A stretch of DNA of 56,798 nucleotides from Bacilli bacterium. Lineage in GTDB: Bacteria > Bacillota_I > Bacilli_A > RFN20 > CAG-826. The stretch is taken from assembly GCA_024408435.1 (NCBI GenBank), contig JAKSVA010000001.1, positions 1 through 56,798 of the forward strand. Reading direction: 5' to 3'. The notes below the pieces were generated by a model. That model did not search any database, had not been told where the DNA came from, and saw only the letters and a list, made by a program, of their open reading frames with translations. A program made the translations under genes and the position numbers. Below, one piece after another: positions 1 to 56,798 of this stretch. Within the stretch, counting starts at the first letter, position 1, and every line of letters begins with the position of its first letter.

Positions 1-64
1 AGCAAAAAAGCTCATAAATAATATATCACATACTGTGTATATTATCAAAGCAAGGGGCTAGTGA

Positions 65-1423
65 TTAGACACCAACAATATAATCAGCATACTTAGACCA
101 ATTAGAAGCGGTCATATATTCACTTTTAAGTGATTCTCTAACCCTTATTTGAAAAACGTCAGCATGACCAGCAAAAACGCTATCACCATCCAATTCAATT
201 AAATGATCGACGATTGATAAATCTACAACTGATAAATTAAAACAATCTTTAAAAGCGGTTGGGCCAATCCTCTTAATGTTATTAGTAATAGCAATCGAAG
301 GAAGGGAGATACAGCCATTGCAAAAATCATCAGGGATAGAAATTAAACTAGGATTAGTAGGAATATTAATAGAAGTAAGAGATGCACAATTTCTAAAAGT
401 ATCACTAGAGATAGAAGTTACACTATCAGGAATAATTATTGAAGGAAGAGAGAAACAACCTTCGAAAGCGCAAACGCCGATTGAAGTAACACCATTAGGG
501 ATACTAATAGAAGTAAGAGAGAAACAATCTACAAAAGCACCATCGCAAATTGAAGTAACGCTATTAGGGATACTAATAGAAGTAAGAGAAGCACAACCCC
601 AAAAGCATTTAGAACCAATAGTAGTCGCATCACCTGGAATAATAATAGATTGAAGTTTTGAACAACCACAAAACATCATCTCTCCACTATTATGTTCGCC
701 AAACGAATCAAGATGATAAGGCATATCAATATATGTAAGACTAGAACAATTTTGAAAAGCGCCATTGCCAATTGAATTTACACATTTAGGGAAATGAAGT
801 GAAATTAGATTATGGCAATCACAAAAAGCACTATTGAAAAGCGATGTAATTTTCGAATAAATTTTAACAGCGTTAAAACATTTGTTTAGTTTTGTTGGTA
901 GCGCTAATCTAAAACTAGTTAATTCACCTCTAATCGTAATAAGATATTCACCAGCACTTGCATAGTTGTGCATTTGCAGAGTGTCTTTAATTCCATCGCC
1001 CCAATCAACTTCTTTAATAGAGTCATTCTCGCCGCATCTAAATACAACATCGTATTGGTTTGCGATGCTTGTTTCTGGTTCAAAGCTAACTAACATTATG
1101 GTAGCAATATCATTGTCAATTGCATTAACATTAACTATGTAATCTTGATCCATCTTGGCGATTGTTAAAACATTATCTTCTAAAGTAACACTCCTTGGAA
1201 TTGAATCATCTAAATAATCTAATTGGTATCCTTCATCAGGAGTAATTGTGTATTTGATTTCAGTTTTATCAACTCCAATATTTTCTTCATAAGTCGTCTT
1301 ACCATTTAAAGTACAATGATCACCGATAAATTTAAAATGGTAAGTGGATTTATGATTACAACCCACCAAAAACGAGATGGCCAATAATGGCATTACTAAT
1401 AAACCTAGTTTTTTCACAACCAA
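65..1423 (-). CDS. Surface lipoprotein with BspA-type leucine-rich repeats (LRR_5-like)
   Basis: 452-aa ORF. The N-terminal signal peptide ends in the lipobox LVGC. The C-terminal two thirds is at least 8 tandem ~23-aa units of the form C.SLTSI.IPNSVTSIG..AF..C. This repeat periodicity also generates the spurious antisense ORF 276..653. Confidence 0.8.
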   Translation of the reverse strand: MVVKKLGLLVMPLLAISFLVGCNHKSTYHFKFIGDHCTLNGKTTYEENIGVDKTEIKYTITPDEGYQLDYLDDSIPRSVTLEDNVLTIAKMDQDYIVNVNAIDNDIATIMLVSFEPETSIANQYDVVFRCGENDSIKEVDWGDGIKDTLQMHNYASAGEYLITIRGELTSFRLALPTKLNKCFNAVKIYSKITSLFNSAFCDCHNLISLHFPKCVNSIGNGAFQNCSSLTYIDMPYHLDSFGEHNSGEMMFCGCSKLQSIIIPGDATTIGSKCFWGCASLTSISIPNSVTSICDGAFVDCFSLTSISIPNGVTSIGVCAFEGCFSLPSIIIPDSVTSISSDTFRNCASLTSINIPTNPSLISIPDDFCNGCISLPSIAITNNIKRIGPTAFKDCFNLSVVDLSIVDHLIELDGDSVFAGHADVFQIRVRESLKSEYMTASNWSKYADYIVGV

Positions 1424-1546
1424 AGCCTTTACTTTAAATTATTATATATTACGCAACAAGATTATGCTAATTGATATTGGGTTAAAAAAGTAAAATTATT
1501 TTTTGGTTGCTTTAAACCAAATAAGTAAGCAAAATAATAAAAGGTT

Positions 1547-2959
1547 ATGTCGACTTGGTTAAAAAATAAAGAAAAAGAATTTAACCTCGCTCTCAAGCAA
1601 CGTGATGTGAAAAAAATGAGAGCGCTTTTTAATCATGTCCCTACAGTTGACCTAGCGGAATTTGCTGATCAAGTTGAAGATCCTTCCACATTAACTTTTA
1701 TCTTTAAAGTTGTCCCAAGTGAATTAACCGCTGACTTTTTTACTGAACTTAATGATGCAACCCAAGAAAAACTTTTAATGACATTCTCGGATGCTGAATT
1801 AGTGGAACTAATTAATAAGAGCTACACTGACGATATCGTTGACGTATTGGAAGATATGCCAGCTAACTTAGTGACACGAGCAATTAAATTCGTTCCAAAA
1901 GAAAGACGTGAAGCGGTTAATAAACTATTAAATTATCGTGAAGATACTGCTGCCAGTATCATGACCACGGAATATTTTGAATTTAACGCAAATGTTACAG
2001 TCGAAGAAGCGATGAAAGTGATTAGAGAAAAAGGAAAAACAAAAGAAACAATTTATACTGTTTTTATTCGCGATGATAAACGTACCTTAGTTGGTACTGT
2101 TGACCTTGATGATTTAATCTTTGCTAATCCAAAACAAACGCTTGATGAAGTAAAAAACAAAGAATTCCTTTTTACGCGTGCGGATACTGACCAAGAAGAA
2201 GTTGCCGCCAAATTTAAAAAATACGACTTACACGCTTTAGCGGTCGTGAATAAAGAACAAAAACTTGTTGGTGTAATTACCTTCGACGATATCATGGACG
2301 TTATGGAACAAGAAACAAGTGAAGATATTGCCTTACAAAGTGGCGTTGTTCCACTTAAAGACGAATATATGGAAACTAAACCATTAAAAATGGCACTTAA
2401 ATGCGCGCCTTGGTTAATTGCGTTAATCGTGATTGGCATTTTTTCAGAAATTGTTTTATCAAGATTCCAACAAAAATTAGCGGTTGTTCCCGCCTTAATT
2501 TTCTTTATTCCAGTTTTAATGGATACCGGAGGGAACGCGGGTGGGCAAACATGTGGTTTAATTATTCGCGGATTAGCGCTACGGGAATTTGAATTAAAGG
2601 ATTTCCCCAAAGTCGTTTGGAAAGAAATTAAGACGGCAATATTAACTGGCTTAATTGTTTCAGTCTTTGCCTTCTCGGTTTTTATGATTGAGTTCTCAAT
2701 CCCTGGTTTAATTGAATCAAATCCACCATTAGATATCACACAAAAATTATTAATTGCGACTATTGTTTCACTTGCTTTATTATCTGCCGTTATCTTATCT
2801 AAGTTTGTGGCCTGTGCTCTTCCTTTCTTAGCAGTTAAGTTTAAAAAAGATCCAGCTTTAACTAGTCAACCATTTGTGACCACAATTGTTGATGTTTGTT
2901 CGCTTTTAATTTATTTCGGAATTTTCTTAGCTTTTGCCGTAACAGGCTTCTTTGGCTAA
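1547..2959 (+). CDS. mgtE: Magnesium transporter MgtE
   Basis: 470 aa. It has an N-terminal MgtE-N-like region, a CBS pair (TVEEAMKVIREKG..., LVGVITFDDIMDVMEQE), and a C-terminal 5-TM domain with the MDTGGNAGGQ motif typical of MgtE. Confidence 0.93.
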   Translation: MSTWLKNKEKEFNLALKQRDVKKMRALFNHVPTVDLAEFADQVEDPSTLTFIFKVVPSELTADFFTELNDATQEKLLMTFSDAELVELINKSYTDDIVDVLEDMPANLVTRAIKFVPKERREAVNKLLNYREDTAASIMTTEYFEFNANVTVEEAMKVIREKGKTKETIYTVFIRDDKRTLVGTVDLDDLIFANPKQTLDEVKNKEFLFTRADTDQEEVAAKFKKYDLHALAVVNKEQKLVGVITFDDIMDVMEQETSEDIALQSGVVPLKDEYMETKPLKMALKCAPWLIALIVIGIFSEIVLSRFQQKLAVVPALIFFIPVLMDTGGNAGGQTCGLIIRGLALREFELKDFPKVVWKEIKTAILTGLIVSVFAFSVFMIEFSIPGLIESNPPLDITQKLLIATIVSLALLSAVILSKFVACALPFLAVKFKKDPALTSQPFVTTIVDVCSLLIYFGIFLAFAVTGFFG

Positions 2960-3621
2960 TTATCACTATCAATTACGGCATTAGTCTTGCCTAATAAAGT
3001 AATGATGGCTACATCTGATGCAATTGAAACAATGAAGTTTAAAACATTAAAAATAATTAATAAAACTTGGACGGCTTTATTATCAGCAAGCGCTGGAATA
3101 ATAACTAATACACCAAAAATTGAACCTAAGATAATTCCAATGACGTTAACAATAACGGAAATCTTATACCACTTAATAACGATTGGTGCGAAGGATGTTA
3201 TTTGTGAATCATTACCAGAAATAACCACACAACCTTTAATGATGTTTAAAGTAATGTAAATGCTAATAACTAAGCCAATGACATTAGCGACACTACTAAA
3301 GGAGATAATTAAAGCGGTTGCAACTGGATGATCAGCGCTAGCGACCGCGCGAAGAATAGCATCTAAAACGGCACTAGTTAAGAAAAGCGCTAAAGCGACC
3401 ACAACAGCTTTTAAAATATTCGTAAATTCTTTATATTCATCTTGAAGTTTCACAATCGCGATTAATTGGAAAATTAAACCGACAACAGAAAATAATGAGA
3501 AGAAGCCAAGAAAGCCAGCCCAACTTGCTAAATAAAATAAATTAGAGATACCACATAGAATAAAACCAACTAACAATAAACTAACTGCACCTTTTGCTTT
3601 AAACGATACTTTTTTTGCCAT
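2956..3621 (-). CDS. Hypothetical polytopic membrane protein
   Basis: 221 aa, about 6 hydrophobic segments, no recognisable catalytic motif. Its stop overlaps the mgtE stop (CTAA). Confidence 0.6.
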   Translation of the reverse strand: MAKKVSFKAKGAVSLLLVGFILCGISNLFYLASWAGFLGFFSLFSVVGLIFQLIAIVKLQDEYKEFTNILKAVVVALALFLTSAVLDAILRAVASADHPVATALIISFSSVANVIGLVISIYITLNIIKGCVVISGNDSQITSFAPIVIKWYKISVIVNVIGIILGSIFGVLVIIPALADNKAVQVLLIIFNVLNFIVSIASDVAIITLLGKTNAVIDSDN

Positions 3622-3654
3622 ACTAAACCCCTTAATATTAAATATTATACACTT

Positions 3655-3680
3655 TTAAAAACCCCGTGGGTGGCACGGGG
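3655..3680 (-). terminator. Rho-independent terminator of the alpha (rpoA-rplQ) operon
   Basis: The hairpin is CCCCGTG-GGTGG-CACGGGG (3662..3680). On the minus strand it is followed by TTTTT (3657..3661), 9 nt downstream of the rplQ stop. Confidence 0.8.
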
Positions 3681-3688
3681 TTTAGAAT

Positions 3689-4087
3689 TTATTTAACGAA
3701 CGCAACGATGACGCGTTTCGCACCATCACCACGACGACTCACACATTTATATTTATGTGTATAGCCACCTTTCCGGTCTTTATAACGAGGACCTAAAACT
3801 TTAAATAATTTATTAATCGCCTTTACGTTCTCATCATTCTTTTCGTTCCTTAGAAGTCTTGCGGCTTCACGGCGATTAGCAACACTATCCTTTTTCGCTA
3901 AAGTAATCAAATGATCAATATTAGTGATTAAGTCCTTCGTGACACCACTAGTAACCGTAATCTTTTCATAGAGGATTAACTCAGTGACCACGTTTCTTTG
4001 CATAGCTTTTTCGCGGGTTGCGGTCCAGCCAGTTTTAAAACGGACACCAGTCTTACCATGAACGTTCTTTCTACCATGACTTGCCAT
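3689..4087 (-). CDS. rplQ: 50S ribosomal protein L17
   Basis: The core REKAMQRNVVTELILYEKITVT ... GGYTHKYKCVSRRGDGA matches the L17 family. It is the last gene after rpoA. Confidence 0.95.
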   Translation of the reverse strand: MASHGRKNVHGKTGVRFKTGWTATREKAMQRNVVTELILYEKITVTSGVTKDLITNIDHLITLAKKDSVANRREAARLLRNEKNDENVKAINKLFKVLGPRYKDRKGGYTHKYKCVSRRGDGAKRVIVAFVK

Positions 4088-4089
4088 AA

Positions 4090-5070
4090 TTACTTATTCT
4101 CCACTGAATAATCACGGAAGGAGAGGCCAAGAGAAGCGAGTTTCTCTTTAACTTCTTTAAGTGATTTCTTACCTAAGTTACGAACTTTCATCATTTCATC
4201 TTCGGTCTTTTGGGTTAATTCATAGACAGTAGTGATATTTGCTCTTTTAAGGCAGTTATAGGAACGAACGCTAAGATCAAGATCTTCAATTGGTGTTTCG
4301 TTAACCTTATTATCTTCTTTCACTTCCACTGGTGGTTCTTCAAATTTAATGGTGAAGTTTTCATCCTTTGCAAATTCCATTAAGTGAGCGATTAAGATGT
4401 TCGCTGCAGTATTAACGGCTTCAACTGGTTTAACTGAACCATTCGTCCAAACTTCTAAAGTAAGTTTATCAAAACGGGAATCGTGTTTAACACGGGTTGG
4501 TTCAACTTCATAACTTGTCTTAATAACTGGACTATAGTTACTATCCGTATCGATTCGACCAATTTGATTGGGGTGATCGTTACTGGCTTTATTACTTTCA
4601 GCAGTAACATAACCACGACCACTTCTTGCGAACAAACTCATATGTAAACGACCGTTCTTCGCTAAGTGAGCAATCTCTAAATCTGGGTTAACAACACTTA
4701 CCATGCCTGGGCATTCAATATCTTTTGCATACACAGTGCATGGACCTTTCTTATCAATTTCAAGACGACGAGTTTCTTCGCTATCATCATCAATCTTAAT
4801 GATTAAATCCTTGAGATTTAAAACAATGGTCATTACATCTTCCGTGATACCTTCAAGCGAAGAGAATTCATGGCGAGCGCCATCAATTTCAACCGCGAAG
4901 ATTGATGCACCGGGAAGGGCGCTAAGTAATACGCGACGAAGCGCATTACCAATGGTTAAACCAAAACCTCTTTCAAGGGGTTCAACCACAAATTTTCCAT
5001 AGTTAGTTTCGTCATTAAGAACCTCGACATGGAAGTTCATCTTTTTAAATGCTTTTGGTAAATTATTCAT
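4090..5070 (-). CDS. rpoA: DNA-directed RNA polymerase subunit alpha
   Basis: 326 aa. The N-terminal domain has YGKFVVEPLERGFGLTIGNALRRVLLS. The C-terminal domain has IEDLDLSVRSYNCLKRANI. Confidence 0.97.
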   Translation of the reverse strand: MNNLPKAFKKMNFHVEVLNDETNYGKFVVEPLERGFGLTIGNALRRVLLSALPGASIFAVEIDGARHEFSSLEGITEDVMTIVLNLKDLIIKIDDDSEETRRLEIDKKGPCTVYAKDIECPGMVSVVNPDLEIAHLAKNGRLHMSLFARSGRGYVTAESNKASNDHPNQIGRIDTDSNYSPVIKTSYEVEPTRVKHDSRFDKLTLEVWTNGSVKPVEAVNTAANILIAHLMEFAKDENFTIKFEEPPVEVKEDNKVNETPIEDLDLSVRSYNCLKRANITTVYELTQKTEDEMMKVRNLGKKSLKEVKEKLASLGLSFRDYSVENK

Positions 5071-5108
5071 AAATATTTTTCTCCTTTTAAATATAAATAA
5101 TATTGAAA

Positions 5109-5492
5109 TTAGCCTCTTGGTCTCTTTTCAGGACGGCAGCCATTATGTGGGACAGGTGTCGTATCAGTGATTGAGATTAACTGCATTCCCGCGGCAACAA
5201 GTGCACGCACAGCAGATTCTCTTCCTGGACCTGGGCCCTTTACGTTTACATCAAGTTGACGAATGCCTTGGCTAAAAGCGGCTTTCGCGGCAGCTTCACT
5301 TGCCACTTGCGCAGCAAATGGTGTCGACTTCTTCGCACCTTTAAAGCCTAAGGTTCCTGCGCTTGCCCAACTAATCGCGTTACCTTGTTCATCCGTAATT
5401 GTCACAATTGTGTTGTTAAATGTGGAATGAATATGGGCAACACCTTTAGTAATATTGCGCTTGATTTTCTTTTTTCGAGCTGTATTTGCCAT
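5109..5492 (-). CDS. rpsK: 30S ribosomal protein S11
   Basis: [18 protein letters not shown]...[14 protein letters not shown]...[10 protein letters not shown] is the S11 signature. Confidence 0.97.
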
Positions 5493-5507
5493 ACTAATTT
5501 AACTCCC

Positions 5508-5888
5508 TTAACCTTGTTGCTTCGCTTCTTTCTTGTTCGCAATGGTCTTCCGTGGGCCTTTTCTTGTCCGAGCGTTTGTTCTCGTTCTTTGGCCTCTTAC
5601 AGGAAGGTTCTTCTTGTGACGAATTCCGCGATAACAACCAATTTCGGTTAATCTTTTAATGTTTAAAGCGGTCTCTCTTCTAAGATCGCCTTCGACGCGG
5701 ACTTTACTGATTTCGTTACGAAGCGCAGTTAATTCCTCGTCTTTTAAATCTTTAACGCGAGTATCTTCTGATACTTTTGCGTTCTTACAAATCTTACGAG
5801 CAGTTGAATCACCAATCCCATAAATGTAGGTTAATGAAACCACCACGCGTTTTTCATTTGGTATATCTACACCAACAATACGTGCCAT
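5508..5888 (-). CDS. rpsM: 30S ribosomal protein S13
   Basis: [26 protein letters not shown]...[28 protein letters not shown]. Confidence 0.97.
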
Positions 5889-5900
5889 AGATACTCCTCC

Positions 5901-6032
<132 letters not shown>

Positions 6033-6043
6033 CTATTTGCCCT

Positions 6044-6265
6044 TTAACTCTTATGTCTAAAGGTTATGCGGCCCCGTGTTAAATCGTAGGGGGAGATTTC
6101 AACTGTGACTTTATCACCTGGGAGAATACGAATGTAATTCATTCGAATTTTGCCAGAAACGGATGCCAAGATCACGACGCCGTTTTCGAGCTTCACGCGG
6201 AACATAGTGTTCGGTAAGTTTTCGACGACGGTTGCCTCTACTGTAATGACGTCTTGTTTAGACAT
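6044..6265 (-). CDS. infA: Translation initiation factor IF-1
   Basis: 73 aa. The S1-like fold sequence is [16 protein letters not shown]...[33 protein letters not shown]. Confidence 0.97.
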
Positions 6266-6270
6266 TTTTA

Positions 6271-7032
6271 CTACTTAATCTCCTTGTCTTGGGTAAGTAT
6301 TTCATACCCATCCTTAGTAACCACTAAGGTATTTTCGTAATGAGAAGATAGTTTACCATCTTTCATTTTGGCTGTCCAGCCATCGCTTAGAATTTTTACG
6401 CGATAATCACCTTCGGCAACCATCGGTTCAATCGCTAAGCACATCCCAGCTTTTAAAATCACACCAGTTCCCGCTTCCCCATAATTAGGAATACTTGGAT
6501 CTTCGTGAAGATGGCGACCAACGCCATGTCCAGTGTAGTCACGGATGACAGAAAACCCATTTTTCTCCACGTGAGTTTGGATGGCATGGGAGACATCACC
6601 TAGATGAACACCTTCTTTAATGAGCTTAACGCCTTCATAGAAAGATTCTTCCGTTACTCTTACGAGTTTCTTCGTACTTTCTTTTGCTCTACCAACTACA
6701 TATGTACGGCACGCATCAGCGACATACCCATTAAGTGTCGCCCCAACATCAAGTGAGACGACATCACCATCACGAAGGATGGTGTGTTTACTCGGAATAC
6801 CATGTACTACCGTATCATTCACGGAAATACATATCACTCCGGGATAGCCTTCGTAATTAAGGAAGGTTGGGATTGCTCCATGACTTCTAATTACTTGATC
6901 GGCTTTGTTAGCGAGGGCGAGAGTAGAAACCCCTGGGATACAAAGTGGTTCTAATTGCTTGAAGACATCGCTAACGACTTCTCCGGCTTTTTTGATTAAT
7001 TCAATTTCGCGCGGAGATTTAATAATGATCAC
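6271..7032 (-). CDS. map: Type I methionine aminopeptidase
   Basis: 253 aa. Metal ligand context is present: [38 protein letters not shown]. Confidence 0.96.
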
Positions 7033-7034
7033 TA

Positions 7035-7691
7035 CTACTTAACCTCTCCAATAAGTTTACTGGCTAAGTTAAGCACTTCATCAGCACCTAACATACCATT
7101 AACATTGCTCAGTACGTGCATCGCTTCATAGTAATTAAGAAGTGGCTTCGTATCAGCGTAATAGTGACTTAAACGCACTTTAAGGGCCGCTTCGTTATCA
7201 TCTGGACGTTGGAAGAGTGGACCACCACATTGATCACAAATGCCTTCCTTTTTTGGTGGCATGTTAGTGACATGATATGGTGCACCACAATTCTTACAAA
7301 CCCGGCGGCCACTAATGCGTTTGATTAGCTCCGCTTGGTTCGCGTCAATATTGATAACGAGGTTTACCTCGCGTTTAAGTGAAGTTGTTAATTCCTTGAG
7401 TGCTTCCGCTTGTTTTAAAGTTCTGGGGAAACCATCAAGAAGATAACCATGACCGCAATCGTCTTGAGCAAGTCTTTCTCTTACAATACCGATTGTGACT
7501 TCATCGGGCACTAAGTCCCCACGGGTCATATAGTCTTTCGCCGTTTTACCTAACTCGGTGCCAGCTTTAATCGCATCACGGAACATATCACCCGTTGAAA
7601 TATGGGGGATATGATACTTACTGATTAAGCGTTTAGCTAAGGTGCCTTTACCAGCTCCGGGAGGTCCCATTAAAATAATGTTTGTTTTCAT
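7035..7691 (-). CDS. adk: Adenylate kinase (start moved to the second ATG)
   Basis: It has the P-loop MKTNIILMGPPGAGKGT and a zinc lid CxxC...CxxC (CKNCGAPY...CDQCGG). The ATG at 7691 gives the canonical N-terminus and abuts the secY stop at 7693. The track start at 7724 would overlap secY. Confidence 0.95.
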   Translation of the reverse strand: MKTNIILMGPPGAGKGTLAKRLISKYHIPHISTGDMFRDAIKAGTELGKTAKDYMTRGDLVPDEVTIGIVRERLAQDDCGHGYLLDGFPRTLKQAEALKELTTSLKREVNLVINIDANQAELIKRISGRRVCKNCGAPYHVTNMPPKKEGICDQCGGPLFQRPDDNEAALKVRLSHYYADTKPLLNYYEAMHVLSNVNGMLGADEVLNLASKLIGEVK

Positions 7692-7692
7692 A

Positions 7693-9045
7693 TTAGTTTG
7701 CTCCTGCTGCTTGGACTTCTTCAAATGACTTACCAGCTAATAAGCCATCGATTTGTGCATTAAGCTCGATTGCCACACCCACAACGATGATAAGTGAAGT
7801 ACCACCAAGAGCGAGAGATGAATCGCCACCGAACACATTTGATAAAGTTAAGATAACGGGTAAACCAGCAATGAAGCCTAAAGAGATGGCACCTAAACAA
7901 GTTACACGGTTAAGTACCTTTGCGACATATCTTTCGGTTTCATTACCTGGTCTAATCCCTGGAATATATGAACCAGACTTCTGGAAGTTCTCTGCAAGTT
8001 GTTGAGGAGAAATTTGAATACTCGCGTAGAAGAAACAGAACATCACGGTTAAGGTTAAATAAATTAATAAGCCCCATGGCATACTCCAACCACCAGGCAT
8101 TGGTGTCATTTCACTATAAGAGAAGATTTTTAACCAACTAGCATTCGCCGCATCGGCGCTAATAAAGCTAGCGATAACACTTGGTGCAAGCATAATGCTA
8201 CTAGCAAAGATAACTGGGATAACACCAGCGCTATTAATTTTAATTGGTAAGAAGCTCGCTTTTGCCATGCTTGGATTCGCACCACTACGACCAGCGTGTT
8301 GGACAGGAATCTTCCGTTTACTTAATTCAATAAAGATAACGAAAGCGATAATTAAGATAAAGACAAGGATATAAAGTAAGAATTGGAAACTGCCTTTAAT
8401 AAGTTCGCTACTTGGATGACCAATCGCTTGACCAATCCATTTTTGATAAGCGGTTCTAATTTGTAGTGGTAAGCTTCTAATACAACCAGCAAAGATAATC
8501 ACAGAAATACCATTACCTAATCCTTTACTTGTAATTTGGTCACCAAGCCACATCATTAACATTGATCCGGCAAGGATAATGACAATGATATAAGCATAAC
8601 TCCAGAAACCAGTACCAATATTAAGAGTAATATAACTCTTATTTTCCATGGTCTTGATAATGCCATAGGCTTGAACCGCACCAAGTAGAAGCGTTAAATA
8701 ACGTGTGGCCATTTCACTTTTCTTTCGGCCGTATTCACCTTGTTTACTTAATTCAGTTAACGCGGGTAAAACATCTTTTGAAAGTAATTGAACAATAATC
8801 TGCGCTGTAATATAAGGAGAGACGCCTAGAGCAAAAACCGAGAAGTTTTGTAAGGCACCACCACCAAGTAAATCCATTAAACCAATCGCGCCAGCTTGTT
8901 GTAATTCTTTTTCAATATCGGCGCTGACGGTAACACCAGGAATAGTAATTGCGGCACCAATCCGAATAACTAAAAGAATCATAATCGTAAAGAAAATACG
9001 ATTCATTATTTCTTTATTGCGGAAGATGTTAGCAATTTTTTTCAT
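7693..9045 (-). CDS. secY: Preprotein translocase subunit SecY
   Basis: 450 aa, 10 TM segments, conserved GVSPYITAQIIVQLL and GNGISVIIFAGC regions, in the spc operon position. Confidence 0.97.
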   Translation of the reverse strand: MKKIANIFRNKEIMNRIFFTIMILLVIRIGAAITIPGVTVSADIEKELQQAGAIGLMDLLGGGALQNFSVFALGVSPYITAQIIVQLLSKDVLPALTELSKQGEYGRKKSEMATRYLTLLLGAVQAYGIIKTMENKSYITLNIGTGFWSYAYIIVIILAGSMLMMWLGDQITSKGLGNGISVIIFAGCIRSLPLQIRTAYQKWIGQAIGHPSSELIKGSFQFLLYILVFILIIAFVIFIELSKRKIPVQHAGRSGANPSMAKASFLPIKINSAGVIPVIFASSIMLAPSVIASFISADAANASWLKIFSYSEMTPMPGGWSMPWGLLIYLTLTVMFCFFYASIQISPQQLAENFQKSGSYIPGIRPGNETERYVAKVLNRVTCLGAISLGFIAGLPVILTLSNVFGGDSSLALGGTSLIIVVGVAIELNAQIDGLLAGKSFEEVQAAGAN

Positions 9046-9052
9046 GGATTAA

Positions 9053-9493
9053 TTATTTAATTTCCTTAACTGTTCCACCTAACTTAGTAATTTTTTCTTT
9101 GGCGGATTTAGCGAACTTATTAGCTTCAACATTAAGTTTCACTTTAAGTTCACCATTTCCTAAAATTTTTAAACCGTCCTTTAATGATTTTATAACACCA
9201 TCCTTCTTTAATAAAGAAGCAGTGACAGTTGTGCCCTCTTTATAACGATTAAGCGTACTAACGTTAACGGCCGCGTATTCTTTACGCGCATAGTGGGTAA
9301 AACCAAATTTTGGTAAACGACGATATAAGGGGTTTTGACCACCTTCGAAACCGGTCTTCATATGACCAGAACGGCTATGTTGACCTTTGTGACCTTTGCC
9401 ACATGTCTTACCATTACCTGAACCAACACCACGACCTTTACGATATGCTTTCGTGGTACTACCTTTGGCTTTCTTTAATTCATTTAATGCCAT
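9053..9493 (-). CDS. rplO: 50S ribosomal protein L15
   Basis: [24 protein letters not shown]...[14 protein letters not shown]. Confidence 0.97.
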
Positions 9494-9495
9494 AA

Positions 9496-10161
9496 TTATT
9501 TCTTAACCTCCTGTAATTTACCACGTAACGCTTGGACATCGAAATAACTCTTTAATTGACCAATCGCATTGTGGGTTGCACGGATAACGTTAATTGAGGC
9601 TCTTGCGCCATAAACTTTACTCACCACGTTTCTTAAACCAGAAAGTTCAAGAATGGCCCGCACTGGACCACCGGCAATAATACCAGTACCAGCAGGAGCC
9701 GGTTTTAAGTAAACTTTGGTTGCCCCGTATTTACCCATCACTTCGTGAGCGATAGTAAATCCTTTCTTAACGATATGAATGTGATACATGTTATGTTTGG
9801 CGGTTTCAAGTGATTTCTTAATCGCATCAGGAACTTCACCACTTTTTTCCATCGCGAAGCCATATTTACCTTTCTTATCACCAATAACCACTAACGCGCT
9901 AAAGCGCATGTGACGACCACCTTGAACGGTCTTAGAAATACGGTTAATCTCAACGACTCTTTCTTCGTATTCTTTCACTTCTTCACGGCGAGGACGACGA
10001 TGGTCTCTCTTACCATGTTTATCGCCTGGCTTAGCGTCTTTTTTATCCGCTCCTTTGGCGTCAGTTTTCTTTTCGACTTTCGCTTCTACTTTCTTTTCAA
10101 CCTTAGGTTGAGCAGTTGGTTTAACTTCCGCTTTAACTTCTTTTTTTACTTCTTCTGACAT
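9496..10161 (-). CDS. rpsE: 30S ribosomal protein S5 with a ~55-aa Lys-rich N-terminal extension
   Basis: The core [29 protein letters not shown]...[15 protein letters not shown] is S5. The N-terminus is [10 protein letters not shown]... low complexity. It directly abuts rplO, so there is no rpmD. Confidence 0.96.
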
Positions 10162-10170
10162 AACATCTCC

Positions 10171-10527
10171 TTAGAATTTTAATCCGGCTTCTCTTGCCGC
10201 AGTGGCAAGCGCTTCAACACGGCCATGGTATAAATAACCAGCCCGGTCAAAAACTACTTTACTAATCTTCTTTTCTTGTGCTTTTGTTGCAATTGCTTTA
10301 CCAACCGCTTTAGCTGCTTCGATATTACCACCATTCTTGAGTTTTAAGCTCTTTGAATTGACCGCCACTAAAGTGACCTTCTTTTGATCATCAATAATTT
10401 GGGCTTCAATATTTTTATTTGAACGGAAGACGACTAAACGGGGAGTTTTATTATCACCGCTAATCTTATTCCTGACACGGACATGACGACGAATGCGTTC
10501 ATGATTACGAGAATTCTTTTTAACCAT
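10171..10527 (-). CDS. rplR: 50S ribosomal protein L18
   Basis: [14 protein letters not shown]...[19 protein letters not shown]...[16 protein letters not shown]. Confidence 0.97.
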
Positions 10528-10538
10528 AAATAATCTCC

Positions 10539-11114
10539 TTATTTAGCGGCAGAAGCTCCACCCGCACCGCCAGCGGCAGCTGTGGCTCTCTTACCTTCCT
10601 TATGTGGTACATATTCACCAACGTAACGAATACCTTTACCCTTATAAACTTCTGGGGCTCTAGCATCATGAATTAAAGCAGCGGTTTGACCCACGGCTCT
10701 TTTATCAATGCCTTCGACAATAATATTCGTAGCGTCTTTACAGGTGATCTTACTATTCTCTTCGGGTTTAATAATAACAGGATGAGAATAGCCAATGTGT
10801 AAACAAAGTTTATCACCTTGCATGTTGGCCCTATAACCAATACCACGAATCTCGAGAGCTTTCTTAAAGCCTTCGGTAACACCTTTAACTGCGTTATTAA
10901 TATTCGCTCTTACGGTACCATGATTCATTTTATTAACTTGTTCATCGTTAGGTCTTTTGACCGTTAAAATACCATCCTTAAAATCAAGGGTAATCCCTTT
11001 AATAAGTTTTACGTCAAGCGTTCCTTTTGGACCCATGACTTTCACTTTTTCTGGGCGAATGTCAAGAGTAACGGTACTAGGAATCTTAATTGCTTTTTTA
11101 CCAATACGCGACAT
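10539..11114 (-). CDS. rplF: 50S ribosomal protein L6
   Basis: [16 protein letters not shown]...GIGYRA...GYSHPV...[11 protein letters not shown]. It has a short Ala/Gly-rich C-terminal tail. Confidence 0.97.
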
Positions 11115-11124
11115 AAATACCTCC

Positions 11125-11520
11125 TTACCAGATGTAAGCGAGAACTTCCCCGCCTACTCCGAGTGCGCGAGCTTTCGTATCAGTCATTACCCCTTTTGAA
11201 GTGGAGATAATCGCGATGCCTAAACCTTTTAAAACACGTGGTAAGTGATTGGTATCACTTGTCACCCGTAAACCTGGTTTAGAAATCTTCTTGAGACCGC
11301 TGATGACTCGCTCTTGTTTTGGACCATACTTTAAAGTAATGGTTAATTCTTTCTTCACTTTATTCTCACTAACTTTATAGTCAGTAATAAAACCTTCTTC
11401 TTTCAAAATCTTGGTGATTTCAACTTTCATTTTGCTCGAAGGCATTGACACCGTTTCGTAACGTAAAGCATTCGCATTACGAATCCGGGTGAGCATATCA
11501 GAAATTGGATCCATTAACAT
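11125..11520 (-). CDS. rpsH: 30S ribosomal protein S8
   Basis: [13 protein letters not shown]...ISKPGLRV...[14 protein letters not shown]...GGEVLAYIW. Confidence 0.97.
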
Positions 11521-11533
11521 ATCAATACCTCCT

Positions 11534-11719
11534 TTACCAAGAACTCTTCTTCATGCCAGGGATTTCACCTTTATAGGCTAATTCTCTTAAACAAATCCGA
11601 CAGAGTTTAAACTTACTATAAACAGCGTGTGGACGACCACAGCGTTCACAACGTGTGTATTCTCTCGTTGAGAATTTTTGTTTTCTCTTACAACTAATTT
11701 TTTTACAAGTTTTTGCCAT
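11534..11719 (-). CDS. rpsZ: 30S ribosomal protein S14, type Z (zinc-binding)
   Basis: 61 aa with CERCGRP...CRICLRE (CxxC/CxxC) and a C-terminal KKSSW. Confidence 0.96.
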
Positions 11720-11730
11720 ATTACTTCTCC

Positions 11731-12342
11731 TTATCGATGGAAGGGCATACCCATTTCATCGAGTAACGCTCTTGCTTCATTATCGGTTCTTGCCGTGGTA
11801 ACAATTACAATATCCATCCCACGAACTTTACTTACTTTATCGTAATCAATTTCCGGGAAGATTAATTGTTCTTTGACTCCTAAGGTATAGTTACCATGAC
11901 CATCGAAGGCTTTAGTAGATACTCCACGGAAGTCACGCACCCGAGGAAGGGCAATACTTACGAGTTTATCAAAGAATTCATACATTCTAGTTCCCCGTAA
12001 AGTGACTTTACAGCCAATTGCTTGACCTTGTCTAAGTTTAAAGGTTGCGATTGATTTCTTCGCTTTTGTCGTCACGGGATGTTGACCAGTGATTAAACCA
12101 AGTTCTTTGACGCTTGCGTCAATAACTTTCGAGTCAACGGTCGCATCACCTAAACCAATATTCACGACAATTTTCTCTAAACGAGGTGCAGCCATCTTAC
12201 TAGTGTATTTAAATTTTTCCACTAGATGAGGAACGACCTCTTTAAAGTATTTAACTTTTAAACGAGGGACGTAATTATCCTTCACTTTCGCGGCGACTTT
12301 CTTTTCCGCTTTGGGAGTTTCGACTTTTTTATTTTCCGCCAT
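11731..12342 (-). CDS. rplE: 50S ribosomal protein L5 (about 20-aa Lys-rich N-terminal extension)
   Basis: [15 protein letters not shown]...[25 protein letters not shown]...[11 protein letters not shown]. Confidence 0.97.
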
Positions 12343-12353
12343 AACTAACCTCC

Positions 12354-12659
12354 TTAAATCTTTTCACCCGTCTTTTTAATAATGCGGGTTTTTCCTTCTT
12401 TTGTTACTTTATAACCAACTTTCACTGGTTTCTTGCTCTTGGGATCAATTAACGCCACTTTACTTGCATCAATTGGGACATAAATATCAAGCACGCTTCC
12501 TTCAGGAGTTTGTTGCGTTGGTTTCTTGTGGCGTTTATGAACATTCACGTTTTCGACAACCACTTTATTTATTTTTGGGTAAACAGCTTGAACAATCCCT
12601 TCTTTACCCTTTTCGCCACCTGAGATAACTCTCACTTTATCACCTTTTTTGATTTTCAT
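12354..12659 (-). CDS. rplX: 50S ribosomal protein L24 (start moved to the internal ATG)
   Basis: The canonical N-terminus [21 protein letters not shown] starts at 12659, preceded by AAGGAG. The track start at 12698 would overlap the end of rplN. Confidence 0.95.
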
Positions 12660-12669
12660 AACGCTCTCC

Positions 12670-13044
12670 TTATAACACCTCAATCGCGAGGGAGACAATC
12701 TTCATATAGCCTTCGCCTTTATCACGGAGTTCACGCGCGACGGGACCAAAAACACGGGTTCCAACGGGTGTACCATCTTCATTAATTAAGACACAGGCAT
12801 TATCATCAAAAGCAATTTGACTACCATCAGGACGATTAATCGCTTTTTTCGTTCTCACAATAATCGCTCTTACGATATCACCTTTCTTGACTTTACCATT
12901 AGGGATTGCTTCTTTAACCGCGCAAAGCACGATATCACCAATCGTTGATGATTTCCGATTACCACCGCCATAAAGACGGAAAATCCGGACACTACGTGCA
13001 CCACTATTATCCGCAACCACTAAATTAGTTTCGTTTTGGACCAT
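12670..13044 (-). CDS. rplN: 50S ribosomal protein L14
   Basis: [16 protein letters not shown]...[22 protein letters not shown]. Confidence 0.97.
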
Positions 13045-13046
13045 AA

Positions 13047-13508
13047 TTATTTAGCCTCCTTTTTCTCTTCAGCTTTCTTCGCTTCTTCAGCCGCTTTCTT
13101 TTCTTCGGCTTCTTTTTCCGCTCTTAAACGAGCGTGTTCCGCTTCAATTTCCGCCACTTTCTTTTCGGTGACTTCTTTTTCCGCGGCTTTCACGTCTTTT
13201 AATTTCTCTTCGACGTTAAGTTCTTTCGTATCAATCTTAATTTCCGCTAAGGCTTTCTTATCAATACTAACGAGAATAAAACGTTTTGTTTTACTAATTG
13301 GACGAGTGGCCATAATAGTAACAACATCGTTAACTTTCGCTTTATTCTTTTCATCATGAACGTAGTATTTCTTCGCGTACTTAATCCGTTTACCATACTT
13401 CGCGTGTTTACGGTATGTTTCAACTAAGACAACAATCGTCTTATTCATCTTGGTGGAGATAACTACCCCTTGGAAAGATGAACGTTGATTTCTCACTAAT
13501 TCCGCCAT
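13047..13508 (-). CDS. rpsQ: 30S ribosomal protein S17 with a ~65-aa Lys/Glu/Ala-rich C-terminal extension
   Basis: The core [40 protein letters not shown] is S17. The tail [35 protein letters not shown] is low complexity. Confidence 0.95.
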
Positions 13509-13510
13509 AA

Positions 13511-13792
13511 TTACTTACTCTCCTTTTTCGCTTCTACTTTCTTTGTTTCAGGTTTTTTCTCTTCAACTTTCTTCGGAGCGATTTTCTTCACTTCGCTTTT
13601 CTTCGCGAGTTCTCTTTCTTTTAATACCGTATTAACACGCGCAATATCCTTCCGGACACTACGGATTTGTTCACCATGTTCAAGTTGACCAACGGCTTTC
13701 TTCCGACGGAGATTAAATAATTCTTCTTGTAAAGCATAAAGCTTTTCTTTGAGCTCATCGTTAGGAAGAGCTTTGACATCTTCAATCTTCAT
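13511..13792 (-). CDS. rpmC: 50S ribosomal protein L29 with a Lys-rich C-terminal extension
   Basis: [44 protein letters not shown] is L29, followed by a [17 protein letters not shown] tail. Confidence 0.95.
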
Positions 13793-13794
13793 AC

Positions 13795-14205
13795 TTATTC
13801 TCCTTTCTTAATAATCTTGGTCTTAATGGGAAGCTTATAACCACATAAACGAAGTGCTTCTTTGGCACTTGTTTCGGGGACACCACCAATTTCAAATAAG
13901 ACACGACCTTTTTTCACAACGGCCACATAATATTCTGGATTACCTTTACCAGAACCCATACGTACTTCAGCGGGCTTTTTGGTTTTCGCTAAGTGCGGGA
14001 AAATTCTGATCCAGACTTTTCCTGAACGGTTCGTATAACCAGCAAGCACAATACGTGCCGCTTCAATTTGACGATCTGTCACGTAGTTACCTTCTAGGGC
14101 AACTAAGCCATAATCACCGAATTGAACATCATTACCAGCTTTGGAGTGTCCTTCATACTTTAAAGCATGGGGACGACGATATTTAGTTCTCTTTGGTTGT
14201 AACAT
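13795..14205 (-). CDS. rplP: 50S ribosomal protein L16
   Basis: [13 protein letters not shown]...IEAARI...RIFPH...[15 protein letters not shown]. Confidence 0.97.
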
Positions 14206-14959
14206 TGTTTTCTCCTCCTTCTTTATGCACTCTACGGTTATTAAAACGTGGACGACGATTGTTATTATTCTCTTCTACTTTTGGTGCATTCTTCTCGGCT
14301 TCTAATTCTTCTTTGGTTTTATAGTTACCACGACAAATCCAAACCTTAACACCAAGTCGACCATAAGTAGTTCTTGCTTCGGCAATCGCAAAATCAATAT
14401 CACTTCTTAAGGTATGAAGAGGAATAATTCCTTCTTTATAACCTTCATTACGCGCGATATCGGCACCACCAAGACGACCACCCACTAATGTCCGGCAACC
14501 TTTAGCGCCCGCTTTTCTTACACGCGCAATTGCCTTCTTTTGGGCAGTTCTAAATGAAGCACGATTTTCTAATTCGGTAGCAATTGATTGGGCAACGATA
14601 TGGGCATCTAAATCAGGATGTTTCACTTCAACAACATCAAGACGAATTTGGCCAGATTTAGCAATCTTTGCCGCTTCTTTCTTAATGCGGTTAATGTTAG
14701 TGCCATCTTGACCTAAGATAACACCAGGACGCGCGACAAAGATCATCGCGACGACCTTATAGGTCCCATCATTATTTTTCTTTCTTTCAATTTCAATATG
14801 GGAAAGTAATGCACCTTGGCATTGCTTTTCTAAATATTTACGAATTTTAATATCTTCAAGTAAGAACTCACTATATTTCTCACCATCGGCAAACCACCGT
14901 GAATTCCAATCACGATTGATGCCCATTCTAAAACCAACTGGATTTACTTTATGACCCAT
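14183..14959 (-). CDS. rpsC: 30S ribosomal protein S3 (about 40-aa C-terminal extension overlapping the rplP start)
   Basis: [24 protein letters not shown]..., a KH domain, and [30 protein letters not shown]. Confidence 0.97.
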
Positions 14960-14960
14960 A

Positions 14961-15395
14961 TTACTTCTCCTTTACTACGACTGTGACAATCGCGGCTCTT
15001 TTCACTTTACCGGATGCACTACCTTTCGCTCTTGGCATATAGCGTTTCATCTTAATGCCATCATTAGCATAAATCTTACAAATATATAATTTGTCATAAT
15101 TCATTGAGAAATTATTGGTTGCATTACTCGCAGCACTTTTAATGACCTTAGCGATATCATGCGCACCTAACTTATTGGTATTATTTAAAATCGCAAGGGC
15201 GCTAGAAATATTCTTTCCTCTTACTAAGTCAATTAATAAGCGAGCCTTTCTTGGGGTAATTCTAAGATCACGACCAATCGCTATGGCTTCAGTCACGGGG
15301 ACTTTGACTTTCTTTTCTTCTTTCTTTTTGGCCTTCTCGGCTTCTTTCGCTTTTACGGCTTTCTCTTCTTTCGTTTTCTTCTTTAAAATTGCCAT
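14961..15395 (-). CDS. rplV: 50S ribosomal protein L22 (about 30-aa Lys-rich N-terminal extension)
   Basis: The core AIAIGRDLRITPRKARLLIDLVRGKNISSALAIL...PRAKGSASGKVKRAAIVTVVV is L22. Confidence 0.96.
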   Translation of the reverse strand: MAILKKKTKEEKAVKAKEAEKAKKKEEKKVKVPVTEAIAIGRDLRITPRKARLLIDLVRGKNISSALAILNNTNKLGAHDIAKVIKSAASNATNNFSMNYDKLYICKIYANDGIKMKRYMPRAKGSASGKVKRAAIVTVVVKEK

Positions 15396-15398
15396 AAA

Positions 15399-15791
15399 TT
15401 ACTTGCCCTCCTTCTTAGGTGCCGCAGCTGGCGTAGCCGCTGGTGCAGTCGGTGCAGCTGCTGGTTTAGCGCCAGGAGCTGGAGCAGTACCTGCTGCTGG
15501 TGCAGCGGTTGAGGCTGCTTTATCTTCTGCATTATTACCAGTATGCATCGTGAAGGTTCTGGTTGGGGCGAATTCGCCTAATTTATGACCAACCATATCT
15601 TCAGTAACATACACACTAATATGTTCATGTCCGTTATAAACCGCAAAGGTTAAACCAACAAAATCAGGGAAAATCGTTGAACGACGACTCCAGGTTTTGA
15701 TAATTGATTTCTTGCCTGATTTATTGATGGCTTCAACTTTCTTCATTAATGAAGCTTCAACATATGGACCTTTCTTTAAACTTCTTGCCAT
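15399..15791 (-). CDS. rpsS: 30S ribosomal protein S19 with a ~40-aa Ala/Pro-rich C-terminal extension
   Basis: [19 protein letters not shown]...[46 protein letters not shown] is S19. The tail is [35 protein letters not shown]. Confidence 0.96.
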
Positions 15792-15801
15792 AATTTACTC
15801 C

Positions 15802-16635
15802 TTACTTATCATTAATCCGTCTAATCATTAATTTGGTTGACGCTTTCTTCACGCGACGTGTCTTCACGCCTAAAGCACGTTTACCCCAAGGGGTCCGTGG
15901 TGCATCACGTCCGACTGGACATTTACCTTCACCACCACCATGTGGGTGATCAGGTGGGTTCATTGCGCTACCTCTTACGGTTGGGCGAATACCTAAATAA
16001 CGATTCTTACCGGCTTTACCTTTATTAATAAGGGTATAGTCTTCATTACCCACGACACCAATGGTCGCCCGGCAATTAGCGAGAATCTTTCTCATTTCGC
16101 CACTCGCGAGTCTTACGATAACGTATTTACCTTCTTTACCTAAGATTTGGGCACTTGTACCCGCCGCGCGACAAAGTTGTCCGCCTTTCCCTGGATTTAA
16201 TTCAAGGTTATGGATAAAAGTACCTTCAGGGATATTTTGCATTTCCATCGCATTACCGACTTGAACGTCAGTGACTTTACCAGAAATGATAATGCTACCG
16301 ACCTTAATATCTTTTGGCGCTAAGATATATCTCTTCTCGCCATCACGATAATTAATTAAACAGATGTTCGCGTTGCGGTTTGGATCATATTCAATGGTTG
16401 AAACCACACCGATTACATCATCTTTATTTCTCTTGAAGTCAATAATCCGATATTTATGCTTATTACCGCCTCCAATATGTCTAGTTGTAATAACACCTTG
16501 GTTATTACGACCTCCTGTCTTCTTTAACGTTCTAGTTAAACTTTTTTCAGGAAGGTTAGTCGTAATCTCAGTATAAACAACACTCGCCATTGCGCGACGA
16601 GATGGAGATGTTGGACTATAATTTCTAACTGCCAT
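15802..16635 (-). CDS. rplB: 50S ribosomal protein L2
   Basis: [27 protein letters not shown]...[17 protein letters not shown]. Confidence 0.98.
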
Positions 16636-16667
16636 AAATGTTTCCTCCTATAATTTAGTTAACTTTT

Positions 16668-17102
16668 TTATTCTTTGAATAAATCAATGGCTTGACCACT
16701 CTTAATGGTAATCACGGCTTTCTTATAGCCTTGGATCTTACCTTTATAACGGCCACCACGAGTGGTTTCTTTTGCGCGCACAGTTGAGATAGAAACGTGT
16801 GTCGCTTTCACTTTAAATAAGCGTTCAAACGCTAATTTAACTTGTGTCTTATTTGCGTTTGGATTCACTTTAAAAGTGGCTTGATTAAGGTTTTGCATCG
16901 TAGCCATACTTTTTTCAGTAATGACCGGATTTAAAATAACCTTAAAATCCGGAAGTGTTGCTTTAGCGATATCTTTTTGCGTTGTATCAGCTTTCACAAC
17001 CTTCTTACTTTCTTTCGCTGGTTTTTCAGCTTTATTCGCTACCTTTTTGGTTTCTTCTTTTTTCGAAACTTCTTTGGTAGCCTTTTCTTTCTTCTCGGCC
17101 AT
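16668..17102 (-). CDS. rplW: 50S ribosomal protein L23 (about 45-aa Lys-rich N-terminal extension)
   Basis: The core ILNPVITEKSMATMQNLNQATFKVNPNANKTQVKLAFERLFKVKATHVSI is L23. Confidence 0.95.
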   Translation of the reverse strand: MAEKKEKATKEVSKKEETKKVANKAEKPAKESKKVVKADTTQKDIAKATLPDFKVILNPVITEKSMATMQNLNQATFKVNPNANKTQVKLAFERLFKVKATHVSISTVRAKETTRGGRYKGKIQGYKKAVITIKSGQAIDLFKE

Positions 17103-17728
17103 TATCTAACCTCCTCAAGCGCTTTAAGTGCTTTACTAGTCATTAATAAATGATTCGCGTTCATAACGTCATAGACGTTAATGTGCGCGACATCCACTAA
17201 TTTAATACTCTTAATATTATTGGTCGCTAATACTAATTCTTTATTAGCCTTATCAACCACAATTAAGCCTTTTGTTACTTTAAGTGCTTTCATTAATTTA
17301 GCGACTTCTTTACTCTTCTTGGCTTTAATGTCTTCTAAGACGATTAAACCATTATTTGCTTTAAGCGATAAAGATGAACGAAGCGCTAAATCATAAGCTT
17401 TACGATTTTGATCTAACTTAAAGTTTTGAACACCTTTTGGACCAAAGACGGTACCACCGCCAACCCAAATTGGGGAACGAGTTGAACCTGCTCTCGCGCG
17501 ACCGGTACCTTTTTGCCGCCAAGGTTTCTTACCACCACCACTAACTTCACTTCTTTTCTTTGTTTTAGCGGTTGCTTGTCTTTTATTAGCGTTATAAAGT
17601 TTCACGGCTTCATAGATTGCGTGATTATTTACTTTTACGCCAAAAATCTTACTATTTAAATCAACTGTGGAGACCTTATTCCCACTAGCGTTAACCACAT
17701 CAACGGTTAATTTTTTACTTTCCGCCAT
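17102..17728 (-). CDS. rplD: 50S ribosomal protein L4
   Basis: RQATAKTKKRSEVSGGGKKPWRQKGTGRARAGSTRSPIWVGGGTVFGP. Confidence 0.97.
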   Translation of the reverse strand: MAESKKLTVDVVNASGNKVSTVDLNSKIFGVKVNNHAIYEAVKLYNANKRQATAKTKKRSEVSGGGKKPWRQKGTGRARAGSTRSPIWVGGGTVFGPKGVQNFKLDQNRKAYDLALRSSLSLKANNGLIVLEDIKAKKSKEVAKLMKALKVTKGLIVVDKANKELVLATNNIKSIKLVDVAHINVYDVMNANHLLMTSKALKALEEVR

Positions 17729-17730
17729 AA

Positions 17731-18540
17731 TTACTTAGCCTCCTTTTTGACTTCTTCTTTCTTTGGAGCAGCTTTAGGCGCTTCTTTCTTCACTTCAGGT
17801 TTTGCTTCTACTTTCGGAGCTTCAGCTTTTACTTCAGCGGCTTTAGGTGCCTCTTTCTTACTAGAAAGATCCACTAAGTTCTTCACTTGTTGTGGTTTAC
17901 CTAATTGCGTGCGAATGGCGCTTCTAATCTTGACTAAAGATTGTTTTGTGCCTGGGATTGCACCTTTCACTAAGATGTAACCTTTCTCGGCATTTGATTC
18001 GACCACTAAAAGATTAAGAACAGTCACTTGTTCAAAGCCACGGTGACCACTCATCTTCTTACCGGGTAAAACACGGTTATTACAACGACCATTGTTCGCG
18101 AAGCTACCAACTTGACGGTGATAACCTGAACCATGTCCTTTAGGACCAATGGTGTGATGATAACGTTTAATAGTGCCGGTATAACCTTTACCTTTACTTG
18201 TGCCGATAACATCAACAATGTCGCCAGTTTTAAATAAACTTGCGTCAAGTTTTGCACCAACATTTAAATTAAGACTATCTAAGTCTTTACCACTTACTTC
18301 ACGGTAAAATTTCGCTAAAGGAGTGTTGCTCTTCTTAGCGATTCCTTTCTCGCATTTATTCGCGCGAGATTCTCTCTTATTATCATAACCAACGACATAA
18401 GCTTTATAGCCATCTTTTTCGCTAGTTTTGATTTGACTAACTATGTTAGGGAGTACTTCAATCACACTAACAGCGTATTGGGTGCCATCAGTCGCGAAGA
18501 TCTGTGTCATACCTAACTTACGTCCGATTAACTGTTTCAT
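17731..18540 (-). CDS. rplC: 50S ribosomal protein L3 with a ~55-aa KEAPK-repeat C-terminal extension
   Basis: GRKLGMTQIF...GTSKGKGYTGTIKRYHH..GPKGHGSGYHRQVGS is L3. The tail is KKEAPKAAEVKAEAPKVEAKPEVKKEAPKAAPKKEEVKKEAK. Confidence 0.96.
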   Translation of the reverse strand: MKQLIGRKLGMTQIFATDGTQYAVSVIEVLPNIVSQIKTSEKDGYKAYVVGYDNKRESRANKCEKGIAKKSNTPLAKFYREVSGKDLDSLNLNVGAKLDASLFKTGDIVDVIGTSKGKGYTGTIKRYHHTIGPKGHGSGYHRQVGSFANNGRCNNRVLPGKKMSGHRGFEQVTVLNLLVVESNAEKGYILVKGAIPGTKQSLVKIRSAIRTQLGKPQQVKNLVDLSSKKEAPKAAEVKAEAPKVEAKPEVKKEAPKAAPKKEEVKKEAK

Positions 18541-18559
18541 CGTTATTTACCTCCCTTAC

Positions 18560-18871
18560 TTATAGTTTGATATCAATATCAACTCCACTAGGTAAATCAA
18601 GTCGACGTAATGTGTCGACAGTTTCCTTAGTTGGATTAGCGATATCGATTAATCTCTTATGGGTGCGAATTTCAAATTGTTCGCGGGCGTCCTTATATTT
18701 ATGAACCGCGCGTAAAATCGTAAAGACTTGTCGGTCCGTTGGTAATGGAATTGGGCCAACTGCTTTCGCACCTGTCTTTTTCGCCGCTTCTAAAATCTTT
18801 TGCGCCCCAAGATCAAGAATCTTGTGGTCATAAGCTCTGAGGCGGACTCTGATTACTTTTGTTTTTGCCAT
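18560..18871 (-). CDS. rpsJ: 30S ribosomal protein S10
   Basis: [14 protein letters not shown]...GPIPLPT...[28 protein letters not shown]. It is the first gene of the cluster, with a GGAGGG RBS upstream. Confidence 0.97.
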
Positions 18872-19005
18872 GAATTTCCCTCCTTAAATCTTTTACTTTA
18901 GGCGATACTAGCTTCGCTATAATCGAATTCCCTGACACCGTCTCATGACAACGCCTATTCGTGTGTCAGCAACCTCGATTAGTCCTCGCGAGTGCAAGTA
19001 GAAAT

Positions 19006-19034
19006 AACATACTCCCTTTAAATGTACGTGTCAA
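19006..19034 (-). promoter_or_regulatory. Candidate sigma-70-type promoter of the S10 operon
   Basis: On the minus strand, TTGACA (19034..19029) is followed by a 17-nt spacer and TATGTT (19011..19006). This leaves a ~135-nt leader before the rpsJ ATG. Confidence 0.5.
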
Positions 19035-19078
19035 ATAGTTTTTATTCGCCTATACGCGCGAACATATAAGCCTTAAGT

Positions 19079-19351
19079 TTAATATTTATAGTTTTTAGGT
19101 AAGTCTTTAAGACCGTTATAATCAAGACGAGCTTCAATTCTCTTAACAACCTTAGTTAAATCATTGACTGCGATAACAAGCTTATCAACGGTCATACCTA
19201 ATTGATCTAATGTGTATTTATTCTTTTTCTTAGGTTTCATAACCTTAACTCGTCTTCCTTCATTTACATAATACACTACAAAACGCACATTAGAAGGTGA
19301 ATTTTCTAATAAACGTTTAAATTCTTTTTGGGTTATGTATTTACGATACAT
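19079..19351 (-). CDS. Hypothetical small basic protein (90 aa)
   Basis: The ORF has a strong SD (AAAGGAGGC) 5 nt upstream of the ATG. I recognised no family motif. It lies between the S10 promoter and the accessory region. Confidence 0.55.
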   Translation of the reverse strand: MYRKYITQKEFKRLLENSPSNVRFVVYYVNEGRRVKVMKPKKKNKYTLDQLGMTVDKLVIAVNDLTKVVKRIEARLDYNGLKDLPKNYKY

Positions 19352-19354
19352 AAA

Positions 19355-19413
19355 AGCCTCCTTTTAATTTCAGGCATAATTGCCCTTACTATGTACTTCG
19401 TAAAAAGGAGGCT
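19355..19413 (-). promoter_or_regulatory. Possible RBS-sequestering stem upstream of the 90-aa ORF
   Basis: A perfect 11-bp inverted repeat, AGCCTCCTTTT (19355..19365) and AAAAGGAGGCT (19403..19413), is separated by 37 nt. In the minus-strand mRNA the 3' arm is the Shine-Dalgarno sequence itself. Confidence 0.35.
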
Positions 19414-19476
19414 AAAACGCTCGCTTATTTTTCTATATTTACTCAGTAAATATAAAAAGTTATATAATACTGCCAT

Positions 19477-19617
19477 ATGAATAAATATAAGAAAATAAAT
19501 AGAGAAGAATATAGAAAAGGTATGTTAGAGGCATCTAAAGATCCTGAATTCATTAAACGTAACGAAGAAGTTATGAAAGAATTCGAAGGAATTGATGCTA
19601 GGATTAAAGGTGAATGA
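19477..19617 (+). CDS. Small ORF (46 aa) sharing the peptide motif EYRKGMLEA(S/T)KDPEFIKRNE with the C-terminus of the AbiEi-like protein at 40149..40892
   Basis: My own translation is MNKYKKINREEYRKGMLEASKDPEFIKRNEEVMKEFEGIDARIKGE*. It is below the ORF-track length cutoff. A 63-nt stretch is 56/63 identical to the inverted segment 40164..40226, and 5 of the 7 differences are synonymous. TATAAT at 19463..19468 sits just upstream of the ATG with no SD, so the transcript may be leaderless. Confidence 0.4.
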   Translation: MNKYKKINREEYRKGMLEASKDPEFIKRNEEVMKEFEGIDARIKGE

Positions 19618-19631
19618 TAGCTATATTTTAC

Positions 19632-19729
19632 AAATGTTGGAAAAATGCAAAAAACATATGTTAAAAATCTTGGAAAAGTGCAAAAAATTACAAAATAAAT
19701 CTTGGAAAAATGCAAAAACGGTATATAAT
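19632..19729 (+). repeat. Three tandem 32-33-bp units (AAAT[G/C]TTGGAAAA[A/G]TGCAAAAA...) upstream of the COG1373-type ATPase gene
   Basis: The units start at 19632, 19665 and 19697. The last unit provides TTGGAA (19702..19707), a 16-nt spacer and TATAAT (19724..19729), followed by GGAG and the ATG at 19753. Confidence 0.7.
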
Positions 19730-19752
19730 AACAATTACTATCGGAGATAACT

Positions 19753-21048
19753 ATGCTATTTAGAAAAGTTACTAATAATATCGATGAGTGGTATAAAGGC
19801 AAGAAAACTGCTTTATTAATTGATGGCGCTCGACAAGTCGGCAAAACGACCATTATTGAAGAATACCTTAATAAAAACAAGATCGATTATGTTGAATTTA
19901 ACTTAATTGAGAATCAAATAGCGCGTGATGCATTTAATACTTCTATTGATGCAAACGATTTATTACTTAAATTATCCGCTATTTCTAAAAAACCTCTCAA
20001 AAAAGGAAAAACTGTAATATTTATTGATGAGGCCCAAGAACCAAATGATGCCATTACACCGATTAAATTTTTAGTTAAAGAAGGGAGTTATCGTTTTATC
20101 TTTTCTGGTTCGCTATTGGGAGTAAAGATGAAAGATATTCAATCTGCGCCAATTGGATCTATGACAGTAATTAATATGTATCCAATGGATTTTGAAGAAT
20201 TTTTAATTGCTAATTCAACCAATAAAGACACAATAGATTATTTAAAAGAATGTTTTTATAAATTAAAACCAGTCGACAATGATATCCATAGGCAAATAAT
20301 GAATATATTCAATAAATATTTAGTCGTAGGTGGTTTGCCAAAAGCAGTAAGAGAATATGTTGAAACCAACAATATGAGTAAAGTTAGAGACGCTCAGTAT
20401 GATGTTGATAAAGGCTATTTAATGGATGTTGCAAAATATAAAAAGGAAGAGAAATTATTAATTGATGATATATATGAATTAATACCAAGCGAACTAAATG
20501 CCAAAAACAAACGATTCATTATTAAATCACTGGATAAAAAAGCACGATATTATAATTACGAATCAAGCCTTGTTTGGTTTAAAAACAGTGCAATTGGTCT
20601 ATTCACTTACACGGTAGACGAACCAGTATATCCTCTTAGAGCAAGCGTTAAAAGACAATTATTTAAGTTATTTTTGTGTGATACAGGATTACTAGTACAT
20701 AAATTAGCTAAGGATACTGCTGCAAAAATTCTAACCAATCATTTAAATATAAATTATGGAGCTATTTATGAATCGGTTGTTGCCCAAGAATTAACCGCCC
20801 ATGAGATTCCACTATATTATTACAATAATAAAAAACAAGGTGAAGTCGATTTTTTAATTGAAGACGGAGACCAAATCATACCAATAGAAGTAAAAAGTGG
20901 AAAAGATTATGATCGCCATGTAGCGTTAGATAAACTATTAGAAACTAAAAACTATTCTATAGATAGGGCCTACGTATTATGTAACGAAAACATTAAAATT
21001 AAAGAAAAAAAGATATACCTACCGATTTATTTTGTGATGTTTATATGA
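19753..21048 (+). CDS. AAA+ ATPase of the COG1373 type (AAA_14 N-terminal domain, DUF4143-like C-terminal domain)
   Basis: 431 aa. It has Walker A DGARQVGKTT, Walker B VIFIDEAQ, and a C-terminal GEVDFLIEDGDQIIPIEVKSGKDY (a D...E.K nuclease-fold-like motif typical of this family). Confidence 0.8.
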   Translation: MLFRKVTNNIDEWYKGKKTALLIDGARQVGKTTIIEEYLNKNKIDYVEFNLIENQIARDAFNTSIDANDLLLKLSAISKKPLKKGKTVIFIDEAQEPNDAITPIKFLVKEGSYRFIFSGSLLGVKMKDIQSAPIGSMTVINMYPMDFEEFLIANSTNKDTIDYLKECFYKLKPVDNDIHRQIMNIFNKYLVVGGLPKAVREYVETNNMSKVRDAQYDVDKGYLMDVAKYKKEEKLLIDDIYELIPSELNAKNKRFIIKSLDKKARYYNYESSLVWFKNSAIGLFTYTVDEPVYPLRASVKRQLFKLFLCDTGLLVHKLAKDTAAKILTNHLNINYGAIYESVVAQELTAHEIPLYYYNNKKQGEVDFLIEDGDQIIPIEVKSGKDYDRHVALDKLLETKNYSIDRAYVLCNENIKIKEKKIYLPIYFVMFI

Positions 21049-22544
21049 TGAAAATTAATATTGATGAATTTATTAAGAGTGTTGATAATAACATTAAAAA
21101 TTATGCTATAGATTACGAAAAAATCGGTGTTGACTTTAAAATTGCTACTCAAAATCAAATTAATATTCTTTATGAGCGAACGCTTTCCTCAATAACTAAT
21201 TATTTTATTTACTCTGAGTTCCAAAACTTAAAAGCTGATGTAGGATTAGGAGTAAACGAGATAAAAATATTTTTTGAAAATGGAATTAATGCTTTTGATT
21301 TTTCCACTCTCAAAAAAGAAGTAGGATTAAAACCTAAAAGTAAATCAGATAGAGAAATGTGGGAAAACTACTGTGTCCCAGATGGCTTTTTTGTTGTTAA
21401 CAACGTTTTAAACGAACCGCTTTATCTATTTGTCGAGTATAAGCTGAATCAAGATTTAGTTTATATTGATTTAGCATTAGATTACCTAAAATATAAGGCG
21501 TATACATATAAAAGCCATTTAAAATCTGTTTTTGCGTTTGTCATATTTGATAAAAAAGAAAAGTACCCAACAATTATTAATTCAGGCCCCTCTTATTTTC
21601 AAATACTTGACAAAGCGATTTTACCAACTATGGATATGGAAAAAAGAGTGTATATATATAAAAATCTAGAAATTAAAGATAAAGATGATGATAGCGATTT
21701 TAGTTTTAATGAGTTAAGTGACTCAATACAACAGTTTGTCGAATTGTCTAATTTATCATCTGATATTCTATGTCATGAAGACAAAATTGGATTAATTGAA
21801 GATAATAACATTTTCATAAACTCTATGGAAAAATTTAACAAACGTGTTATTAATGCTCAGATTATTAGAGACAATTATAACTATATAGTAGATATATGGA
21901 ACGCTTGCAAAAAGAAAAATATATTTGATGGTATTTATGAAGACTTCAATTTACACTCCAAAGAAGAATTAACAAATGAAATAATAATAGATGAAGGCTC
22001 ACATTACTCAGCGTGTTTTGATGAAAGCATTAATTTAAAAGCGAGACTTCGAGCGATGGAAGATGGCATTAGAGGTTCTTCTTACGCATCTTTAAACGTA
22101 ATAGTTCTTATTGATTACTTCAACGATTATTTCGGTATTGATAAAACCATTATGCCTATGTATGGTAAAACAAAAATCGGAAAGAACATTAAAGAAAAAG
22201 AGGAGGTAGATTTCAATAAAACCGCTATTAGACAAAAAAGAAAAATAGATGAACATTATGGATCCGATTCACAAAAAAGCAAGAAAATTAAAAAATTAAC
22301 ATATGCATTGATGTATTATATAAAAAATTTATACGAAGCTATCTATGATATAGGAGAAGACAATACAATTGGTGAATATAACGAAGCCTATGAAACTTAT
22401 ATTCTCACAAACCAGTTTAATGAAAGGGTTGAAAAAATCAGTCGACGTTTCAAATACACAAAACCAATAAGATTAAATATTGATTTAAAAAATACTAGAG
22501 CCAAACTATTAAACCTAGTTGAACATATTATTACGCAAATATAG
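21045..22544 (+). CDS. Hypothetical protein with a candidate PD-(D/E)xK nuclease core, translationally coupled to the upstream ATPase
   Basis: 499 aa. The ATGA start/stop overlaps the ATPase gene. The motif VPDGFFVVNNVLNEPLYLFVEYKLNQD fits hPD-x(n)-ExK. The remainder is a long helical, Lys/Glu/Asp/Asn-rich region with no motif I recognise. Confidence 0.6.
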   Translation: MMKINIDEFIKSVDNNIKNYAIDYEKIGVDFKIATQNQINILYERTLSSITNYFIYSEFQNLKADVGLGVNEIKIFFENGINAFDFSTLKKEVGLKPKSKSDREMWENYCVPDGFFVVNNVLNEPLYLFVEYKLNQDLVYIDLALDYLKYKAYTYKSHLKSVFAFVIFDKKEKYPTIINSGPSYFQILDKAILPTMDMEKRVYIYKNLEIKDKDDDSDFSFNELSDSIQQFVELSNLSSDILCHEDKIGLIEDNNIFINSMEKFNKRVINAQIIRDNYNYIVDIWNACKKKNIFDGIYEDFNLHSKEELTNEIIIDEGSHYSACFDESINLKARLRAMEDGIRGSSYASLNVIVLIDYFNDYFGIDKTIMPMYGKTKIGKNIKEKEEVDFNKTAIRQKRKIDEHYGSDSQKSKKIKKLTYALMYYIKNLYEAIYDIGEDNTIGEYNEAYETYILTNQFNERVEKISRRFKYTKPIRLNIDLKNTRAKLLNLVEHIITQI

Positions 22545-22547
22545 CAA

Positions 22548-23273
22548 TTACAAAATTATCCTAATTTTGCGCGGCAATGACCAAAAAACTTGATATTTGT
22601 AATTGTTTTTGTGCTTCAAAAAAGCATCGCTTATTTCTTTTTTTGCTTCCTTTCTAAACTCAAGTGGCAAATGAATAATTAAATTATTGATACTGCTACT
22701 TAAATCTTTTTTGGCCTCGCTCCCTGGTGTGACATTATATAAATATTTGTGGTCAAGAATAAATTTATTATGCCCAATTTTATTTCTAAGTGACACTAAG
22801 GCTTTTTTATTTGCCTTTGTTTTAACATTTGGAAAAAGCATAGCGAAATCATTATTTGGCAAATGATATGCTACATCAACTAAATTACTAAAAAGATCAT
22901 ATGATAATAAATCAAAAGTTTCGTTGCTGTTTTTAGCTAAGTCTCTAGCATCTTTACCTATAAATTTACTGCATCCATTAGGTAAATCTTTCTCCAGAGG
23001 ATATTTGTTAGAAATATATGCGCGTATATTTTCTTCTAAATAGCCTAAAAATTTATATAGTATTCTTCTAATGCGTTTATCATACCTCATTGTTGATGCT
23101 ACTTCGCAATAGGTAGGAGTTCTCCCTAACTTCTTACTAAGATAATTAGCAACATTAATATGCTCTTGAATTCCACGTCTATTTAAATATACTTTCGCAG
23201 ATTCTATCTCTTCTGGCTTAATTTTAACTAACTTAAAGAAACTATCGTAATCCATATCTTTGTTCCAATTCAT
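22548..23273 (-). CDS. Abi_2 (AbiD/AbiF-like) family protein, HEPN-type with an Rx4H motif
   Basis: 241 aa. SLRNKIGHNKFIL contains the R-x4-H motif. The overall layout resembles Abi_2 abortive-infection proteins. It overlaps the upstream gene by 32 nt. Confidence 0.65.
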   Translation of the reverse strand: MNWNKDMDYDSFFKLVKIKPEEIESAKVYLNRRGIQEHINVANYLSKKLGRTPTYCEVASTMRYDKRIRRILYKFLGYLEENIRAYISNKYPLEKDLPNGCSKFIGKDARDLAKNSNETFDLLSYDLFSNLVDVAYHLPNNDFAMLFPNVKTKANKKALVSLRNKIGHNKFILDHKYLYNVTPGSEAKKDLSSSINNLIIHLPLEFRKEAKKEISDAFLKHKNNYKYQVFWSLPRKIRIIL

Positions 23274-23856
23274 TAACCGTTTCTAATAATAAAGAAAAAG
23301 AGCTTTCGTCTAAAAATTTATTCTTTTTAAGCAAATAGATTTCTTTTAATTCATCAAGATGTCTCTTTCTTATTCTTCTAAACCTTCTTTGAAAATCTTG
23401 CGATTTTCTAATTTTGCACCATGAATATGAATTAGCGCCGTTTCTAACTAATTTCTGTAGCCCATCCTCAAACTCCACCATAACAGCACAATCAAAAGAA
23501 AAGCGATATCCTAATAAATTTCCAATATAACTTGTGACAACTGAAGTAGAATTATGCACTCTAACATTATCAAACTTACTTAAAGCATCATTAAAAGCAT
23601 TAACAAACAACGTTTTTAATTTAGCGGGATGTCTAATTAAATCTTCATCGCAAGATTGAATAACTAAATTGTAATCTAGATCAACACGCTTACTATTTCC
23701 GTTGGCCATCAAAAGCTTAGTATATCCGCTTCCTATAAGAAAAAATTGAAATGTTAAATATTCATTTAACAATTTTTGAACTTCATTAATTCTTTTAACA
23801 CAAAAATCATTTAATGCGGTTCTAGTTTTTTTATTAGAAAAGTAAATATAAGACAT
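23242..23856 (-). CDS. Minimal Pol-beta-fold nucleotidyltransferase (MNT/SMODS-like)
   Basis: 204 aa. FLIGSGYTKLLMANGNSKRVDLDYNLV carries the GS...DxD signature, and a third acidic residue sits in the strand FSFDCAVMV. There is a basic C-terminal helical region. The start is 2 nt after the ATPase stop. Confidence 0.55.
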   Translation of the reverse strand: MSYIYFSNKKTRTALNDFCVKRINEVQKLLNEYLTFQFFLIGSGYTKLLMANGNSKRVDLDYNLVIQSCDEDLIRHPAKLKTLFVNAFNDALSKFDNVRVHNSTSVVTSYIGNLLGYRFSFDCAVMVEFEDGLQKLVRNGANSYSWCKIRKSQDFQRRFRRIRKRHLDELKEIYLLKKNKFLDESSFSLLLETVNELEQRYGLR

Positions 23857-23858
23857 AA

Positions 23859-25418
23859 TTAGTTGTTTTCAACTTTTGACCAAATTTTACCAAACAACGA
23901 TTGCGCCCCATCACCTAATTTAATAACTTTTTTATTATCCAAAATATTTCGAACGTTTTCGGAATAAGAATTTTGCTTATCAAAAGCAATAAAAATTTGC
24001 TTATCAAAATTAGAATAGCAAGCTAAAATACGCTCGATCACATCGTCTTCGATTTGTTTAAACAAAGGAGTGTCGTGAATAAAAAACGGCAATTTTGTTA
24101 AGCCTAAGATAGAAATGTCGAATACAATAATTCCTTTGAAACTTACACCTGTCCCCGTATCATTCTTGGTGGAAAAAGTATAAGAGGATTTATCAAACAA
24201 TAATTTAGGATGTGAATAATTATTACCATATATAGAAGCATCTATGTTCTCGATTTTTGAATTAATTTGGCTAGAAAGTCTAGATAATAGAGCGGACTTA
24301 ATTTCTTTTAGATCTTCGTGCATTTTATCATTATCGTCTTTTAAATTATGGTATATTTCATAAACCTTATTTTCAGAACTAATCGATTCAATTGAGTTAG
24401 AAAGTCGTAAATATTCATTTACAGCACCGGTTATAGGTGAAGAAAAATTTGTTAAATCATTAAATTTAGTTAAATAATCAGATAAAAGACTTTCATATTC
24501 ATTAATTTCCTTATTAGTCTCTTCTAATTGAAGCTTCATTTCTTGCTTAAAAATGCGCGAAATTAAAAAATGAAAATTTTCCACTTCTTCCAAACGCTTT
24601 ACGTTTGTATTAGGGAAATATTTCAACAATTGCTCAAAATCTTTTTCACTTTTCGAAAATTTGTTAGAAAGATTACTTTCGATTTTTCGTAATTTAATTT
24701 TTGATTTAGCCTTTAATCTTTTAGTGTACACAATTTTATCTTTTAAAGAAAGTGCTTCGTCTGAAAGAATTGAATCTAAGGAGCAATTACTTCCCTCGAT
24801 TTCTTTTCTTACTTCAGTAATTTTTTTCTTTAATTCAGATATTTTGGTTTTATTTTTTTCATATTCAGTTTTAATGATTAGGGAACTGTTTAGAAGACCA
24901 AATTTATTTGCATTCTTAAATGTAACAAACTTTTTTTGAGATTCATTTGCTTTTTGTTCATATTCCTTTATTTGCGGATACAACCCAAACAACCTTAATA
25001 AAGAATTTATAGCATTGGAAAATTTGTCTTCCTGAACAACGTGAAGCGGTTTTACAGGATTTAAATTGTCCTTTCCATATATTCTACTATATAGGCCAAC
25101 TGCATCACGAAAAGTGGTGCCTAATTCATTTAAATTATAAAAATTATTTAGCATATTTTTATAATCTTCTAGCGTGATAGTTTTGATTTTATTTTTGCTA
25201 GAATCGCACTCCCAAACAATATTTTTAGCATTGTTTGAACGGCAAAAATAGAATCTCTTTTCCTCAAAAAGAAAAGTAAAAAATATCTCACATTCACCTA
25301 CATTTAATCGTATATCGTCGCTCAACGCAAAATCTTCGCCACCAAAAGCAAAATCTATGACAAGTAGTAAAGTTGACTTGCCAATAGAATTCTTTCCATC
25401 TTCTTTACCTAACACCAC
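23859..25418 (-). CDS. ABC-3C-type ABC ATPase (DUF2326-like); the N-terminal ~22 codons lie in another frame behind an A6 tract
   Basis: It has Walker A GKNSIGKSTLL, a long coiled-coil insert, and a C-terminal FFIHDTPLFKQIEDDV block typical of DUF2326. The track start is a GTG. The RBS-preceded ATG at 25483 is out of frame (see findings). Confidence 0.75.
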   Translation of the reverse strand: MVLGKEDGKNSIGKSTLLLVIDFAFGGEDFALSDDIRLNVGECEIFFTFLFEEKRFYFCRSNNAKNIVWECDSSKNKIKTITLEDYKNMLNNFYNLNELGTTFRDAVGLYSRIYGKDNLNPVKPLHVVQEDKFSNAINSLLRLFGLYPQIKEYEQKANESQKKFVTFKNANKFGLLNSSLIIKTEYEKNKTKISELKKKITEVRKEIEGSNCSLDSILSDEALSLKDKIVYTKRLKAKSKIKLRKIESNLSNKFSKSEKDFEQLLKYFPNTNVKRLEEVENFHFLISRIFKQEMKLQLEETNKEINEYESLLSDYLTKFNDLTNFSSPITGAVNEYLRLSNSIESISSENKVYEIYHNLKDDNDKMHEDLKEIKSALLSRLSSQINSKIENIDASIYGNNYSHPKLLFDKSSYTFSTKNDTGTGVSFKGIIVFDISILGLTKLPFFIHDTPLFKQIEDDVIERILACYSNFDKQIFIAFDKQNSYSENVRNILDNKKVIKLGDGAQSLFGKIWSKVENN

Positions 25419-25473
25419 GTTTAACCCTTTATGAAAAGTGATACTAGGTGTGCTAAATTTTTTACAAAAATTT

Positions 25474-25701
25474 CTAAGAGCATAAATACACCTCCGATGT
25501 TTCTTGATTAAGATTTATTTTCCCGAGATAGAATAAACAGTCAAGAACTTCAACAAAATCATTAAAATCCGAAAAATTTCGTTTTACAGACTCATATAGA
25601 TTTGTCAAAGGCAAAGGATTCGATGATAAAAATCCTAAAACAATATTAAACTTACTTATTAAGCTTTCCCTATAAGTAACAACTTTATTTGGTAATTTCA
25701 T
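25474..25701 (-). CDS. ABC-3C middle component (small helical protein)
   Basis: A 75-83-aa ORF lies between the HNH effector and the ATPase. The ATG at 25701 is preceded by AGG and overlaps the HNH gene by 17 nt. Its stop overlaps the ATPase ATG. The assignment rests on size and position. Confidence 0.55.
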   Translation of the reverse strand: MKLPNKVVTYRESLISKFNIVLGFLSSNPLPLTNLYESVKRNFSDFNDFVEVLDCLFYLGKINLNQETSEVYLCS

Positions 25702-26503
25702 TAAAAACCTCGCAATTTTGAACAAAATACGAAACTACTGCTTCGCATGCAGATTTTGAAGAGGATATAACACTAATTTTATTCATTAACCAATTAACCA
25801 TTTCGTTAAAAATCCATTCTAAATCCACCGTCTTTTTTGAGAGGCCTATAAAACAAGATTTAAATTGTGAAGCAATTAAATCAAAATTAACGCCTTTATT
25901 TTCCTCTTCAGAAAAAATATTTTTAATGTAGTAATAATAATTTCTAACATTATCAATAATTTTTTGTTTTAATAGATGGCACGAATCAGGTATTTTATTA
26001 TTTATAGAAATTGGCTTTAATTTCAATTCCTCCAATTGACTACAGTCAATAGTCGAAAGAGCTTTTATAATTTTTTCGATGTCATCTTCCAAATTCATTG
26101 AATTAGATATTTGTTGCAATGTAGCACGCTCAATATATTTTTCCTTTAAACTTACCATCTCCATATATTCTTCTGCGGTTGTTGCTGAATCGTAAGCCGC
26201 ATGGCAATCAAAGCATAAAATTATTAAATTATCCAAAGATTCACTATTGTCGCCTAATCTTTTTAATTTATAAATTCTGCTATAAAAATCAACAGAAGGG
26301 TTGCATGGAAAGATATGCGCAATTTCATACAATTTTACACTTTTAGTTTTTTTCTTTAACGGAACGAGAAGTTTACCACATTTAGGGCAATAAAAATGTA
26401 CTTCATTTAGTAGAATCTTTTCTTCATTGCCTGCTTTATCTTTTCTACCTACTAAATATTTATCGCTTTCTATCAATTTTTTAATTTCTGATGAATCCAT
26501 CAT
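25685..26503 (-). CDS. HNH endonuclease fused to an ABC-3C effector C-terminal domain
   Basis: 272 aa. CPKCGKLL...YEIAHIFP...LDNLIILCFDCHAAYD gives CxxC, H, N and CxxCH of the beta-beta-alpha-metal HNH finger. The C-terminal ~150 aa is helical and ends with ACEAVVSYFVQNCEVF. Confidence 0.75.
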   Translation of the reverse strand: MMDSSEIKKLIESDKYLVGRKDKAGNEEKILLNEVHFYCPKCGKLLVPLKKKTKSVKLYEIAHIFPCNPSVDFYSRIYKLKRLGDNSESLDNLIILCFDCHAAYDSATTAEEYMEMVSLKEKYIERATLQQISNSMNLEDDIEKIIKALSTIDCSQLEELKLKPISINNKIPDSCHLLKQKIIDNVRNYYYYIKNIFSEEENKGVNFDLIASQFKSCFIGLSKKTVDLEWIFNEMVNWLMNKISVISSSKSACEAVVSYFVQNCEVFNEITK

Positions 26504-26626
26504 TTTTATTTTATAATAAAAAATATTATTTGTTAAAAAACGTCATTATTATATATGATAACAATTATTACTAAATAAAAAAGTTCATCACATCGCTTTA
26601 TTATGAACTTATATCGCAAGATGGAA

Positions 26627-26936
26627 TCTTCTCCCATGATGACAAAGTCATGATAGGTTACATAACTATCTATTAATACACTTATTAACTAAATAATAAT
26701 TATCATTAAATGAATCGATTTACCACTAACCCCCACGTTGTCATAGACAAGGTGGGTACTCTTCTCCCATGATAACGAAGTTAGGATGAGTTAACTAATA
26801 TTATTAATAATGTCTATTAACTAAGAAATATATTATTCCCACTAACTAAAGTTATTTATTACTAACAAACATCTTGTTGTGGCAACAAGAGGATGGACAA
26901 TTCACTCCACGATGTCAAAGACAGGGTGGACCCGGT
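26627..26936 (+). repeat. Two tandem units (133 and ~177 bp) of an imperfect-hairpin repeat family, junction copy 1
   Basis: Both units begin TCTTCTCCCATGAT (26627 and 26760). Hairpins are CCCATGATGAC-AAA-GTCATGATAGG (26633..26657), CCCACGTTGTC-ATA-GACAAGGTGGG (26732..26756), TCTTGTTG-TGGC-CAACAAGA (26872..26891) and CCACGATGTC-AAA-GACAGGGTGG (26907..26929). Confidence 0.8.
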
Positions 26937-27141
26937 TTTTATACTAACTTATCTTTTCAAATTTCTATTCTATTGCAAAATAGTTTCGGAGATTTTTACT
27001 CCATTTTACACGGTTCATTATCATATTTACTTGCATTTTAATGATCACCTACTCAAACTTATTTTGATTAATCTAAATGTAAATGATAGTATCACCAAAA
27101 TAGTTTAAAAAAGAGTAATAAAATATGCTAATATATTAAGT

Positions 27142-28950
27142 ATGAAATTTGTTCTTCAACACGTTGTTTTTCCTTCTATAAAAAATATTGGTAACATAAG
27201 CGATTTATATTTTAAAAGCAATAGGAAAGTTATTTTTGATTACACAAAAAATGAACCAATACGTATGTCAAAACAACAAGAGTTAGAGTTTGCTACATAC
27301 TTTAATTGCTTTTCACAACAAAAATGGATTTTATATACTGATATTGGAAATATCAATCTATCCATTGAATTAAAAGGACAATTTTCTATTTCTTTATTAC
27401 ATCTATATAAAAATGGCCTCAACAAGAGTTGTTGTGAAATTTTATCAACAAAAAAAATAGTTTCTGACACTAGAAAAATTTTTGATTTGAATTTTTCATC
27501 TTTTGACTCGACTGGAATTCTTGCATTTAAAATCACATCGCTAGTAGACGGATCGTTATATTATGATTCATATTTCTACACTAATATCGATGAGCAAAAA
27601 ATTAAAAACATTAATTTAGGTATAGGAATATGCACATACAAAAGAGAAAAATATGTAACACAAAATATATCTTCATTGACTAATGCAATAAAACTAAATA
27701 ATTGTTTTTCTAATTTACAAATATTTATTGCGGATAATGGAAATACATTGCAATCGTTTAATAACGACCATATCCATTTATTTAAAAACAGAAATACTGG
27801 TGGATCAGGCGGTTTTACACGCTGCATGATAGAAGCCATAAATTATAATAAAAAAAACAATCACCCAATTACTCATCTTATTCTCATGGATGATGACATC
27901 ATTTTTGATTGCGAATCCATTTTTAGAACTCATGCAATGTTGTCCATACTTAAAGATGATTACAAAAAAGAGTTTGTTGGTGGCGCAATGTTTTTCTTTG
28001 ATAAGCCATACATTCAGCACGCATCTGGCGAATTTTGGGTCGGTGATAGATGCGAAAGTTTTATTGATACATACAATAGAAACCTTGACATGAGAAAAAT
28101 TTCGTGTGTTCTTGATAGTGAAAAACCACTTTATTCCAATTATCAAGCTTGGTGGTACTGTGCTATTCCTATGTCCATTGTCTCTTACAAAAATTTGCCA
28201 ATGCCTTTTTTCGTAAAAAGCGATGATATTGAATATAGTATAAGAAACAAAAATCACACTATATTACTTAATGGAATTTGTGTGTGGCATGAATCGTTTG
28301 AATCAAAATATTCCCCAAAAAATGAATATTATACAGTAAGAAATTATCTAATAACCGCAAGTGCTCATAAAATAAAATTGGATAAAAGAAGGATTAAGTC
28401 TTTTTTTCTAAGGTATGTAAAACACTACATATGCAATTATAAATATTTAGAAATTAAATATTTTTGTTATGCGCTAAATGATTTTTTACGTGGAGTTGAT
28501 TACGTTAAATCAATAAATATTGAGCAATGCCACAAAGTAAAATTAAATAAAGGTTATAAAATAATGCATGTCAACGATTTACCTTTTCATTTTTCAAAAG
28601 CAGAATACTGGAAAACAATAAAAGAGGATGAGAAACATAAAGTTCCATTCTTATTCGCGAAATACACTATCAACGGATTACTAATCCCATCCCATAAGTA
28701 TGCAGTCTTAGGTGTATGGGGTGGCTCATATTATCAAACTTATAGAAAAAAATTTTTAATTAGATATGATCCCCATACTAACACCGCCTTTATATTACGC
28801 AGAAAACCTTTATTAAGTTTCAAATCATTATTGTTAGCATATAGAACTGTGAGAAAAATAAACAAATATTTTGATTATGCTTATAAGGATTTTTCTAAAA
28901 ATTGGAGGAAATTAATTTCTTACGATAATTGGAAAAAACATTTAAGTTAA
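27142..28950 (+). CDS. Family 2 glycosyltransferase, GlfT2-like architecture
   Basis: 602 aa. It has NRNTGGSGGFTRCM, LILMDDDIIFD (DxD) and QAWWYCAIPMS...FVKSDDIEYSIR. It is a paralogue of 33540..34592. Confidence 0.75.
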   Translation: MKFVLQHVVFPSIKNIGNISDLYFKSNRKVIFDYTKNEPIRMSKQQELEFATYFNCFSQQKWILYTDIGNINLSIELKGQFSISLLHLYKNGLNKSCCEILSTKKIVSDTRKIFDLNFSSFDSTGILAFKITSLVDGSLYYDSYFYTNIDEQKIKNINLGIGICTYKREKYVTQNISSLTNAIKLNNCFSNLQIFIADNGNTLQSFNNDHIHLFKNRNTGGSGGFTRCMIEAINYNKKNNHPITHLILMDDDIIFDCESIFRTHAMLSILKDDYKKEFVGGAMFFFDKPYIQHASGEFWVGDRCESFIDTYNRNLDMRKISCVLDSEKPLYSNYQAWWYCAIPMSIVSYKNLPMPFFVKSDDIEYSIRNKNHTILLNGICVWHESFESKYSPKNEYYTVRNYLITASAHKIKLDKRRIKSFFLRYVKHYICNYKYLEIKYFCYALNDFLRGVDYVKSINIEQCHKVKLNKGYKIMHVNDLPFHFSKAEYWKTIKEDEKHKVPFLFAKYTINGLLIPSHKYAVLGVWGGSYYQTYRKKFLIRYDPHTNTAFILRRKPLLSFKSLLLAYRTVRKINKYFDYAYKDFSKNWRKLISYDNWKKHLS

Positions 28951-29044
28951 AAAGTTTATTTTTTTAGTTTTATATCAAAAACTTTATTACTTAATGTAGA
29001 AAAATTAACAAGTACATAATATAATAATTATGGAGTTTTATTTT

Positions 29045-31822
29045 ATGAATAAAATAATGGACAATCTTGAAGAAAGATGCACTGGGTGCTCCGCTTGTAT
29101 GAATGCATGCCCTACAAATGCAATAGAAATGAAGGAAAATTTAGAAGGATTTTTGTTTCCTTCAATCGATGATAACAAATGTATTAATTGCAAAAAATGT
29201 TCTTCAATATGCCCGGCGAACAATTTAGTGAAAGACAATTGTTTAAGTGAAAAAATGTATGCAGTGGAAGCCGATGATGAAACTCGTGTGATAAGTTCTT
29301 CTGGAGGGGTTTTTAGCGTAGTTGCGAAATATTTTTTGCAAAATGATGGATATGTTTGTGGCGCGGCGTTTGATAAAAAATTGCAGCTAAGACATGTAAT
29401 AATTAATAAACTTGAGGATTTACCTCAACTATGTAAATCAAAATATTTGCAAAGTAGTATAGGTTATATATTTTCTGATATTAAACAACTTTTGGATAAA
29501 GGAAAAAACGTATTATTTGTTGGAACACCTTGTCAAGTAGCAGGGTTAAATAATTACTTAATAAAAAAATACGATAACTTGTTAACAATGGATTTAATGT
29601 GTCATGGAGTTCCTTCACAAAAATCATTCAACAAATATTTAGAAGAAATTGAAACTTGCAAAGGCGTGTCTGCTGTTGATTGCACATTTCGTTTGAAGCA
29701 TAATGGCTGGTTGGGTTCTGCAGAAAGGATAATGATAAAATTCAAAGATGACAGCACATATTCTAAAACAAGGTCTGCTGGAGACCCTTATGTAAAAGCT
29801 TTTTTAGAAAATATCGACTTAAGAAAAAGCTGTGAAGATTGTCCTTTTTCAGAATTACCAAGGCATGGAGATTTATCAATAGGGGACTTTTGGGGAATTG
29901 AAAAGTATAAAAAGGAGCCTATAGATAATAAAGGGACATCAATAGTACTAATAAACAACAAAAAAGGAGAAATGTTTTTTAATAAATGCATCAAACTTAA
30001 TACAAAAAATGAAGAATACAATTTCAGCGATAACATGCCTAATAGAGTACATAGAATTTTTAAACATTCACGTTTTAGAAAGCAATTCTTCCTAGAATTA
30101 GAAAATAAAAGTTTTTCCAACGCTTTAAATCAAAGTATCACTCTATCAGATGATAAAAATACATTTTTTGCGGGCAAAAGATATGATGTAGGATTAGTAT
30201 GCAATTATTCCGCACTAAATTTTGGTGGGAGTCTAACACAATATGCCTTGTTTAATGTCTTAAAAGATTTAGGGAAGTCTGTCTTACTAATTGAAAGGCC
30301 AAAAAATGCACCAGAAGCTATTTACCCAAATATTTATCATCAAATGTACAATAAGTGGCCATATTTAAAACAAGACACTTCACCACAATTTAATGATAAA
30401 AATGAAATGAAACTACTTAATCAATATTGTGATAGATTTATCGTAGGATCTGATGTTTTGTTTAGAGCTTCTCTTTATAAAAAAATGGGCAAAATTTCGT
30501 CTCTAAGTTGGGTTAATAATGATAAACCAAAAATAGCCTACGCTGCTTCTTATGGTTTTGACTTCATGGAAGGTAGTTATGACGATAATGCTGAATTGTC
30601 TTATTTTCTCAAAAAATTTGATGCATTTTCTTGCCGAGAAAAAAGTGGCATAAAACTATTCAAAAACTTTTTTGGCATAGATTCTACTTTTGTTTTAGAT
30701 CCCGTTTTTTTGTGTGATAAAAAACATTATGAAAATTTAATAAATAAAAGCAATAAACAAATAAAAAGTGGATCTATTTGTTGCTATATACTTGACCCAA
30801 ATGACTATAAAAGAAATGTTATCCTACAAGTTAGCAAAACATTAAACAACAACCCTATAATTTTTTCTGAATTCCTTTCAGAAAAAGCGAACTCATTATT
30901 AAAAAAGCATTTTTTTGATTTTAATTGCGTTAATTACACAATTGAAGATAGATTAAAATGTTTTAAAGAAAGCAGCTTTGTCATCACTGATTCTTTTCAT
31001 GGAACATGTTTAGCTATCATTTATAACAAACCATTTATATGCATGCCGAACGCAGAGCGCGGATTAACTCGTTTTGATTCTCTTCTTAATTTTTTCAGAT
31101 TAAATAATAGAGCTATAATCTCAAAAAACGTAATTTCTCCTGAAATTGTTTTAAAATCTATAAATTATAAATCGGTTAACAAAAAAATTAAAAAAACTGT
31201 AGCGAAAAACAAAAAATGGTTGCTGCATGCATTAGCAATAAAACCACATATTGGTTATTCGCAATACGACATTTTAAGTAGAAAATTAACTGAATATCAA
31301 AATAATGAGATAGCAACAATTAAAAAACAAATAAAATTTTTATATTCTAAAATTAATTGTCTTCCACTGATAAATGATATTAAACAATACTTTACAAAAT
31401 TATCAGAATTAAGTGAGCATTTGACAATAATTATTTCTGTAAAAGACACACCTGGAATAGAGTTATCAAAACCATTTGCAGAATTTATAAAAAATAATGT
31501 AAAATCCAATTGTAATTTAGCAAATAATCACCAAAACAGTTATATTTTGATTAATAGTTTTGGCAAAAATATTTTTGAAATGTTAAGTGCAGAAAAAATC
31601 ACTAAGGTGGTAAAATGCGATAATTTTGAAATTAATGTTACAAGTGCAAATTTAAAAGTTGGTAATGAGTCTAGCATATTGATAAATGGCAAAGAATATT
31701 CTATAAATCAGCGCGGTTTAAACATCGTAATAATTGATCATTTTTGTAATGTCGTTATTGATTCAATTAACATCGACACGCATCTAATTCCGTATAAATT
31801 TAATCATTTACCTGTTATATAA
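29045..31822 (+). CDS. Fusion protein: 2x[4Fe-4S] ferredoxin / F420H2-dehydrogenase beta-like domain + polysaccharide pyruvyl transferase domain + extra C-terminal domain
   Basis: It has CTGCSACMNACP and CINCKKCSSICP clusters, an FrhB/FdhB-like region (GTPCQVAGL), then a pyruvyl transferase-like region (VITDSFHGTCLAIIYNKPFI). The ATG at 29045 has GGAG 9 nt upstream. The track start is 29030. Confidence 0.7.
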   Translation: MNKIMDNLEERCTGCSACMNACPTNAIEMKENLEGFLFPSIDDNKCINCKKCSSICPANNLVKDNCLSEKMYAVEADDETRVISSSGGVFSVVAKYFLQNDGYVCGAAFDKKLQLRHVIINKLEDLPQLCKSKYLQSSIGYIFSDIKQLLDKGKNVLFVGTPCQVAGLNNYLIKKYDNLLTMDLMCHGVPSQKSFNKYLEEIETCKGVSAVDCTFRLKHNGWLGSAERIMIKFKDDSTYSKTRSAGDPYVKAFLENIDLRKSCEDCPFSELPRHGDLSIGDFWGIEKYKKEPIDNKGTSIVLINNKKGEMFFNKCIKLNTKNEEYNFSDNMPNRVHRIFKHSRFRKQFFLELENKSFSNALNQSITLSDDKNTFFAGKRYDVGLVCNYSALNFGGSLTQYALFNVLKDLGKSVLLIERPKNAPEAIYPNIYHQMYNKWPYLKQDTSPQFNDKNEMKLLNQYCDRFIVGSDVLFRASLYKKMGKISSLSWVNNDKPKIAYAASYGFDFMEGSYDDNAELSYFLKKFDAFSCREKSGIKLFKNFFGIDSTFVLDPVFLCDKKHYENLINKSNKQIKSGSICCYILDPNDYKRNVILQVSKTLNNNPIIFSEFLSEKANSLLKKHFFDFNCVNYTIEDRLKCFKESSFVITDSFHGTCLAIIYNKPFICMPNAERGLTRFDSLLNFFRLNNRAIISKNVISPEIVLKSINYKSVNKKIKKTVAKNKKWLLHALAIKPHIGYSQYDILSRKLTEYQNNEIATIKKQIKFLYSKINCLPLINDIKQYFTKLSELSEHLTIIISVKDTPGIELSKPFAEFIKNNVKSNCNLANNHQNSYILINSFGKNIFEMLSAEKITKVVKCDNFEINVTSANLKVGNESSILINGKEYSINQRGLNIVIIDHFCNVVIDSINIDTHLIPYKFNHLPVI

Positions 31823-31847
31823 TTAAATATTGAGATACAAGCATTAT

Positions 31848-32708
31848 ATGAAGCAAAATTTAAAAGAAATATACGATTACCGACAGATGATAATCGGTCT
31901 CATTCGGAGAGATTTAAGAGGGCGATATAAAGGTAGCCTTCTTGGGTTTTTATGGACTTTTATTAATCCACTTCTTCAATTACTTGTCTATACACTTGTT
32001 TTTGGCGTTTTATTGAAAAATAAAGTGCCCGATTTTTATTTATATGTTTTCGTCGGCCTTATTCCATGGCTATTTTTTTCATCATGCCTTGTTGGAGGAT
32101 CGGAGGCGATTATTAGTCAACAAAGATTAGTTACAAAAGTGTACTTCCCGCGCGAAGTTTTACCTATTTCTTATGTTACTAGTAGTTTTATTAATATGTT
32201 ATGTTGTTTTATTATCGTTATGGCCGTTTATTTATTTTCAGCATTTACTTCTTTTGATGGTGGATTCCATTGGACTTTCCCTCCTACTGATCCTACGACT
32301 GGTTTAACCACTTTTTCTTTTCTACCTTTATTAGCTTTACCACTCGTATTTCTAATTGAATACATTATGTGCCTTGGTATGACACTATTTACGAGTGCCA
32401 TTACAGTATATGTAAGAGATGTACGACACATTCTTGGAATTGTTGGAATGCTCTGGATGTTTTCAACGCCAATTATGTGGAAAATATCAAATGTATTAGA
32501 TCCAGGAAGGATGGAAAGATGGGGTTGGCTGTTTTTATATGTAAATCCTATGACTGGGATAATCGAAGCTTGCCATAGCATTTTATATAACGGAGCATGG
32601 CCTAATTTTACTTATTTAGCCGCTTCAGCTGGTTGGGCCATATTAGCCATTATTGTTGGAATTCCTGTATTTAACAAAGCTAAGAAACATTTTGCCGAGG
32701 AATTATAA
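31848..32708 (+). CDS. ABC-2 type polysaccharide exporter permease (Wzm/TagG-like)
   Basis: It has 6 TM segments and an N-terminal LIRRDLRGRYKGSLLGFLWTFINPLL signature of ABC-2 permeases. The track start is TTG at 31830; the ATG at 31848 is preferred. Confidence 0.85.
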   Translation: MKQNLKEIYDYRQMIIGLIRRDLRGRYKGSLLGFLWTFINPLLQLLVYTLVFGVLLKNKVPDFYLYVFVGLIPWLFFSSCLVGGSEAIISQQRLVTKVYFPREVLPISYVTSSFINMLCCFIIVMAVYLFSAFTSFDGGFHWTFPPTDPTTGLTTFSFLPLLALPLVFLIEYIMCLGMTLFTSAITVYVRDVRHILGIVGMLWMFSTPIMWKISNVLDPGRMERWGWLFLYVNPMTGIIEACHSILYNGAWPNFTYLAASAGWAILAIIVGIPVFNKAKKHFAEEL

Positions 32709-32710
32709 TC

Positions 32711-33535
32711 ATGAATGAAGTAACAGAAAAAGTAATTAACGTTAATCATGTCAGTAAAAGTTTTAAGATATATTTTGATAAAGGACATACTTTAAAAGAA
32801 AAACTTCTTTTTTGGAAGAGAAATAGACATGAAAAAAGAGAGGTTTTAAATGACATTACTTTTTCAGTGAAAAAAGGGGGATCAGTGGGCTTAATAGGTC
32901 GCAACGGATGTGGTAAGTCAACAATGCTAAAAATGCTTACTAAAATTTATTATCCTGATAAAGGCGATATTAGTATTAATGGTAAAATCTCTTCTTTAAT
33001 TGAATTAGGTGCTGGATTCCATCCTGATATGACTGGTAGAGAAAATATTTATATAAACGCTTCAATATATGGTTTAAGTAGAAAAGAAATAGATAAGCGA
33101 ATTGATTCAATTATTGCCTTTAGTGAAATCAAAAATTATATAGATAATCCTATAAGAACATATTCATCTGGAATGTATATGAGACTAGCTTTTTCAATAG
33201 CTATTAGCGTAAGTGCTGATGTTTTACTCATTGATGAAATTTTAGCGGTAGGCGATGCTAGTTTTCAAGCAAAATGCTTTAATAAGTTAAAAGAACTTAA
33301 AAAACAAGGGAAAACTATTGTAATAGTTAGTCATAATATGAAATCAATCATTGAATTTTGTGATAGTTGTATCTGGATTGAAAAAGGCAAAATTAAAAAA
33401 ATTGGTGATACCGAGAAAGTTATTAATAGTTATTTAGACTATATGGTTGATAAAGATGTATTTAAAACGTTAAATAGCCACGATCGTTCTTCTATCACTA
33501 ATGAAATTAATAGAAGAAAAATGCCAAAAAAATAA
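32711..33535 (+). CDS. Polysaccharide ABC exporter ATP-binding protein (Wzt/TagH-like, short form)
   Basis: It has Walker A GRNGCGKST, signature YSSGMYMRLAFS and Walker B VLLIDEILAVGD. At 274 aa it has no C-terminal glycan-binding domain. Confidence 0.9.
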   Translation: MNEVTEKVINVNHVSKSFKIYFDKGHTLKEKLLFWKRNRHEKREVLNDITFSVKKGGSVGLIGRNGCGKSTMLKMLTKIYYPDKGDISINGKISSLIELGAGFHPDMTGRENIYINASIYGLSRKEIDKRIDSIIAFSEIKNYIDNPIRTYSSGMYMRLAFSIAISVSADVLLIDEILAVGDASFQAKCFNKLKELKKQGKTIVIVSHNMKSIIEFCDSCIWIEKGKIKKIGDTEKVINSYLDYMVDKDVFKTLNSHDRSSITNEINRRKMPKK

Positions 33536-33539
33536 ATAC

Positions 33540-34592
33540 ATGAAAGTATCTATTATAATTTGTACATACAACCGTCAAGAAAATATTAAATACAATTTAG
33601 CAACTTTGAATAATCATTGCAAAAATTTTATCCATCACATTTACGTTATTGATAATGCATCAAATCTTCCTCAATCTTTAAGCAATGATTTCATATCAAT
33701 CATTCCAAATAAAAATCTAGGTGGAAGCGGAGGATACGCTAGAGGGATGTATGAGGCTAAAAAAGATAAAGAAACAACTCATATTATTCTCATGGATGAC
33801 GATATAAAATTTGAACCGGATGTGTTACAAAATGCAATCAGCCGGTTAAACGACATTGATAAAAATGATTGGTTGGCGTTTGGGATGAGAACATTTGAAA
33901 AACCAAATATCATATACGAAAACACTGCGTTTTGGAATGGAATACGCCCAATAGCGAATCATCGTGGATATAACCTAATTAAAGATAAACAATGGAAAAG
34001 AAGAAAATGCAATTACGCTGCATGGTGGTCTTTAATCATGCCAATTTCAGTTATAGATAAATATAGGTATCCAATGCCTTATTTTATTAAATCAGATGAT
34101 GTTGAATACGCTTTGAGAAGGAGAAACGAAACAATACATTGTTTTAAAGATATTTCAATATTACATGAAGATTTTGACAAAAAATATAATCATTACATTG
34201 AATATTACAACATTAGAAACTATCTAATAACTAACGCTATTCATCTAAAACATAGTTTATTAAAATCTTGGTTAATGTATGTTCTTAGAATGGGCAAATC
34301 ATGGTTAACTGGTAATTTCAAAAAAATAAAATTAGCTAATATCGGCCTAAAAGATTTTTTATTAGGCCCATCTTGCATAACTAATACGGACTTAAGCGAA
34401 AAAAATACGATGATAAGAGATATGACTAACAAAGCTAAAATAAACTTAATTAATATCATTACATTTCCTTTTATTGTTTTTTTTAATTCACTTGTACTTG
34501 TTTTTAAATATAGAAGAGTTAGAAAACAATATTTAGATTCTTATCAATATCTCACTAGTGAAGCTTATTGGGAAAAACAATTTAATAGTTGA
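33540..34592 (+). CDS. Family 2 glycosyltransferase, GlfT2-like (paralogue of 27142..28950)
   Basis: MKVSIIICTYNR, NKNLGGSGGYARGM, IILMDDDIKFE, AAWWSLIMPIS...FIKSDDVEYALR. The ATG at 33540 follows the Wzt stop at 33535. The track start at 33501 overlaps Wzt. Confidence 0.8.
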   Translation: MKVSIIICTYNRQENIKYNLATLNNHCKNFIHHIYVIDNASNLPQSLSNDFISIIPNKNLGGSGGYARGMYEAKKDKETTHIILMDDDIKFEPDVLQNAISRLNDIDKNDWLAFGMRTFEKPNIIYENTAFWNGIRPIANHRGYNLIKDKQWKRRKCNYAAWWSLIMPISVIDKYRYPMPYFIKSDDVEYALRRRNETIHCFKDISILHEDFDKKYNHYIEYYNIRNYLITNAIHLKHSLLKSWLMYVLRMGKSWLTGNFKKIKLANIGLKDFLLGPSCITNTDLSEKNTMIRDMTNKAKINLINIITFPFIVFFNSLVLVFKYRRVRKQYLDSYQYLTSEAYWEKQFNS

Positions 34593-34593
34593 A

Positions 34594-35517
34594 CTATTTT
34601 AGATTGTATTCTTTCAACAAAAATTTGTATAAAGTATTGGGTTTAGATCTAAACAATTTAGATCTTTTATAAGTAATTTTATAAATGTGTGTGTTAATAA
34701 GCGCTTTGTCATATTCATATGCATTATATTTTTTGTAAAAGAATTTTTTAAAGATTTTTAGCACCATATCATTGTTATATGGAACACTGACAATGATATT
34801 ATTAACTATTCTATTTGATTCAGAATATAAAGAAATTAATTGATCCAATAAAAAATAATCAATTGTTAAGTTATGATCTGAATAATATTTTTCATAGAAT
34901 CTTGATAATCCAGTGAATAGAGGATTATTTTTCCCAACAGCCATTGCAAAAATTGAATTAGGCCATCCAGGATACCTAATGGTCCAATACGGGTATCCAA
35001 TCAAATGATCAATTGGTTTAGTAAGAAAAATAGTTGAATCTAGCCATAATCCGCCATGTTTAGCTAGTAAATATGTTCTTAATATATCAGAAAAATGAGT
35101 GATATCAATAATGCCTTTTTCAAATTTTTCAATAATTATATTGGGTAAATCGGCGTATTGTTTATAGTTATTTTTATCAATAATTACAACATTTTGAGCG
35201 TATTTTTTTATTGACTCTAAACAGAGCAAAATTGGTTTAGGCGTATTATTGTTAATTCCCTGATACCAAAAAAAGAAAGTTTTAAAATTTGCATCGATAA
35301 GTGGAGCGGTTTCCTTCTCAACGATTAGATAATTTTTGTAATTAGTTTTTATATATTCTTTCGATAGAATCCATTTTAAATCTTGATATTTTTGTTTGTT
35401 AGTCAATAAATATAGCAAAGAGTATTTGTAATATTTATGAGCAATTTTTTTTCCAAATTCTTTTTTATATTTTCTATAGGTTGACAATTTTAATATTTTA
35501 ATAATCCAACGCTTCAT
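34594..35517 (-). CDS. Capsular polysaccharide synthesis (Caps_synth-type) glycosyltransferase
   Basis: FFFWYQGINNNTPKPILLCLESIKKY and HFSDILRTYLLAKHGGLWLDSTIF match the Caps_synth / DXD-sugar-binding transferase pattern. Confidence 0.7.
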   Translation of the reverse strand: MKRWIIKILKLSTYRKYKKEFGKKIAHKYYKYSLLYLLTNKQKYQDLKWILSKEYIKTNYKNYLIVEKETAPLIDANFKTFFFWYQGINNNTPKPILLCLESIKKYAQNVVIIDKNNYKQYADLPNIIIEKFEKGIIDITHFSDILRTYLLAKHGGLWLDSTIFLTKPIDHLIGYPYWTIRYPGWPNSIFAMAVGKNNPLFTGLSRFYEKYYSDHNLTIDYFLLDQLISLYSESNRIVNNIIVSVPYNNDMVLKIFKKFFYKKYNAYEYDKALINTHIYKITYKRSKLFRSKPNTLYKFLLKEYNLK

Positions 35518-35523
35518 AAAAGA

Positions 35524-36330
35524 TTACTTCACTGATTTTTTATATCTTTTCCCAAAAAACTTAGCTCTTAAATAATTAATGCCTTTGCGGAGTTTTGCAA
35601 ACGCAATTAATTCAAGATACCCAACCTCTTTATATTTAATATTATTATGTCTTAGATAGATATCTAACATTAGTTCAGATACACTACCCATATAACGTTT
35701 TTCATAATCACTCCAAGTTGAAGAATCAATCTTATTTTCAATTGCACCTAATACATCAAATAACCATGGTAGATATTTATCTAGGAATGTTTTATTTGCA
35801 ATTAACATATTAAACATATGCGCGGATCTTCTTTTTCTTAAATTATTAAATTCTTTAAGATATTCAGGATATTTATCTTTAATTACTTCTTCTGCAGCTT
35901 TTAGTGGTTCAGGTCTAAGTGTACGACAATAATGATCATAAAGTGTCTCAATAATGTAATAACGTTTCTTAGGCACGATAATATCGTAATTAGATAAGAT
36001 AGACTTGCACTCTTCTTCACTTATAACATGAACAGTTTTATCATCTGCGGATATTCTTAATCTACCTTTAAAGTATCTCCGGTAATGCGCTAAACCTAAA
36101 AAATCATAATCTAAATGCTTCCATCCCCAATATAATGCAGTTAATTCTGAATAATAAGGATTCTTATCAGAGATATTATCTCCTTCATCATCACGAGCGA
36201 TACCAAAACTAGGTTTATTAACCGCTCCAGCCTGAATAAGTTTATAAAAACTATTCGCATATAAAGTAAATGGAATATGAGTACAAACTAAGATTGTGTT
36301 CTTTTTATCCATAAGATAATTATATAGCAT
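35524..36330 (-). CDS. DUF4422-type putative glycosyltransferase
   Basis: ILVCTHIPF, YYSELTALYWGWKH and DFLGLAHYRRYF are characteristic of DUF4422 proteins in polysaccharide loci. The start could instead be the ATG at 36312. Confidence 0.7.
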   Translation of the reverse strand: MLYNYLMDKKNTILVCTHIPFTLYANSFYKLIQAGAVNKPSFGIARDDEGDNISDKNPYYSELTALYWGWKHLDYDFLGLAHYRRYFKGRLRISADDKTVHVISEEECKSILSNYDIIVPKKRYYIIETLYDHYCRTLRPEPLKAAEEVIKDKYPEYLKEFNNLRKRRSAHMFNMLIANKTFLDKYLPWLFDVLGAIENKIDSSTWSDYEKRYMGSVSELMLDIYLRHNNIKYKEVGYLELIAFAKLRKGINYLRAKFFGKRYKKSVK

Positions 36331-36359
36331 ATTCCGCTAATTAATAATGAATGAGGAGG

Positions 36360-36558
36360 GCGGGTCCACCCTGTCATTGACATCGTGGACAGGGGATGGA
36401 TACCCTCTTGTTGACACAATAGGGTATGGCTATGATATAAGTTTCTTTATTATTATCATTTAGTTAATATAAATATATTAATAGATAGTATATAACCCAT
36501 CATGACTTTGTCATCATGGGGGAAAGCTTCCACCTTGTCTAAACGACAACGTGGGAAT
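36360..36558 (-). repeat. Imperfect-hairpin repeat family, junction copy 2 (inverted relative to 26731..26936)
   Basis: The reverse complement of 36361..36388 matches 26907..26934 at 27/28. The reverse complement of 36496..36520 matches 26633..26657 at 24/25. The reverse complement of 36530..36555 has the same arms as 26732..26756 but a different loop. Confidence 0.8.
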
Positions 36559-36635
36559 GGATAATACGTTTTTGTTATAAGTGAATATATATTGAGTTCG
36601 TTATTACGATTGCTTGTTATATAATAATATATAGA

Positions 36636-37067
36636 ATGAAAAAATTAATAAAATTTATTAATAAACATTTTTCTAGTTTAATTCGACTTATTAAAGAAAT
36701 TTTTTGTGGCTTTGTTGCATCGGCGGTTTTTGCGTTGTTCAGTTGGTTAACAACGTTAATAAATCCTCTAAAAGATTATCCGATTATAAGCGCGATTTCT
36801 ACTTGGACGTCAATTGTTATATTATTGTTATTTTCGTTATACGGCATTACCGATTATATTTTTAATGTGACTCCCGCCTTAGTGAAATCTTTTAGAAATA
36901 TGAAAAGAAAAGTTCGCAAGAAAAATAAGATTGACTATTTTAATGGAAATCCAGACGCTTTACCTGGATCTAGTGGAAAACCATTTGAGGATATTATTGA
37001 TGATTTAGAAAAAATGGATATCGATGATCCAAAAAATAAAGTAGGAGGCGACGACAATGAAGATTGA
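36636..37067 (+). CDS. Small membrane protein (2-3 TM, acidic C-terminal tail), first gene of the DGQHR cluster
   Basis: 143 aa with hydrophobic segments at about residues 20-45 and 50-75. The C-terminus is DIIDDLEKMDIDDPKNKVGGDDNED. Its 3' end contains the GGAGG RBS of the next gene and overlaps it by 11 nt. Confidence 0.6.
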   Translation: MKKLIKFINKHFSSLIRLIKEIFCGFVASAVFALFSWLTTLINPLKDYPIISAISTWTSIVILLLFSLYGITDYIFNVTPALVKSFRNMKRKVRKKNKIDYFNGNPDALPGSSGKPFEDIIDDLEKMDIDDPKNKVGGDDNED

Positions 37068-38205
37068 AGTAATTAGAATTACTCAACAAGGCAATGTTTT
37101 TTATGTAGGAAAAATGAAGGCTGCAAATCTTGTAAAAATTGCTACAACAAAAATTAGGCGGCCTAAAACGCATGACCAATACAAGACTTTTTTACAAGAA
37201 ATAGATGAAATTGTTAACAAAGAAATAGCTCAAGGTGATGTTTGGTATCTGAGGGAATTCGAACGAGATGCCAACATACAGAGAAAGGAGAGCAAAAAAA
37301 GATTAATAGAAATCGGGAAAGACATAGAAAAAATCAATAATATTTTCCCAAATGCTATTATTTGCAATATTTCACCTTTAGATGAATGCAATGGCGATGA
37401 AATAGTGAAAATTAGTGAAAACGGCACTGTTTTAGAATTTGATGAAAATAAAGTAGAATTTAGTATTATAGACGGCCAACATAGACTAGGCGGTTTTAAT
37501 TATACAAGTGATGTACAAAAATATTTGAATGATTACGATCTCGTTGTCTCCATAATGATAGGTTTAAAACCAGCACAACAAGCAGAATTATTTGCCACTA
37601 TAAACGGAAAACAGAAACCTGTAAACAAATCTATTTTATATGATTTGTCTGCTATGTCGAAAGATGAATATACTGAACAAGTTTTAGCCCATTTAATTAC
37701 TACCTGGCTCAATATGCATGAACAATCACCTTTATATAGAAAAATCAAAATGCTTGGTTCTGGGGAGGGTACCATTTCACAAGCTGCCATGATTGATGCT
37801 ATTCAGCCTCTTTTTTCTGATAGAAATTATCGTTCATCGTTTGATGCTCCAGTTTTACGCGAACTATATTTAAAACATGATATAAAAGGCATAGTGCAAA
37901 TCATATATGACTATTTATCAATTTTTATAACTTATTTTGGATGTAAAGAATTTGATCATCCGATTTATATGAAATCTACTGGCATCGGTGGTTTATTAAA
38001 AGCTTTTCCAACTCTATATTCTGAATTCTATGATAAGACTAAGACTCGAACCGAAAACATTTCAATTCTTAAATCAAAAATGTACACTGTTCTTGAGCAT
38101 TTTGTACCAACTTCTAATAAATACCCAGGCGGAGGTGCTTCTGTTCAAAAACGTTTCGCTGAAGATTTAATCGCGTTGTTGTGTTCTAACTCAAATGTCG
38201 TTTGA
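37057..38205 (+). CDS. DGQHR-domain protein (DndB-like, ParB/Srx-fold superfamily)
   Basis: 382 aa. It has the literal motif FSIIDGQHRLGGF, plus upstream IQRKESKKRL...FPNAIICN and downstream QAELFATINGKQKPVNKSILYDL, as in DndB-like proteins. Confidence 0.8.
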   Translation: MKIEVIRITQQGNVFYVGKMKAANLVKIATTKIRRPKTHDQYKTFLQEIDEIVNKEIAQGDVWYLREFERDANIQRKESKKRLIEIGKDIEKINNIFPNAIICNISPLDECNGDEIVKISENGTVLEFDENKVEFSIIDGQHRLGGFNYTSDVQKYLNDYDLVVSIMIGLKPAQQAELFATINGKQKPVNKSILYDLSAMSKDEYTEQVLAHLITTWLNMHEQSPLYRKIKMLGSGEGTISQAAMIDAIQPLFSDRNYRSSFDAPVLRELYLKHDIKGIVQIIYDYLSIFITYFGCKEFDHPIYMKSTGIGGLLKAFPTLYSEFYDKTKTRTENISILKSKMYTVLEHFVPTSNKYPGGGASVQKRFAEDLIALLCSNSNVV

Positions 38206-38301
38206 GTATCTTCTCTAATGTAGAACATCGATTTGAATGAGAGAGGGATGCACATTCACTACGCAAAATAAGCAAGCTATCATATGAAGTAGGAGAACAT
38301 T

Positions 38302-39456
38302 ATGGGCATTGTACTGAAAGATAAAATGACTAGAACAAATTTGTTGAATAAGACAAAAGATTTTATTCTTGTTTTAAATTCAAATTTAAACACTAAAAAA
38401 GAAACAAAACCATACGAAACAAAAGTTTTCTTTGAAACTGTTGATTTCATTGATTTAGAAATAAAACGAATTAATAAATTTGAATTTGATAAATTTGAAT
38501 CATTCAATGAACAGTATAAGAAATATTATGAAACCAGATTTCTTAATATCGAAAGCACATGTTATCTTATCTTAAATATGAATAAGCAAACAAACATTTC
38601 AGTTATAATTAATTGCCTTAATAATTTGAAAAATGCTATAGGTATTGATTCAAATTATTCTTTATTTGAAAAATTTAGATATGGTAATTCTAATTATGTT
38701 TTGTTTGGAAAAAACGGCGCTGGTAAAACTACTCTTTTAAAATATCTTAGAATCAACCTGATTAATTCTAATGTACATTTTGCTCAAGCGGCTAGAAATG
38801 TTAACTACTCTATAGATAATGCGTGGTACAATCCTTTTCAAAACAATTTAGATAACGTCTTAAATGGGGTAGAAGATAATAAAGCTATGTTGCTTTTATC
38901 ACTTTGCATGTTGAAGCAAGAGAGACGTGAATTGGAAGGCGGAATAGAAAGCGAAAACACTATATTAAATAAATTTTGTAAGATGTTTAATTCGTTAGGT
39001 CTTGATAGAAACATCGAGATTAATGAAAAAGATGAATTAAAGCTTGTTCCTCCGGGTGAAAATAGCTACTCTTTTTCTAATGCATCTGATGGCGAAAAAA
39101 CGATTGCTTATTTTATAATGCTTACACTTTTGGCAGCAAAAAATTCTTTCATATTTATTGATGAGCCTGAAAACCATTTAAATGGTTCATTAATGATCAA
39201 ATTGTTTGACTTACTTGAATCAAGTCGACAAGATGTTAAGTTCGTTTATTCAACTCATAATATAAATTTTGTAAAAAGCAGAAACAATTGTGAACTCGTA
39301 TATTTGCAAAAAACATCTAAATTAAATCATTGGGAATTTAAAACAATTTCTATGATTAACGATTTACCCTACAATGTAATCTTAAATATTGAAGGAACCA
39401 ATGATAATGTTTTGCTGTGTGAAGGCACAACTCTTCTTATGATGAACAATTACTAA
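38302..39456 (+). CDS. ABC-like (AAA_15/21-type) ATPase with a ~130-aa N-terminal extension; its C-terminus carries the first Toprim motif
   Basis: It has Walker A FGKNGAGKTTLLKYL, a signature-like ASDGEKT and Walker B FIFIDEPENHL. The last residues NVLLCEGTT resemble the (V/L)EG start of a Toprim/DUF4435 domain. An AGGAG RBS is present. Confidence 0.75.
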   Translation: MGIVLKDKMTRTNLLNKTKDFILVLNSNLNTKKETKPYETKVFFETVDFIDLEIKRINKFEFDKFESFNEQYKKYYETRFLNIESTCYLILNMNKQTNISVIINCLNNLKNAIGIDSNYSLFEKFRYGNSNYVLFGKNGAGKTTLLKYLRINLINSNVHFAQAARNVNYSIDNAWYNPFQNNLDNVLNGVEDNKAMLLLSLCMLKQERRELEGGIESENTILNKFCKMFNSLGLDRNIEINEKDELKLVPPGENSYSFSNASDGEKTIAYFIMLTLLAAKNSFIFIDEPENHLNGSLMIKLFDLLESSRQDVKFVYSTHNINFVKSRNNCELVYLQKTSKLNHWEFKTISMINDLPYNVILNIEGTNDNVLLCEGTTLLMMNNY

Positions 39457-39473
39457 CGGTCCTTTATCCAAAT

Positions 39474-40142
39474 TTGAAAGTTATATCTAGTGATGGGTGC
39501 GATAGAGTAATTAATACAACAAAAACTATTAATTTTTATTCGAGCGAATTAAGAAAAAAGGCTTTTGGAATTATTGACAATGATTTCAGAGAACATGATG
39601 ATATAGTTGCCCTAAGGGAAGATAATATTTTTGTACTTCCTTACAACGAAATTGAAAATATGTTTTTACTCGAGCCTTGTTTGGCTTTAATGAAAAAACA
39701 TTTGTTTGTAGATAGTGCTATTGATAATATCAAGTTTTCTATTATAAAAATTATTGAAAGCAAGAAAAAACATATACTAAGTGATTTTGCTTCAAAAACT
39801 ATTAGAACTATATATAAACGAAATAAGTTAGATGATATTAATCATTTAGAAGAATCTCTAAATAGTTTAAATACTAAAAATAATGGAATATTTTTAGCAA
39901 AATATTCATCATTTAAGAATGCGCTAGATCAAAATATTATATTAAACAATTATGATAGTTTAATGAAACTAGTTCCTGGAAAAATGATTATTGCTGATAT
40001 TGCTGCCATTTACAAAATGTCTGATGCGAAAAGTTACATTAAATTGCTACTTAGTAAATTAAGATTCGATGAAGCTTTGAAAGAAAAATTAAGGTCTTTT
40101 GTCGATATACCCAATATTTTCAAACCGAAGCAATTATCTTAA
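39474..40142 (+). CDS. DUF4435/Toprim-like domain protein (OLD/AriB-like), probably the frameshifted continuation of the upstream ATPase
   Basis: GIIDNDFREHDD gives the Toprim DxD. The frame is open back to 39423 (RHNSSYDEQLLTVLYPNLKV...). The track start is TTG with no RBS. Confidence 0.6.
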   Translation: MKVISSDGCDRVINTTKTINFYSSELRKKAFGIIDNDFREHDDIVALREDNIFVLPYNEIENMFLLEPCLALMKKHLFVDSAIDNIKFSIIKIIESKKKHILSDFASKTIRTIYKRNKLDDINHLEESLNSLNTKNNGIFLAKYSSFKNALDQNIILNNYDSLMKLVPGKMIIADIAAIYKMSDAKSYIKLLLSKLRFDEALKEKLRSFVDIPNIFKPKQLS

Positions 40143-40148
40143 GTTTTC

Positions 40149-40892
40149 TTAATGTCCGCTTTTATCTTCATTGCGTTTAATGAATTCAGGATCTTTAGTG
40201 GCTTCTAACATTCCTTTTCTATATTCATCATTTCTAATGTTATGCTTATAAATCATTAATTCAGTTAAGGTTGCGTAGATAAGTTTTCTTTTAGTGCTTG
40301 TATAATATTTTGTATAACATAGTAATTTCTCAATATCTATATGATATTTCTTAAGTAAATTACATAATATGATTTTATATTCTTTATCATCTACATCTAT
40401 GTTAGCGTCATATTTATTTGAAATTACATCAAGAAACATAAAATATTTATAATTCTCATTATTAATTTTTAATGGAGGTTTTATTAATGTAAGGTCCTTA
40501 GTGTTTCTTAATAAAGTTGTTCGATAATTATTAGTGACAATATACATTTTAGTAGACATTTGAGTGGATAATCCTAATTGGTTAATAAGACCAGGACCAG
40601 TCTCATATCCAATTCTTTCACCTTTTTTGTTAACTATGCATAGACGAGATATTAATTCGAATTCATTAATGCCGGTTTTACCAAATGGAGTATCAACGCT
40701 TTTATAAAAGATACCTTTTTGATATCTATTAATATTATCGTTTTGATCAATATAACGACTAATGTATTCCATAACTACATCATAAGGAATCGTTTCATGT
40801 GAATTTACATAGTCATATACATCTTTTGAAAAGATTGGTTTACTAGTTCCTTGCTTATTAATGTATTTCTTAATATTTCTCATTACATCCAT
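40149..40892 (-). CDS. AbiEi-like / DUF6088-type putative antitoxin-transcriptional regulator
   Basis: 247 aa. RYQKGIFYKSVDTPFGKTGINEFELI and GYETGPGLINQLGLSTQMSTKMYIVTNN resemble DUF6088/AbiEi_4 proteins. The C-terminal tail matches the small ORF at 19477. Confidence 0.55.
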   Translation of the reverse strand: MDVMRNIKKYINKQGTSKPIFSKDVYDYVNSHETIPYDVVMEYISRYIDQNDNINRYQKGIFYKSVDTPFGKTGINEFELISRLCIVNKKGERIGYETGPGLINQLGLSTQMSTKMYIVTNNYRTTLLRNTKDLTLIKPPLKINNENYKYFMFLDVISNKYDANIDVDDKEYKIILCNLLKKYHIDIEKLLCYTKYYTSTKRKLIYATLTELMIYKHNIRNDEYRKGMLEATKDPEFIKRNEDKSGH

Positions 40893-41048
40893 ATGTTATA
40901 TTATTGTAATTATTTTATATAATATTTCAACAAAAACATAATTTTGTGTATTGACTTTACTATGTAATCAATTTAATATAGTGATACAGAGCCCACCACG
41001 CATAAGGCACATTCGTGTGTACTGCGAACCAGGGTGGGACATTTTATT

Positions 41049-41891
41049 ATGAAGTTACCATTGATTTTATCTGATTATCCAAATTTATCCGTTGATGACA
41101 TCAACAAGGTTAGCCGTTTTCTTTCTACTAAATGTAGTGAGTATCGTTTTATTGATTTTATGCGTTGCTCAAATGGTAATGTTAAGGATGCTATCGAGTT
41201 CTTTAAATTTGATGATGCGCTAAGAGCACTATTAATTCAATATTTAATTCGTTTTGAGATACAAGTTAAAACCGATTTCATAAAAGAAGTAGAAACCGCA
41301 ACTAGTTCTAATTCATTTTGGGATAATCCTTCGTATTATTTCAAAAGTTCTACCATTCCATATTATCCTGATGGCAAATCAAAGTTTGACAAAATAAAAG
41401 AAGATATAACTCAAAACTTAAAAAGATATGCCTTTAATACACCTGGTCCATCTGATTACCGAGCATTAATGTTTTCTTCTTTTGGCTCGTTCCACAATCT
41501 ATTTAAAAATATAGATCTTCCTTACAAGAAAAAATTTATTGATAGATATACTATAAAGTTACCAGTACATAACTATTATGTATTAAATGGATATTTTTCA
41601 GCTATTCAAGCTATTAGAAATCGATGTGCACACGGAAACCATATTGTTACAATAAAGCTAAAAAATCAATTAAACGCTCATATTAACTTAATTCATAAGA
41701 TGAATTCTCCTATGCCAAAAATAAACATTTCTGTCTTTGATGCGGTTCTTATATTTTTAATAAATGTCCTAAACTGCGGTGGAGAATTTAAAGGCAAATT
41801 AAAGAAGATTATTACCAAATACAGTGGCGTTTTATTTAGATATCCTGGTAACTATGTATTCTCACCAAATATAATAAATAAAATTTTGTAA
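41049..41891 (+). CDS. Abi_2 (AbiD/AbiF-like) family protein, HEPN-type with an Rx4H motif
   Basis: FSAIQAIRNRCAHGNHIV (R-x4-H) and the N-terminal FKFDDALRALLIQYLIRFEIQVKTDF are typical of Abi_2. The ATG at 41049 is preferred over the GTG at 41034. Confidence 0.75.
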   Translation: MKLPLILSDYPNLSVDDINKVSRFLSTKCSEYRFIDFMRCSNGNVKDAIEFFKFDDALRALLIQYLIRFEIQVKTDFIKEVETATSSNSFWDNPSYYFKSSTIPYYPDGKSKFDKIKEDITQNLKRYAFNTPGPSDYRALMFSSFGSFHNLFKNIDLPYKKKFIDRYTIKLPVHNYYVLNGYFSAIQAIRNRCAHGNHIVTIKLKNQLNAHINLIHKMNSPMPKINISVFDAVLIFLINVLNCGGEFKGKLKKIITKYSGVLFRYPGNYVFSPNIINKIL

Positions 41892-41948
41892 CACATTTCA
41901 CTTTCTATTGTGTATAATACTAATTAGATGACCGGGTTTTTACCGGCC

Positions 41949-41973
41949 GCGGGCGAGAGCCCGCTTTTCTTTT
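41949..41973 (+). terminator. Rho-independent terminator after the Abi_2 gene
   Basis: The stem is GCGGGC-GAGA-GCCCGC (41949..41964), followed by TTTTCTTTT. Confidence 0.8.
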
Positions 41974-41989
41974 ACTAAACTAAAAACAC

Positions 41990-42056
41990 ACAATCCTAAC
42001 TTCATTATCATAGGGTGGGGGTTTGCTCCCTTTGTTTTGTTAATACAAAAAAGAGG
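41990..42056 (-). repeat. Degenerate third copy of the imperfect-hairpin repeat family (junction copy 3)
   Basis: AATCCTAACTTCATTATCATAGGG resembles the reverse complement of 26766..26790 (CATCCTAACTTCGTTATCAT-GGG). It is followed by a pyrimidine arm, loop and purine arm: CCCTTTGTTTTG-TTAATA-CAAAAAAGAGG. Confidence 0.45.
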
Positions 42057-42075
42057 TACACTTAAATTTGTTTTA

Positions 42076-42146
42076 TTATTGCTTTGTTTAGATTAGAAAA
42101 AAGATGGATAAGGAATATTAAAAGTTATACTTTTTATTGATAAAAG
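42076..42146 (+). repeat. Remnant duplicate of the promoter-proximal region and first codons of the sugar transferase gene (direct repeat of 45094..45165)
   Basis: TTATTGCTTTGTTTAGATTAGAA..AAGATGGATAAGGAATAT(T)AAAGTTATAC aligns with the sequence around the 45125 start codon at roughly 60 of 70 positions. Here ATG GAT AAG GAA TAT is followed by TAA. Confidence 0.8.
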
Positions 42147-42147
42147 A

Positions 42148-43827
42148 TTATTTAGTAATTCCGGTAATTAATTCCACGGCTTTTCTTTCATTTTCTATAT
42201 CAGTAAATGCTTCAAAAATGATTGGTTTATTAATAGAAGAATCTAAGAACTTTTTAAGATTAGAGAGAAACTCTTTTTTATTATGAGCGGAGAGATATTC
42301 AAATCCTAGATTTTTAGCGTAGTCTCTCACTAATGTTTTTGATTTATTTCCATTATGACCACCAGCGGCAATAAATTCATTAATTTTATTACTATCACCT
42401 GCAAATATTTTATAGGCACGATGAAGAGCTAAATTAAACTCAACTCCGCATCCATTGTTTATTAATAATATTCTAAGGTTTTTATTAATATTATGATTCG
42501 CTAAGATATTAAGACTATAAAAGAATGCTAAATCACCCATAATCCCATAACAAGGAGTGTTAGGATTCGCTAGTGAAAAACCTAACAATGTAGGAATAAC
42601 CCCATCAATTCCTCTACAACCGGTATTAGCCCAAATAACTGGATTATTCTTAAATTCAAAAAATGTGTAGGATCTCATGGTATTACTAAGTCCTAACTCA
42701 AGAAGATAGTTATGAGGAAAAACTTGACTTACCTGTTTAGCCATCCAAACATTAGAAAAAGGAAGTTCAGGAATTAGTGAATAAAACGAATTAACTTCCT
42801 TCTTGAGATATTTAAAATACTCATTATTAGAAATTTTCGAATCTTTATTTTTAATATAGTAAGAGAAAAAATCAATTTCTCTCATTTTAAAAGTATTAGT
42901 TAAATTAGAGAAAGTGTCTCTAATTTCACCATCTTCACTAATTCGCCATGTTTCTTTAGCTTTACCTTGAATCCATCCATTAGTGAAATAATCAGCATGT
43001 TCCTCGCCAATATGAATTAATAAATCCATTTCTAAATTTTTTATCTTACATAATCTTTGTGAAGTTAAGATAGTTGGTAATACGCGATATTTTCCATAAT
43101 AGTGGCTAGAATGATCTACTAAAACCACTCCATTATAAATTTTACAAAATCTATCAATAGCGTTACTTAATATAGGTGACATGATTTTATGAGCGCCGAT
43201 GATAATCCCAACTCTTTTTGCTTTTATACGAGGAAGTTCATCATATACATAATAACGTCTCATGATTCTAGTGCTTGATAAATCAGCATCCACAAACGTA
43301 TCACTAAAATTACTGGCTAAATCTATATGAATAGGGCCACCACCATCTTTATAACATTCTAGAATTGCTCTATTTAATTTAATAGTAGCCTGGTATAAGT
43401 CAGCGTCACTTCTCACGATTGGAACTTGCACACTCATTTTTACTAAATCCGAAGGATGTTTATCTCTTTCAATATATTGAGTTGCTAAATTACCACTTTT
43501 ATTAAAATCTTGCGAAGCAGTTACAGCAATAACGGGAATCTTCCGATGATAAGCTTCGGTAAGAGAAGAATAATAGTTTCTCGATGCCGTAGCTCCAGTA
43601 CAAGTAATTACTGCTGGTTGTCCAGTACTAGTTGCTAAACCAAGCGCAATATAACCAGCGCCTCTTTCGTCGATAGCTGAATATAATTTAAAATAACCAT
43701 CATTGATTAAACTCACAACAAAATTGATATTAGTGGTCCCTGGACTAATGACAACATTTTTAATGTGATGTGCTTTTAAAATGGCAATCAATATTTGCAC
43801 ATTTTTTTCGATTGAGTACTTTTTCAT
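42148..43827 (-). CDS. Thiamine-pyrophosphate-dependent enzyme (MenD/acetolactate synthase superfamily) in a glycan locus
   Basis: 559 aa. The N-terminal PYR domain has VVISPGTTNINFV...DERGAGYIALGLA. The C-terminal TPP motif is GIMGDLAFFYSLNIL...LLINNGCG (GDx...NN). Confidence 0.75.
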   Translation of the reverse strand: MKKYSIEKNVQILIAILKAHHIKNVVISPGTTNINFVVSLINDGYFKLYSAIDERGAGYIALGLATSTGQPAVITCTGATASRNYYSSLTEAYHRKIPVIAVTASQDFNKSGNLATQYIERDKHPSDLVKMSVQVPIVRSDADLYQATIKLNRAILECYKDGGGPIHIDLASNFSDTFVDADLSSTRIMRRYYVYDELPRIKAKRVGIIIGAHKIMSPILSNAIDRFCKIYNGVVLVDHSSHYYGKYRVLPTILTSQRLCKIKNLEMDLLIHIGEEHADYFTNGWIQGKAKETWRISEDGEIRDTFSNLTNTFKMREIDFFSYYIKNKDSKISNNEYFKYLKKEVNSFYSLIPELPFSNVWMAKQVSQVFPHNYLLELGLSNTMRSYTFFEFKNNPVIWANTGCRGIDGVIPTLLGFSLANPNTPCYGIMGDLAFFYSLNILANHNINKNLRILLINNGCGVEFNLALHRAYKIFAGDSNKINEFIAAGGHNGNKSKTLVRDYAKNLGFEYLSAHNKKEFLSNLKKFLDSSINKPIIFEAFTDIENERKAVELITGITK

Positions 43828-43919
43828 ATGCTTTAATATTATAACATTAAATGTTTATTTACTAATAAACAACCACGCTATTTTGCCAACAATAAATAGT
43901 TTTTTTATATAAGGTGTGA

Positions 43920-45017
43920 CTATTTATTATCAAATAATTCTTTTAGAAGTTTTTTTGACTCATTAATATAGGAAGATAATGTTTGATTAATCGCATCATA
44001 ATCGACTTTTTCATCTACGCTAGTTAAATTATTGATTTCTAGATGAGAAAGATTTAGTCTTTTTGATAAATCCGCTAATCTAGGATTAACATTTGCTTTT
44101 TTCTTGGCTAATTCATAATAAAAATTCTTTTTAAATATCAAACTAAAAGCCATGCCATGAAAAGAAGTTGTTACCACATATTGTGCATTCAATATGAGTT
44201 CTAATAAATCTCTAGGGCCAACTCCATAGAGATTAATCATCTGTTTAGGATAATGTATTGTGTTGTAATAATTTACATATAGAATCTTATAACCTGTTTT
44301 TTTACTTAATTCCAAAGCAAATTTATTCGCGTATTTTTGTTTTACCATGTAGTAAACAAGTATGTACTTTCCATATTTAGTTGTATTACTTAGATTAAAT
44401 TCTTTTATCCACTCATCTTTTGATAATAAAAAAACAGAATCACAATTAACTGAAACATTCTTATTAATTCCTAATGAATTTAAAATTAATGTTCCGCTAG
44501 ATTCGCGAGTAGAGAAGTTATTATAATGGCTTATCTTTGCTTGGATAGTTTTCATTAACTTATTAGAAAATGATGATCGACCAAAACTTGCTGCATAAGA
44601 ATATTTCTTACTATCATCGGCAAAATCAAGGAAATAAGTATAATCAAATCTATTAATATAAGGGTTCCACACTTGATCACTACCAGAAATAAAGTAATCA
44701 AAACTAGAATTAGCGTTCTTAATAGATTTCAAGTCATAACTATCACTTAAATCGAATTGGTTGTTCTTAAAATGTTCAAATTTTTCAAAAGTTTCGTTTT
44801 TGCCCGAAAATGATTTAGTAAATAGATGTAATTTTGTCATCAACCTACGGAAAAAGAGTTTTGTTGTTCCGTAATATTCCCTATCCACTGATTTAGAATG
44901 ATAATCAACAATTTTGGTATCATAAATTGTTTTTAAAAAAGTTTGTAAGGCAAACGCTTGTAACATCGCTCCATAGTTATGCGCTCTATGAAATGTGACT
45001 ATTCCGACTTTTTTCAT
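43920..45017 (-). CDS. Polysaccharide pyruvyl transferase family protein
   Basis: MKKVGIVTFHRAHNYGAMLQAFALQ and VVTTSFHGMAFSLIFKKNF are typical of the family. Confidence 0.8.
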   Translation of the reverse strand: MKKVGIVTFHRAHNYGAMLQAFALQTFLKTIYDTKIVDYHSKSVDREYYGTTKLFFRRLMTKLHLFTKSFSGKNETFEKFEHFKNNQFDLSDSYDLKSIKNANSSFDYFISGSDQVWNPYINRFDYTYFLDFADDSKKYSYAASFGRSSFSNKLMKTIQAKISHYNNFSTRESSGTLILNSLGINKNVSVNCDSVFLLSKDEWIKEFNLSNTTKYGKYILVYYMVKQKYANKFALELSKKTGYKILYVNYYNTIHYPKQMINLYGVGPRDLLELILNAQYVVTTSFHGMAFSLIFKKNFYYELAKKKANVNPRLADLSKRLNLSHLEINNLTSVDEKVDYDAINQTLSSYINESKKLLKELFDNK

Positions 45018-45124
45018 TACTGAATATTATAACAAATCTTTTCTTTATTACTTTAATAACCTAATATAAAAAGCGTACTTAAAAACATTTTGCTTATTAC
45101 TTTGTTTAAATTAGAATAATTAAG

Positions 45125-45754
45125 ATGGATAAGGAATATAAAGTTAAACCTTTCTATTGTTTTATTAAGAGATGTTTTGATATCTTATGTTCTTTTTTAG
45201 CAATCATTGTTTTATCACCTTTATTAATTATTCTTACTATCTTAGTTCCTCTTACTAGTAAAGGATCACCATTTTATCTAGATAAGAGATTAGGAAAGAA
45301 TAAGAAAATAATTAGAATCATTAAGTTTAGATCAATGAAAAATGATACGAGAGAAGTTGCGGAAATACTATCTGAAGAAGAATATAAAGAATATGTTAAA
45401 ACCTTTAAATTAGAAAATGATCCGAGGACCACTAAGTTTGGAAGATTCTTGAGAAAAACATCGTTAGATGAATTACCACAACTATTTAATATCCTTAAAG
45501 GTGATCTTTCTTTTGTAGGACCTCGCCCAATTGTAGAAAAAGAATATGAACATCTTTGGGACAATAACGAAGAAATATTTAAAGTAAAACCTGGTTTAAC
45601 TGGCTATTGGGCGGTTAACGGTAGAAGCAATACTTCTTATGAAGAAAGGATTAAATTAGAACAATACTATGTTATTCATAGATCATTATGGTTAGATTTT
45701 AAAATCTTAGTGAAAACTTTCTTTGTGGCGATAAGCGGAAAAGGCGCGCTTTAG
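45125..45754 (+). CDS. Undecaprenyl-phosphate sugar phosphotransferase (small bacterial sugar transferase, WbaP/EpsL C-terminal-domain type)
   Basis: KRCFDILCSFLAIIVLSPLL, RSMKNDT, DPRTTKFGRFLRKTSLDELPQLFNILKGDLSFVGPRP. Confidence 0.9.
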   Translation: MDKEYKVKPFYCFIKRCFDILCSFLAIIVLSPLLIILTILVPLTSKGSPFYLDKRLGKNKKIIRIIKFRSMKNDTREVAEILSEEEYKEYVKTFKLENDPRTTKFGRFLRKTSLDELPQLFNILKGDLSFVGPRPIVEKEYEHLWDNNEEIFKVKPGLTGYWAVNGRSNTSYEERIKLEQYYVIHRSLWLDFKILVKTFFVAISGKGAL

Positions 45755-47274
45755 AATTTAACTTTATTATTTAAATCGTAAGCAATATACTTCGCCTCAA
45801 AGATAAGGCGCTTTTTATTTAAATTAAGAATCTTTGAAGCAAAATTAACTTTTTTAATCTTCTTTGAGGCATCAACAATCTCTTTCTTAGCTTTAATTTC
45901 ATCAGCATCAAGCAAGATGAAATATTCACTCATAATTGGAAAGACAATCACTAAATTAGTCATCACACTATCATCCGCACCACATAAACACGATGCATCA
46001 GTAATCCCATAGCAAAGATACATAATAAGTAAAACAATGGTCGCTAATGATAAAAATGGCGTTTTCTTCCTTAACTTTAAAGCAACATATATAACATAAA
46101 CATGTAAGAATAAATAAACGCCTAATAAGATAATCCCACCTCGACCGATTAAATCCACGAATAGATTATGTCCATTATAGATAAAATCTAAGTTCTCCCA
46201 TTCCGGTGCAACCATTGCGTATGTGTTATGTAAAGCATATCCAAAAGTATCAATTCCAAAACCAAAGATATATTGATGAGGCGCTAATAGTTTAAAAGCG
46301 GATTGCCAAATAAGAATCCGCGAATTAAATGTTGCGTTCGCACTCTCACCAAATTTAATAAATAATCTTCTTACTTCATACATAATCCCTGATTCGCTAT
46401 AAATAAGAGAAACAATAAAGATTGGTGATAATATAGCAATAAAGCCCACAATTGATAAAGTAATGATTAAATTATCTTTATTCTTTTTACAAAGCATTAC
46501 TACACGAACAATGAAATAAATTAATAGAGTTAAAAGTGCCAGAATAATTGCCATCTTTGAAAAAGTTAAGAGTAAAAATAAACAAAGTGGGATATTTAAT
46601 AATAACCACTTCGCATTCTTTCTTTTAATTCTTAATAAGATAGTTGCGAACACACCATAAAGTAACATCCGCCCAAAGATATTCTTTTGTCCACAGATGG
46701 ATTTAAGAGCGTATGGTTCTATATCAATAAAGTGTTGTGAAAACATATGAGCGTATGAATCCCACTCCACGATAAAGGAAAGAAAGATCATCAAAAACGA
46801 GGCTACTAAAACAAGCATTAAGATAATATCCATATAGCGACGATTAAAAATCTTCCGTGGAATAAGATAGAAGCATAAATAAGACATTAAGCCAAAAGCA
46901 AAACCAGACATTAAGTAATACACTCTTGTTAACGGAGTAATAATTAATGGCTCCGCTCCATTAGGTAAAATTACTTCACTTGGTAAAGAAGCAACGGCAA
47001 TGATATTACTAATAGCAATTACAATTGCAAAATATAAGAAAATATTCTTAAGTTTTAAGTGATTATATTTGTAGTCCATTAAAACGTATAAGATAAAACC
47101 AATTAATAAACAAATAAAAACAGGTGTAGCAACCGCAAATAAAATTGGACTATCTGTATGAACAACTGGTCCCATTGATCGAACACCAAGAAAACCAATA
47201 CATAAACCTAATAAAGCAAAAACAAAGAAATCAATAATCAACAACGGATAAGATATCTTATTTGTTTTCATCAC
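45751..47274 (-). CDS. O-antigen ligase/polymerase-like (Wzy_C) membrane protein
   Basis: 507 aa with at least 10 TM segments. The motif YNGHNLFVDLIGRGGII resembles the Wzy_C loop. Its stop overlaps the sugar transferase stop (TTAG). Confidence 0.7.
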   Translation of the reverse strand: MMKTNKISYPLLIIDFFVFALLGLCIGFLGVRSMGPVVHTDSPILFAVATPVFICLLIGFILYVLMDYKYNHLKLKNIFLYFAIVIAISNIIAVASLPSEVILPNGAEPLIITPLTRVYYLMSGFAFGLMSYLCFYLIPRKIFNRRYMDIILMLVLVASFLMIFLSFIVEWDSYAHMFSQHFIDIEPYALKSICGQKNIFGRMLLYGVFATILLRIKRKNAKWLLLNIPLCLFLLLTFSKMAIILALLTLLIYFIVRVVMLCKKNKDNLIITLSIVGFIAILSPIFIVSLIYSESGIMYEVRRLFIKFGESANATFNSRILIWQSAFKLLAPHQYIFGFGIDTFGYALHNTYAMVAPEWENLDFIYNGHNLFVDLIGRGGIILLGVYLFLHVYVIYVALKLRKKTPFLSLATIVLLIMYLCYGITDASCLCGADDSVMTNLVIVFPIMSEYFILLDADEIKAKKEIVDASKKIKKVNFASKILNLNKKRLIFEAKYIAYDLNNKVKF

Positions 47275-47281
47275 GTCCCCC

Positions 47282-48937
47282 CTACTTTGGGTTAGTGTAA
47301 GAGTTCACATCAACTTTTTTCGTATCAATTTGGGCTAGAGCTTTTCTTGTTTTAAGAATATAAGCACTTGAACAAGAAATCTCATCAAGATGAATCGCGG
47401 CCAAGAAAGGTAAAATACTTGGATCACGACCTAATTCACCGCACATACTACAAGGAATACCAGCCTTATGAGCGTTTTCCACTGTCATTTGGATTAAACG
47501 TAAAATCGCAGGATGCTTATTATCAAATGTCATATTTAAATCCGGATTAAGCCGGTCACAGGCTAAAGTATATTGTGATAAGTCATTTGTGCCAATCGAG
47601 AAGAAATCGACTTTCTTCGCTAAAACATCACTAATTAACGCTGCAGCAGGAGTTTCAATCATAATACCAACAGGGATTTTATCCTTAAAGGGTACTCCCT
47701 CTTTAGTTAATTCTGCTTTTACTTTCTTAATTAAATCAAAAACAAAGTCAACTTCTTCTACACTAACAATCATTGGAATCATAATAGAGAGTTTACCAAA
47801 TACGGATGCACGATATAACGCTCTTAATTGGGTGCGGAAGACTTCTGGGCGCTTCCGACATATTCTAATCGAACGGAAACCTAAAGCGGGATTTATTTCT
47901 GAACGTAAATCAAAATATTCAACTTTCTTATCCGCGCCAATATCAAAAGTTCGAATTACGACTTGTTTGTCTTTCATTTCTTCAAGAACTTCACGATAGT
48001 AGTTAAACTGGAATTCTTCCGTTGGGAAGGTTTTACTTGCTAAGTAAACAAATTCGCTTCTAAATAAACCAACCCCTTCACCATCATTCTTCAACACGTT
48101 TTCAATTTCTAAGGCTGATGCAATATTGGCATATAGATTAAGTTTTACTCCATCTTTAGTAACACTTGGTTTACCAACAAACTTTTTAAGCGAAGTGACT
48201 TCCTCATCATATTGTTTAGCTAATTTACCATATTCTTTAACTTCTTCTTCAGTTGGATCAATGATTAATCTACCTTTTATACCATCAAGAATGGCTCTCT
48301 TGCCATTAACCGCGTTAGATAAAGCAAAAGAATTATCTAAATTAGCGATAGTTGGTAATTCAATTGTTCTTGCGAAAATTGAAACATGGCTATTAATGTT
48401 ACCTTTTACTAACACAAGACCTTTTAGATATTTACGGTTAATCTGCATTAAGATTGAAGCCGATAAATCGTTACATAATAAGATAGTTGGCTTAGTAAGA
48501 TTCACTAATTGATTATTACCCGAGAGGATATCAACAATTGTATTACCAACTTCAATTACATCCGCTGCTCTTTGTTTCATGTATTCATCGTTAAGAGCCG
48601 AAAAAGTGTCTGCTAACTGTTTACTAGCGTTAGTAACAGCATCTTCGGCGGTTTGTTTATCGTTAATATTAGAGCGAACTAAATCTTCAAAGTCTGAATC
48701 TTCCGCCATGATTTTATAAGTCTGGAACAAGTTAGCTTCTTTTTCCGACATTGTTTTTAAAGTAGTAGCGTATAGTTGATCAAAAGTTTTAATCGCTGAT
48801 ATACGCGCAGACAAAAAGCGATCGTACTCGTTCTTATCTTTACTAACTGATAAGCGACGAGGACGTTTTTGTTCGTCGTAAACTAAAACACTTTCCGTTA
48901 CGTACCCTTCAAAAACAATATCGCCTTTATATTGCAT
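47282..48937 (-). CDS. ptsI: Phosphoenolpyruvate-protein phosphotransferase (PTS enzyme I)
   Basis: The phosphohistidine region is GNINSHVSIFART. The PEP-utilising C-terminal domain has GLFRSEFVY, FRSIRI, FFSIGTNDLSQYTLACDR and CGELG. Confidence 0.93.
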   Translation of the reverse strand: MQYKGDIVFEGYVTESVLVYDEQKRPRRLSVSKDKNEYDRFLSARISAIKTFDQLYATTLKTMSEKEANLFQTYKIMAEDSDFEDLVRSNINDKQTAEDAVTNASKQLADTFSALNDEYMKQRAADVIEVGNTIVDILSGNNQLVNLTKPTILLCNDLSASILMQINRKYLKGLVLVKGNINSHVSIFARTIELPTIANLDNSFALSNAVNGKRAILDGIKGRLIIDPTEEEVKEYGKLAKQYDEEVTSLKKFVGKPSVTKDGVKLNLYANIASALEIENVLKNDGEGVGLFRSEFVYLASKTFPTEEFQFNYYREVLEEMKDKQVVIRTFDIGADKKVEYFDLRSEINPALGFRSIRICRKRPEVFRTQLRALYRASVFGKLSIMIPMIVSVEEVDFVFDLIKKVKAELTKEGVPFKDKIPVGIMIETPAAALISDVLAKKVDFFSIGTNDLSQYTLACDRLNPDLNMTFDNKHPAILRLIQMTVENAHKAGIPCSMCGELGRDPSILPFLAAIHLDEISCSSAYILKTRKALAQIDTKKVDVNSYTNPK

Positions 48938-48947
48938 AAAAAATTAA

Positions 48948-49205
48948 TTATAAATTCATCGCAAATGCTTTTTGGACCATTTCAGCGGCTAATTCTTCAT
49001 CCGAACCGCTGACACTAATGGTAATTTCTTCACCAAATTTAATGCATAAGCCCATCACACCAAAGATTCGTTTTAAATCCGTGGTCCTTCCTTTTGAAGT
49101 AATTGTGATGTTTGAAGCATATTTTCTTGCTTCCGCTACAACAATACCTGCTGGACGAGCGTGAACTCCTTCTTTGTCGCGAATCGTGTAAGTAAAAGTC
49201 TTCAT
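48948..49205 (-). CDS. ptsH: Phosphocarrier protein HPr (His15 present, Ser46 replaced by Arg)
   Basis: KEGVHARPAGIVV contains His15. The region aligned to B. subtilis NLKSIMGVMSLG reads DLKRIFGVMGLC. Confidence 0.9.
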   Translation of the reverse strand: MKTFTYTIRDKEGVHARPAGIVVAEARKYASNITITSKGRTTDLKRIFGVMGLCIKFGEEITISVSGSDEELAAEMVQKAFAMNL

Positions 49206-49215
49206 ATATTTCTCC

Positions 49216-50124
49216 TTATTTTACTAATTTAGCAACTTCTTTAATCGTTTTCTCGTCAGGTAAATCGATTGAGAAAGCCGAAGCACTCCCAACAATGATA
49301 CCCTTTTTCAAAGCTTTTTCAAAGCTTTCTGATATAAGATATTCATCAATGAATCCAGCTAAGAAAGAATCGCCAGCGCCTGAAGTGTTTTTAACCTCGC
49401 CTTTTGGGCACTTTAAATTCATCACCATTGATTTATTGACAAAGATAGCACCATTTTTCCCTCTCGTGATTACAACATTTTGTGCGCCCATCTTGAGTAA
49501 GCGCTTCGCACCACGAACAATGTCATCATCATTATTAACGCTAAGATAAAGCGTATCCGCTAATTCACGTTGATTAATTTTTACTAAAAACGGTTTATAG
49601 CGGAGCGTTTTTAATAGTGGCGTTCCTGACATATCGATAACCATATTGGTTTTATTATTCTCTAATAGCTTTATGCAATCATCAAACAAGGGTAATGGGA
49701 AACTTTTTGGCATCGCACCAGAAATAACCACCACATCATCTTTCTTAATCTTAGCAATCTTTTTTACTAAGCCCATAATGTCTTCTTTAGATAATGCTGG
49801 TGATGGTGCGTTAATTTCGGTGGTATCTTCTCCATCAACCACAATCTTTACATTGACACGGGTGAAGTTACTAATTTGGGCAAAATCAGTTTTAATACCT
49901 GCACAATGAAGTTCATCTTCAAGTGTTTTACCTGAAAAACCACCAACAAAGCCGAGGGCCACTGATTCTCTTTTTAAAGTCTTTAAAACGCGGGAGACAT
50001 TAATGCCTTTACCCCCAGATAATGGGTGCTCTTCATAAGCACGATTAACTACCCCAATTCGGCAGTTATCGTGAAGGTGTAGAATTAAATCTAACGCCGG
50101 AACAAGTGTTACTGTGTATATCAT
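49216..50124 (-). CDS. fruK: 1-phosphofructokinase (PfkB family)
   Basis: MIYTVTLVPALD, GGKGINVSRVL, and TSGAGDSFLAGF (PfkB signature 2). Confidence 0.85.
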   Translation of the reverse strand: MIYTVTLVPALDLILHLHDNCRIGVVNRAYEEHPLSGGKGINVSRVLKTLKRESVALGFVGGFSGKTLEDELHCAGIKTDFAQISNFTRVNVKIVVDGEDTTEINAPSPALSKEDIMGLVKKIAKIKKDDVVVISGAMPKSFPLPLFDDCIKLLENNKTNMVIDMSGTPLLKTLRYKPFLVKINQRELADTLYLSVNNDDDIVRGAKRLLKMGAQNVVITRGKNGAIFVNKSMVMNLKCPKGEVKNTSGAGDSFLAGFIDEYLISESFEKALKKGIIVGSASAFSIDLPDEKTIKEVAKLVK

Positions 50125-50234
50125 AGCGACATATTAATTATATCTAATTTTTTAAACTAATAAACAATTTTCCTTCTAACGAAGGAATAGTAGCAACACG
50201 AAATCATCTTATTTATGTTAAAATAAAATTGAAT

Positions 50235-51524
50235 ATGAGTATATTTAAACGTAAAGCAATTATCGTAAAGGGGCATACCTTTTCCGAGTATCTTTCTCGT
50301 TGTGGCCGTGAATATATCATGGGACGAGGAGAAATCATTAAAGATAAGAACAAATTAAAGCCGAATCGTCGTTACTGGGAGATTAATGGTGAATATTACC
50401 AAGTTGGTATAAAAAAAGAATTACGAATCGCTTTTACTGCTGTTTCTATTGCCGCAATGGTAATGACTGTCTTTTTACCAATTTACTTCTGCGTCATTGC
50501 TCCAATGGAAAGATATCATGATTATAATTTTAAATATTGGAATGACGCTCCGGCTTTAAATACTCTAAAAGAGTATGTTAAAAATGCTGTTACTCCTGGC
50601 AACGCTGATTATGTTCCAAAAGAAGATAGAATTGCTACTTTTGATATGGATGGAACTCTTTTTGGTGAGAGATCACCGATTTATGCTGAATGGATGATGT
50701 ATAACCAATATTATGATTATCTTAAAAGTAAAGATCCTAAAGACACTAAACTAACCGAAGGCGAAGATGTCCCAGGAAAAGAACCACAACAGCATACCGT
50801 TGTTACAGCTGATAGAGTATATGATGAAATTAAGAAATTTATGGATACTCAAGTACTAAAAGACTTTGTAGTCGATAATATTACTATAACTTTAGAGCAA
50901 GCAGAAGCTTATCTAGGAGCGATATTGTTTTCTAAATTAACACTAGAAGAATATGACACAATAACAAATACATTTTTAGAAGAGAACGCTCCTAAATTCA
51001 ACAACCTGTTGATGAAAGATATGTTCTATAAACCAATGATTGAGGTTGTTGAATTCCTCCAACAAAATAATTTTAACGTTTATGTTGTAAGTGGCACGGA
51101 CCGTTTTATGGTTAGAACAATTGTAAACAAACATTTAAATATCCCTTATCATAATGTGATTGGGATGGATGTCCGAGTAACTCCTTCACAAGGTAAAATT
51201 ATTCGTACCACTGAATTATTAGTCAAAAACGTTGAAGTAGCGAAAGTTGAACTTATCATGAAAGAGATTGGAAAAATTCCAGTTTTATCATTTGGAAATA
51301 GTAATGGCGATGTCGATATGCATAACTTAATTTTGTCTAATGCAAAATATAAATCGCAAGCTTATATGGTACTCGCGGATGATAACAGTCGTGAAATCGG
51401 CTATACCGATGATATTATCATTCCTCGACGTGAAAAATGGAATCAAAATGGCTATCAAGTTTTCTCAATGAAAGATGATTGGAAAACCATCTATGGCGAT
51501 AATGTAACTGTTATTCCTAAATAA
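50235..51524 (+). CDS. Membrane-anchored HAD-superfamily hydrolase
   Basis: It has one N-terminal TM segment (AFTAVSIAAMVMTVFLPIYFCVI), HAD motif I ATFDMDGTL, and later VVSGTDRF and GNSNGDVDM. The ATG at 50235 is preferred over the TTG at 50229. Confidence 0.7.
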   Translation: MSIFKRKAIIVKGHTFSEYLSRCGREYIMGRGEIIKDKNKLKPNRRYWEINGEYYQVGIKKELRIAFTAVSIAAMVMTVFLPIYFCVIAPMERYHDYNFKYWNDAPALNTLKEYVKNAVTPGNADYVPKEDRIATFDMDGTLFGERSPIYAEWMMYNQYYDYLKSKDPKDTKLTEGEDVPGKEPQQHTVVTADRVYDEIKKFMDTQVLKDFVVDNITITLEQAEAYLGAILFSKLTLEEYDTITNTFLEENAPKFNNLLMKDMFYKPMIEVVEFLQQNNFNVYVVSGTDRFMVRTIVNKHLNIPYHNVIGMDVRVTPSQGKIIRTTELLVKNVEVAKVELIMKEIGKIPVLSFGNSNGDVDMHNLILSNAKYKSQAYMVLADDNSREIGYTDDIIIPRREKWNQNGYQVFSMKDDWKTIYGDNVTVIPK

Positions 51525-51527
51525 CAA

Positions 51528-52454
51528 TTACTTTTTCTTACTTACTTTTTTCTTAACGGTTTTAGCAGGTTTAGCTTTTTTAGTTGGTTTAACTTCAACT
51601 TTCTTTGCTACTTTATCTTTATGTTCAATATGGAAAATACTATCTTTTTTAATATAGTTTTCGTTAATGACACCTTTAACAGGCGCGACTGGTTTATTAT
51701 TAGGTAATAAATGAGTAATTGCACCATCATAGATGAGAGCACCAAGCACAGCGCCAAGAGTTGGCACAAAGATATACACTAAGAATTGATAACCATTACC
51801 AAAGATAGCGGAAGTATCATAACCCTTAATCGTTCCCCAAATGAGTGCGAATAAACGTGGGCCAAAGTCACGTGCCATATTAAGGCATGCGCCACTATAT
51901 GGTCCGGCTAAAGTAACACCAAAGGTAATATAAAGTGCTAAGACTAATGGGAATAAGGCTTTACCTGGATTATTAACAATTCTTTGATCATTGCAGGCTA
52001 GAATAACAATCACCATAAATGCAGTAAGAATAATTTCAAACGGGAATACGCCATATAAACCACCAGCATTATAATTACAAAATAATAAATTAACGGCTGC
52101 CACTCCTTGGCTCATTTCCATCGCAATTATATCAATTTGATTATAGAAAGCTGCATGCACTAATGCTGCACCACAGAACCAACCAAGGATTTGAGCAAGA
52201 ATGAATGGTATCAATGTTTTCTTATCTTGACGTTTGGTGATAACCATCGCTAAAGTAACACCTGGGTTAAATTGCGCACCACTCACTGGATTAAAGACAA
52301 GCACCACAAAGGCAATCGCTAAACCAAAAAGCATTGAAAATTGGAATTGATCGATGATTTTTAAATGCAATGGGATTAAACACCCAAGACCAAAAAAACC
52401 AACTAGTAAACCACATAAGAATTCACTAAGGCACTGTTTTTTAAGAGAAACCAT
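51528..52454 (-). CDS. MIP-family channel (GlpF/aquaporin-like) with atypical NPA boxes and a Lys-rich C-terminal tail
   Basis: It has 6 TM segments. Box 1 is SGAQFNPGVTLA and box 2 is GACLNMARDFGPR. The tail is KVAKKVEVKPTKKAKPAKTVKKKVSKKK. Confidence 0.85.
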   Translation of the reverse strand: MVSLKKQCLSEFLCGLLVGFFGLGCLIPLHLKIIDQFQFSMLFGLAIAFVVLVFNPVSGAQFNPGVTLAMVITKRQDKKTLIPFILAQILGWFCGAALVHAAFYNQIDIIAMEMSQGVAAVNLLFCNYNAGGLYGVFPFEIILTAFMVIVILACNDQRIVNNPGKALFPLVLALYITFGVTLAGPYSGACLNMARDFGPRLFALIWGTIKGYDTSAIFGNGYQFLVYIFVPTLGAVLGALIYDGAITHLLPNNKPVAPVKGVINENYIKKDSIFHIEHKDKVAKKVEVKPTKKAKPAKTVKKKVSKKK

Positions 52455-52507
52455 ATTATTACCTCGTTAATAATAGACTACTAGAAAGTGTACTTTTAAG
52501 CAAAAAG

Positions 52508-53350
52508 TTATTTAATACTAAGATATTCTTCAGCAAATCGTTCACCTAATTTTAAATAACTTTCAGGTGAGTAATGATAACCTGGGTCGATTTTAGGTAA
52601 TGTTTCACTATCCGCAACATAACGATACTTGTCATTACTAGCGACAATTTCTTTTTTGGCTTGATTAATCTTTTCGTAATACTTCCACATTCCATCAGTA
52701 GTGATGCCTGCATCAATAAGAGAAATACCATAACTAGGTACATAATCTTTAAAAGTAGAGTTAATTCTATCAATTAATCCAAGCATTCTTTCTTTATAAT
52801 GATTAGCACGGTCTTCTGGATCAGCATCATGCTCGCCTTGCATCCACATAAATGCAGTAATTTGAAAATTAAGATTTTTCTCCTTAAAAAAATTAATTGA
52901 AGCATTTACATCTTCAACAAACGTTTGATAGCAACTACCATCCTCTGCCCATTGAACAGCTAAACTTGAACTACCTTCACAAGATTTAATTAAATAATAT
53001 TGCTGATTGGAATCATGTTTACCTAAATACGCAGCAACTCCTATTTCAGGACCAAAAAGTTTTTTATTTCTTCCTTGCCCAAAATCTACATCCACAAATT
53101 CACCATTAGATGTATTTGCTACCCCGCCTTCATAATTTTTCTCATAAGTGCAATTATAATTAATCTTTACATTATCATGCCCTAGGCGGTATTCGTTAAT
53201 TGTCTCATCAGTTAAATTTCCCCAAGGCGAATCATGCCCTTCCATATTAGATTGGCCTGCTAAAAGAATAATTTTTATGGTCGGTGATTTATTGCAACCA
53301 TTTAAAGTCATTAACACGATAGGCAAACTTAATAGACGAATAATTTTCAT
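52508..53350 (-). CDS. SASA-family carbohydrate/sialate O-acetylesterase lipoprotein
   Basis: It has the signal and lipobox LMTLNGC, then IILLAGQSNMEGH (the GQSNM catalytic Ser motif) and WMQGEHD. The ATG at 53350 overlaps the upstream stop (TAATG). Confidence 0.75.
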   Translation of the reverse strand: MKIIRLLSLPIVLMTLNGCNKSPTIKIILLAGQSNMEGHDSPWGNLTDETINEYRLGHDNVKINYNCTYEKNYEGGVANTSNGEFVDVDFGQGRNKKLFGPEIGVAAYLGKHDSNQQYYLIKSCEGSSSLAVQWAEDGSCYQTFVEDVNASINFFKEKNLNFQITAFMWMQGEHDADPEDRANHYKERMLGLIDRINSTFKDYVPSYGISLIDAGITTDGMWKYYEKINQAKKEIVASNDKYRYVADSETLPKIDPGYHYSPESYLKLGERFAEEYLSIK

Positions 53351-54513
53351 TAATGAGCATCCCAAGCCATTTGGTAAATCTTAAGCATATCTTCGTACTT
53401 AAGTCTTTTTACGCCTTCTAGATAACTAGTCTTATTGTTAGATAACCGTAATGCCATTTTTACTAAATCATTCTTTTTCACTTTTAATTCTTTTAATGAG
53501 ATTGGCATTCCAATCTTATGATAATAATCTTCTTGTTTCTTAATCGCCTTTAAAACATCAGTTGTATCCCAAACAGTTTTTGCGAATAATTGCCAACGCT
53601 TTAAATTATATTTATATACGTATCTTGCCCATGATGCCCATAAAGCTGCTAAACCAGCCCCATGCGCTACTTCAGGGTATAAACCAGATACTTGATGCTC
53701 AAATGGATGGACGACAAACACAACATTTCTTCCAAAGCCAGTTAGACCATTATGCGCTAAAGATGAGGCCCACATCATATTCGCTCTTGCTTCATAATCA
53801 TTAGGATTCTTTATGCACTTTAAGCCTAATTCATTAGTGGCCTTAATAAGCGCTAATGCTAAAGCATCAGTAATTTCGGTATGTTTACCTACACTAAAAT
53901 ATCTTTCCATTGTGTGCATCGCAATATCAACTGCTCCACATGCAGTTTGATATGGAGAAACTGAAAGAGTTAAATCCGGATTCTCAATCGAAAAATTCAT
54001 ACGATTAAACGGACTATTAAATCCGCGTTTTTCTTTTGTTATTTCATTAGTGATAACTGCTGAATCACTCATTTCGCTTCCAGCGGCTGAGATAGTTAAA
54101 ATTGCTGCTTTTGGTAGACTTGCCTTTGGAGTAGCTTTACCACATGAGAATTTCCAAACATCAACTTTTGGATTAGCTACACCAATGGCGATTGCTTTCG
54201 TGGAGTCTAATACTGATCCACCACCAATTGCTAAAACAAAATCTACTTTCTCTTTTTGACATAAAGCAATACCCTTTCTAACAAAAGAGAGCATTGGATT
54301 AGCGGTTACTCCACCTAATTCAACATATTTAATCTTTTCTTGTTTTAAGGCTTTTTCTACGCGACCTAATAAACCAGTTTTCTTAATTCGATTAGAACCA
54401 AAGTGAATTAAGACTTTATGAGCGTGATACTCTTTAATTAATTTACCAATCTTCAGTTCTTCGTCCTTACCAAAATAGACTTTTGTAGAAATTGAATACA
54501 CAAAATTATTCAT
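53350..54513 (-). CDS. Iron-containing (group III) alcohol dehydrogenase
   Basis: AIGGGSVLDSTKAIA plus His-rich metal ligands (HTMERYF, HPFEHQVS, HGAGLAA). Confidence 0.88.
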   Translation of the reverse strand: MNNFVYSISTKVYFGKDEELKIGKLIKEYHAHKVLIHFGSNRIKKTGLLGRVEKALKQEKIKYVELGGVTANPMLSFVRKGIALCQKEKVDFVLAIGGGSVLDSTKAIAIGVANPKVDVWKFSCGKATPKASLPKAAILTISAAGSEMSDSAVITNEITKEKRGFNSPFNRMNFSIENPDLTLSVSPYQTACGAVDIAMHTMERYFSVGKHTEITDALALALIKATNELGLKCIKNPNDYEARANMMWASSLAHNGLTGFGRNVVFVVHPFEHQVSGLYPEVAHGAGLAALWASWARYVYKYNLKRWQLFAKTVWDTTDVLKAIKKQEDYYHKIGMPISLKELKVKKNDLVKMALRLSNNKTSYLEGVKRLKYEDMLKIYQMAWDAH

Positions 54514-54751
54514 ACTATTTTATCCTTTAGCAGTAAACTGCTTTTTCTAAATCAATTTTTATTTTACCATATGTTTCAGCAGTGCTTTTAGTAAAATCAA
54601 GAATACAAGAATAATGCAAGAGTAACTTGCTTTGACCATTAATAAATGCTTTTTTTACTAACATATTTTTTCTTGAAAATATATTTCTTAAATAATTTAT
54701 TAACAAATTATTTCATCATTAATTTATAATATCTTTAATTGGAATATATTT

Positions 54752-56161
54752 ATGGAAAGACAGACAAAAATTATCTGCACGATTGGGCCAAGTGTCGACA
54801 CCGTATCGAAAATTACCAAACTAGTTAAAAAAGGAATGAACTGCGCTCGTCTTAATTTTTCTCATGGAACGCATGAATCGCATTTAGAAACAATTAATCG
54901 AATAAAACAAGTAAGAAAAGCTCACCATATTTCTCTTCCTATTTTATTAGACACGAAAGGACCTGAAATTCGTTTAATCGATTTTGCCGATGGATTTACT
55001 GTATTAAAAAACGGACAAAAATTTATTTTAGATAATATTGATAAACCAGGAGATAATTCTCGCGTCTCAATTACATTTAAAGATTTATATAAATATGTAA
55101 AACCAGGGAATAAGATTGTAATCGATGATGGCAAAGTATCCTTAAAAGTAACATCAACGGAAAAAGGCAAAATCCACACAATTGTTATTCACGGAAATAA
55201 AATCTCTAATCATAAATCTGTGAATGTACCTAATATTCCTATTGGTATGGATTTTATGTCTAAAAAAGATAAAGATGACTTATTATTTGGAATTCAGAAC
55301 AATGTCGATTTTGTTGCCGCCAGTTTTACTAGAAGTAAACAAGACATATCTGAAATGAGGAAATTCTTAGATGATAATGGCGGATCAAAAATTGAAATTA
55401 TTGCCAAGATTGAAAATCATGAGGGTGTTAAAAACTTTAGAGATATCTTAACTGTCGCAGATGGACTAATGGTTGCACGCGGTGATTTAGGCGTAGAGAT
55501 TCCCTTTAAAGATATTCCAGCCGTTCAAAAAAGAATGGTCGGTTATTGCAATAAGCATGGCAAAATAGCTATCATCGCTACTCAAATGCTTGAATCAATG
55601 ATTAATAGTCCTCGCCCAACTAGAGCTGAAGTAAGTGACGTTGCTAACGCAATCTTTGATGGTGCAAGTGCGGTTATGCTCTCTGGAGAAACCGCATCGG
55701 GAAATTATCCTTATGAAGCAGTTAAAACAATGTCAGATATTTCAAAAAGCGCATTTAAATCTTCATACAATAAAAAGACTGATATTGATTTAAGCGAGAA
55801 AGCCGATGTTACTCAAGGAATATGTAAAGCCGCTATTATATGTTGCAATATGATTAACGCTATCGGTATTGTGGTGTGTACAAATTCCGGAAGAACCGCT
55901 AAGTATATATCAATGTTTAGACCGGATTTGCCTGTTTATTGTTTAGTAGCAGACGAGAAAGGCTTCCATCAATTAGGGTTATATTATGGTACATTAGCAA
56001 TTAAGGTTGATAGAAAGAATTCTCCCGATGAAATAGTTGAAATGGCCAGAAATATGATTAGTAAATATGGAGAAAAGGCAAAGGGAAAAAAGATTATCCT
56101 TATCACTGGTAATCATTTCTCCTATGGAAAAACTGACACTATTCAAATTTACGATATTTAG
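54752..56161 (+). CDS. pyk: Pyruvate kinase
   Basis: KIICTIGPS, MNCARLNFSHG, LLDTKGPEIR, MVARGDLGVEIP, ATQMLESM. Confidence 0.96.
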   Translation: MERQTKIICTIGPSVDTVSKITKLVKKGMNCARLNFSHGTHESHLETINRIKQVRKAHHISLPILLDTKGPEIRLIDFADGFTVLKNGQKFILDNIDKPGDNSRVSITFKDLYKYVKPGNKIVIDDGKVSLKVTSTEKGKIHTIVIHGNKISNHKSVNVPNIPIGMDFMSKKDKDDLLFGIQNNVDFVAASFTRSKQDISEMRKFLDDNGGSKIEIIAKIENHEGVKNFRDILTVADGLMVARGDLGVEIPFKDIPAVQKRMVGYCNKHGKIAIIATQMLESMINSPRPTRAEVSDVANAIFDGASAVMLSGETASGNYPYEAVKTMSDISKSAFKSSYNKKTDIDLSEKADVTQGICKAAIICCNMINAIGIVVCTNSGRTAKYISMFRPDLPVYCLVADEKGFHQLGLYYGTLAIKVDRKNSPDEIVEMARNMISKYGEKAKGKKIILITGNHFSYGKTDTIQIYDI

Positions 56162-56798
56162 TGTTTCTTTAAAGTTAAGTTAACTATAGTCTCAATATGA
56201 TAAGTCATTGGAAACATATCAAATGGTTGAACAACATCAACCATATATTTATCTTTTAGATAATTAATATCTCTCGCAAGTGTATTAGGGTCACACGACA
56301 CATAAATAATATTAATAGGTTTTAAGCGTTTAATCGCATTTAAAAATTCTCGTGTACTTCCTTTTCTAGGCGGATCCATCACTAAGACATCAATATGATT
56401 TAATTCATTAACATAACGTGATGCATCATCACAAATAAACTTCACGTTATTAATCTTGTTTTCTTTTGCGTTTCTAATTGCATCTTTAACAGCACTTTTT
56501 TCAATTTCCACGCTAATAACTTCTTTTACTTTACTTGCTAAAGACATCCCGATTGTCCCTACTCCACTATAAGCATCTAATAGCGTATCAGTCTTCTTTA
56601 GATTTAAATTATCTTTAATATAGGTATATAGTTTCTCAGTTTGAATCGGATTGATTTGAAAGAATGATTTAGATGAGATATGAAATTTAATCTCGCACAA
56701 AGAATCAACAATAAAACCTTTGCCAAATAAGATTCTTTCTTGCTCGCCTAAGATAACATTAGTGTCTCGTTTATTAATATTTTGCACAATCGTAGTAA
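56158..56798 (-). CDS. RNA (uracil-C5)-methyltransferase, RumA/TrmA family (C-terminal part; the N-terminus lies beyond the window end)
   Basis: FFQINP, the SAM motif DAYSGVGTIG, VLVMDPPRKG and YVSCDPNTLARD. The reading frame is still open at position 56798. Confidence 0.85.
   Translation of the reverse strand, partial: TTIVQNINKRDTNVILGEQERILFGKGFIVDSLCEIKFHISSKSFFQINPIQTEKLYTYIKDNLNLKKTDTLLDAYSGVGTIGMSLASKVKEVISVEIEKSAVKDAIRNAKENKINNVKFICDDASRYVNELNHIDVLVMDPPRKGSTREFLNAIKRLKPINIIYVSCDPNTLARDINYLKDKYMVDVVQPFDMFPMTYHIETIVNLTLKKH

What the first reader, a model, noticed from the sequence alone, without database searches (positions are those of the whole stretch)
19753..22544. COG1373-type ATPase translationally coupled to an uncharacterised 499-aa protein with a PD-(D/E)xK-like core
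Seen:
- The two ORFs overlap by ATGA (21045..21048).
- The ATPase has Walker A/B motifs and the C-terminal D...E.K block of DUF4143-type proteins.
- The partner has VPDGFFVV-x13-LFVEYK, which fits hPD...ExK. This is followed by ~350 aa of helical sequence that I cannot assign.
- The pair sits at the edge of a defence-rich region and is preceded by a triple tandem repeat.

Established: COG1373 ATPases are widespread and of unknown role.

Inference: an NTPase plus nuclease two-gene layout embedded among Abi/ABC-3C genes is a reasonable candidate for an undescribed defence pair.
Basis: partly seen in the sequence, partly recalled or inferred. Interest (0 to 1): 0.65.

Follow-up and report, generated by a model that had tools for sequence, protein, structure and literature searches.

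The report
Unpaired nuclease gene beside PDC-S01 ATPase
The two overlapping genes are real, but they look like neighbours rather than partners: a very common ATPase-nuclease of unproven function, followed by a rare, unannotated predicted nuclease that sits on its own among anti-phage genes in gut Firmicutes.

Summary
A 431-aa AAA_14/DUF4143 ATPase (19753..21048) overlaps a 499-aa ORF (21045..22544) by ATGA, downstream of a non-random triple repeat.

The two-gene interpretation is not supported.
- The ATPase is a full-length match to PADLOC's single-gene candidate PDC-S01 (E 2.7e-172). It carries its own PD-(D/E)xK domain and has at least 7,973 homologue clusters.
- The 499-aa protein belongs to a tiny family: 122 clusters among 1.84 billion representatives, with no Pfam, PADLOC or NCBIfam model.
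- Across about 16 independent lineages, this family sits next to the ATPase only in the window and one 81%-identical relative.
- In another close relative (ATPase 86% identical), homology stops exactly at the ATPase stop codon and a different gene follows.

The nuclease guess is supported.
- E71, D112, E130 and K132 are invariant in 72 sequences.
- A pLDDT 92.9 model has the alpha-beta-beta-beta-alpha-beta core.
- Foldseek hits are weak but almost all are PD-(D/E)xK nucleases. The roughly 280-aa helical C-domain matches nothing.

Every locus with context carries defence or toxin-antitoxin genes: PD-T4-6, PDC-S20, PDC-S73, PDC-M42, AbiE, Abi_2, CBASS, a type III R-M system and a TIR protein.

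Best reading: two independent, co-transcribed genes, the second being a new stand-alone defence-island nuclease candidate.

The parts
19477..19617 (+). Small ORF (46 aa, MNKYKKINREEYRKGMLEASKDPEFIKRNEEVMKEFEGIDARIKGE) upstream of the ATPase promoter. Function unknown.
   Evidence: Read from the sequence. The reading frame and stop position are conserved in L023. It is absent from L010. No Pfam-type, NCBIfam, PHROG or PDB match.
19632..19718 (+). Three direct repeats of AAATSTTGGAAAARTGCAAAAA (period 32-33 bp). Probable operator or promoter array of the ATPase gene.
   Evidence: TRF: period 33, 3.0 copies. Three matches against 0.00 expected. Three copies are conserved in L010 and L023, with the core better conserved than the spacers.
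19702..19729 (+). Sigma-70-like promoter: -35 TTGGAA lies inside repeat copy 3, then a 16-nt spacer and -10 TATAAT. SD GGAG is at 19743-19746.
   Evidence: Best promoter-like site in the scan, 10 of 12 matches. TATAAT and GGAG are invariant in the three-locus alignment. The scan as a whole is not enriched over shuffles, so this site rests on conservation.
19753..21048 (+). 431-aa AAA_14 P-loop ATPase fused to a DUF4143 PD-(D/E)xK domain. Member of PADLOC single-gene candidate PDC-S01.
   Evidence: Pfam AAA_14 and DUF4143. PDLC04792, E 2.7e-172, full length. At least 7,973 homologue clusters. dN/dS 0.035-0.055 against L010 and L023.
19825..19848 (+). ATPase Walker A, GARQVGKT.
20014..20037 (+). 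ATPase Walker B, VIFIDEAQ.
20839..20901 (+). The ATPase's own nuclease motif, GEVDF...IEVKSG (D...ExK).
   Evidence: Weak Cas4 and YraN hits over aa 333-401. DUF4143 is listed as a PD-(D/E)XK family in PMC3424549.
21045..22544 (+). 499-aa ORF (498 aa if it starts at the second ATG, 21048). Member of an unannotated family of about 490-aa proteins.
   Evidence: No Pfam, PADLOC or NCBIfam hit for any of the 72 full-length members, and no PHROG hit for the window protein itself. dN/dS 0.08-0.09 against L010.
21048..21665 (+). N-terminal domain (aa 1-206, numbered from the second Met). Predicted PD-(D/E)xK nuclease fold.
   Evidence: AF2 model with pLDDT 92.9: H43-60, b64-70, b113-120, b123-133, H139-152, b159-167. 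Foldseek top hits are PD-(D/E)xK nucleases but all have E > 0.001.
21258..21491 (+). Invariant residues: E71 (21258), D112 (21381), E130 (21435), K132 (21441), D145 (21480), K148 (21489). The first four are the putative active site.
   Evidence: Invariant in 72 sequences that average 23% column identity. Coordinates.
21705..22541 (+). C-terminal, mostly helical domain (aa 220-498). No detectable relative and no invariant residues. Proposed specificity or sensor domain.
   Evidence: Model. No PDB fold or sequence match. All invariant columns lie in the N-domain.
22548..23273 (-). Context only: convergent 241-aa gene (weak Abi_2 match; contains an RNKIGH motif that fits the HEPN Rx4H pattern). 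Its stop is 3 nt from the partner's stop. It travels with the pair in L010.
   Evidence: The 79.6%-identical DNA block 19632-23352 is shared with L006/L010. 81% aa identity.

Best explanation
The locus holds two self-sufficient genes that are co-transcribed, not an obligate two-component system.

Gene 1 (19753..21048) is an ordinary member of the very abundant AAA_14-DUF4143 family (PADLOC candidate PDC-S01). It is a P-loop ATPase fused to its own PD-(D/E)xK nuclease. It is expressed from a promoter whose -35 element lies in the last of three conserved 32-33-bp repeats.

Gene 2 (21045..22544) belongs to a rare, undescribed family that moves through defence islands of gut and rumen Firmicutes as a single-gene cassette. 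In this lineage it landed directly behind the ATPase. It has no Shine-Dalgarno sequence and is probably translated by termination-reinitiation.

Inferred mechanism of gene 2:
- The N-terminal domain is a metal-dependent PD-(D/E)xK phosphodiesterase, with E71, D112, E130 and K132 as the active site.
- The fast-evolving helical C-terminal domain of about 280 aa provides target recognition or keeps the nuclease off until an infection cue appears.
- The protein then cuts invading, or after activation any, nucleic acid.

Shown: gene structure, family membership of gene 1, conservation pattern, predicted fold, neighbourhoods, and separability of the two genes.

Inferred: nuclease activity, the anti-phage role, and the role of the C-domain.
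For: Separability of the two genes:
- The partner family is adjacent to an AAA_14/DUF4143 gene only in the window and in L006/L010, which is 81-85% identical. One further locus (L001) has such a gene 2.2 kb away with three genes between.
- All-against-all comparison of neighbours found no recurrent neighbour family across divergent loci.
- L023 has an ATPase 86% identical plus the same small ORF and triple repeat. Homology to the window (19522-21049) ends at the ATPase stop, and an unrelated gene follows.
- ATPase relatives at about 60% identity lie among housekeeping genes without the partner.
- Abundance differs greatly: at least 7,973 clusters at E<=1e-30 for the ATPase, with the search saturated. 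The same kind of search found 7-10 clusters for the partner, and an exhaustive profile search found 122 representatives among 1.84 billion.

Neighbours are complete systems in their own right:
- PDC-S01 here.
- PD-T4-6 kinase, PDC-M42A/B, PDC-S20 and PDC-S73.
- AbiEii; Abi_2.
- A SAVED protein with an AGS_C cyclase fragment, ResIII with an N6_N4 methylase, a CAP12 TIR protein, an NB-ARC/TPR protein, AAA_21 with RloB, and a PLD-helicase with DUF3427.

Nuclease:
- Invariant E71, D112, E130, K132.
- pLDDT 92.9 model in which D112 opens strand 2 and ExK lies in strand 3 of an alpha-beta-beta-beta-alpha-beta core.
- Foldseek lists are dominated by R.SwaI, HincII, Hjc, TnsA, Cas4-like ACE1, bunyavirus endonucleases and phage PD-(D/E)XK proteins.

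The gene is real: dN/dS is 0.08-0.09.

Not a phage or plasmid gene as far as the collections show: no hit in IMG/VR, INPHARED phages or PLSDB.
Against: - The 4-nt overlap, the missing Shine-Dalgarno sequence and the absence of a predicted terminator or convincing internal promoter mean the two proteins are made together here. The arrangement is kept in L010.
- No Foldseek hit reaches E<=0.001, so the fold assignment rests on motif, topology and the composition of the hit list.
- The defence role is guilt by association only.
- Most context loci are short metagenome contigs. Three of them lack enough upstream sequence to exclude an upstream ATPase (L016, L019, L028).
- PDC-S01 itself is unvalidated. 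One representative gave no protection against T4, T5 or T7.
Confidence: 0.6

Rival explanations
1. A genuine two-gene system in this lineage. The PDC-S01-type ATPase-nuclease senses or translocates on nucleic acid and works together with the 499-aa nuclease. The two are produced in fixed ratio by translational coupling.
For: - ATGA overlap with no Shine-Dalgarno sequence before gene 2, in both the window and L010.
- The shared promoter and repeat block, the ATPase and the partner move together as a 3.7-kb block at 79.6% DNA identity.
- Both genes are under purifying selection.
- L001 has an AAA_14/DUF4143 gene 2.2 kb from a family member.
Against: - The window and L010 are one lineage, so this is a single evolutionary observation.
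- L023 keeps the promoter, repeats and ATPase but not the partner.
- About 15 other lineages lack the ATPase next to the family member.
- Thousands of ATPase homologues lack the partner.
- The ATPase already has its own nuclease domain.
- PDC-S01 is among the commonest PADLOC calls, so one nearby copy in L001 is expected by chance.
Confidence: 0.13
2. The 499-aa protein is a restriction endonuclease in the classical sense. It is either a type IV (modification-dependent) enzyme or the R subunit of an R-M system, and it cleaves DNA directly according to sequence or modification rather than being switched on by infection.
For: - The best PDB fold hits include the type II enzymes R.SwaI (E 0.039) and HincII.
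- In L013, L014 and L015 the gene lies 45-46 nt downstream of an N6_N4 DNA methylase and a ResIII helicase.
- L010 has a C5 DNA methylase 1.5 kb away.
- L008 lies beside an MrcB_N/NOV_C gene.
- A stand-alone nuclease without a methylase fits type IV logic.
Against: - No methyltransferase lies near the gene in the window, where the defence cluster spans 19.4-26.5 kb, or in most other loci.
- The C-domain is helical with no recognisable modified-base reader fold and has no invariant residues.
- L013-15 are a single lineage.
- The Foldseek E-values are not significant.
Confidence: 0.17
3. The 499-aa protein is not an immunity gene. It could be a toxin-like or selfish addiction nuclease, or a DNA-repair or recombination nuclease, that accumulates in the same variable regions as defence genes.
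For: - Neighbours include many toxin-antitoxin-type modules: AbiE, a RES-like ORF, HEPN-like genes, HipA and Fic.
- Copies are sometimes damaged. L008 is truncated and L010 has a homopolymer frameshift.
- There is no experimental evidence for any member.
Against: - No conserved antitoxin-like small neighbour was found.
- There are no homologues on plasmids or phages.
- No integrase or transposase was found among the window ORFs scanned.
- Purifying selection is strong.
- Repair nucleases are normally widespread and syntenic, unlike this family, which was found in 6 of 185,579 species genomes.
Confidence: 0.1

Closest known systems
PDC-S01 (PADLOC-DB v2 single-gene phage defence candidate; AAA_14 + DUF4143, COG1373)
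   Same: The window ATPase matches model PDLC04792 end to end (E 2.7e-172). It has the same AAA_14 plus PD-(D/E)xK architecture. Like other members, it occurs alone in close relatives.
   Different: Nothing distinguishes it as a protein. Locally, it is preceded by a conserved 3x repeat promoter array and overlapped by a downstream gene. The family's defence role is unproven: it is a guilt-by-embedding candidate, and one tested representative was inactive against T4, T5 and T7.
ATPase plus separate PD-(D/E)xK nuclease defence pairs, e.g. HEC-02 (ABC ATPase + NERD), as described in bioRxiv 10.1101/2024.01.29.577857
   Same: The layout matches at first sight: a P-loop NTPase gene followed by a PD-(D/E)xK gene in a defence island.
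   Different: The ATPase here is of the AAA_14 type, not ABC, and already carries a nuclease. The pairing is not conserved across homologues of either gene. Conserved pairing is the feature that defines such systems.
Type II restriction endonucleases R.SwaI and HincII, and other PD-(D/E)xK nucleases (Hjc, TnsA, Cas4-like ACE1, bunyavirus cap-snatching endonucleases)
   Same: The predicted alpha-beta-beta-beta-alpha-beta core carries acidic residues and an ExK in strand 3. These proteins dominate the Foldseek lists for both models.
   Different: There is no significant sequence or profile similarity, and all Foldseek E-values are above 0.001. The protein has an extra helical C-domain of about 280 aa of unknown fold. 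There is no cognate methyltransferase in the window.
Single-gene defence cassettes that sit between other systems (e.g. PD-T4-6, PDC-S20, PDC-S73)
   Same: The genomic behaviour is the same: one gene with variable neighbours, always among defence genes, often the last gene of a co-directional run with a short gap.
   Different: The protein family is unrelated, is in no defence database scanned here, and is much rarer.

Membership tests
PDC-S01 (ATPase gene) | Full-length match to a PDC-S01 profile HMM | tested here: met
   PDLC04792: E 2.7e-172, aa 1-431 against profile positions 1-433 of 452. Six further PDC-S01 models also hit.
PDC-S01 (ATPase gene) | AAA_14 P-loop domain with Walker A/B, fused to a DUF4143 PD-(D/E)xK domain | tested here: met
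   Pfam PF13173 (1.5e-25) and PF13635 (1.5e-29). Motifs located. DUF4143 is classed as PD-(D/E)XK in PMC3424549.
PDC-S01 (ATPase gene) | Functions as a single gene, meaning it occurs without a fixed partner | tested here: met
   L021, L022 and L023 relatives (58-86% identity) have unrelated downstream genes.
PDC-S01 (ATPase gene) | Anti-phage activity | not testable with these tools
   The literature describes an untested candidate. One representative was inactive against T4, T5 and T7 in E. coli B.
PD-(D/E)xK nuclease superfamily (499-aa protein, N-domain) | Conserved acidic residues and (D/E)xK signature | tested here: met
   E71, D112, E130 and K132 are invariant, and E43 and R44 are at least 90% conserved, in 72 sequences with 23% mean column identity.
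PD-(D/E)xK nuclease superfamily (499-aa protein, N-domain) | alpha-beta-beta-beta-alpha-beta core, with D at the start of strand 2 and ExK in strand 3 | tested here: met
   AF2 model, pLDDT 92.9, pTM 0.73: H43-60, b64-70, b113-120, b123-133, H139-152, b159-167. This is a predicted structure, not a solved one.
PD-(D/E)xK nuclease superfamily (499-aa protein, N-domain) | Significant structural or profile similarity to an established member | tested here: inconclusive
   Best Foldseek E-values are 0.039 (PDB) and 0.0027 (BFVD), and none reaches 0.001. The top of each list is nevertheless almost entirely PD-(D/E)xK nucleases. hhalign against the DUF4143 nuclease domain gave probability below 1%. 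The searches used the whole protein because no domain-only search was possible.
PD-(D/E)xK nuclease superfamily (499-aa protein, N-domain) | Metal-dependent phosphodiesterase activity | not testable with these tools
   Needs purified protein.
Two-gene defence system (ATPase + 499-aa protein) | Co-occurrence of the two families conserved across divergent homologues | tested here: not met
   Adjacent in 1 of about 16 lineages of the partner family. Absent next to ATPase relatives at 58-86% identity.
Two-gene defence system (ATPase + 499-aa protein) | Same strand and operon-like spacing | tested here: met
   4-nt overlap in the window and L010, with no terminator-like site between or after the genes.
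Defence-island gene (499-aa family) | Homologues recurrently flanked by known defence genes | tested here: met
   Every locus with flanking genes has defence or toxin-antitoxin genes within a few kb. This is qualitative: no genome-wide enrichment statistic or control set was computed.
Type II R-M restriction enzyme (499-aa protein) | Adjacent cognate DNA methyltransferase | tested here: not met
   No methyltransferase domain among the window ORFs scanned around the gene. One is present only in the L013-15 lineage and near L010.

The most novel reading that the evidence does not exclude
The 499-aa family is a portable nuclease effector that is not autonomous. Instead it is recruited by whichever sensor gene lies directly upstream. 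It is often the last gene of a co-directional run with a very short gap. The upstream genes seen are an AAA_14-DUF4143 ATPase here (-4 nt), an nSTAND3/PDC-S73 NTPase (48 nt), a SAVED protein of a CBASS-like operon (28 nt), a type III-like methylase/helicase (45-46 nt), and a small ORF behind an AAA_13 ATPase (1 nt). Under this reading its variable helical C-domain would be an adaptor that docks onto different sensors.
Probability: 0.08. Interest if true: 0.7.

Novelty: new variant of a known kind. Interest (0 to 1): 0.4.

Why it matters
If the 499-aa family is an autonomous anti-phage nuclease, it adds a new single-gene system with a helical domain of unknown fold. It would come from uncultivated gut and rumen Firmicutes, which are under-represented in defence catalogues. 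None of the libraries scanned here (Pfam, PADLOC, NCBIfam, PHROGs) would currently detect it.

The negative result also matters. A 4-nt overlap inside a defence island is not evidence of a functional pair, and PDC-S01-type ATPases should not be assumed to need, or to mark, adjacent effectors.

The conserved triple-repeat promoter gives a handle on how one PDC-S01 gene is regulated. That family is among the commonest 'defence' calls and has no demonstrated function.

Tried and rejected
- **Alternative genetic code.** I considered TGA read as Trp, which would fuse the two ORFs. Rejected: all ribosomal and island ORFs are intact under code 11, and the L023 ATPase ends at the same residue with TAA.
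- **Shared origin of the two nuclease domains.** hhalign of the partner N-domain against the ATPase's DUF4143 domain gave probability below 1%. Only the trivial FIEYK/IEVK strand aligned.
- **Profile search of PDB sequences with the 72-sequence alignment.** It returned only AFV1 ORF99 (E 7e-4, 70 residues, catalytic K not conserved) and noise. I treat this as marginal. The ORF99 paper was not available.
- **Family libraries.** Pfam, PADLOC and NCBIfam scans of all 72 members, and a PHROG scan of the window protein, gave nothing meaningful.
- **Mobile-element origin.** tblastn against phage and plasmid collections and an IMG/VR scan found no homologues.
- **Structured RNA.** An Rfam scan of 18500-27200 found no hits.
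- **Promoter and terminator scan.** The number of promoter-like sites equals the shuffle expectation (30 against 28.2), and no terminators were found. The only promoter I accept is the one supported by conservation.
- **A recurrent small partner of the family.** All-against-all comparison of neighbours found none.
- **Widening the family.** A second word-indexed search with the 72-sequence alignment added only four short contigs.
- **First structure model.** With 7 sequences it reached only pLDDT 69, and it was superseded by the 72-sequence model.
Full report
**1. What is in the sequence**

The two ORFs are exactly as reported: 19753..21048 (431 aa) and 21045..22544 (499 aa), both on the + strand. 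The junction reads ...GTG ATG TTT ATA TGA TGA AAA... The ATPase stops with TGA at 21046-21048. The next gene can start at ATG 21045 (4-nt overlap) or ATG 21048 (1-nt overlap, the start used by the database entry P0001, 498 aa).

No Shine-Dalgarno sequence precedes this start, either in the window or in the closest relative. Several distant homologues do have GGAGG-like sites. No terminator-like site was found anywhere in 18800-23400. Promoter-like sites are no more frequent than in shuffled sequence (30 against 28.2). Co-transcription and coupled translation are therefore likely.

The region lies just beyond the start of the S10 ribosomal-protein operon (minus strand, up to 18871). It is at the edge of a low-GC stretch: about 28% from 20 kb to 46 kb, against 38-43% in the ribosomal-protein operons at 4-18 kb.

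**2. The ATPase is a known thing**

It has Pfam AAA_14 (E 1.5e-25) and DUF4143 (E 1.5e-29). It carries Walker A GARQVGKT, Walker B VIFIDEAQ and a GEVDF...IEVKSG nuclease block. It matches PADLOC model PDLC04792 of the single-gene candidate PDC-S01 over its full length at E 2.7e-172. DUF4143/COG1373 was classed as a PD-(D/E)XK family of unknown function in 2012 (PMC3424549).

- PDC-S01 comes from the 'guilt-by-embedding' screen, whose 145 candidates were released untested (bioRxiv 10.1101/2024.01.29.577857).
- It is reported as the fourth commonest defence call in prokaryotes (PMC12988326).
- One randomly chosen representative did not protect E. coli B against T4, T5 or T7 (bioRxiv 10.1101/2024.09.26.614923).
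- A homology search with the window protein saturated: 7,973 of the 8,000 scored candidates had E<=1e-30.
- No solved structure is detectable by sequence.

**3. The 499-aa protein is a rare, unannotated family**

The window protein has no hit in Pfam, PADLOC, NCBIfam or PHROGs.
- A word-indexed search of 5.8 billion proteins found 7 relatives.
- An exhaustive profile search of 1.84 billion cluster representatives found 122 at E<=0.001 and 55 at E<=1e-30. The full-length ones are almost all about 450-530 aa with a single matched stretch, and none shows an added domain.
- None of 72 full-length members hits Pfam, PADLOC or NCBIfam meaningfully.
- A scan of one genome per species (185,579 species) found it in 6 genomes, all Firmicutes MAGs. 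They are labelled Bacilli from horse faeces, Erysipelotrichaceae (RUG275), Bacillales (UBA2753), Candidatus Onthoplasma faecipullorum, and two uncultured Clostridia.
- It was found in 5 metagenome loci.
- It was not found in IMG/VR, INPHARED phages or PLSDB plasmids.
- The gene is under purifying selection. dN/dS against the 81%-identical orthologue is about 0.08-0.09, although dS is saturated.

**4. Is it a nuclease?**

In the 72-sequence alignment (23% mean column identity), the only invariant columns are E71, D112, E130, K132, D145 and K148. E43, R44, Y131, L142 and F162 are at least 90% conserved. All of these lie in the N-terminal 165 residues.

With this alignment AlphaFold2 gives mean pLDDT 92.9 and pTM 0.73; with only 7 sequences it gave pLDDT 69. 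The model has three parts:
- An N-domain (aa 1-206) with helices 5-34 and 43-60, strands 64-70, 113-120 and 123-133, helix 139-152 and strand 159-167. This is the alpha-beta-beta-beta-alpha-beta order of the PD-(D/E)xK core, with D112 opening strand 2 and E130-x-K132 inside strand 3.
- A short low-confidence acidic linker.
- A mostly helical C-domain (aa 220-498).

Foldseek found no match at E<=0.001 in PDB or BFVD. In all three searches, however, the top of the list is almost wholly PD-(D/E)xK nucleases:
- R.SwaI (E 0.039), HincII, Hjc, TnsA and Cas4-like ACE1.
- CinB and bunyavirus cap-snatching endonucleases.
- A Halogranum virus PD-(D/E)XK protein (E 0.0027) and herpesvirus UL24.

The C-domain matched nothing. 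I rate the nuclease fold as probable (about 0.8) but not proven.

**5. Is it paired with the ATPase?**

I collected every locus I could: with ORF maps. After merging near-identical loci (L013, L014 and L015 share a 94-99% identical helicase), there are about 16 independent lineages.

An AAA_14/DUF4143 gene is adjacent only in the window and in L006/L010. That locus has an ATPase 85% identical and a partner 81% identical, with the same 4-nt overlap, also downstream of the S10 gene. L001 has such a gene 2.2 kb downstream with three genes in between.

The immediate neighbours elsewhere are all different:

| Locus | Neighbours of the family member |
|---|---|
| L007 | PDC-S73/nSTAND3 upstream (48 nt) |
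| L001 | PDC-M42A/B (DUF3990 + HTH) upstream |
| L005 | PD-T4-6 kinase downstream (12 nt), inside an island with a PLD-helicase-DUF3427 gene, NUDIX, a SLFN-like helicase and MazG |
| L027 | PDC-S20/KAP NTPase downstream and a divergent Abi_2 gene |
| L011 | AAA_13 upstream and Abi_2 downstream |
| L013-15 | ResIII helicase + N6_N4 methylase upstream (45-46 nt) and NUDIX downstream |
| L018 | An AGS_C cyclase fragment and a SAVED protein upstream (28 nt) |
| L012 | NB-ARC/TPR protein and a CAP12-type TIR protein |
| L017 | YobI ATPase and AAA_21 + RloB |
| L016 | DUF4238 downstream |
| L019 | DUF4011 downstream |
| L008 | MrcB_N/NOV_C and DUF6339 |
| L024 | AbiEii, plus a RES-like ORF (my reading of the sequence) |
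| L028 | A protein with an RLRNSIVH HEPN-like motif (my reading of the sequence) |

An all-against-all comparison found no neighbour family that recurs across divergent loci.

The test from the ATPase side is just as clear.
- L023 carries an ATPase 86% identical, with the same upstream small ORF and triple repeat. DNA homology to the window runs from 19522 to 21049 and stops at the ATPase stop codon. The next gene, which has its own strong ribosome-binding site, is unrelated.
- Relatives at about 60% identity sit between tmk/holB and purine genes (L021), or between arsC and a tRNA synthetase (L022). Neither has the partner, and neither lies in a defence island.

It is not met for the defence-island placement of the 499-aa gene.

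**6. The upstream repeat belongs to the ATPase module**

Three copies of AAATSTTGGAAAARTGCAAAAA start at 19632, 19665 and 19697, against 0.00 expected by chance. All three are retained in L010 and L023, and the core is better conserved than the spacers. The third copy supplies a TTGGAA -35 element 16 nt upstream of an invariant TATAAT, which is followed by GGAG and the ATG.

Because L023 has the repeats without the 499-aa gene, the array is a feature of the ATPase's promoter. It is probably an operator array spaced three helical turns apart. What binds it is unknown. A 46-aa ORF (19477..19617) just upstream is conserved in frame in L023 but absent from L010.

**7. Interpretation**

The simplest account is that two self-contained genes were brought together by the usual shuffling of defence islands. 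The 499-aa gene landed immediately behind a PDC-S01 gene, lost or never had its own ribosome-binding site, and is now expressed by read-through and coupling. The 3.7-kb block 19632-23352 is shared with L010 at 79.6% DNA identity. It also includes the convergent 241-aa HEPN-like gene, so what travels together at short range is a piece of island rather than a defined pair.

For the 499-aa protein I propose a metal-dependent nuclease whose variable helical C-domain sets specificity or gates activity. The concentration of all invariant residues in the N-domain, together with a fast-evolving C-domain, is the pattern expected of a catalytic module joined to a recognition module.

Whether it restricts DNA directly (type IV-like) or is switched on by infection cannot be decided here. 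I lean towards a gated effector, because no methylase accompanies it in most loci and the C-domain has no fold typical of modified-base readers.

**8. Novelty and score**

The ATPase is already known as a candidate. The pair hypothesis fails. What remains is a real, conserved, very rare and unannotated family with a probable nuclease domain, a domain of unknown fold, and consistent defence-island placement. That makes it a reasonable new single-gene defence candidate, one of many such candidates.

- Interest: 0.4.
- Most novel reading not excluded: the family is a portable effector serving different upstream sensors. I give this about 0.08.

Noticed in passing
window 19632-19729; L010 8592-8690; L023 114-215: A triple 32-33-bp direct repeat (core TTGGAAAAATGCAAAA) is conserved in three loci. 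The third copy forms the -35 of the ATPase promoter. It looks like an operator array for an unknown regulator of a PDC-S01-type gene.
   Followed up: partly
window 19477-19617: A 46-aa ORF upstream of the repeats. Its frame and stop are conserved in L023 (MLKASKDPEFIKDNEE...), and it is absent in L010. It has no family or PDB match. It may be a small regulator or a remnant.
   Followed up: partly
window 22548-23856 (minus strand): A convergent gene pair that overlaps by 32 nt. The 204-aa protein has a GSG...DLD motif typical of minimal nucleotidyltransferases. The 241-aa protein has an RNKIGH (Rx4H) motif and a weak Abi_2 hit. Together they resemble a HEPN/MNT-type module. Against L010 the 241-aa protein is 81% identical but the 204-aa protein only 39%, so a recombination breakpoint lies near 23352. 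The 241-aa gene's stop is only 3 nt from the 499-aa gene's stop, with no terminator.
   Followed up: partly
window 23859-26503 (minus strand): A complete-looking ABC-3C system: a CTD11-HNH effector (272 aa), the MC7 middle component (83 aa) and a DUF2326/AAA_23 ABC ATPase (519 aa). It also hits PADLOC PDC-M68A/B.
   Followed up: no
window 37057-39456: A DndB-like protein (382 aa) is followed by an AAA_21 ATPase (384 aa). They sit beyond a polysaccharide-synthesis cluster (27-36 kb) and may form a second small defence patch.
   Followed up: no
L013 4873-11437; L014 3246-9462; L015 1342-7906: In one lineage the family member sits 45-46 nt behind a ResIII helicase (953-955 aa), a 118-aa ORF (called in L013 and L015) and an N6_N4 methylase. 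It might serve, or have replaced, the nuclease of a type III-like R-M system.
   Followed up: no
L010 about 11270-11285; L008 4351-5433: The L010 orthologue has a frameshift in an A-homopolymer (A8 against A6). The downstream frame is still conserved (dN/dS 0.09), so this is either an assembly error or phase variation. The L008 copy lacks the C-terminal third.
   Followed up: partly
partner aa 69-139 (window 21252-21464): The 72-sequence profile gives a marginal hit (E 7e-4) to ORF99 of archaeal virus AFV1 (PDB 3djw/3df6). The equivalents of E71, D112 and E130 align, but a valine replaces K132. This may be chance, or a viral relic of the nuclease core.
   Followed up: partly
L022 5001-9645: Two AAA_14-DUF4143 paralogues lie 2 kb apart among housekeeping genes. 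This is an odd pattern for a supposed defence gene and fits doubts about the function of PDC-S01.
   Followed up: no
window 1-56798: GC drops sharply from 38-43% in the ribosomal-protein operons (4-18 kb) to about 28% from 20 to 46 kb. The low-GC stretch covers both the defence cluster and the polysaccharide locus.
   Followed up: no

Follow-up and report, generated by a model that had tools for sequence, protein, structure and literature searches.

Two candidate defence modules, an ABC-3C trio with a frameshifted ATPase gene and a nucleotidyltransferase-HEPN pair, lie head to tail in a Bacilli contig

The five tightly packed minus-strand genes described here are best understood as two defence modules, each standing on its own, that follow one another head to tail, rather than as one five-component machine, a reading to which a probability of about 0.6 is given. 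They lie in a window of 56,798 nucleotides, the whole stretch of DNA that was analysed (contig JAKSVA010000001.1 of the Bacilli bacterium assembly GCA_024408435.1). Module 1 (25483-26503 plus 23859-25483) is an ABC-3C system, its type being HNH-CTD11 / MC7 / DUF2326-ATPase, and module 2 (22548-23856) is an obligate two-gene unit made of a nucleotidyltransferase (NT) and an Abi protein. The preliminary description hesitated between one composite system and two stacked modules; the data favour the second option. An obligate five-gene system is not supported, since an ABC-3C trio lies upstream of the pair in only two of the roughly 18 different contexts in which the pair occurs. The features are as follows.

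25685-26503, minus strand: ABC-3C effector, N-terminal HNH nuclease and C-terminal CTD11, 272 aa
25474-25701, minus strand: ABC-3C middle component MC7, 75 aa, overlapping the HNH gene by 17 nt
23859-25483, minus strand: ABC-3C ABC ATPase, DUF2326 type, frameshifted (body frame 25418-23859)
25458-25463, minus strand: A6 homopolymer (T6 on the plus strand), in which one added A restores the ATPase frame
23242-23856, minus strand: NT, nucleotidyltransferase of an unnamed family, 204 aa, predicted CD-NTase/cGAS-like fold
22548-23255, minus strand: Abi, short putative Abi_2 (AbiD/F)-type HEPN protein, 235 aa from ATG 23255 (longest ORF 22548-23273, 241 aa)
19753-22544, plus strand: convergent neighbours outside the five-gene set, a 431-aa AAA_14/DUF4143 ATPase and a 499-aa protein

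Re-reading of the sequence bore out the layout first proposed, with five co-directional ORFs, a 17-nt overlap between the HNH and middle-component genes and a 2-nt gap between the ATPase and NT genes; all the motifs quoted for HNH, ATPase, NT and Abi were found in the translations. The 32-nt overlap reported between NT and Abi holds only for the longest Abi ORF. M7 (ATG 23255) is the start in most homologues and in the NCBI gene call, which reduces this overlap to 14 nt, as is also the case in loci L001 and L004. Chance ORFs were ruled out, four of the five having significant family matches and the fifth, NT, having 280 relatives. A consensus promoter scan returned 26 promoter-like sites against 29 expected, that is, no enrichment. 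The two convergent neighbours overlap by 4 nt and are syntenic in the sister MAG, and the 431-aa ATPase matches the PADLOC candidate PDC-S01.

The assignment of the first three genes to an ABC-3C trio stands, with Pfam matches to CTD11 (2e-28), MC7 (6e-21) and DUF2326 (6e-13). In the HNH protein, named HNH endonuclease by NCBI, CTD11 covers residues 130-267 (2.2e-28) and HNH_2 residues 57-107 (1.3e-5), PADLOC returns PDC-M68A (6.8e-15), and the motif residues are C39xxC42, A62-H63, N92 and C97xxC100-H101. The middle component matches MC7 over its full length (5.8e-21) and its ATG is preceded by GAGG. This gene seems to be absent from the NCBI annotation, since its protein has no NCBI name or accession in the collection and comes from the Logan source only. 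The same order of HNH, a protein of about 74 aa and DUF2326 is found with overlapping junctions on a Shewanella plasmid (74 aa for the middle protein), where neither NT nor Abi is present. The earlier statement that ABC-3C systems are known essentially from computation looks outdated, as Lamassu (LmuABC/DdmABC; LmuA/LmuC/LmuB), which has been the subject of experimental and structural work, is now treated as ABC-3C-type. The trio shares with these systems a CTD11 effector, a small MC7 middle component, an ABC/SMC-like ATPase and a tight operon. It differs from Lamassu in its ATPase, which is of the DUF2326 type (PADLOC candidate PDC-M68) and is matched by LmuB models over no more than its N-terminal ~120 residues. 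No experimental work on DUF2326-type ABC-3C systems was found in the literature, where DUF2326 came up only in two papers on other subjects. If it worked as in Lamassu-type ABC-3C systems, the SMC-like ATPase would detect the DNA of an invader and free the HNH nuclease via the middle component.

Unlike its ABC-3C counterparts, the ATPase gene is frameshifted, and the preliminary view of an intact gene had to be abandoned. The ATG at 25483-25481, located 7 nt 3' of a GGAGGT, does overlap the stop of the middle-component gene (by 10 nt) as had been claimed, but it is out of frame with the ATPase body. The frame that it opens, MLLEIFVKNLAHLVSLFIKG, ends after 20 codons at a stop at 25423-25421, and the first ATG, GTG or TTG of the body frame is the GTG at 25418. 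Changing A6 to A7 at 25458-25463 yields an ATPase of 541 aa carrying the Walker A GKNSIGKST and the FFIHDTPLF block, with matches to DUF2326 (6.3e-13), AAA_23 (2.2e-8) and PDC-M68B (PADLOC, 3.1e-12). In alignments, residue 1 of this repaired protein falls on the first position of the PADLOC profile and on residue 1 of the plasmid DUF2326 proteins, whose homology spans residues 1-537. The Logan assembly L003 (run SRR17543908), which may share reads with the present assembly, has an identical A6. On account of this 1-nt frameshift just after the start codon, module 1 is probably inactive; at best, slippage would allow a low level of expression.

The NT protein has no match in the Pfam, NCBIfam, PADLOC or PHROG models, SMODS and Mab-21 profiles included. 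Its family nevertheless comprises 280 relatives at E <= 0.001 among the cluster representatives, and has invariant G42-S43, D59, D61 and D122 (here G42-S43-x15-D59-L-D61). The proposal that this protein is a nucleotidyltransferase is supported by a confident AlphaFold model (pLDDT 87.8, pTM 0.84) and by Foldseek, for which the best PDB match is 7ljo (CdnB, 4e-6); the best 50 PDB matches listed are all CD-NTase, cGAS or MiD51 structures, with no MNT antitoxin among them. Based on this model and on the conserved residues, NT is predicted to be an enzyme: its GS...DxD...D triad is intact and its fold resembles that of CD-NTases. The model superposes best on CBASS CD-NTases (CdnB, DncV, CdnC, CdnE) and cGAS/OAS, at a TM of about 0.5-0.56 (normalised to NT). 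NT shares with these enzymes GS / DxD / D and a place in a two-gene operon with a putative toxic effector. In contrast with these enzymes, it is ~100-180 residues shorter and most of the C-terminal lobe is missing, two C-terminal helices standing in place of the full helical lobe.

Abi is, judging from its motifs and its relatives, a short and divergent Abi_2 (AbiD/F) HEPN protein, as had been anticipated for the 241-aa ORF. Its own Pfam Abi_2 match is below threshold (0.0064, 17.2 bits against a cut-off of 25.6), while nine of nine family members compared match Abi_2 (best 1.7e-8), and it also matches phrog_2158, 'abortive infection resistance protein', at 7e-5. Two motifs are invariant, RYDKRIRR (63-70) and R163-N-x3-H168-N, here L-R163-NKIG-H168. 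A comparison of the Abi model with the PDB gave no significant structural match, and the HEPN assignment consequently relies on sequence motifs and weak profile matches. AbiD, AbiD1 and AbiF (Pfam Abi_2; 'Abi2' in DefenseFinder) are described as type III toxin-antitoxin systems that combine a HEPN toxin with an upstream ncRNA antitoxin (PMC13064643). The present protein shares with them the N-terminal R-[YF]-D-K-x-[IL]-R, the R-N-x3-H HEPN motif, the Abi_2 matches of its family and a putative controlling element directly upstream. With its 235 aa it falls short of the 300 aa of 8vz6, an Abi family protein in the PDB, and of the 345 aa of a lactococcal AbiD-like protein; moreover, what precedes its gene and overlaps its start is not an ncRNA (PMC13064643) but a gene that codes for an NTase.

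In the preliminary description, this pair was taken for a minimal nucleotidyltransferase (MNT antitoxin) together with an Abi_2-type HEPN protein. The resemblance to the HepT/MntA type VII system is real, with a GS...DxD NTase gene directly upstream of, and overlapping, an Rx4H HEPN RNase gene. MntA proteins, however, have fewer than 150 aa, match PF01909 and carry GSX10DXD, and HepT carries RX4HXY with an acceptor tyrosine (PMC7641770). NT has 204 aa, no PF01909 or other Pfam match, a GS-x15-DxD motif and a fold nearest to CD-NTases. Its partner is of the Abi_2 type and reads RNKIGHNKF, without the tyrosine that is the target of MntA; the MNT label is therefore not retained. No description of an NT-Abi_2 pair was found in the literature.

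The linkage of NT and Abi across genomes was confirmed by a neighbourhood survey. In about 35 loci found via the Abi protein, adjacency being counted only where the flank was present, an NT-family gene lies next to Abi; the two overlap by up to 44 nt or lie up to 15 nt apart, and their order is reversed only once (L099). NT and Abi thus always form an obligate two-gene unit, usually without ABC-3C genes. Almost all the paired NTs (32 of 33) fall in one clade, apart from the stand-alone NTs. The pair occurs without the trio in L001, where NT is 82% identical and a divergent P4_cII-like gene lies upstream; in L004, the sister MAG, where the downstream flanks are the same and the gene order is Dcm-NT-Abi; and in L085, L086 and 29 metagenome loci. 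Its upstream neighbours include Dcm (11-nt overlap), AAA-ATPase_like/PDDEXK_9 (14-nt overlap), a cysteine desulfurase adjoining BrxL (8-nt overlap), a GT2 glycosyltransferase (2-nt gap), HsdR, ResIII helicase, Fic, TIR and ASCH. As junctions with unrelated genes are often equally tight, the 2-nt gap between ATPase and NT is no sign of functional coupling. Moreover, the DNA homology shared with L001 and L002 starts at the start codon of NT and that shared with L004 inside NT, which marks the junction of trio and pair as a recombination boundary.

That the five genes nevertheless constitute one composite system, co-transcribed from a promoter upstream of HNH and with NT-Abi as an accessory or second effector arm under the ABC-3C ATPase and middle component, is considered very unlikely. 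The co-directional genes and their compact junctions (overlaps of 17, 10 and 14 nt and a 2-nt gap) would fit such an operon, as would the fact that L001 and L002 share nothing upstream of the NT start, so that the pair has no common promoter. In addition, a different trio (CTD7 / MC3 / LmuB_C ATPase) lies 25 nt upstream of NT-Abi in L087, an independent locus and the only other context with ABC-3C genes. Two such contexts among about 18 may exceed chance and hint at functional cooperation, which counts against the two-module reading. On the other hand, the ~16 remaining contexts contain no ABC-3C gene, the same trio type stands alone on the Shewanella plasmid, the sister MAG carries Dcm instead of the trio at this chromosomal site, the pair is joined as closely to unrelated genes elsewhere, and the ATPase is frameshifted, yet NT and Abi are intact.

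Within module 2, the HEPN protein would be the toxic effector, cleaving RNA and aborting infection, and the NTase would control it by nucleotidyl transfer. The overlap of the NT 3' end with the Abi gene suggests translational coupling. An inhibitory direction is the more likely, because the NTase gene occupies the place of the upstream ncRNA antitoxin of AbiF-type toxins. Indeed, AbiD/F proteins are HEPN toxins restrained by an element encoded directly upstream (PMC13064643), and HepT is neutralised by MntA through oligoAMPylation (PMC7641770). NT would hold the RNase off by nucleotidylylating Abi, or by means of an oligonucleotide filling the HEPN site, and infection would lift this inhibition. 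The missing RX4HXY tyrosine speaks against this model, as does the NT fold, which resembles the signal-making CD-NTases more than the MNT antitoxins. The opposite proposal, possible though doubtful, is a minimal pair resembling CBASS or OAS/RNase L, in which NT would detect infection and signal it by a nucleotide or oligonucleotide that turns on the HEPN RNase. HEPN RNases switched on by oligoadenylates do exist (RNase L, Csm6/Csx1), and the structural matches listed for NT and its invariant catalytic triad agree with this proposal. Partners are also shuffled among close relatives (NT 82% / Abi 42%; NT 40% / Abi 81%), which argues against a tight one-to-one co-evolution of the proteins and fits communication via a generic small molecule. 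Nevertheless, NT is short of a full lobe and of any SMODS or Mab-21 match, and no CARF, SAVED or other sensor domain was recognisable in Abi by profile and structure searches, unlike the effectors of CBASS. In the main NT clade, sister to the paired one, the gene stands alone in conjugative elements and has no effector close by, and the characterised AbiD/F relatives are constitutively toxic and need an antitoxin (PMC13064643). The inhibitory direction is accordingly preferred.

As to module 1, the frameshift could be a regulatory device, either A6/A7 phase variation or programmed -1 slippage on A-AAA-AAT, although this is unlikely. In its favour, the shift lies within a homopolymer, 21 nt downstream of a strong SD-ATG, slippage by -1 would produce exactly the repaired ATPase, the second assembly has the same A6, and the remaining 519-codon frame is open in DNA of 28% GC. 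Conversely, a tract of six A is short for efficient slippage, both assemblies are possibly derived from the same reads, and the gene is plain and uninterrupted in distant homologues. Probable inactivation of module 1 is thus the preferred reading; if the frameshift were regulatory, it would mean that a toxic ABC-3C system is held at a low or switchable level of expression.

Five co-directional ORFs are present within 22548-26503 on the minus strand of the window, as the preliminary description had reported:

25685-26503, minus strand: HNH effector, 272 aa
25474-25701, minus strand: middle component (MC), 75 aa
23859-25418, minus strand: body of the DUF2326 ATPase, 519 codons
23242-23856, minus strand: nucleotidyltransferase (NT), 204 aa
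22548-23273, minus strand: Abi_2 (AbiD/F)-type HEPN protein (Abi), 241 aa as the longest ORF

The 17-nt overlap between HNH and MC and the 2-nt gap between ATPase and NT had been correctly read, and every motif quoted for the five ORFs was found in them. This region, with a GC content of ~28%, is located between a ribosomal-protein operon (L3, L4, L2; 15.8-18.5 kb; ~40% GC) and polysaccharide-synthesis genes that begin at 27142. Co-transcription of the five genes in this genome is plausible; a scan for promoters and terminators gave no excess over shuffled sequences and is not informative on this point. No tRNA gene was detected in the whole window, and Rfam returned no match there at the gathering threshold and nothing beyond a chance snoRNA match in 22300-27200 at E <= 1. 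In the NCBI annotation of the MAG ('Bacilli bacterium'), the locus tags of this stretch run from MJ208_00170 to MJ208_00200. The MC gene at 25474-25701 was apparently left uncalled: NT (00185) and the glycosyltransferase (00200) leave room for just two tags between them, and the collection gives neither an NCBI name nor an accession for the protein, only a Logan assembly as its source.

The flanks of the block deserve a separate description. On the plus strand, 19753-22544 encodes a 431-aa AAA_14/DUF4143 ATPase (PADLOC candidate PDC-S01, 3e-172) and a 499-aa protein without any family match, the two genes overlapping by 4 nt. They are convergent with Abi, keep the same position in a sister MAG (L004), and may represent a further two-gene defence candidate. 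On the other side, the 640-nt intergenic region 26504-27141, between HNH and a divergent glycosyltransferase gene, contains two ~39-nt direct repeats (TCTTCTCCCATGATRAC...) at 26627-26665 and 26760-26798 (plus strand), 133 nt apart. Pieces of this repeat, 80-93% similar, are also found in the intergenic DNA of two related loci (L085, 1951-2057; L086, 1-56). Rfam gave no match in 26504-27141, and the predicted folding does not surpass that of shuffled sequences except on the plus strand at 26730-26860 (z = -2.7). In this lineage the repeat may be a dispersed intergenic element or a small RNA.

The assignment of the first three genes to an ABC-3C trio is confirmed by Pfam. The HNH protein matches CTD11 over residues 130-267 (2e-28, 100 bits; cut-off 27.7) as well as HNH_2, and MC matches MC7 over its full length (6e-21, 74.8 bits; cut-off 27). 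The ATPase, once its reading frame is repaired, matches AAA_23 (residues 8-230) and DUF2326 (418-532), with the Walker A motif G30-KNSI-GKS. The trio thus combines the CTD-type effector (CTD1-11), the middle component (MC1-7) and the ABC ATPase with Walker A and long insert that define such systems. With PADLOC it matches the candidate system PDC-M68A/B, PDC-M68B being the best model for the ATPase. The PADLOC models of LmuB, the SMC ATPase of Lamassu (LmuA/B/C) in the strict sense, match residues 3-119 of the ATPase only (7.8e-7). A Shewanella plasmid carries an operon of the same composition (HNH, ~74-aa protein, DUF2326) by itself, with a divergent regulator gene after it. A literature search turned up no work devoted to the DUF2326 subtype. 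The class as a whole, which had been presented as known essentially from computation, is no longer purely computational, since recent papers class Lamassu, studied experimentally and structurally, as ABC-3C-type.

The start of the ATPase had been placed at the ATG overlapping the MC stop, and a frameshift was thereby missed. This ATG (25483) is preceded by GGAGGT 7 nt upstream, but the frame that it opens reads MLLEIFVKNLAHLVSLFIKG and then stops. The body of the ATPase lies in a different frame, where no start is possible before the GTG at 25418; the Shine-Dalgarno-like sequence of this GTG is weaker. The addition of one A to the A6 run at 25458-25463 fuses both frames into a 541-aa protein starting MLLEIFVKKFSTPSITFHKGLNVVLGKEDGKNSIGKST. 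This repaired N-terminus looks native, since residue 1 aligns with position 1 of PDC-M68B, AAA_23 begins at residue 8, and the alignment with DUF2326 proteins encoded on plasmids of Shewanella, Xanthomonas and Halomonas begins at residue 1. The same A6 run is present in the Logan assembly of run SRR17543908 (L003). An artefact confined to the MAG assembly is rejected on this ground, with the reservation that both assemblies may share reads. As the start codon and the body are in different frames, the gene as sequenced is either inactivated or reliant on -1 slippage or on variation of the tract length. Intact frames in all three components, as an ABC-3C system requires, are therefore not found here. 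As a type, the trio is unremarkable and already catalogued; in this genome it is damaged by a frameshift.

The NT protein gave no match in Pfam (none at E <= 0.1), NCBIfam, PADLOC (2.0) or PHROGs; a word-indexed search yielded four close relatives only. An exhaustive HMMER search extended the family to 280 cluster representatives (E <= 0.001), nearly all of 200-235 aa, sharing the motif G-S-G...D-[LF]-D-Y-N-L and the invariant or near-invariant residues G42, S43, D59, D61, K81, D122, W146 and K178. Pfam searches on 90 of these relatives (E <= 0.01) revealed no recurrent match, and the NT profile gave chance matches only against PDB sequences. An AlphaFold2 model built from a 94-sequence alignment (pLDDT 87.8, pTM 0.84) was then compared with the PDB using Foldseek. 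This check, proposed in the preliminary description, supports a nucleotidyltransferase fold, of the CD-NTase/cGAS type: the best 50 matches listed were all CD-NTases, cGAS or MiD51, with CdnB (7ljo) first at 4e-6 and DwCdnB, DncV, CdnC and CdnE among the others, and none of these 50 was an MNT antitoxin. The search against BFVD returned a single uncharacterised giant-virus protein and is not informative. Since all listed matches are of this type, the model identifies NT as a miniature cGAS/CD-NTase-like enzyme of predicted activity, and not as a minimal nucleotidyltransferase of the MntA kind. The CD-NTases of CBASS, which make cyclic oligonucleotides, share with NT the fold, at a TM of only ~0.5, and the invariant GS...[DE]x[DE]...[DE] triad; NT differs from them in its reduced C-terminal lobe, and neither NT nor its 90 relatives match the SMODS (PF18144) or Mab-21 profiles, nor is there a PADLOC match. 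MntA is defined by a length of <150 aa, PF01909 and the motif GSX10DXD (PMC7641770), whereas NT has 204 aa and GS-x15-DLD, and PF01909 is absent from NT and from the 90 relatives. The earlier label of 'minimal nucleotidyltransferase' is thus not appropriate, and the reading of NT as a strictly defined MNT antitoxin is rejected on motifs, size and fold.

Abi, the partner of NT, itself matches Pfam Abi_2 below the cut-off (17.2 bits against 25.6; 0.0064) and over residues 55-96 only, but nine of nine family members tested match it at <= 0.1, the best at 1.7e-8. Other matches are phrog_2158, 'abortive infection resistance protein' (7e-5), and, for the Abi profile, a weak one around the R-[YF]-D-K motif to PDB 8vz6 ('Abi family protein'). 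Both RYDKRIRR (63-70) and R163-N-x3-H168-N are kept in at least 95% of 26 paired homologues, and the catalytic Rx4-6H motif of AbiD/F proteins is present (R163, N164, H168, N169). Most homologues, like the NCBI gene call, start at M7 (ATG 23255), which leaves a 14-nt overlap with NT, the same as in L001 and L004. The AlphaFold model is all-helical (pLDDT 89); Foldseek found no PDB match below E = 2, Cas13 chains appearing at insignificant scores only. HepT, the toxin that MntA covalently AMPylates, carries RX4HXY with an acceptor tyrosine (PMC7641770); Abi differs in reading R163-NKIG-H168-N-K-F, and the family alignment has K, R or I at the tyrosine position. It differs from CBASS effectors in matching only Abi_2/HEPN-type profiles, without SAVED, STING or similar sensor domain. 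In type III AbiD/F toxin-antitoxin systems the antitoxin is an upstream non-coding RNA (PMC13064643), whereas here the NT coding region lies upstream of Abi and extends over its start, and Rfam identified no AbiF-like RNA in 22300-27200. No Abi relative was found in the viral contigs of IMG/VR.

The association of both genes was surveyed from the Abi side, in 29 metagenome loci and six others obtained by exact look-ups. Wherever the flank is present, Abi directly adjoins an NT-family gene; the partner linkage anticipated earlier is thereby observed across homologues, which makes NT-Abi an obligate pair. It is a conserved two-gene module, found at ~35 loci of gut and rumen Firmicutes-like organisms. 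The paired NTs fall, for 32 of 33, in one clade, apart from that of conjugative elements. The latter, the main NT clade, consists of stand-alone genes in the conjugation modules of Firmicutes mobile elements (for example L042, L044, L046, L053, L064, L078 and L079), with PrgI, TraG/VirB4-like ATPase, T4SS pilin, sortase and serine recombinase as recurrent neighbours, DUF6075 also being found nearby, and no HEPN partner. A genome-collection scan from the NT side (80 loci, L005-L084) used a peptide pattern typical of this main clade and retrieved stand-alone NTs only; the absence of Abi-family neighbours in all 80 says nothing against pairing in the window's own clade, which was reached from the Abi side.

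The genes upstream of the pair vary widely among these loci.

Genes upstream of the NT-Abi pair in related loci
L004: Dcm methylase
L102 group: BrxL, DUF7862-7864 and cysteine desulfurase
L094: AAA-ATPase_like/PDDEXK_9
L098, L110: HsdR
L105: ResIII helicase
L097: Fic
L111: three GT2 glycosyltransferases
L107: phosphopantetheinyl transferase
L101: TIR (divergent)
L089: ASCH and AAA_13
L090: DUF932
L086: HATPase_c_3 (divergent)

At several of these loci the junction is no looser than the one between trio and pair in the window, ranging from a 14-nt overlap to a 2-nt gap. In L111 (4370-9758), the pair lies inside a polysaccharide-synthesis operon, with the GT2 genes upstream (2-nt gap) and an FkbM methyltransferase downstream (9-nt gap), so the pair can hold tight junctions with unrelated genes. 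In L085 (6739-7971), a 410-aa DUF8425 + HNH protein is encoded 15 nt downstream of the pair, in an island with AbiH, AbiEii and AAA_13 genes that adjoins the same FrhB/pyruvyl-transferase gene type as window 29030-31822.

Among the Abi-side loci surveyed, the pair has an ABC-3C trio directly upstream in the window and, as an independent second case, in L087 (1752-6705), but in no other. The trio of L087 is of another subtype (CTD7 effector, 400 aa; MC3, 161 aa; LmuB_C ATPase, 637 aa), separated from the pair by 25 nt; the block adjoins a serine recombinase, followed by 1029-aa, 301-aa and PIN-domain proteins. The junction between trio and pair in the window is also a homology boundary. From the NT start codon as far as codon ~90 of Abi (23002-23858), L001 and L002 are ~80% identical to the window; beyond it they diverge. 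In L004, ~80% DNA identity extends from 23352, inside NT, through Abi and the 499-aa and AAA_14/DUF4143 genes (19702-23352), while upstream of this point a different NT core (~40% identity) and the Dcm gene are found. The preliminary description had left open a composite system or two stacked modules. These data favour the second option, two modules each complete in itself and placed one after the other in a defence island, the pair being mostly found without ABC-3C genes upstream; tight, operon-like junctions in such islands are no proof of functional unity. Cooperation between trio and pair, to which the recurrence of the same order in L087 lends some support, has a low probability.

Over 26 complete pairs, the identities of NT and Abi are moderately correlated (Spearman 0.59), with extreme discordances of 82 for NT against 42 for Abi and of 40 against 81. 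The breakpoints are intragenic: NT travels with the first ~90 codons of Abi in L001 and L002, and the last ~37 codons of NT with the whole of Abi in L004. They may point to an NT-Abi interface formed by the C-terminal helix of the former and the N-terminal domain of the latter, or may reflect recombination at conserved stretches, for which the SF..h.E.VN motif, kept family-wide, is an argument.

The pairing of a nucleotidyltransferase with a HEPN protein is a known theme. Abi would be a toxic HEPN RNase and NT would control it via nucleotidyl transfer. We lean towards an inhibitory control, since the NT gene occupies the place of the AbiF RNA antitoxin, comes first and overlaps the HEPN gene, follows the HEPN/MNT precedent and encodes a protein with a reduced C-terminal lobe, and since its stand-alone relatives on conjugative elements are possible orphan antitoxins. 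Activation of Abi by NT, in the manner of CBASS or OAS/RNase L, is a serious rival, favoured by the fold match of NT to CD-NTases and cGAS and by the shuffling of NT and Abi partners.

AbiF-type toxins are currently seen as RNA-antitoxin systems, and AbiF is the proposed ancestor of Cas13. In a wider scenario, which is on the whole unlikely, an AbiF-like HEPN branch would have had its RNA antitoxin replaced by an enzyme, the miniature cGAS/OAS-like NT making, without template, a nucleotide or oligonucleotide ligand that gates the RNase, by inhibition as in Hailong or Panoptes or by activation as in a bacterial OAS/RNase L pair; the stand-alone sister clade would then be an 'orphan antitoxin' with which mobile elements disarm the RNases of their recipients. 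The stand-alone NTs could be anti-defence 'orphan' nucleotidyltransferases.

Neither the NT family and its CD-NTase-like fold nor the obligate pairing of NT with an Abi_2-type HEPN protein is represented in the libraries searched, and no paper describing them was found. The NT-Abi_2 half is the interesting part of this locus, an unnamed CD-NTase-like family being coupled to an AbiD/F-type HEPN RNase. With a nucleotidyltransferase in the place of the antitoxin, it offers a simple test of how a HEPN toxin is gated, since both genes are small, the catalytic mutants to make are clear and toxicity can serve as the read-out.

What the first reader, a model, noticed from the sequence alone, without database searches (positions are those of the whole stretch)
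26627..26936. Family of imperfect hairpins (10-11-bp arms, 3-5-nt loops, one conserved central mismatch) arranged in ~133-bp tandem units
Seen:
- Two tandem units each begin TCTTCTCCCATGAT.
- The hairpins CCCATGATGAC/GTCATGATAGG, CCACGTTGTC/GACAAGGTGG and CCACGATGTC/GACAGGGTGG share the pattern CC(C)A-N-N-(A/T)TG(A/T)C. Each keeps a non-pairing position in the middle of the stem.
- In the inverted copy at 36360..36558 the arms, including the mismatch, are conserved while the loops differ (ATA vs GTTTA, AAA vs AAT).

Inference:
- Conservation of arms plus mismatch with variable loops is what one expects for protein-recognised folded or duplex sites. Examples are REP/RAYT-like elements, IS200/IS605-type ends, attC-like sites and dimeric regulator operators. 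It is not what one expects for simple terminators.
- No cognate recombinase is encoded in the window.
Basis: partly seen in the sequence, partly recalled or inferred. Interest (0 to 1): 0.6.

Follow-up and report, generated by a model that had tools for sequence, protein, structure and literature searches.

The report
Hairpin-pair repeat module at island junctions
The mismatched hairpins are real and belong to a small, previously undescribed folded repeat that sits only at the joints between sugar-coat and phage-defence gene blocks in a few uncultured horse-gut bacteria; what it does is still unknown, but it does not match any known mobile-element or recombinase site.

Summary
Observation confirmed. 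The window holds seven hairpins at the stated places: a 4-5 bp C-rich/G-rich foot, a G.G mismatch, a 4-5 bp upper stem and a 3-5 nt loop. They are arranged as hairpin pairs. A full module of about 200-330 bp has five parts: a 5' pair, a roughly 70-nt conserved AT-rich core, a variable tail, a 3' pair and a sharp end ...CCG.

- **Distribution:** in this 0.95-Mb genome (82% complete) the family occurs only at 26.6 kb, 36.4 kb and, in degenerate form, 42.0 kb. Covariance models find it in five species of the genus and one species of a sister genus. They find nothing convincing in about 300 other genomes of the family and order, in Rfam, plasmids or phages. Two exact motifs (hpA plus flank, and the AT core) also found nothing in JGI metagenomes.
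- **Structure:** stems are kept by compensatory changes (8 pairs, 96% of cells paired, 0 of 500 shuffles reach this). Loop lengths vary and the purine.purine mismatch is kept. The hairpins are therefore selected as folded single strands.
- **Membership tests:** those for REP/RAYT, IS200/IS605 ends, attC, Xer/dif sites, intrinsic terminators and LoaP/EAR leaders fail.
- **Position:** modules always lie in one hypervariable glycan/defence island. They lie upstream of the predicted operon promoters, not inside the leaders.

Best reading (about 0.33): a BOX/REP-like structured boundary element acting as RNA. Sequencing runs could not be searched, so transcription and inversion are untested.

The parts
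26616..26624 (+). Remnant of the 3' arm of an hpB hairpin (GCAAGATGG). The left edge of locus A is truncated inside this hairpin.
   Evidence: Aligns with ACAAGGTGGAATCTTTCTCCC of the G001 C38 copy. Read from the sequence; the R2 covariance model gives a partial match at 26597-26657.
26633..26657 (+). hpA of unit 1: CCCAT-GA-TGAC-AAA-GTCA-TG-ATAGG. It has the G.G mismatch plus one C.A.
26658..26731 (+). AT-rich core of unit 1 (TTACATAACTATCTATTAATACACTTATTAACTAAATAAT...), ending in the CCACTAAC motif.
26732..26790 (+). Middle hairpin pair. hpB: CCCAC-GT-TGTC-ATA-GACA-AG-GTGGG. Then a C/T-rich linker. hpA': CCCAT-GA-TAAC-GAA-GTTA-GG-ATGAG.
   Evidence: R2 covariance model, 74.8 bits
26791..26869 (+). 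Degenerate second AT-rich core, including TATTAACTAAGAAAT and CCCACTAAC.
26870..26934 (+). Terminal hairpin pair of locus A. hpC: CATCTTGTTG-TGG-CAACAAGAGGATG. hpB': TCCAC-GA-TGTC-AAA-GACA-GG-GTGGA. The module then ends sharply with CCCG, followed by GTTTTT.
   Evidence: R2, 33.6 bits
27126..27134 (+). Predicted extended -10 promoter (TGCTAATAT), 7 nt before the ATG of the first glycan gene at 27142. It lies about 190 nt downstream of the module.
   Evidence: Read from the sequence. A consensus match only; inferred.
36496..36555 (-). 5' hairpin pair of locus B. hpB: CCCAC-GT-TGTC-GTTTA-GACA-AG-GTGG. hpA: CCCAT-GA-TGAC-AAA-GTCA-TG-ATGGG.
   Evidence: R2, 76.6 bits; minimum-free-energy fold -28.6 kcal/mol, z = -4.95
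36427..36495 (-). Conserved AT-rich core of locus B (TTATATACTATCTATTAATATATTTATATTAACTAAATGATAATAATAAAGAAAC...).
   Evidence: Alignments. Identity to the copies in other genomes is 83-86%.
36361..36426 (-). Terminal hairpin pair of locus B. hpC: CCCT-A-TTGT-GTCA-ACAA-G-AGGG. hpB': TCCAC-GA-TGTC-AAT-GACA-GG-GTGGA. The module ends with CCCG.
36319..36329 (-). Predicted extended -10 promoter (TGCTATATAAT) of the DUF4422 glycosyltransferase operon. The likely true start codon is the second ATG, at 36312-36310.
   Evidence: Read from the sequence. A consensus match only; inferred.
41990..42056 (-). Degenerate hairpin pair (copy 3), including CCTATGATAATGAAGTTAGGATTG. It lies between the Abi_2 terminator and a relic of the sugar-transferase 5' end.
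   Evidence: R2, 19.6 bits, E = 0.016. The orthologous intact pair is at G001 C45:39993-40052.

Best explanation
The hairpins are the building blocks of a discrete modular intergenic element. It is restricted to one small clade of uncultured horse-gut Bacilli with genomes of about 1 Mb and 34% GC.

**Anatomy.** The basic unit is a pair of hairpins joined by a 7-13 nt pyrimidine-rich linker. Each hairpin has a C-rich/G-rich foot, a purine.purine internal loop (G.G, or GA/GG) and a short upper stem. A full module is a 5' pair, a conserved AT-rich core of about 70 nt, a variable tail with a CACTAAC motif, a 3' pair and the end ...CCG. Locus A carries an extra, decaying tandem unit.

**Location.** Modules occur only at junctions between gene blocks in the hypervariable glycan/defence island next to the ribosomal-protein operon.

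**Shown.** The stems are under selection for pairing and the mismatch is retained, in lineages where no Y1 transposase and no recombinase other than XerC/XerD was found.

**Inferred.**
- The element is read as a folded single strand. It is most likely RNA made in the module-sense direction, either from neighbouring or bidirectional promoters or from a weak internal promoter overlapping hpA.
- It acts in cis as a boundary structure that caps, stabilises or insulates transcripts of the flanking cassettes. An unidentified factor would recognise it through the purine.purine loop.
- In kind it resembles pneumococcal BOX or enterobacterial REP/BIME elements when these are co-transcribed.
- Its conserved sequence incidentally provides portable homology at which glycan and defence cassettes are exchanged.
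For: **Pairing under selection**
- RNAalifold independently predicts the four hairpins and leaves the mismatch unpaired.
- 96.2% of cells are paired. Eight pairs change on both sides, and 0 of 500 shuffles reach this. Slid controls give 34-50% paired.
- Upper stems vary with compensation: TGAC/GTCA, TAAC/GTTA, CAAC/GTTG, TTGC/GCAA, and TGTC/GACA versus TGTAT/ATACA versus TGTAC/GTACA. One foot changes from CCCAC/GTGGG to CTCAC/GTGAG.
- Loops vary from 3 to 5 nt while the arms are kept.

**Strand**
- The upstream pair folds better on the sense strand (-28.6 versus -24.9 and -25.4 versus -21.4 kcal/mol).

**Conservation**
- Module identity is 83-95% between loci and species. Neighbouring glycan and PTS genes are 70-82% identical, and the ribosomal-protein operon end is 82-88%.

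**Absence of a mobilising enzyme**
- No Y1 transposase was found in 7 of 7 genomes of the genus, although 47 of 201 genomes of the family have one.
- Only XerC and XerD, in housekeeping contexts, and no resolvase.

**Orientation**
- The module's 3' end faces a gene start in 9 contexts and a gene end in 3 independent contexts. It never lies between two gene ends.

**Precedent**
- BOX repeats form extensive secondary structure, are transcribed, and are thought to affect co-transcribed genes (PMC3049150).
Against:
- The predicted operon promoters (extended -10 elements within 7-13 nt of the start codons) lie downstream of the terminal hairpins. The module is therefore not inside the main predicted transcription units.
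- No strong promoter is predicted inside the module or upstream of hpB.
- Single-side changes give about five G.U and five C.A pairs on the sense strand, so there is no strand bias of the kind expected for an RNA read from one strand.
- The downstream hairpin pairs fold equally well on both strands.
- In G006, G144 and G004 the module points at the 3' end of a convergent gene.
- No binding factor is identified.
Confidence: 0.33

Rival explanations
1. A non-autonomous, or now immobile, single-strand-DNA element. It would have subterminal hairpins on one strand at both ends, like an IS200/IS605-derived PATE or a REP-type element. It would be mobilised by an HUH/Y1 enzyme that is unsampled or lost. 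Its position at cassette junctions would reflect insertion preference or survival, not a host function.
For: - Both ends of the module carry same-strand imperfect hairpins, with no terminal inverted repeats and no target duplication.
- Homology starts exactly at the hpB foot and stops after ...CCG in 7 copies with unrelated flanks.
- The same module subtype sits in three different contexts: G001 C38, G006 and G144.
- IS605-type elements of this bacterial family have left- and right-end hairpins of the same style, (C)nCAC...GTG(G)n with a mismatch.
- A conserved stem mismatch is a known determinant for TnpAREP and the IS200/IS605 transposases (PMC8266576, PMC3201880).
Against: - No Y1_Tnp was found in any of the 7 genomes of the genus.
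- There are only 1-7 hairpin pairs per genome, and nearly all lie in one island.
- No conserved tetranucleotide flanks the 5' end, and there is no GTAG.
- The family's IS605 end motifs (GCAAGAAG......AGTATGTCAC) are absent from the module.
- Compensatory evolution continues in lineages that lack the enzyme.
- No copies were found in plasmid or phage collections.
Confidence: 0.2
2. The module is a small non-coding RNA gene of its own. A weak promoter overlapping hpA (ATGACA, 16-18 nt, TATACT/TACTAT) would drive it. The RNA would run through the AU-rich core and end at the terminal hairpin pair followed by ...CCG and a T-run.
For: - The promoter-like site in hpA scores 10 of 12 in locus B and is conserved in all full modules (alignments).
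- The terminal hairpin is followed by a T-run 3-6 nt away in 6 of 10 copies.
- Orientation independent of the neighbours fits an independent gene.
- The unstructured AT core is strongly conserved.
Against: - The promoter match is weak, and such matches are as frequent in shuffled sequence (7 found versus 6.9 expected).
- T-runs are not adjacent to the stems and are absent in B, G001 C38 and G004.
- Hairpin-pair-only copies (G002 C67, C43; G001 C45, C4, C71) have no core.
- This reading does not explain why the upstream pair has the same folded architecture.
- There is no Rfam match.
Confidence: 0.15
3. A double-stranded-DNA promoter or operator cassette. The palindromes would be binding sites of a dimeric regulator that co-ordinates surface-glycan operons and neighbouring genes.
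For: - The hairpins are near-palindromes placed 28-65 nt upstream of predicted -10 elements in several loci.
- hpA-type sites have an almost constant length of 25 bp.
- In G000 and G001 the glycan block is bracketed by inward-facing modules, each next to an operon start.
Against: - hpB-type half-site spacing varies from 23 to 25 bp, and one hpA site is 27 bp.
- Inner positions covary to keep pairing, which a protein-contacted duplex site does not require.
- The distance from hairpin centre to the predicted -10 is 28, 53, 54, 62, 63 and about 200 nt, so there is no fixed geometry.
- Some modules face gene 3' ends (G006, G144, G004).
- No regulator gene lies in or beside the clusters.
Confidence: 0.12
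4. A site-specific recombination site: an invertible promoter, inversion of the block flanked by A and B, or an integron-like or pdif-like cassette junction.
For: - Modules sit at every boundary between glycan and defence blocks.
- A and B are inverted copies flanking 9.4 kb. The same bracket exists in G001.
- The left edge of locus A is broken inside a hairpin.
- Unit number differs between orthologous sites: a full module in G001 C55 versus a single pair in G002 C67.
Against: - Only housekeeping XerC and XerD were found. There is no invertase, resolvase or integron integrase.
- The candidate chromosomal dif (C40:442, ACTTCGCATAA-GGTATA-TTATGTTAACC) is canonical and unlike the hairpins.
- Spacers of 3-5 nt are too short and too variable for tyrosine recombinases.
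- The AT core has the same orientation relative to the hairpins in all six full copies.
- There are no attC core boxes.
Confidence: 0.1

Closest known systems
BOX elements of Streptococcus pneumoniae (boxA-boxB(n)-boxC; Croucher et al. 2011, PMC3049150)
   Same: - Modular intergenic repeats with a tandemly reiterated internal unit and extensive predicted secondary structure.
- Restricted to a narrow clade.
- Found beside or upstream of genes and thought to affect co-transcribed genes.
- No transposase of their own.
   Different: - BOX elements are dispersed (the paper describes extensive proliferation throughout the chromosome). Here there are 1-7 hairpin pairs per genome, almost all in one island.
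- There is no sequence similarity.
- The purine.purine internal loop and the paired-hairpin unit are specific to this element.
REP/BIME elements and their RAYT (TnpAREP) transposase (PMC8266576, PMC3479197)
   Same: Short imperfect palindromes with a conserved stem mismatch that is needed for recognition. They are extragenic, clustered in composite arrays, and recognised strand-specifically as folded single strands.
   Different: - No 5' GTAG.
- No RAYT/Y1 gene in the genus.
- Tiny copy number.
- Hairpins are in direct rather than alternating orientation.
- A long conserved AT-rich core lies between the hairpins.
IS200/IS605 left- and right-end hairpins and their non-autonomous derivatives (PATEs) (PMC3201880, PMC7290912)
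   Same: - Same-strand subterminal imperfect hairpins at both ends of a non-coding unit.
- No terminal inverted repeats and no target duplication.
- The style of the hairpin foot (CCCAC...GTGGG) resembles the IS605-type elements present in this bacterial family.
   Different: - No TnpA in the genus.
- Module homology begins at the hairpin foot instead of at a cleavage site some distance away.
- No conserved flanking target.
- The IS end motifs are not shared.
- Hairpins come in pairs.
Integron attC sites
   Same: Structure rather than sequence is conserved, and unpaired bases are kept in the stem. The sites lie at boundaries between gene cassettes and would be read as folded single strands.
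   Different: - No IntI.
- No RYYYAAC/GTTRRRY boxes.
- Copies are in both orientations.
- The blocks are multi-gene and have their own promoters.
- The hairpins are much shorter (23-27 nt).
Leader RNAs for processive antitermination of polysaccharide operons (EAR of Bacillus eps; the LoaP-bound leader hairpin, PMC12691694; phage HK022 put, from my own knowledge)
   Same: Conserved hairpins next to long surface-polysaccharide operons. The two adjacent stem-loops recall put.
   Different: - No match to any Rfam family, so none to EAR if Rfam holds it.
- One NusG per genome, so no LoaP.
- Predicted promoters lie downstream of the hairpins.
- Some modules face gene 3' ends or sit among defence genes only (G004).

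Membership tests
REP / RAYT (REPtron) | A conserved GTAG tetranucleotide 5' of the palindrome | tested here: not met
   The 4 nt before the hairpin feet are CATT, AAAC, CTTT, ACGT, CACT, CTGT, TTCT, TACT and so on. None is GTAG. The feature is as defined in PMC8266576.
REP / RAYT (REPtron) | A cognate Y1 (TnpAREP) gene in the genome | tested here: not met
   PF01797 gave no match in G000 and none in G001-G006. These genomes are 61-90% complete.
REP / RAYT (REPtron) | High copy number, dispersed through extragenic space | tested here: not met
   Three loci on one contig in G000, and 1-7 hairpin pairs per genome in relatives.
REP / RAYT (REPtron) | An imperfect palindrome with a conserved stem mismatch | tested here: met
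   G.G is kept in about 26 of 29 hairpins.
IS200/IS605 ends / PATE | A TnpA (Y1 HUH) transposase available in the genome | tested here: not met
   0 of 7 genomes of the genus. It is present in 47 of 201 genomes of the family, and in G144.
IS200/IS605 ends / PATE | Same-strand subterminal hairpins at both ends | tested here: met
   Hairpin pairs with G.G on the same strand occur at both ends of all six full modules.
IS200/IS605 ends / PATE | A conserved target or cleavage motif abutting the left end, and end sequences shared with an autonomous IS | tested here: not met
   The 5' flanks are unrelated. The family's IS605-type ends (GCAAGAAG-CCCCCAC......AGTATGTCAC) are absent from the module.
Integron attC | An IntI integrase, and R''/R' boxes (RYYYAAC / GTTRRRY) | tested here: not met
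   Both tyrosine recombinases score best as XerD and XerC and fall far below the integron-integrase cut-off. CACTAAC and GTTAGGA/GTTGGGA do not fit the box consensus (read from the sequence).
Xer site (dif / pdif module) | Arms of 11-6-11 bp with an inner ATAA...TTAT | tested here: not met
   The hairpins have 3-5 nt spacers and no ATAA/TTAT. The genome's own dif candidate, at C40:442, is canonical (the B. subtilis dif query came from memory).
Intrinsic (Rho-independent) terminator | A G+C-rich stem immediately followed by a U-tract | tested here: not met
   The scan does not call any hpA, hpB or hpB' hairpin. Its only hit inside the module is the reverse strand of hpC (26890-26872). T-runs, where present, start 3-6 nt after the stem. 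Canonical terminators do exist nearby, for example after Abi_2.
Invertible promoter (inverton) | Both orientations of the flanked segment present in a population, and an invertase gene | not testable with these tools
No invertase or resolvase was found. The core has one orientation relative to the hairpins in all six assembled copies.
LoaP / EAR-type antitermination leader | A NusG paralogue, or a match to the EAR model | tested here: not met
   There is one NusG per genome. Rfam gave no hit at gathering threshold or at E up to 10.
Any Rfam 15 family | A covariance-model match | tested here: not met

The most novel reading that the evidence does not exclude
The hairpin-pair modules are the junction sites of an undescribed cassette-shuffling system. 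An unidentified enzyme would read the G.G-mismatched hairpins as folded single-stranded DNA and exchange or invert glycan and defence cassettes within the island next to the ribosomal-protein operon. This would be an integron-like system without IntI.
Probability: 0.07. Interest if true: 0.8.

Novelty: new variant of a known kind. Interest (0 to 1): 0.38.

Why it matters
If the module is a functional boundary element, it marks how reduced-genome gut Bacilli organise and exchange surface-glycan and anti-phage cassettes in a single hotspot. These two gene sets decide phage sensitivity and host interaction.

It also gives a compact RNA or single-stranded-DNA recognition motif supported by covariation: a short helix with a G.G or GA/GG internal loop, always in pairs. 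The binding partner of this motif is unknown.

If it is only a decaying repeat, it is still a useful marker for the island's junctions. In either case the practical result is that it should not be annotated as a REP, IS200/IS605, attC, terminator or riboswitch element.

Tried and rejected
- **Sequencing runs:** No RNA-seq, inversion or unit-number test could be made.
- **More copies from public data:**
  - Two JGI metagenome scans, one with the hpA pattern and one with the AT-core pattern, found 0 hits.
  - The viral-contig hits are chance matches: one lies inside a coding region, and the 36 hpB-pattern hits are about the number expected.
  - Plasmid and phage collections gave no match.
  - The genome-contig scan returned only the two relatives already in hand.
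  - The look-up of encoding contigs with two flanking proteins found only the window's own assembly.
- **Order-level search:** the covariance-model search gave only weak hits inside coding sequence, which I judged to be chance.
- **Mini-ORFs:** MMTKS* inside hpA, and MMGYILSINIFIN* running into the core, were rejected. They have no ribosome-binding site, and indels in G006, G144 and locus B break the frame.
- **CsrA-type GGA motifs:** GGA occurs only in hpA' and lies in the stem. No CsrA or Hfq was found by tblastn (the query sequences came from memory, so this is a weak test).
- **Linked protein:** a 56-aa ORF precedes the hairpin pairs at G001 C4 and C71. It has no Pfam match and no homologue in G000.
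- **Other checks that failed:** long-range pairing that would close the whole module is seen only in G006. No target-site duplications were found. The IHF consensus in the core does not fit.
- **Wobble bias:** the G.U versus C.A comparison, meant to decide the folded strand, gave about 5 versus 5 and is uninformative.
Full report
**1. What is in the sequence**

- The pattern CCACNNTGTC-N3-6-GACANGGTGG occurs four times in the window, against 0.00 expected from shuffles.
- All hairpins share one build:
  - a 4-5 bp foot, C-rich on the 5' side and G-rich on the 3' side (CCCAC/GTGGG or CCCAT/ATGGG);
  - a G.G mismatch;
  - a neighbouring position that is either a Watson-Crick pair (GT/AG, GA/TG) or a second purine.purine mismatch (GA/GG, GG/AG);
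  - a 4-5 bp upper stem;
  - a loop of 3-5 nt.
- The TCTTCTCCCATGAT repeat, 133 nt apart, is real. The two tandem units are only about 70-76% identical, and Tandem Repeats Finder does not report them.
- The left edge of locus A is truncated inside a hairpin. Only the 3' arm of an hpB survives, at 26616-26624.

**2. Anatomy of the element**

I compared the two loci with each other and with related loci.

- The basic unit is a pair of hairpins: an hpB- or hpC-type, then an hpA- or hpB'-type. A 7-13 nt pyrimidine-rich linker joins them.
- A full module has, in order:
  - a 5' pair (hpB then hpA);
  - a conserved AT-rich core of about 70 nt (TTACATACTATCTATTAATATATTTATTAACTAAATAATCATAATAAAGAAAC);
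  - a variable AT-rich tail of 0-110 nt containing a C(A/T)CTAA(C/T)AA motif;
  - a 3' pair whose hairpins carry the GA/GG loop.
- Homology between copies begins at the hpB foot. It ends sharply after ...(A/G)CCG in seven copies whose flanks are unrelated.
- In 6 of 10 copies a T-run follows 3-6 nt later.
- Locus A has one extra unit, which is decaying.

**3. Distribution**

The genome held is a 950,839-bp, 110-contig assembly with 33.7% GC and 82% completeness. Related contigs carry the title 'MAG: Bacilli bacterium ... Horse_feces'.

- In this genome the family occurs only on contig C1, at 26.6 kb, 36.4 kb and a degenerate copy at 41990-42056. This was checked by regular expression, blastn and covariance model.
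- Model R1 (5' pair plus core) found the element in G000, G001, G002 and G006, weakly in G004, and in one genome of a sister genus, G144. Model R2 (hairpin pair), run on named genomes, confirmed these and scored G004 clearly (47 bits).
- About 150 family genomes (R1) and 150 order genomes (R2) gave nothing convincing. The weak R2 hits fall inside coding sequence.
- There are 1-7 hairpin pairs per genome.
- There is no match in Rfam, plasmids or phages. The two exact motifs scanned in JGI metagenomes (hpA with its flank, and the AT core) found nothing. Viral contigs gave only chance matches to the hpA and hpB patterns.

**4. Genomic context**

In every genome the modules lie in one hypervariable island just downstream of the ribosomal-protein operon. 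Window positions 18.7-19.0 kb are syntenic with G006 C4, G144 C1 and G001 C55.

- The island mixes two kinds of gene block (earlier notes e1-3692984 and e1-3692988):
  - wall-glycan blocks (GlfT2-like and GT2 transferases, pyruvyl transferases, an ABC-2 exporter);
  - defence blocks (ABC-3C, DGQHR, OLD/PARIS, Abi_2, HNH, NERD).
- In G000, modules A and B bracket a 9.4-kb glycan block and point inward, each next to an operon start.
- The same bracket exists in G001, because contig C38 ends where C55 begins (a 55-nt overlap at 100% identity).
- In G006 and G144 the module points at the 3' end of a convergent glycan gene.
- In G004, two diverged modules sit among defence genes only.
- In G001 C4 and C71, a hairpin pair follows a duplicated 56-aa ORF.
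- Overall, the module's 3' end faces a gene start in nine contexts and a gene end in three independent contexts. It never lies between two gene ends.
- The same module subtype occurs with entirely different neighbours (G001 C38, G006, G144).
- Module identity is 83-95%. This compares with 70-82% for the glycan and PTS genes and 82-88% for the ribosomal-protein operon end.

**5. Is the fold selected?**

- RNAalifold, run on five full modules, predicts exactly the four hairpins and leaves the mismatch unpaired.
- Counting pairs on that alignment gives 96.2% of cells paired. Eight pairs change on both sides, and the covariation score is 0.289 against 0.134 in shuffles (0 of 500 shuffles reach it). 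Sliding the 3' partners by 1-3 columns gives 34-50% paired.
- Independent compensatory events include:
  - TGAC/GTCA, TAAC/GTTA, CAAC/GTTG and TTGC/GCAA in hpA';
  - TGTC/GACA versus TGTAT/ATACA versus TGTAC/GTACA in hpB;
  - foot changes from CCCAC/GTGGG to CTCAC/GTGAG.
- Loop length varies while the arms are kept.
- These facts argue for a folded single strand and against a duplex operator.
- Which strand folds is not settled:
  - the upstream pair is 3.7-4 kcal/mol more stable on the module-sense strand, but the downstream pairs are equal on both strands;
  - single-side changes give about five G.U and five C.A pairs on the sense strand.

**6. Tests against known families**

- **REP/RAYT.** Defining features are taken from PMC8266576. 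There is no GTAG, no Y1 gene in any of the seven genomes of the genus, and only three loci.
- **IS200/IS605.** Y1 transposases are common in the wider family (47 of 201 genomes). Their IS605-type elements have hairpins of similar style, CCCCCAC...GTGGGGG with a mismatch. Their conserved end motifs are not in the module. The module has no conserved flanking target.
- **attC.** There is no integron integrase, no core boxes, and the copies lie in opposite orientations.
- **Xer sites.** The two tyrosine recombinases are XerD-like (next to deoB) and XerC-like (next to topA). A canonical dif candidate lies at C40:442 and is unlike the hairpins.
- **Terminators.** The scan does not call any hpA, hpB or hpB' hairpin; its one hit in the module is the reverse strand of hpC.
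- **LoaP/EAR.** There is one NusG per genome and no Rfam hit.
- **Inverton.** No invertase was found, and the core has a single orientation in all assemblies. Read-level evidence could not be obtained.

**7. Relation to promoters**

This part is inferred from consensus matches.

- Several island genes have an extended -10 element (TGnTAnnAT) 7-13 nt before the start codon:
  - TGCTATATAAT before the second ATG of the DUF4422 gene (36329-36319);
  - TGCTAATAT before 27142;
  - TTGTTATAAT before the G006 HNH gene;
  - TGCTATAAT before the G144 gene.
- A plain TATAAT without the TG sits before the G001 C55 and G002 C67 GT2 operons.
- These elements lie downstream of the terminal hairpins, at distances of 28 to about 200 nt.
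- The module is therefore not a simple 5'-UTR leader of the main transcripts, and it has no fixed operator-promoter geometry.
- The only promoter-like site inside the module overlaps hpA (ATGACA, 16-18 nt, TATACT/TACTAT). Such matches are no commoner than in shuffled sequence.

**8. Interpretation**

- **Shown:**
  - it is a discrete, clade-restricted, low-copy structured module;
  - pairing and a purine.purine mismatch are under selection;
  - it is confined to junctions of one glycan/defence island;
  - no Y1 transposase and no recombinase other than XerC/XerD was found in the genomes searched.
- **Inferred (confidence about 0.33):** it acts as folded RNA in cis on the transcripts of neighbouring cassettes. 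It would cap, stabilise or insulate them, like co-transcribed BOX or REP elements (PMC3049150), and would be recognised by an unknown factor. It would also provide portable homology for cassette exchange.
- **Rivals:**
  - a relic or trans-mobilised single-stranded-DNA element (0.20);
  - an independent small RNA gene (0.15);
  - a duplex operator or promoter cassette (0.12);
  - a site-specific recombination site (0.10).

**9. Verdict**

Each specific family it named fails its membership test.

The element is a new variant of the known kind 'structured intergenic repeat'. It is of moderate interest.

Noticed in passing
window 36310-36330 (-): The ATG at 36330, which the ORF list uses for the DUF4422 glycosyltransferase, lies inside a perfect extended -10 element (TGCTATATAAT). 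The second ATG, at 36312-36310, is about 6 nt after the -10 and is more likely the start. That implies a leaderless or very short-leader mRNA. The same geometry is seen before 27142, before the G006 HNH gene and before the G144 380-aa gene.
   Followed up: partly
G000 contig C40:442 (-), outside the window: A candidate chromosomal dif site, ACTTCGCATAA-GGTATA-TTATGTTAACC. It closely resembles the E. coli and Firmicute dif consensus.
   Followed up: no
L008 (G001 C55) about 2300-2330, and L025 (G002 C43) about 6290-6320: A second conserved intergenic motif, CTCGTTTGGTTTACATAATAWGGG, occurs upstream of unrelated defence-type genes: an ImmA-like metallopeptidase neighbourhood and a NERD-like gene. 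It may be a shared promoter or operator of island cassettes.
   Followed up: no
L020/L008 (G001 C55), hpB at contig position 2885-2908: The stop codon (TAG) of the upstream ImmA-like HExxH gene lies in the loop of hpB. The hairpin's 5' arm therefore encodes the last four residues. The last roughly 96 nt of that gene are not homologous to its G006 counterpart.
   Followed up: partly
L116 (G001 C4) 4076-4246, and L117 (G001 C71) 3334-3504: A duplicated 56-aa ORF (MYSKST.GALTEEEIDFLSMAGQGDALLM.DAT.RISFHVSLKDIEKEESLILH.E). It has no Pfam match and no homologue in G000. In each copy, a diverged hairpin pair of this family follows about 70-80 nt downstream.
   Followed up: partly
L094, L102, L092 and L080 (family genomes G061, G042, G139, G144): IS605-type elements of this bacterial family share the left-end sequence ...GCAAGAAGTCCCCCAC...GGTGGGGGATGAATTGC and the right-end sequence ...GCAAGAAGCCCCCACTTCTTTAAGTGGTGGGAGTATGTCAC. 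Y1 transposases occur in 47 of 201 family genomes and in none of the 7 genomes of the window's genus.
   Followed up: partly
window 41034-42150, with L022 (G001 C45) and L023 (G002 C67): The region upstream of the priming sugar-transferase gene carries an antisense hpA'-type hairpin in three genomes. In G000 a two-gene insertion (42148-45017) has separated it from the gene. This fits the 70-bp duplication noted in e1-3692994.
   Followed up: partly
G001 C38 end and C55 start: The last 55 nt of contig C38 equal the first 55 nt of C55 (100% identity). The two contigs therefore join, and together they reconstruct a glycan block of about 13.5 kb bracketed by inward-facing modules.
   Followed up: yes

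What the first reader, a model, noticed from the sequence alone, without database searches (positions are those of the whole stretch)
26731..42056. Copies of the hairpin repeat sit at all three boundaries between glycan-biosynthesis blocks and defence blocks
Seen:
- Copy 1 (26627..26936, plus orientation) lies between the ABC-3C operon and the first glycan block.
- Copy 2 (36360..36558, inverted) lies between that glycan block and the DGQHR cluster.
- A degenerate copy 3 (41990..42056, same orientation as copy 2) lies between the Abi_2 gene and the second glycan block.

Consequences:
- The 9.4-kb glycan block, with convergent operons 27142->34592 and 36330->34594, is bracketed by inverted copies. 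Each operon therefore sees the repeat in the same orientation in its own upstream region.
- The 5.4-kb defence cassette 36.6-41.9 kb is bracketed by direct copies and splits what looks like one glycan locus in two.

Inference: the repeats are either shared leader or operator regions of glycan operons, or recombination substrates that allow inversion of the 9.4-kb block and insertion or excision of the defence cassette.
Basis: partly seen in the sequence, partly recalled or inferred. Interest (0 to 1): 0.6.

Follow-up and report, generated by a model that had tools for sequence, protein, structure and literature searches.

The report
Hairpin repeats marking gene-cassette junctions
A small family of strand-specific DNA hairpins, found so far in one genus of uncultured horse-gut bacteria, sits at the joints between swappable blocks of sugar-coat and anti-phage genes; it looks like a portable junction element, not a gene leader or an on/off inversion switch.

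Summary
The three copies are real. Copy 1 (26608-26935, +) is 1.5 tandem units. Copy 2 (36360-36560, -) is one full unit. Copy 3 (41985-42059, -) is a decayed 3' module only, with an intact counterpart at the same place in a sister genome.

A full unit is: hairpin pair, conserved AT-rich core, variable spacer, hairpin pair. Each hairpin is 5 bp + G.G mismatch + 5 bp. Stems are kept by compensatory changes, and the purine mismatch is always on one strand.

The family is confined to one genus of about 1-Mb Bacilli MAGs, plus one suspect contig. It occurs only in accessory islands and has no Rfam, phage or plasmid match.

The leader reading is disfavoured:
- Both glycan operons appear to have their own leaderless-type promoters at the ATG.
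- Hairpin strand ignores gene strand (8 of 16 sites between co-directional genes).

Elements and pairs recur at glycan/defence or cassette junctions in four to five related genomes. They point inward from both island flanks, and homology breakpoints fall at hairpin ends. A sister genome with an "empty" island has none.

I found no evidence for active inversion or excision. The longest run shared by copies 1 and 2 is 22 nt, and no dedicated recombinase was found.

Best reading (about 0.4): a new REP/BOX/attC-like junction repeat that acts as folded single strands.

The parts
26608..26662 (+). Copy 1, 5' module: remnant of the first hairpin (only its 3' arm, CAAGATGG) followed by an intact hairpin, CCCATGATGAC-AAA-GTCATGATAGG
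   Evidence: R1 35.1 bits. R2 30.0 bits at 26629-26662. Sequence read.
26663..26726 (+). Copy 1, AT-rich core (TTACATAACTATCTATTAATACACTTATTAACTAAATAAT...) ending in the CCACTAAC motif
   Evidence: Alignments A1 and A5. 82-91% identical to the cores in G001, G006 and G152.
26727..26795 (+). Copy 1, hairpin pair closing the first unit: CCCACGTTGTC-ATA-GACAAGGTGGG, a CU-rich linker, then CCCATGATAAC-GAA-GTTAGGATGAG
   Evidence: R1 71.5 bits. R2 41.1 and 38.0 bits.
26796..26935 (+). Copy 1, extra half unit: a second AT-rich core-like stretch with TTAACTAA and CCCACTAAC motifs, then a hairpin pair at 26866-26935. The pair ends in TCCACGATGTC-AAA-GACAGGGTGGA-CCCGG followed by T5.
   Evidence: R1 64.5 bits. 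Direct repeat D4, 26627-26665 / 26760-26798. 97% complementary to 36361-36389.
36491..36560 (-). Copy 2, 5' hairpin pair (hairpins B and A)
   Evidence: R1 78.6 bits, the best hit of the model. The antisense strand scores 12.7 bits or less.
36431..36490 (-). Copy 2, conserved AT-rich core
   Evidence: 84-91% identical to cores in G001:C38, G001:C55, G006:C4 and G152:C1, while the flanks are unrelated.
36360..36430 (-). Copy 2, 3' hairpin pair (hairpins C and D), ending in CCCG
   Evidence: R1 61.0 bits. R2 33.9 bits.
41985..42059 (-). Copy 3: a decayed 3' hairpin-pair module. Only the second hairpin (CCTATGATAAT-GAA-GTTAGGATTGT) is recognisable. The region of the first hairpin doubles as a plus-strand terminator-like hairpin behind Abi_2.
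   Evidence: R1 23.4 bits, R2 19.0 bits. The counterpart is intact in G001:C45 (53.3 bits) and truncated in G002:C67. Terminator scan.
27126..27144 (+). Predicted leaderless-type extended -10 promoter (TGCTAATAT), a 7-nt gap, then the ATG of the first glycan gene
   Evidence: Sequence read. Genome-wide position enrichment of TGnTAnnnT 6-11 nt before the ATG.
36310..36324 (-). Predicted -10 box TATAAT (36324-36319), a 6-nt gap, then the ATG at 36312 of the DUF4422 gene
   Evidence: Sequence read. Leaderless class statistics. This is a prediction, not mapped.
42076..42146 (+). Duplicated 5' stub of the Bac_transf promoter and start. Together with 45094-45165 it brackets the 3-kb TPP + pyruvyl-transferase cassette that separates copy 3 from the true Bac_transf start.
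   Evidence: blastn 58/68 identical. In G001:C45 the hairpin pair lies directly beside the Bac_transf upstream region.

Best explanation
The repeats belong to a lineage-specific, modular family of strand-specific hairpins. The family is portable DNA that marks the joints between accessory gene cassettes (glycan, anti-phage, lipoprotein) in hypervariable islands.

Shown:
- The hairpins are kept as structures by compensatory substitutions.
- They carry a conserved purine-purine mismatch (G.G, often with A.G beside it) on one strand only.
- Their orientation follows the island, not the neighbouring genes.
- Homology between genomes starts or stops at them.

Inferred:
- They act as folded single strands, most likely DNA, in the manner of integron attC sites or REP / IS200-type palindromes.
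- They are recognised by an enzyme that has not been identified.
- Over evolutionary time, cassettes are gained, lost and swapped at them.

On this reading the inverted pair around the 9.4-kb glycan block, and the direct pair around the defence cassette, are footprints of such events. They are not a working inversion or excision switch. The full roughly 200-290-nt unit (pair, AT-rich core, pair) would be a composite of two junction modules.
For: Structure:
- 90.5% of cells are paired, 10 of 20 pairs have changes on both sides, and 0 of 500 shuffles reach the observed score. Slid controls give 34-47% paired.
- Inner stems vary as TGTC/GACA, CAAC/GTTG, TTGC/GCAA, TAAC/GTTA and TGAT/ATCA.

Strand asymmetry:
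- The mismatch is G.G in 24 of 25 second hairpins and 17 of 25 first hairpins.
- The sense strand scores 60-79 bits; the antisense strand scores 10-15 bits.

Distribution:
- R1 hits 8 of 151 family genomes. Five are in genus g1 (G000 plus 4 of its 6 sister genomes), one is G152, and two are borderline at E about 0.01.
- There are 3 to 19 single hairpins per genome, and all 7 in G000 lie in this island.
- None lie at the Bac_transf flanks of G003-G006. G003 has an "empty" island, Bac_transf-Fic-S10 spanning about 1.2 kb, with no hairpin.

Independence from gene strand:
- Arrays in G001:C7 (all +) and G006:C53 (+ at 1.3-6.6 kb, - at 20.9-25.1 kb) keep one strand while the genes between them run both ways.
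- In gaps between co-directional genes, 8 of 16 sites are antisense.

Polarity:
- In all 6 full elements that adjoin a glycan block, the C-D end faces the glycan block.
- Elements on the S10 side point away from S10 in G000, G001, G004 and G006. Those on the Bac_transf side point away from Bac_transf.

Junctions:
- G001:C55 and G002:C67 share the GT2 operon and its leader. The hairpins themselves are only about 60% identical, identity of 90% or more starts just past the second hairpin, and everything upstream of the pair is unrelated.
- Homology between L147 and L134 starts at 4760, the base after the hairpin.
- The window copies are isolated patches of homology.

Decay:
- The copy 3 hairpin is intact in G001, degenerate in G000 and truncated in G002.
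Against: - No enzyme was found. There is no Y1 or Y2 HUH transposase (the Y2 control did not ring anywhere). There is no serine recombinase in G000. There are only two Xer-like tyrosine recombinases. IS110 copies in G006 and G002 carry no hairpins.
- Copy numbers are low for a mobile repeat.
- There are no target-site duplications at element ends.
- Loop lengths vary between 3 and 5 nt, which fits poorly with a fixed recombinase core.
- Cassettes are also transcription units. Any terminator-like or promoter-proximal element would therefore sit at their joints.
- Several array members are segmental duplicates, so uniform orientation is partly non-independent.
- About 9 of 21 last hairpins are followed by a T-run. 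That hints at an RNA-level (terminator-like) role for some.
- G.T and A.C counts in the stems (12 against 9) do not discriminate between strands or between RNA and DNA.
- All genomes are incomplete MAGs (61-90% complete).
Confidence: 0.4

Rival explanations
1. A cis-regulatory element of surface-glycan (and other) operons. It would be a JUMPStart-like upstream element, an operator, a 5'-end stabiliser, or a terminator/insulator that shields the leaderless promoters. It would sit at block boundaries simply because operons begin and end there.
For: - Copies 1 and 2, G001:C38, G001:C55 and G002:C67 lie sense-oriented 30-207 nt upstream of glycan or lipoprotein genes.
- 9 of 14 sense sites end 12-63 nt before the ORF start called (about 25-63 nt once three starts are re-read by eye).
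- About 40% of last hairpins are followed by T4-T6.
- Several hairpins abut extended -10 boxes.
- The sense-strand fold has z = -4.9.
Against: - There is no strand bias relative to neighbours: 8 of 16.
- Full elements in G006:C4, G152:C1 and G004:C22 are antisense to both neighbours.
- In 5 of 7 full copies the upstream gene is divergent, so there is nothing to insulate.
- Promoters are predicted downstream of the element.
- There is one NusG and no specialised paralogue.
- The distance to the promoter is variable.
- The hairpin decays at orthologous sites.
Confidence: 0.2
2. The full unit is a free-standing small RNA gene of about 200-290 nt: two hairpins, a conserved AU-rich single-stranded core, and two hairpins. 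It would serve as a conserved landmark next to which cassettes integrate, as happens at tRNA or tmRNA genes.
For: - It has a coherent unit with sharp ends and unrelated flanks.
- The core is nearly invariant across paralogous and orthologous copies.
- G006:C4 and G152:C1 copies stand alone on their strand.
- In G004:C22 a near-full unit and a copy of only its 3' part flank a 269-aa gene, like an att duplication.
- T-runs follow some copies.
Against: - There is no conserved promoter upstream, because homology starts exactly at the first hairpin.
- Terminator T-runs are absent in copy 2, G001:C38 and G004.
- It is absent from G003 and G005.
- The 5' module and the 3' module occur separately.
- No Rfam family matches.
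Confidence: 0.13
3. Working site-specific recombination sites. A recombinase would currently invert the 9.4-kb glycan block between copies 1 and 2 and excise or insert the defence cassette between copies 2 and 3, giving phase or antigenic variation.
For: - The geometry fits: inverted copies around convergent operons, and direct copies around the defence block.
- Mollicute-like bacteria are known, from general knowledge, to use Xer-type recombinases for surface variation, and two Xer-like genes are present.
Against: - Inverting the block would leave both operons in the same relation to a repeat, so there would be no switch.
- Copies share only patchy identity, with a maximum run of 22 nt.
- Copy 3 is a decayed single module that has an orthologue in other genomes.
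- The two recombinases are conserved housekeeping-type genes elsewhere in the genome.
- Loop or centre length varies.
Confidence: 0.1
4. Neutral leftovers. The copies would be products of a few segmental duplications and inversions inside a fast-changing island. They would have no function of their own, and the hairpins would be ordinary decayed terminators.
For: - Copy numbers are low.
- Some sites show decay.
- Segmental duplicates occur in the arrays.
Against: - Compensatory changes preserve the stems, and the G.G mismatch is conserved across genomes and paralogues.
- The core is about 90% identical in unrelated contexts.
- Canonical GC-rich terminators of a different kind exist in the same region.
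Confidence: 0.1

Closest known systems
Integron attC sites / CALIN cassette arrays
   Same: - Imperfect hairpins with a conserved unpaired position.
- Function tied to one strand.
- Structure conserved rather than sequence.
- One site per cassette junction.
- Uniform orientation in an array even when cassette genes are inverted.
- Cargo includes defence and surface-modification genes.
   Different: - These hairpins are 25-27 nt, against about 57-140 nt for attC.
- There are no R''/L''/L'/R' boxes and no GTTRRRY core.
- There is no IntI integrase and no attI or Pc platform.
- The host is a Firmicute, where integrons are, to my knowledge, not described.
- Hairpins often come in pairs with a CU-rich linker.
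- Cassettes have their own promoters.
REP / BIME elements with RAYT transposases, and IS200/IS605 ends or PATEs
   Same: - Short extragenic imperfect palindromes.
- The mismatch in the stem is conserved.
- Strand-specific.
- Lineage-restricted.
- Recognised as folded single-stranded DNA (in REP and IS200).
   Different: - No Y1 HUH gene was found in four genomes.
- There are only 3-19 copies per genome, not hundreds.
- There is no conserved GTAG-type 5' tetranucleotide.
- They are confined to accessory islands rather than spread genome-wide.
Pneumococcal BOX / RUP / SPRITE repeats (PMC3049150); neisserial NIME/dRS3 and Correia elements (the neisserial comparison is from general knowledge)
   Same: - Modular small interspersed repeats with extensive secondary structure.
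- Restricted to one species group.
- Judged parasitic rather than host-serving.
- Able to influence neighbouring genes.
- Found around variable surface loci.
   Different: - No sequence relation.
- The module design here is different (pair, AT core, pair).
- There is a conserved G.G mismatch.
- Copy number is far lower.
- There is an island-wide inward polarity.
JUMPStart/ops upstream of polysaccharide clusters (RfaH); LoaP and EAR leaders
   Same: A conserved non-coding element upstream of otherwise unrelated polysaccharide gene clusters. It is often the edge of the exchangeable block.
   Different: - There is no NusG paralogue.
- The element is probably upstream of the promoter.
- It also occurs antisense and beside non-glycan genes.
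- There is no Rfam EAR hit.

Membership tests
Any Rfam 15 RNA family | A score at or above a family's gathering threshold | tested here: not met
   There were no hits in the window at gathering thresholds. Only chance hits appeared at E up to 10 in 26400-27200. None fell on elements in 10 related loci; the only hit was the abiF motif beside an Abi_2 gene in G004.
Integron attC | An integron integrase (IntI-type tyrosine recombinase) with an attI platform nearby or in the genome | tested here: not met
   There are only two tyrosine recombinases of 297-306 aa, conserved in all four genomes and located elsewhere. There is none in the window.
Integron attC | A site of 57-140 nt with R''-L''...L'-R' boxes, the RYYYAAC/GTTRRRY core and extrahelical bases | tested here: not met
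   The hairpins are 25-27 nt with a symmetric G.G mismatch. No core-site consensus is present.
Integron attC | Uniform orientation of sites along an array, with one site per cassette junction | tested here: met
   This holds in the G001:C7, G006:C53 and G001:C46 arrays, and at the junctions.
REP/RAYT or IS200/IS605 PATE | A Y1 HUH transposase (PF01797) in the genome | tested here: not met
   0 of 4 genomes have one; the controls rang. The genomes are 61-86% complete, so absence is not proven.
REP/RAYT or IS200/IS605 PATE | An imperfect palindrome with a conserved mismatch, acting on one strand | tested here: met
Invertible promoter / inverton or Hin-type inversion system | Inverted repeats flanking the invertible segment, plus an invertase. 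Both orientations are seen in reads or strains. | tested here: inconclusive
   Inverted copies exist. However, G000 has no serine recombinase, and the hairpin pairs within one unit are direct repeats. Reads were not available, and no second assembly exists.
JUMPStart/ops, LoaP-type leader | A specialised NusG paralogue, and the element located inside the 5' UTR | tested here: not met
   There is a single NusG per genome. Predicted promoters lie downstream of the element; this is a prediction only.
MITE | Terminal inverted repeats and target-site duplications | tested here: not met
   The two ends are direct repeats of a hairpin pair. No duplication is seen at the seven aligned borders.

The most novel reading that the evidence does not exclude
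These hairpins are the recombination sites of an integron-like cassette system in Firmicutes that works without an IntI integrase. Folded single-stranded hairpins with a G.G mismatch would be recombined, perhaps by the resident Xer-like recombinases or by an enzyme not assembled in these MAGs. This would build inward-facing arrays of defence, glycan and lipoprotein cassettes.
Probability: 0.08. Interest if true: 0.85.

Novelty: new variant of a known kind. Interest (0 to 1): 0.5.

Why it matters
Anti-phage and surface-glycan genes turn over very fast, and how the cassettes are exchanged in most Gram-positive lineages is unknown. A structure-conserved, strand-specific hairpin that marks cassette joints in small gut Bacilli genomes would give a concrete handle on that question. 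It would provide a sequence to search for and a candidate substrate for a recombinase or nuclease. It would also be a marker for finding new defence cassettes in these uncultured organisms. If it is only a selfish repeat, it is still a useful annotation feature and explains why these islands break assemblies.

Tried and rejected
- Rfam at gathering and at relaxed thresholds: nothing.
- Exact-pattern scans of genome contigs found only G001. The metagenome-contig scan gave four chance hits in unrelated GC-richer DNA.
- Phage and plasmid collections: no match.
- The look-up of encoding contigs gave no second assembly of this strain.
- Enzymes sought:
  - Y1 transposase: absent.
  - Y2 transposase: no hit, but the control was silent, so this is uninformative.
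  - IS110: present in G006 and G002 only, on short contigs without hairpins.
  - Serine recombinase: none in G000.
  - NusG paralogue: none.
- A double-stranded operator reading was rejected. Non-conserved inner-stem positions stay complementary, and the mismatch is always G on the same strand.
- A leader-peptide reading of the core (MMGYILSINIFIN) was rejected. The frame is broken in copy 1 and shifted in copy 2, and there is no SD.
- TTAACTAA-type motifs of the core are not a genome-wide regulator motif.
- G.U against A.C counts do not decide the strand.
- Earlier-findings look-ups gave context only.
Full report
**Organism and setting**

The window comes from a MAG of about 1 Mb (0.95 Mb in 110 contigs, 82% complete). 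It is an uncultured Bacilli lineage from herbivore guts. The closest public relatives are horse-faeces MAGs: SecY is 89-94% identical to JAKSUY, JAKSUZ and UBA1719.

Positions 5-19 kb hold the S10 ribosomal-protein operon. Positions 19.7-45 kb are a low-GC (about 28%) accessory island. From 45 kb the conserved genes resume: Bac_transf, Wzy, PtsI.

- ABC-3C genes at 23859-26503 (-).
- Glycan genes at 27142-34592 (+), converging on 34594-36330 (-).
- TPP enzyme, pyruvyl transferase, Bac_transf and Wzy after that.

- Copies 1 and 2 share three inverted stretches at 82-97% identity.
- A degenerate hairpin pattern occurs 8 times in the window against 0.00 expected. Elsewhere in the assembly it does not occur at all.
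- Reading the sequences and aligning them with copies from sister genomes gives the unit:
  - hairpin B, CCCACGTTGTC-loop-GACAAGGTGG;
  - a CU-rich linker;
  - hairpin A, CCCATGATGAC-AAA-GTCATGATGGG;
  - a nearly invariant AT-rich core, TTACATACTATCTATTAATATATTTATTAACTAAATAATCATAATAAAGAAAC;
  - a variable spacer ending in CCACTAAC;
  - hairpin C, a linker, and hairpin D followed by (R)CCG.
- Copy 2 is one unit.
- Copy 1 is 1.5 units with its first hairpin truncated.
- Copy 3 is only a decayed C-D module.

The covariance model of a hairpin pair (R1) scores as follows:

| Location | R1 score |
|---|---|
| The intact pairs of copies 1 and 2 | 61-79 bits |
| Truncated 5' module of copy 1 (26608-26662) | 35 bits |
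| Copy 3 | 23.4 bits (E about 1e-4) |
| Antisense strand at the same places | 10-15 bits |

Copy 3 is not a chance match. At the same place, beside the Bac_transf upstream region, G001:C45 has an intact pair (53 bits) and G002:C67 has a truncated one.

**Structure and strand**

On the 11-sequence pair alignment:
- 90.5% of cells form standard pairs.
- 10 of 20 pairs show changes on both sides.
- No shuffle out of 500 reaches the observed covariation.
- Slid controls drop to 34-47% paired.

Inner stems are swapped wholesale between copies: TGTC/GACA, CAAC/GTTG, TTGC/GCAA, TAAC/GTTA, TGAT/ATCA.

The position between the two 5-bp stems is G opposite G in 24 of 25 second hairpins and in 17 of 25 first hairpins. 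In the D type an A.G pair lies beside it.

A double-stranded operator for a dimeric protein would not need complementarity at non-conserved positions. It also would not need a mismatch that is always purine-purine on the same strand. So the hairpins are selected as folded single strands.

G.T against A.C counts (12 against 9) do not show whether the folded strand is RNA or DNA. Both strands fold better than shuffles: z = -4.9 for the sense strand and z = -3.3 for the antisense strand.

**Distribution**

- There is no Rfam match.
- There is no phage or plasmid match.
- There is no real metagenome hit.
- R1 finds the family in 8 of 151 genomes of the taxonomic family. Five are in the window's genus (G000 plus 4 of its 6 sister genomes), one is G152, and two are borderline at E about 0.01.
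- The G152 contigs look like genus DNA: Abi_2 is 90% and Bac_transf 83% identical, against 77% for S10. These contigs may be mis-binned.
- A single-hairpin model (R2) counts hairpins per genome:

| Genome | Single hairpins |
|---|---|
| G000 | 7 (all in copies 1 and 2) |
| G001 | 19 |
| G006 | 15 |
| G004 | 4 |
| G002 | 3 |

- All examined copies lie among accessory genes. These include defence genes (AAA_14/DUF4143, OLD-like, NERD, methyltransferases, nucleotidyltransferases, Abi_2), glycan genes, lipoproteins and PAP2.
- G003 has the island reduced to Bac_transf - Fic gene - S10 within about 1.2 kb, with no hairpin.

**Not a leader**

In G000 the motif TGnTAnnnT ends 6-11 nt before the ATG in 50 of 632 long ORFs, and only one of those also has a Shine-Dalgarno sequence. 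Leaderless transcription from extended -10 promoters is therefore common in this genome.

Gene 27142 has TGCTAATAT followed by 7 nt. The DUF4422 gene has TATAAT followed by 6 nt before ATG 36312. The repeats therefore probably lie upstream of the promoters. This is a prediction and has not been mapped.

More generally, 14 of the first 21 sites have a same-strand gene downstream. But in gaps flanked by co-directional genes the hairpin matches the gene strand in only 8 of 16 cases. Full units in G006:C4, G152:C1 and G004:C22 are antisense to both neighbours. Only about 9 of 21 last hairpins are followed by a T-run. There is one NusG and no paralogue.

**Junction behaviour**

Comparing genomes shows five things.

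1. A full unit, or a hairpin pair, sits at a glycan/defence joint in:
   - G000 (twice);
   - G001:C55 (S10 - three unassigned genes - unit - GT2/RmlA operon);
   - G006:C4 (S10 - AbiTii/AAA_21/HNH - unit - glycan genes);
   - G152:C1 (glycan - unit - unknown genes - Abi_2);
   - G002:C67 (GT2 operon - pair - Abi_2 - Bac_transf).
   
   G001:C38 has a full unit upstream of a glycan-export operon, with only an unassigned 112-aa gene on its other side. In G004:C22 a near-full unit and a partial unit flank a 269-aa gene among defence genes.
2. In all six full units that adjoin glycan genes, the C-D end faces the glycan block. This holds even where the adjacent glycan gene is convergent.
3. Units on the S10 side point away from S10. 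Units on the Bac_transf side point away from Bac_transf. The result is inward polarity. The same pattern is seen in a second island, G006:C53: + at 1.3-6.6 kb and - at 20.9-25.1 kb, with genes on both strands in between.
4. Homology breakpoints coincide with hairpins.
   - G001:C55 and G002:C67 share the GT2 operon and its upstream leader. The hairpin pair itself is only about 60% identical, identity of 90% or more starts just past the second hairpin, and everything upstream of the pair is unrelated.
   - Homology between L147 and L134 starts at the base after a hairpin.
   - The window's copies are isolated homology patches in unique DNA.
5. Copy 3 decays across genomes. That argues against an indispensable local function.

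**Against an active switch**

- Inverting the block between copies 1 and 2 would leave each operon behind a repeat in the same orientation, so nothing would switch.
- The copies share at most 22 identical bases in a row.
- The only tyrosine recombinases are two conserved Xer-like genes elsewhere in the genome.
- G000 has no serine recombinase.
- Abi_2 lies next to Bac_transf in G002 too, at 87-92% identity. The glycan/defence interleaving is therefore old, not a recent insertion between copies 2 and 3.
- What G000 has in addition, relative to G002, is the 36.6-40.9-kb block and the 3-kb TPP cassette. The TPP cassette is flanked by a duplicated Bac_transf 5' stub.
- The direct test with reads could not be run, and no other assembly carries these genes.

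**Verdict**

Of the two interpretations, the leader reading is unlikely. The recombination reading is supported only as a long-term, comparative pattern.

My best reading is a new, lineage-specific family of strand-specific hairpin junction elements. It resembles attC sites, REP elements and BOX repeats in behaviour but belongs to none of them. The enzyme that would act on it has not been found.

Rivals that remain open: a cis-regulatory or insulator role, a stand-alone small RNA, and neutral leftovers.

Noticed in passing
L134 5631-5765 (G006:C53); L147 6692-6830 (G001:C46); L133 5154-5290 (G001:C7): A conserved module of about 135 nt, with a TGTTATAAT promoter and a canonical terminator (GCACT..AGTGC followed by T8). 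It looks like a small RNA gene. It lies between family hairpins, and in two loci it sits just upstream of a leaderless 184-aa zinc-ribbon gene. No Rfam family matches.
   Followed up: partly
L131 5101-5137 (G004:C22), minus strand: The abiF RNA motif (RF03085, 44.7 bits) overlaps the predicted start of an Abi_2 gene. The window's own Abi_2 gene (41034) gave no Rfam hit at gathering thresholds.
   Followed up: no
whole genome G000; e.g. window 27126-27144 and 36310-36324: Leaderless-type promoters are common. TGnTAnnnT ends 6-11 nt before the ATG in 50 of 632 ORFs of at least 150 aa, and only one of those also has a Shine-Dalgarno motif.
   Followed up: partly
window 42076-42146 and 45094-45165: A direct duplication of about 68 nt (58/68 identical) of the Bac_transf promoter and first codons. 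It brackets the 3-kb TPP-enzyme + pyruvyl-transferase cassette. In G001 and G002 the Bac_transf upstream region is uninterrupted.
   Followed up: partly
There the partner gene is an SDH/ClpP-like serine protease instead of Abi_2. This looks like a swapped effector behind a conserved regulator.
   Followed up: no
L141 5021-7203 (G003:C41): An "empty" version of the island. Bac_transf and the S10 operon are about 1.2 kb apart, with a single Bro-N/Fic gene between them and no family hairpin.
   Followed up: yes
L131 7797-7946 and 8830-8969 (G004:C22): Direct repeats of about 135 nt and about 93% identity, each an AT-rich core variant plus a C-D hairpin pair. They flank a single 269-aa minus-strand gene next to an OLD-like ATPase gene.
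   Followed up: partly
G152:C1 and G152:C48: These contigs, assigned to another genus, carry Abi_2 (90% identical), Bac_transf (83%) and a full hairpin unit nearly identical to that of G006. The same bin's S10 is only 77% identical. This points to possible mis-binning or recent transfer.
   Followed up: no
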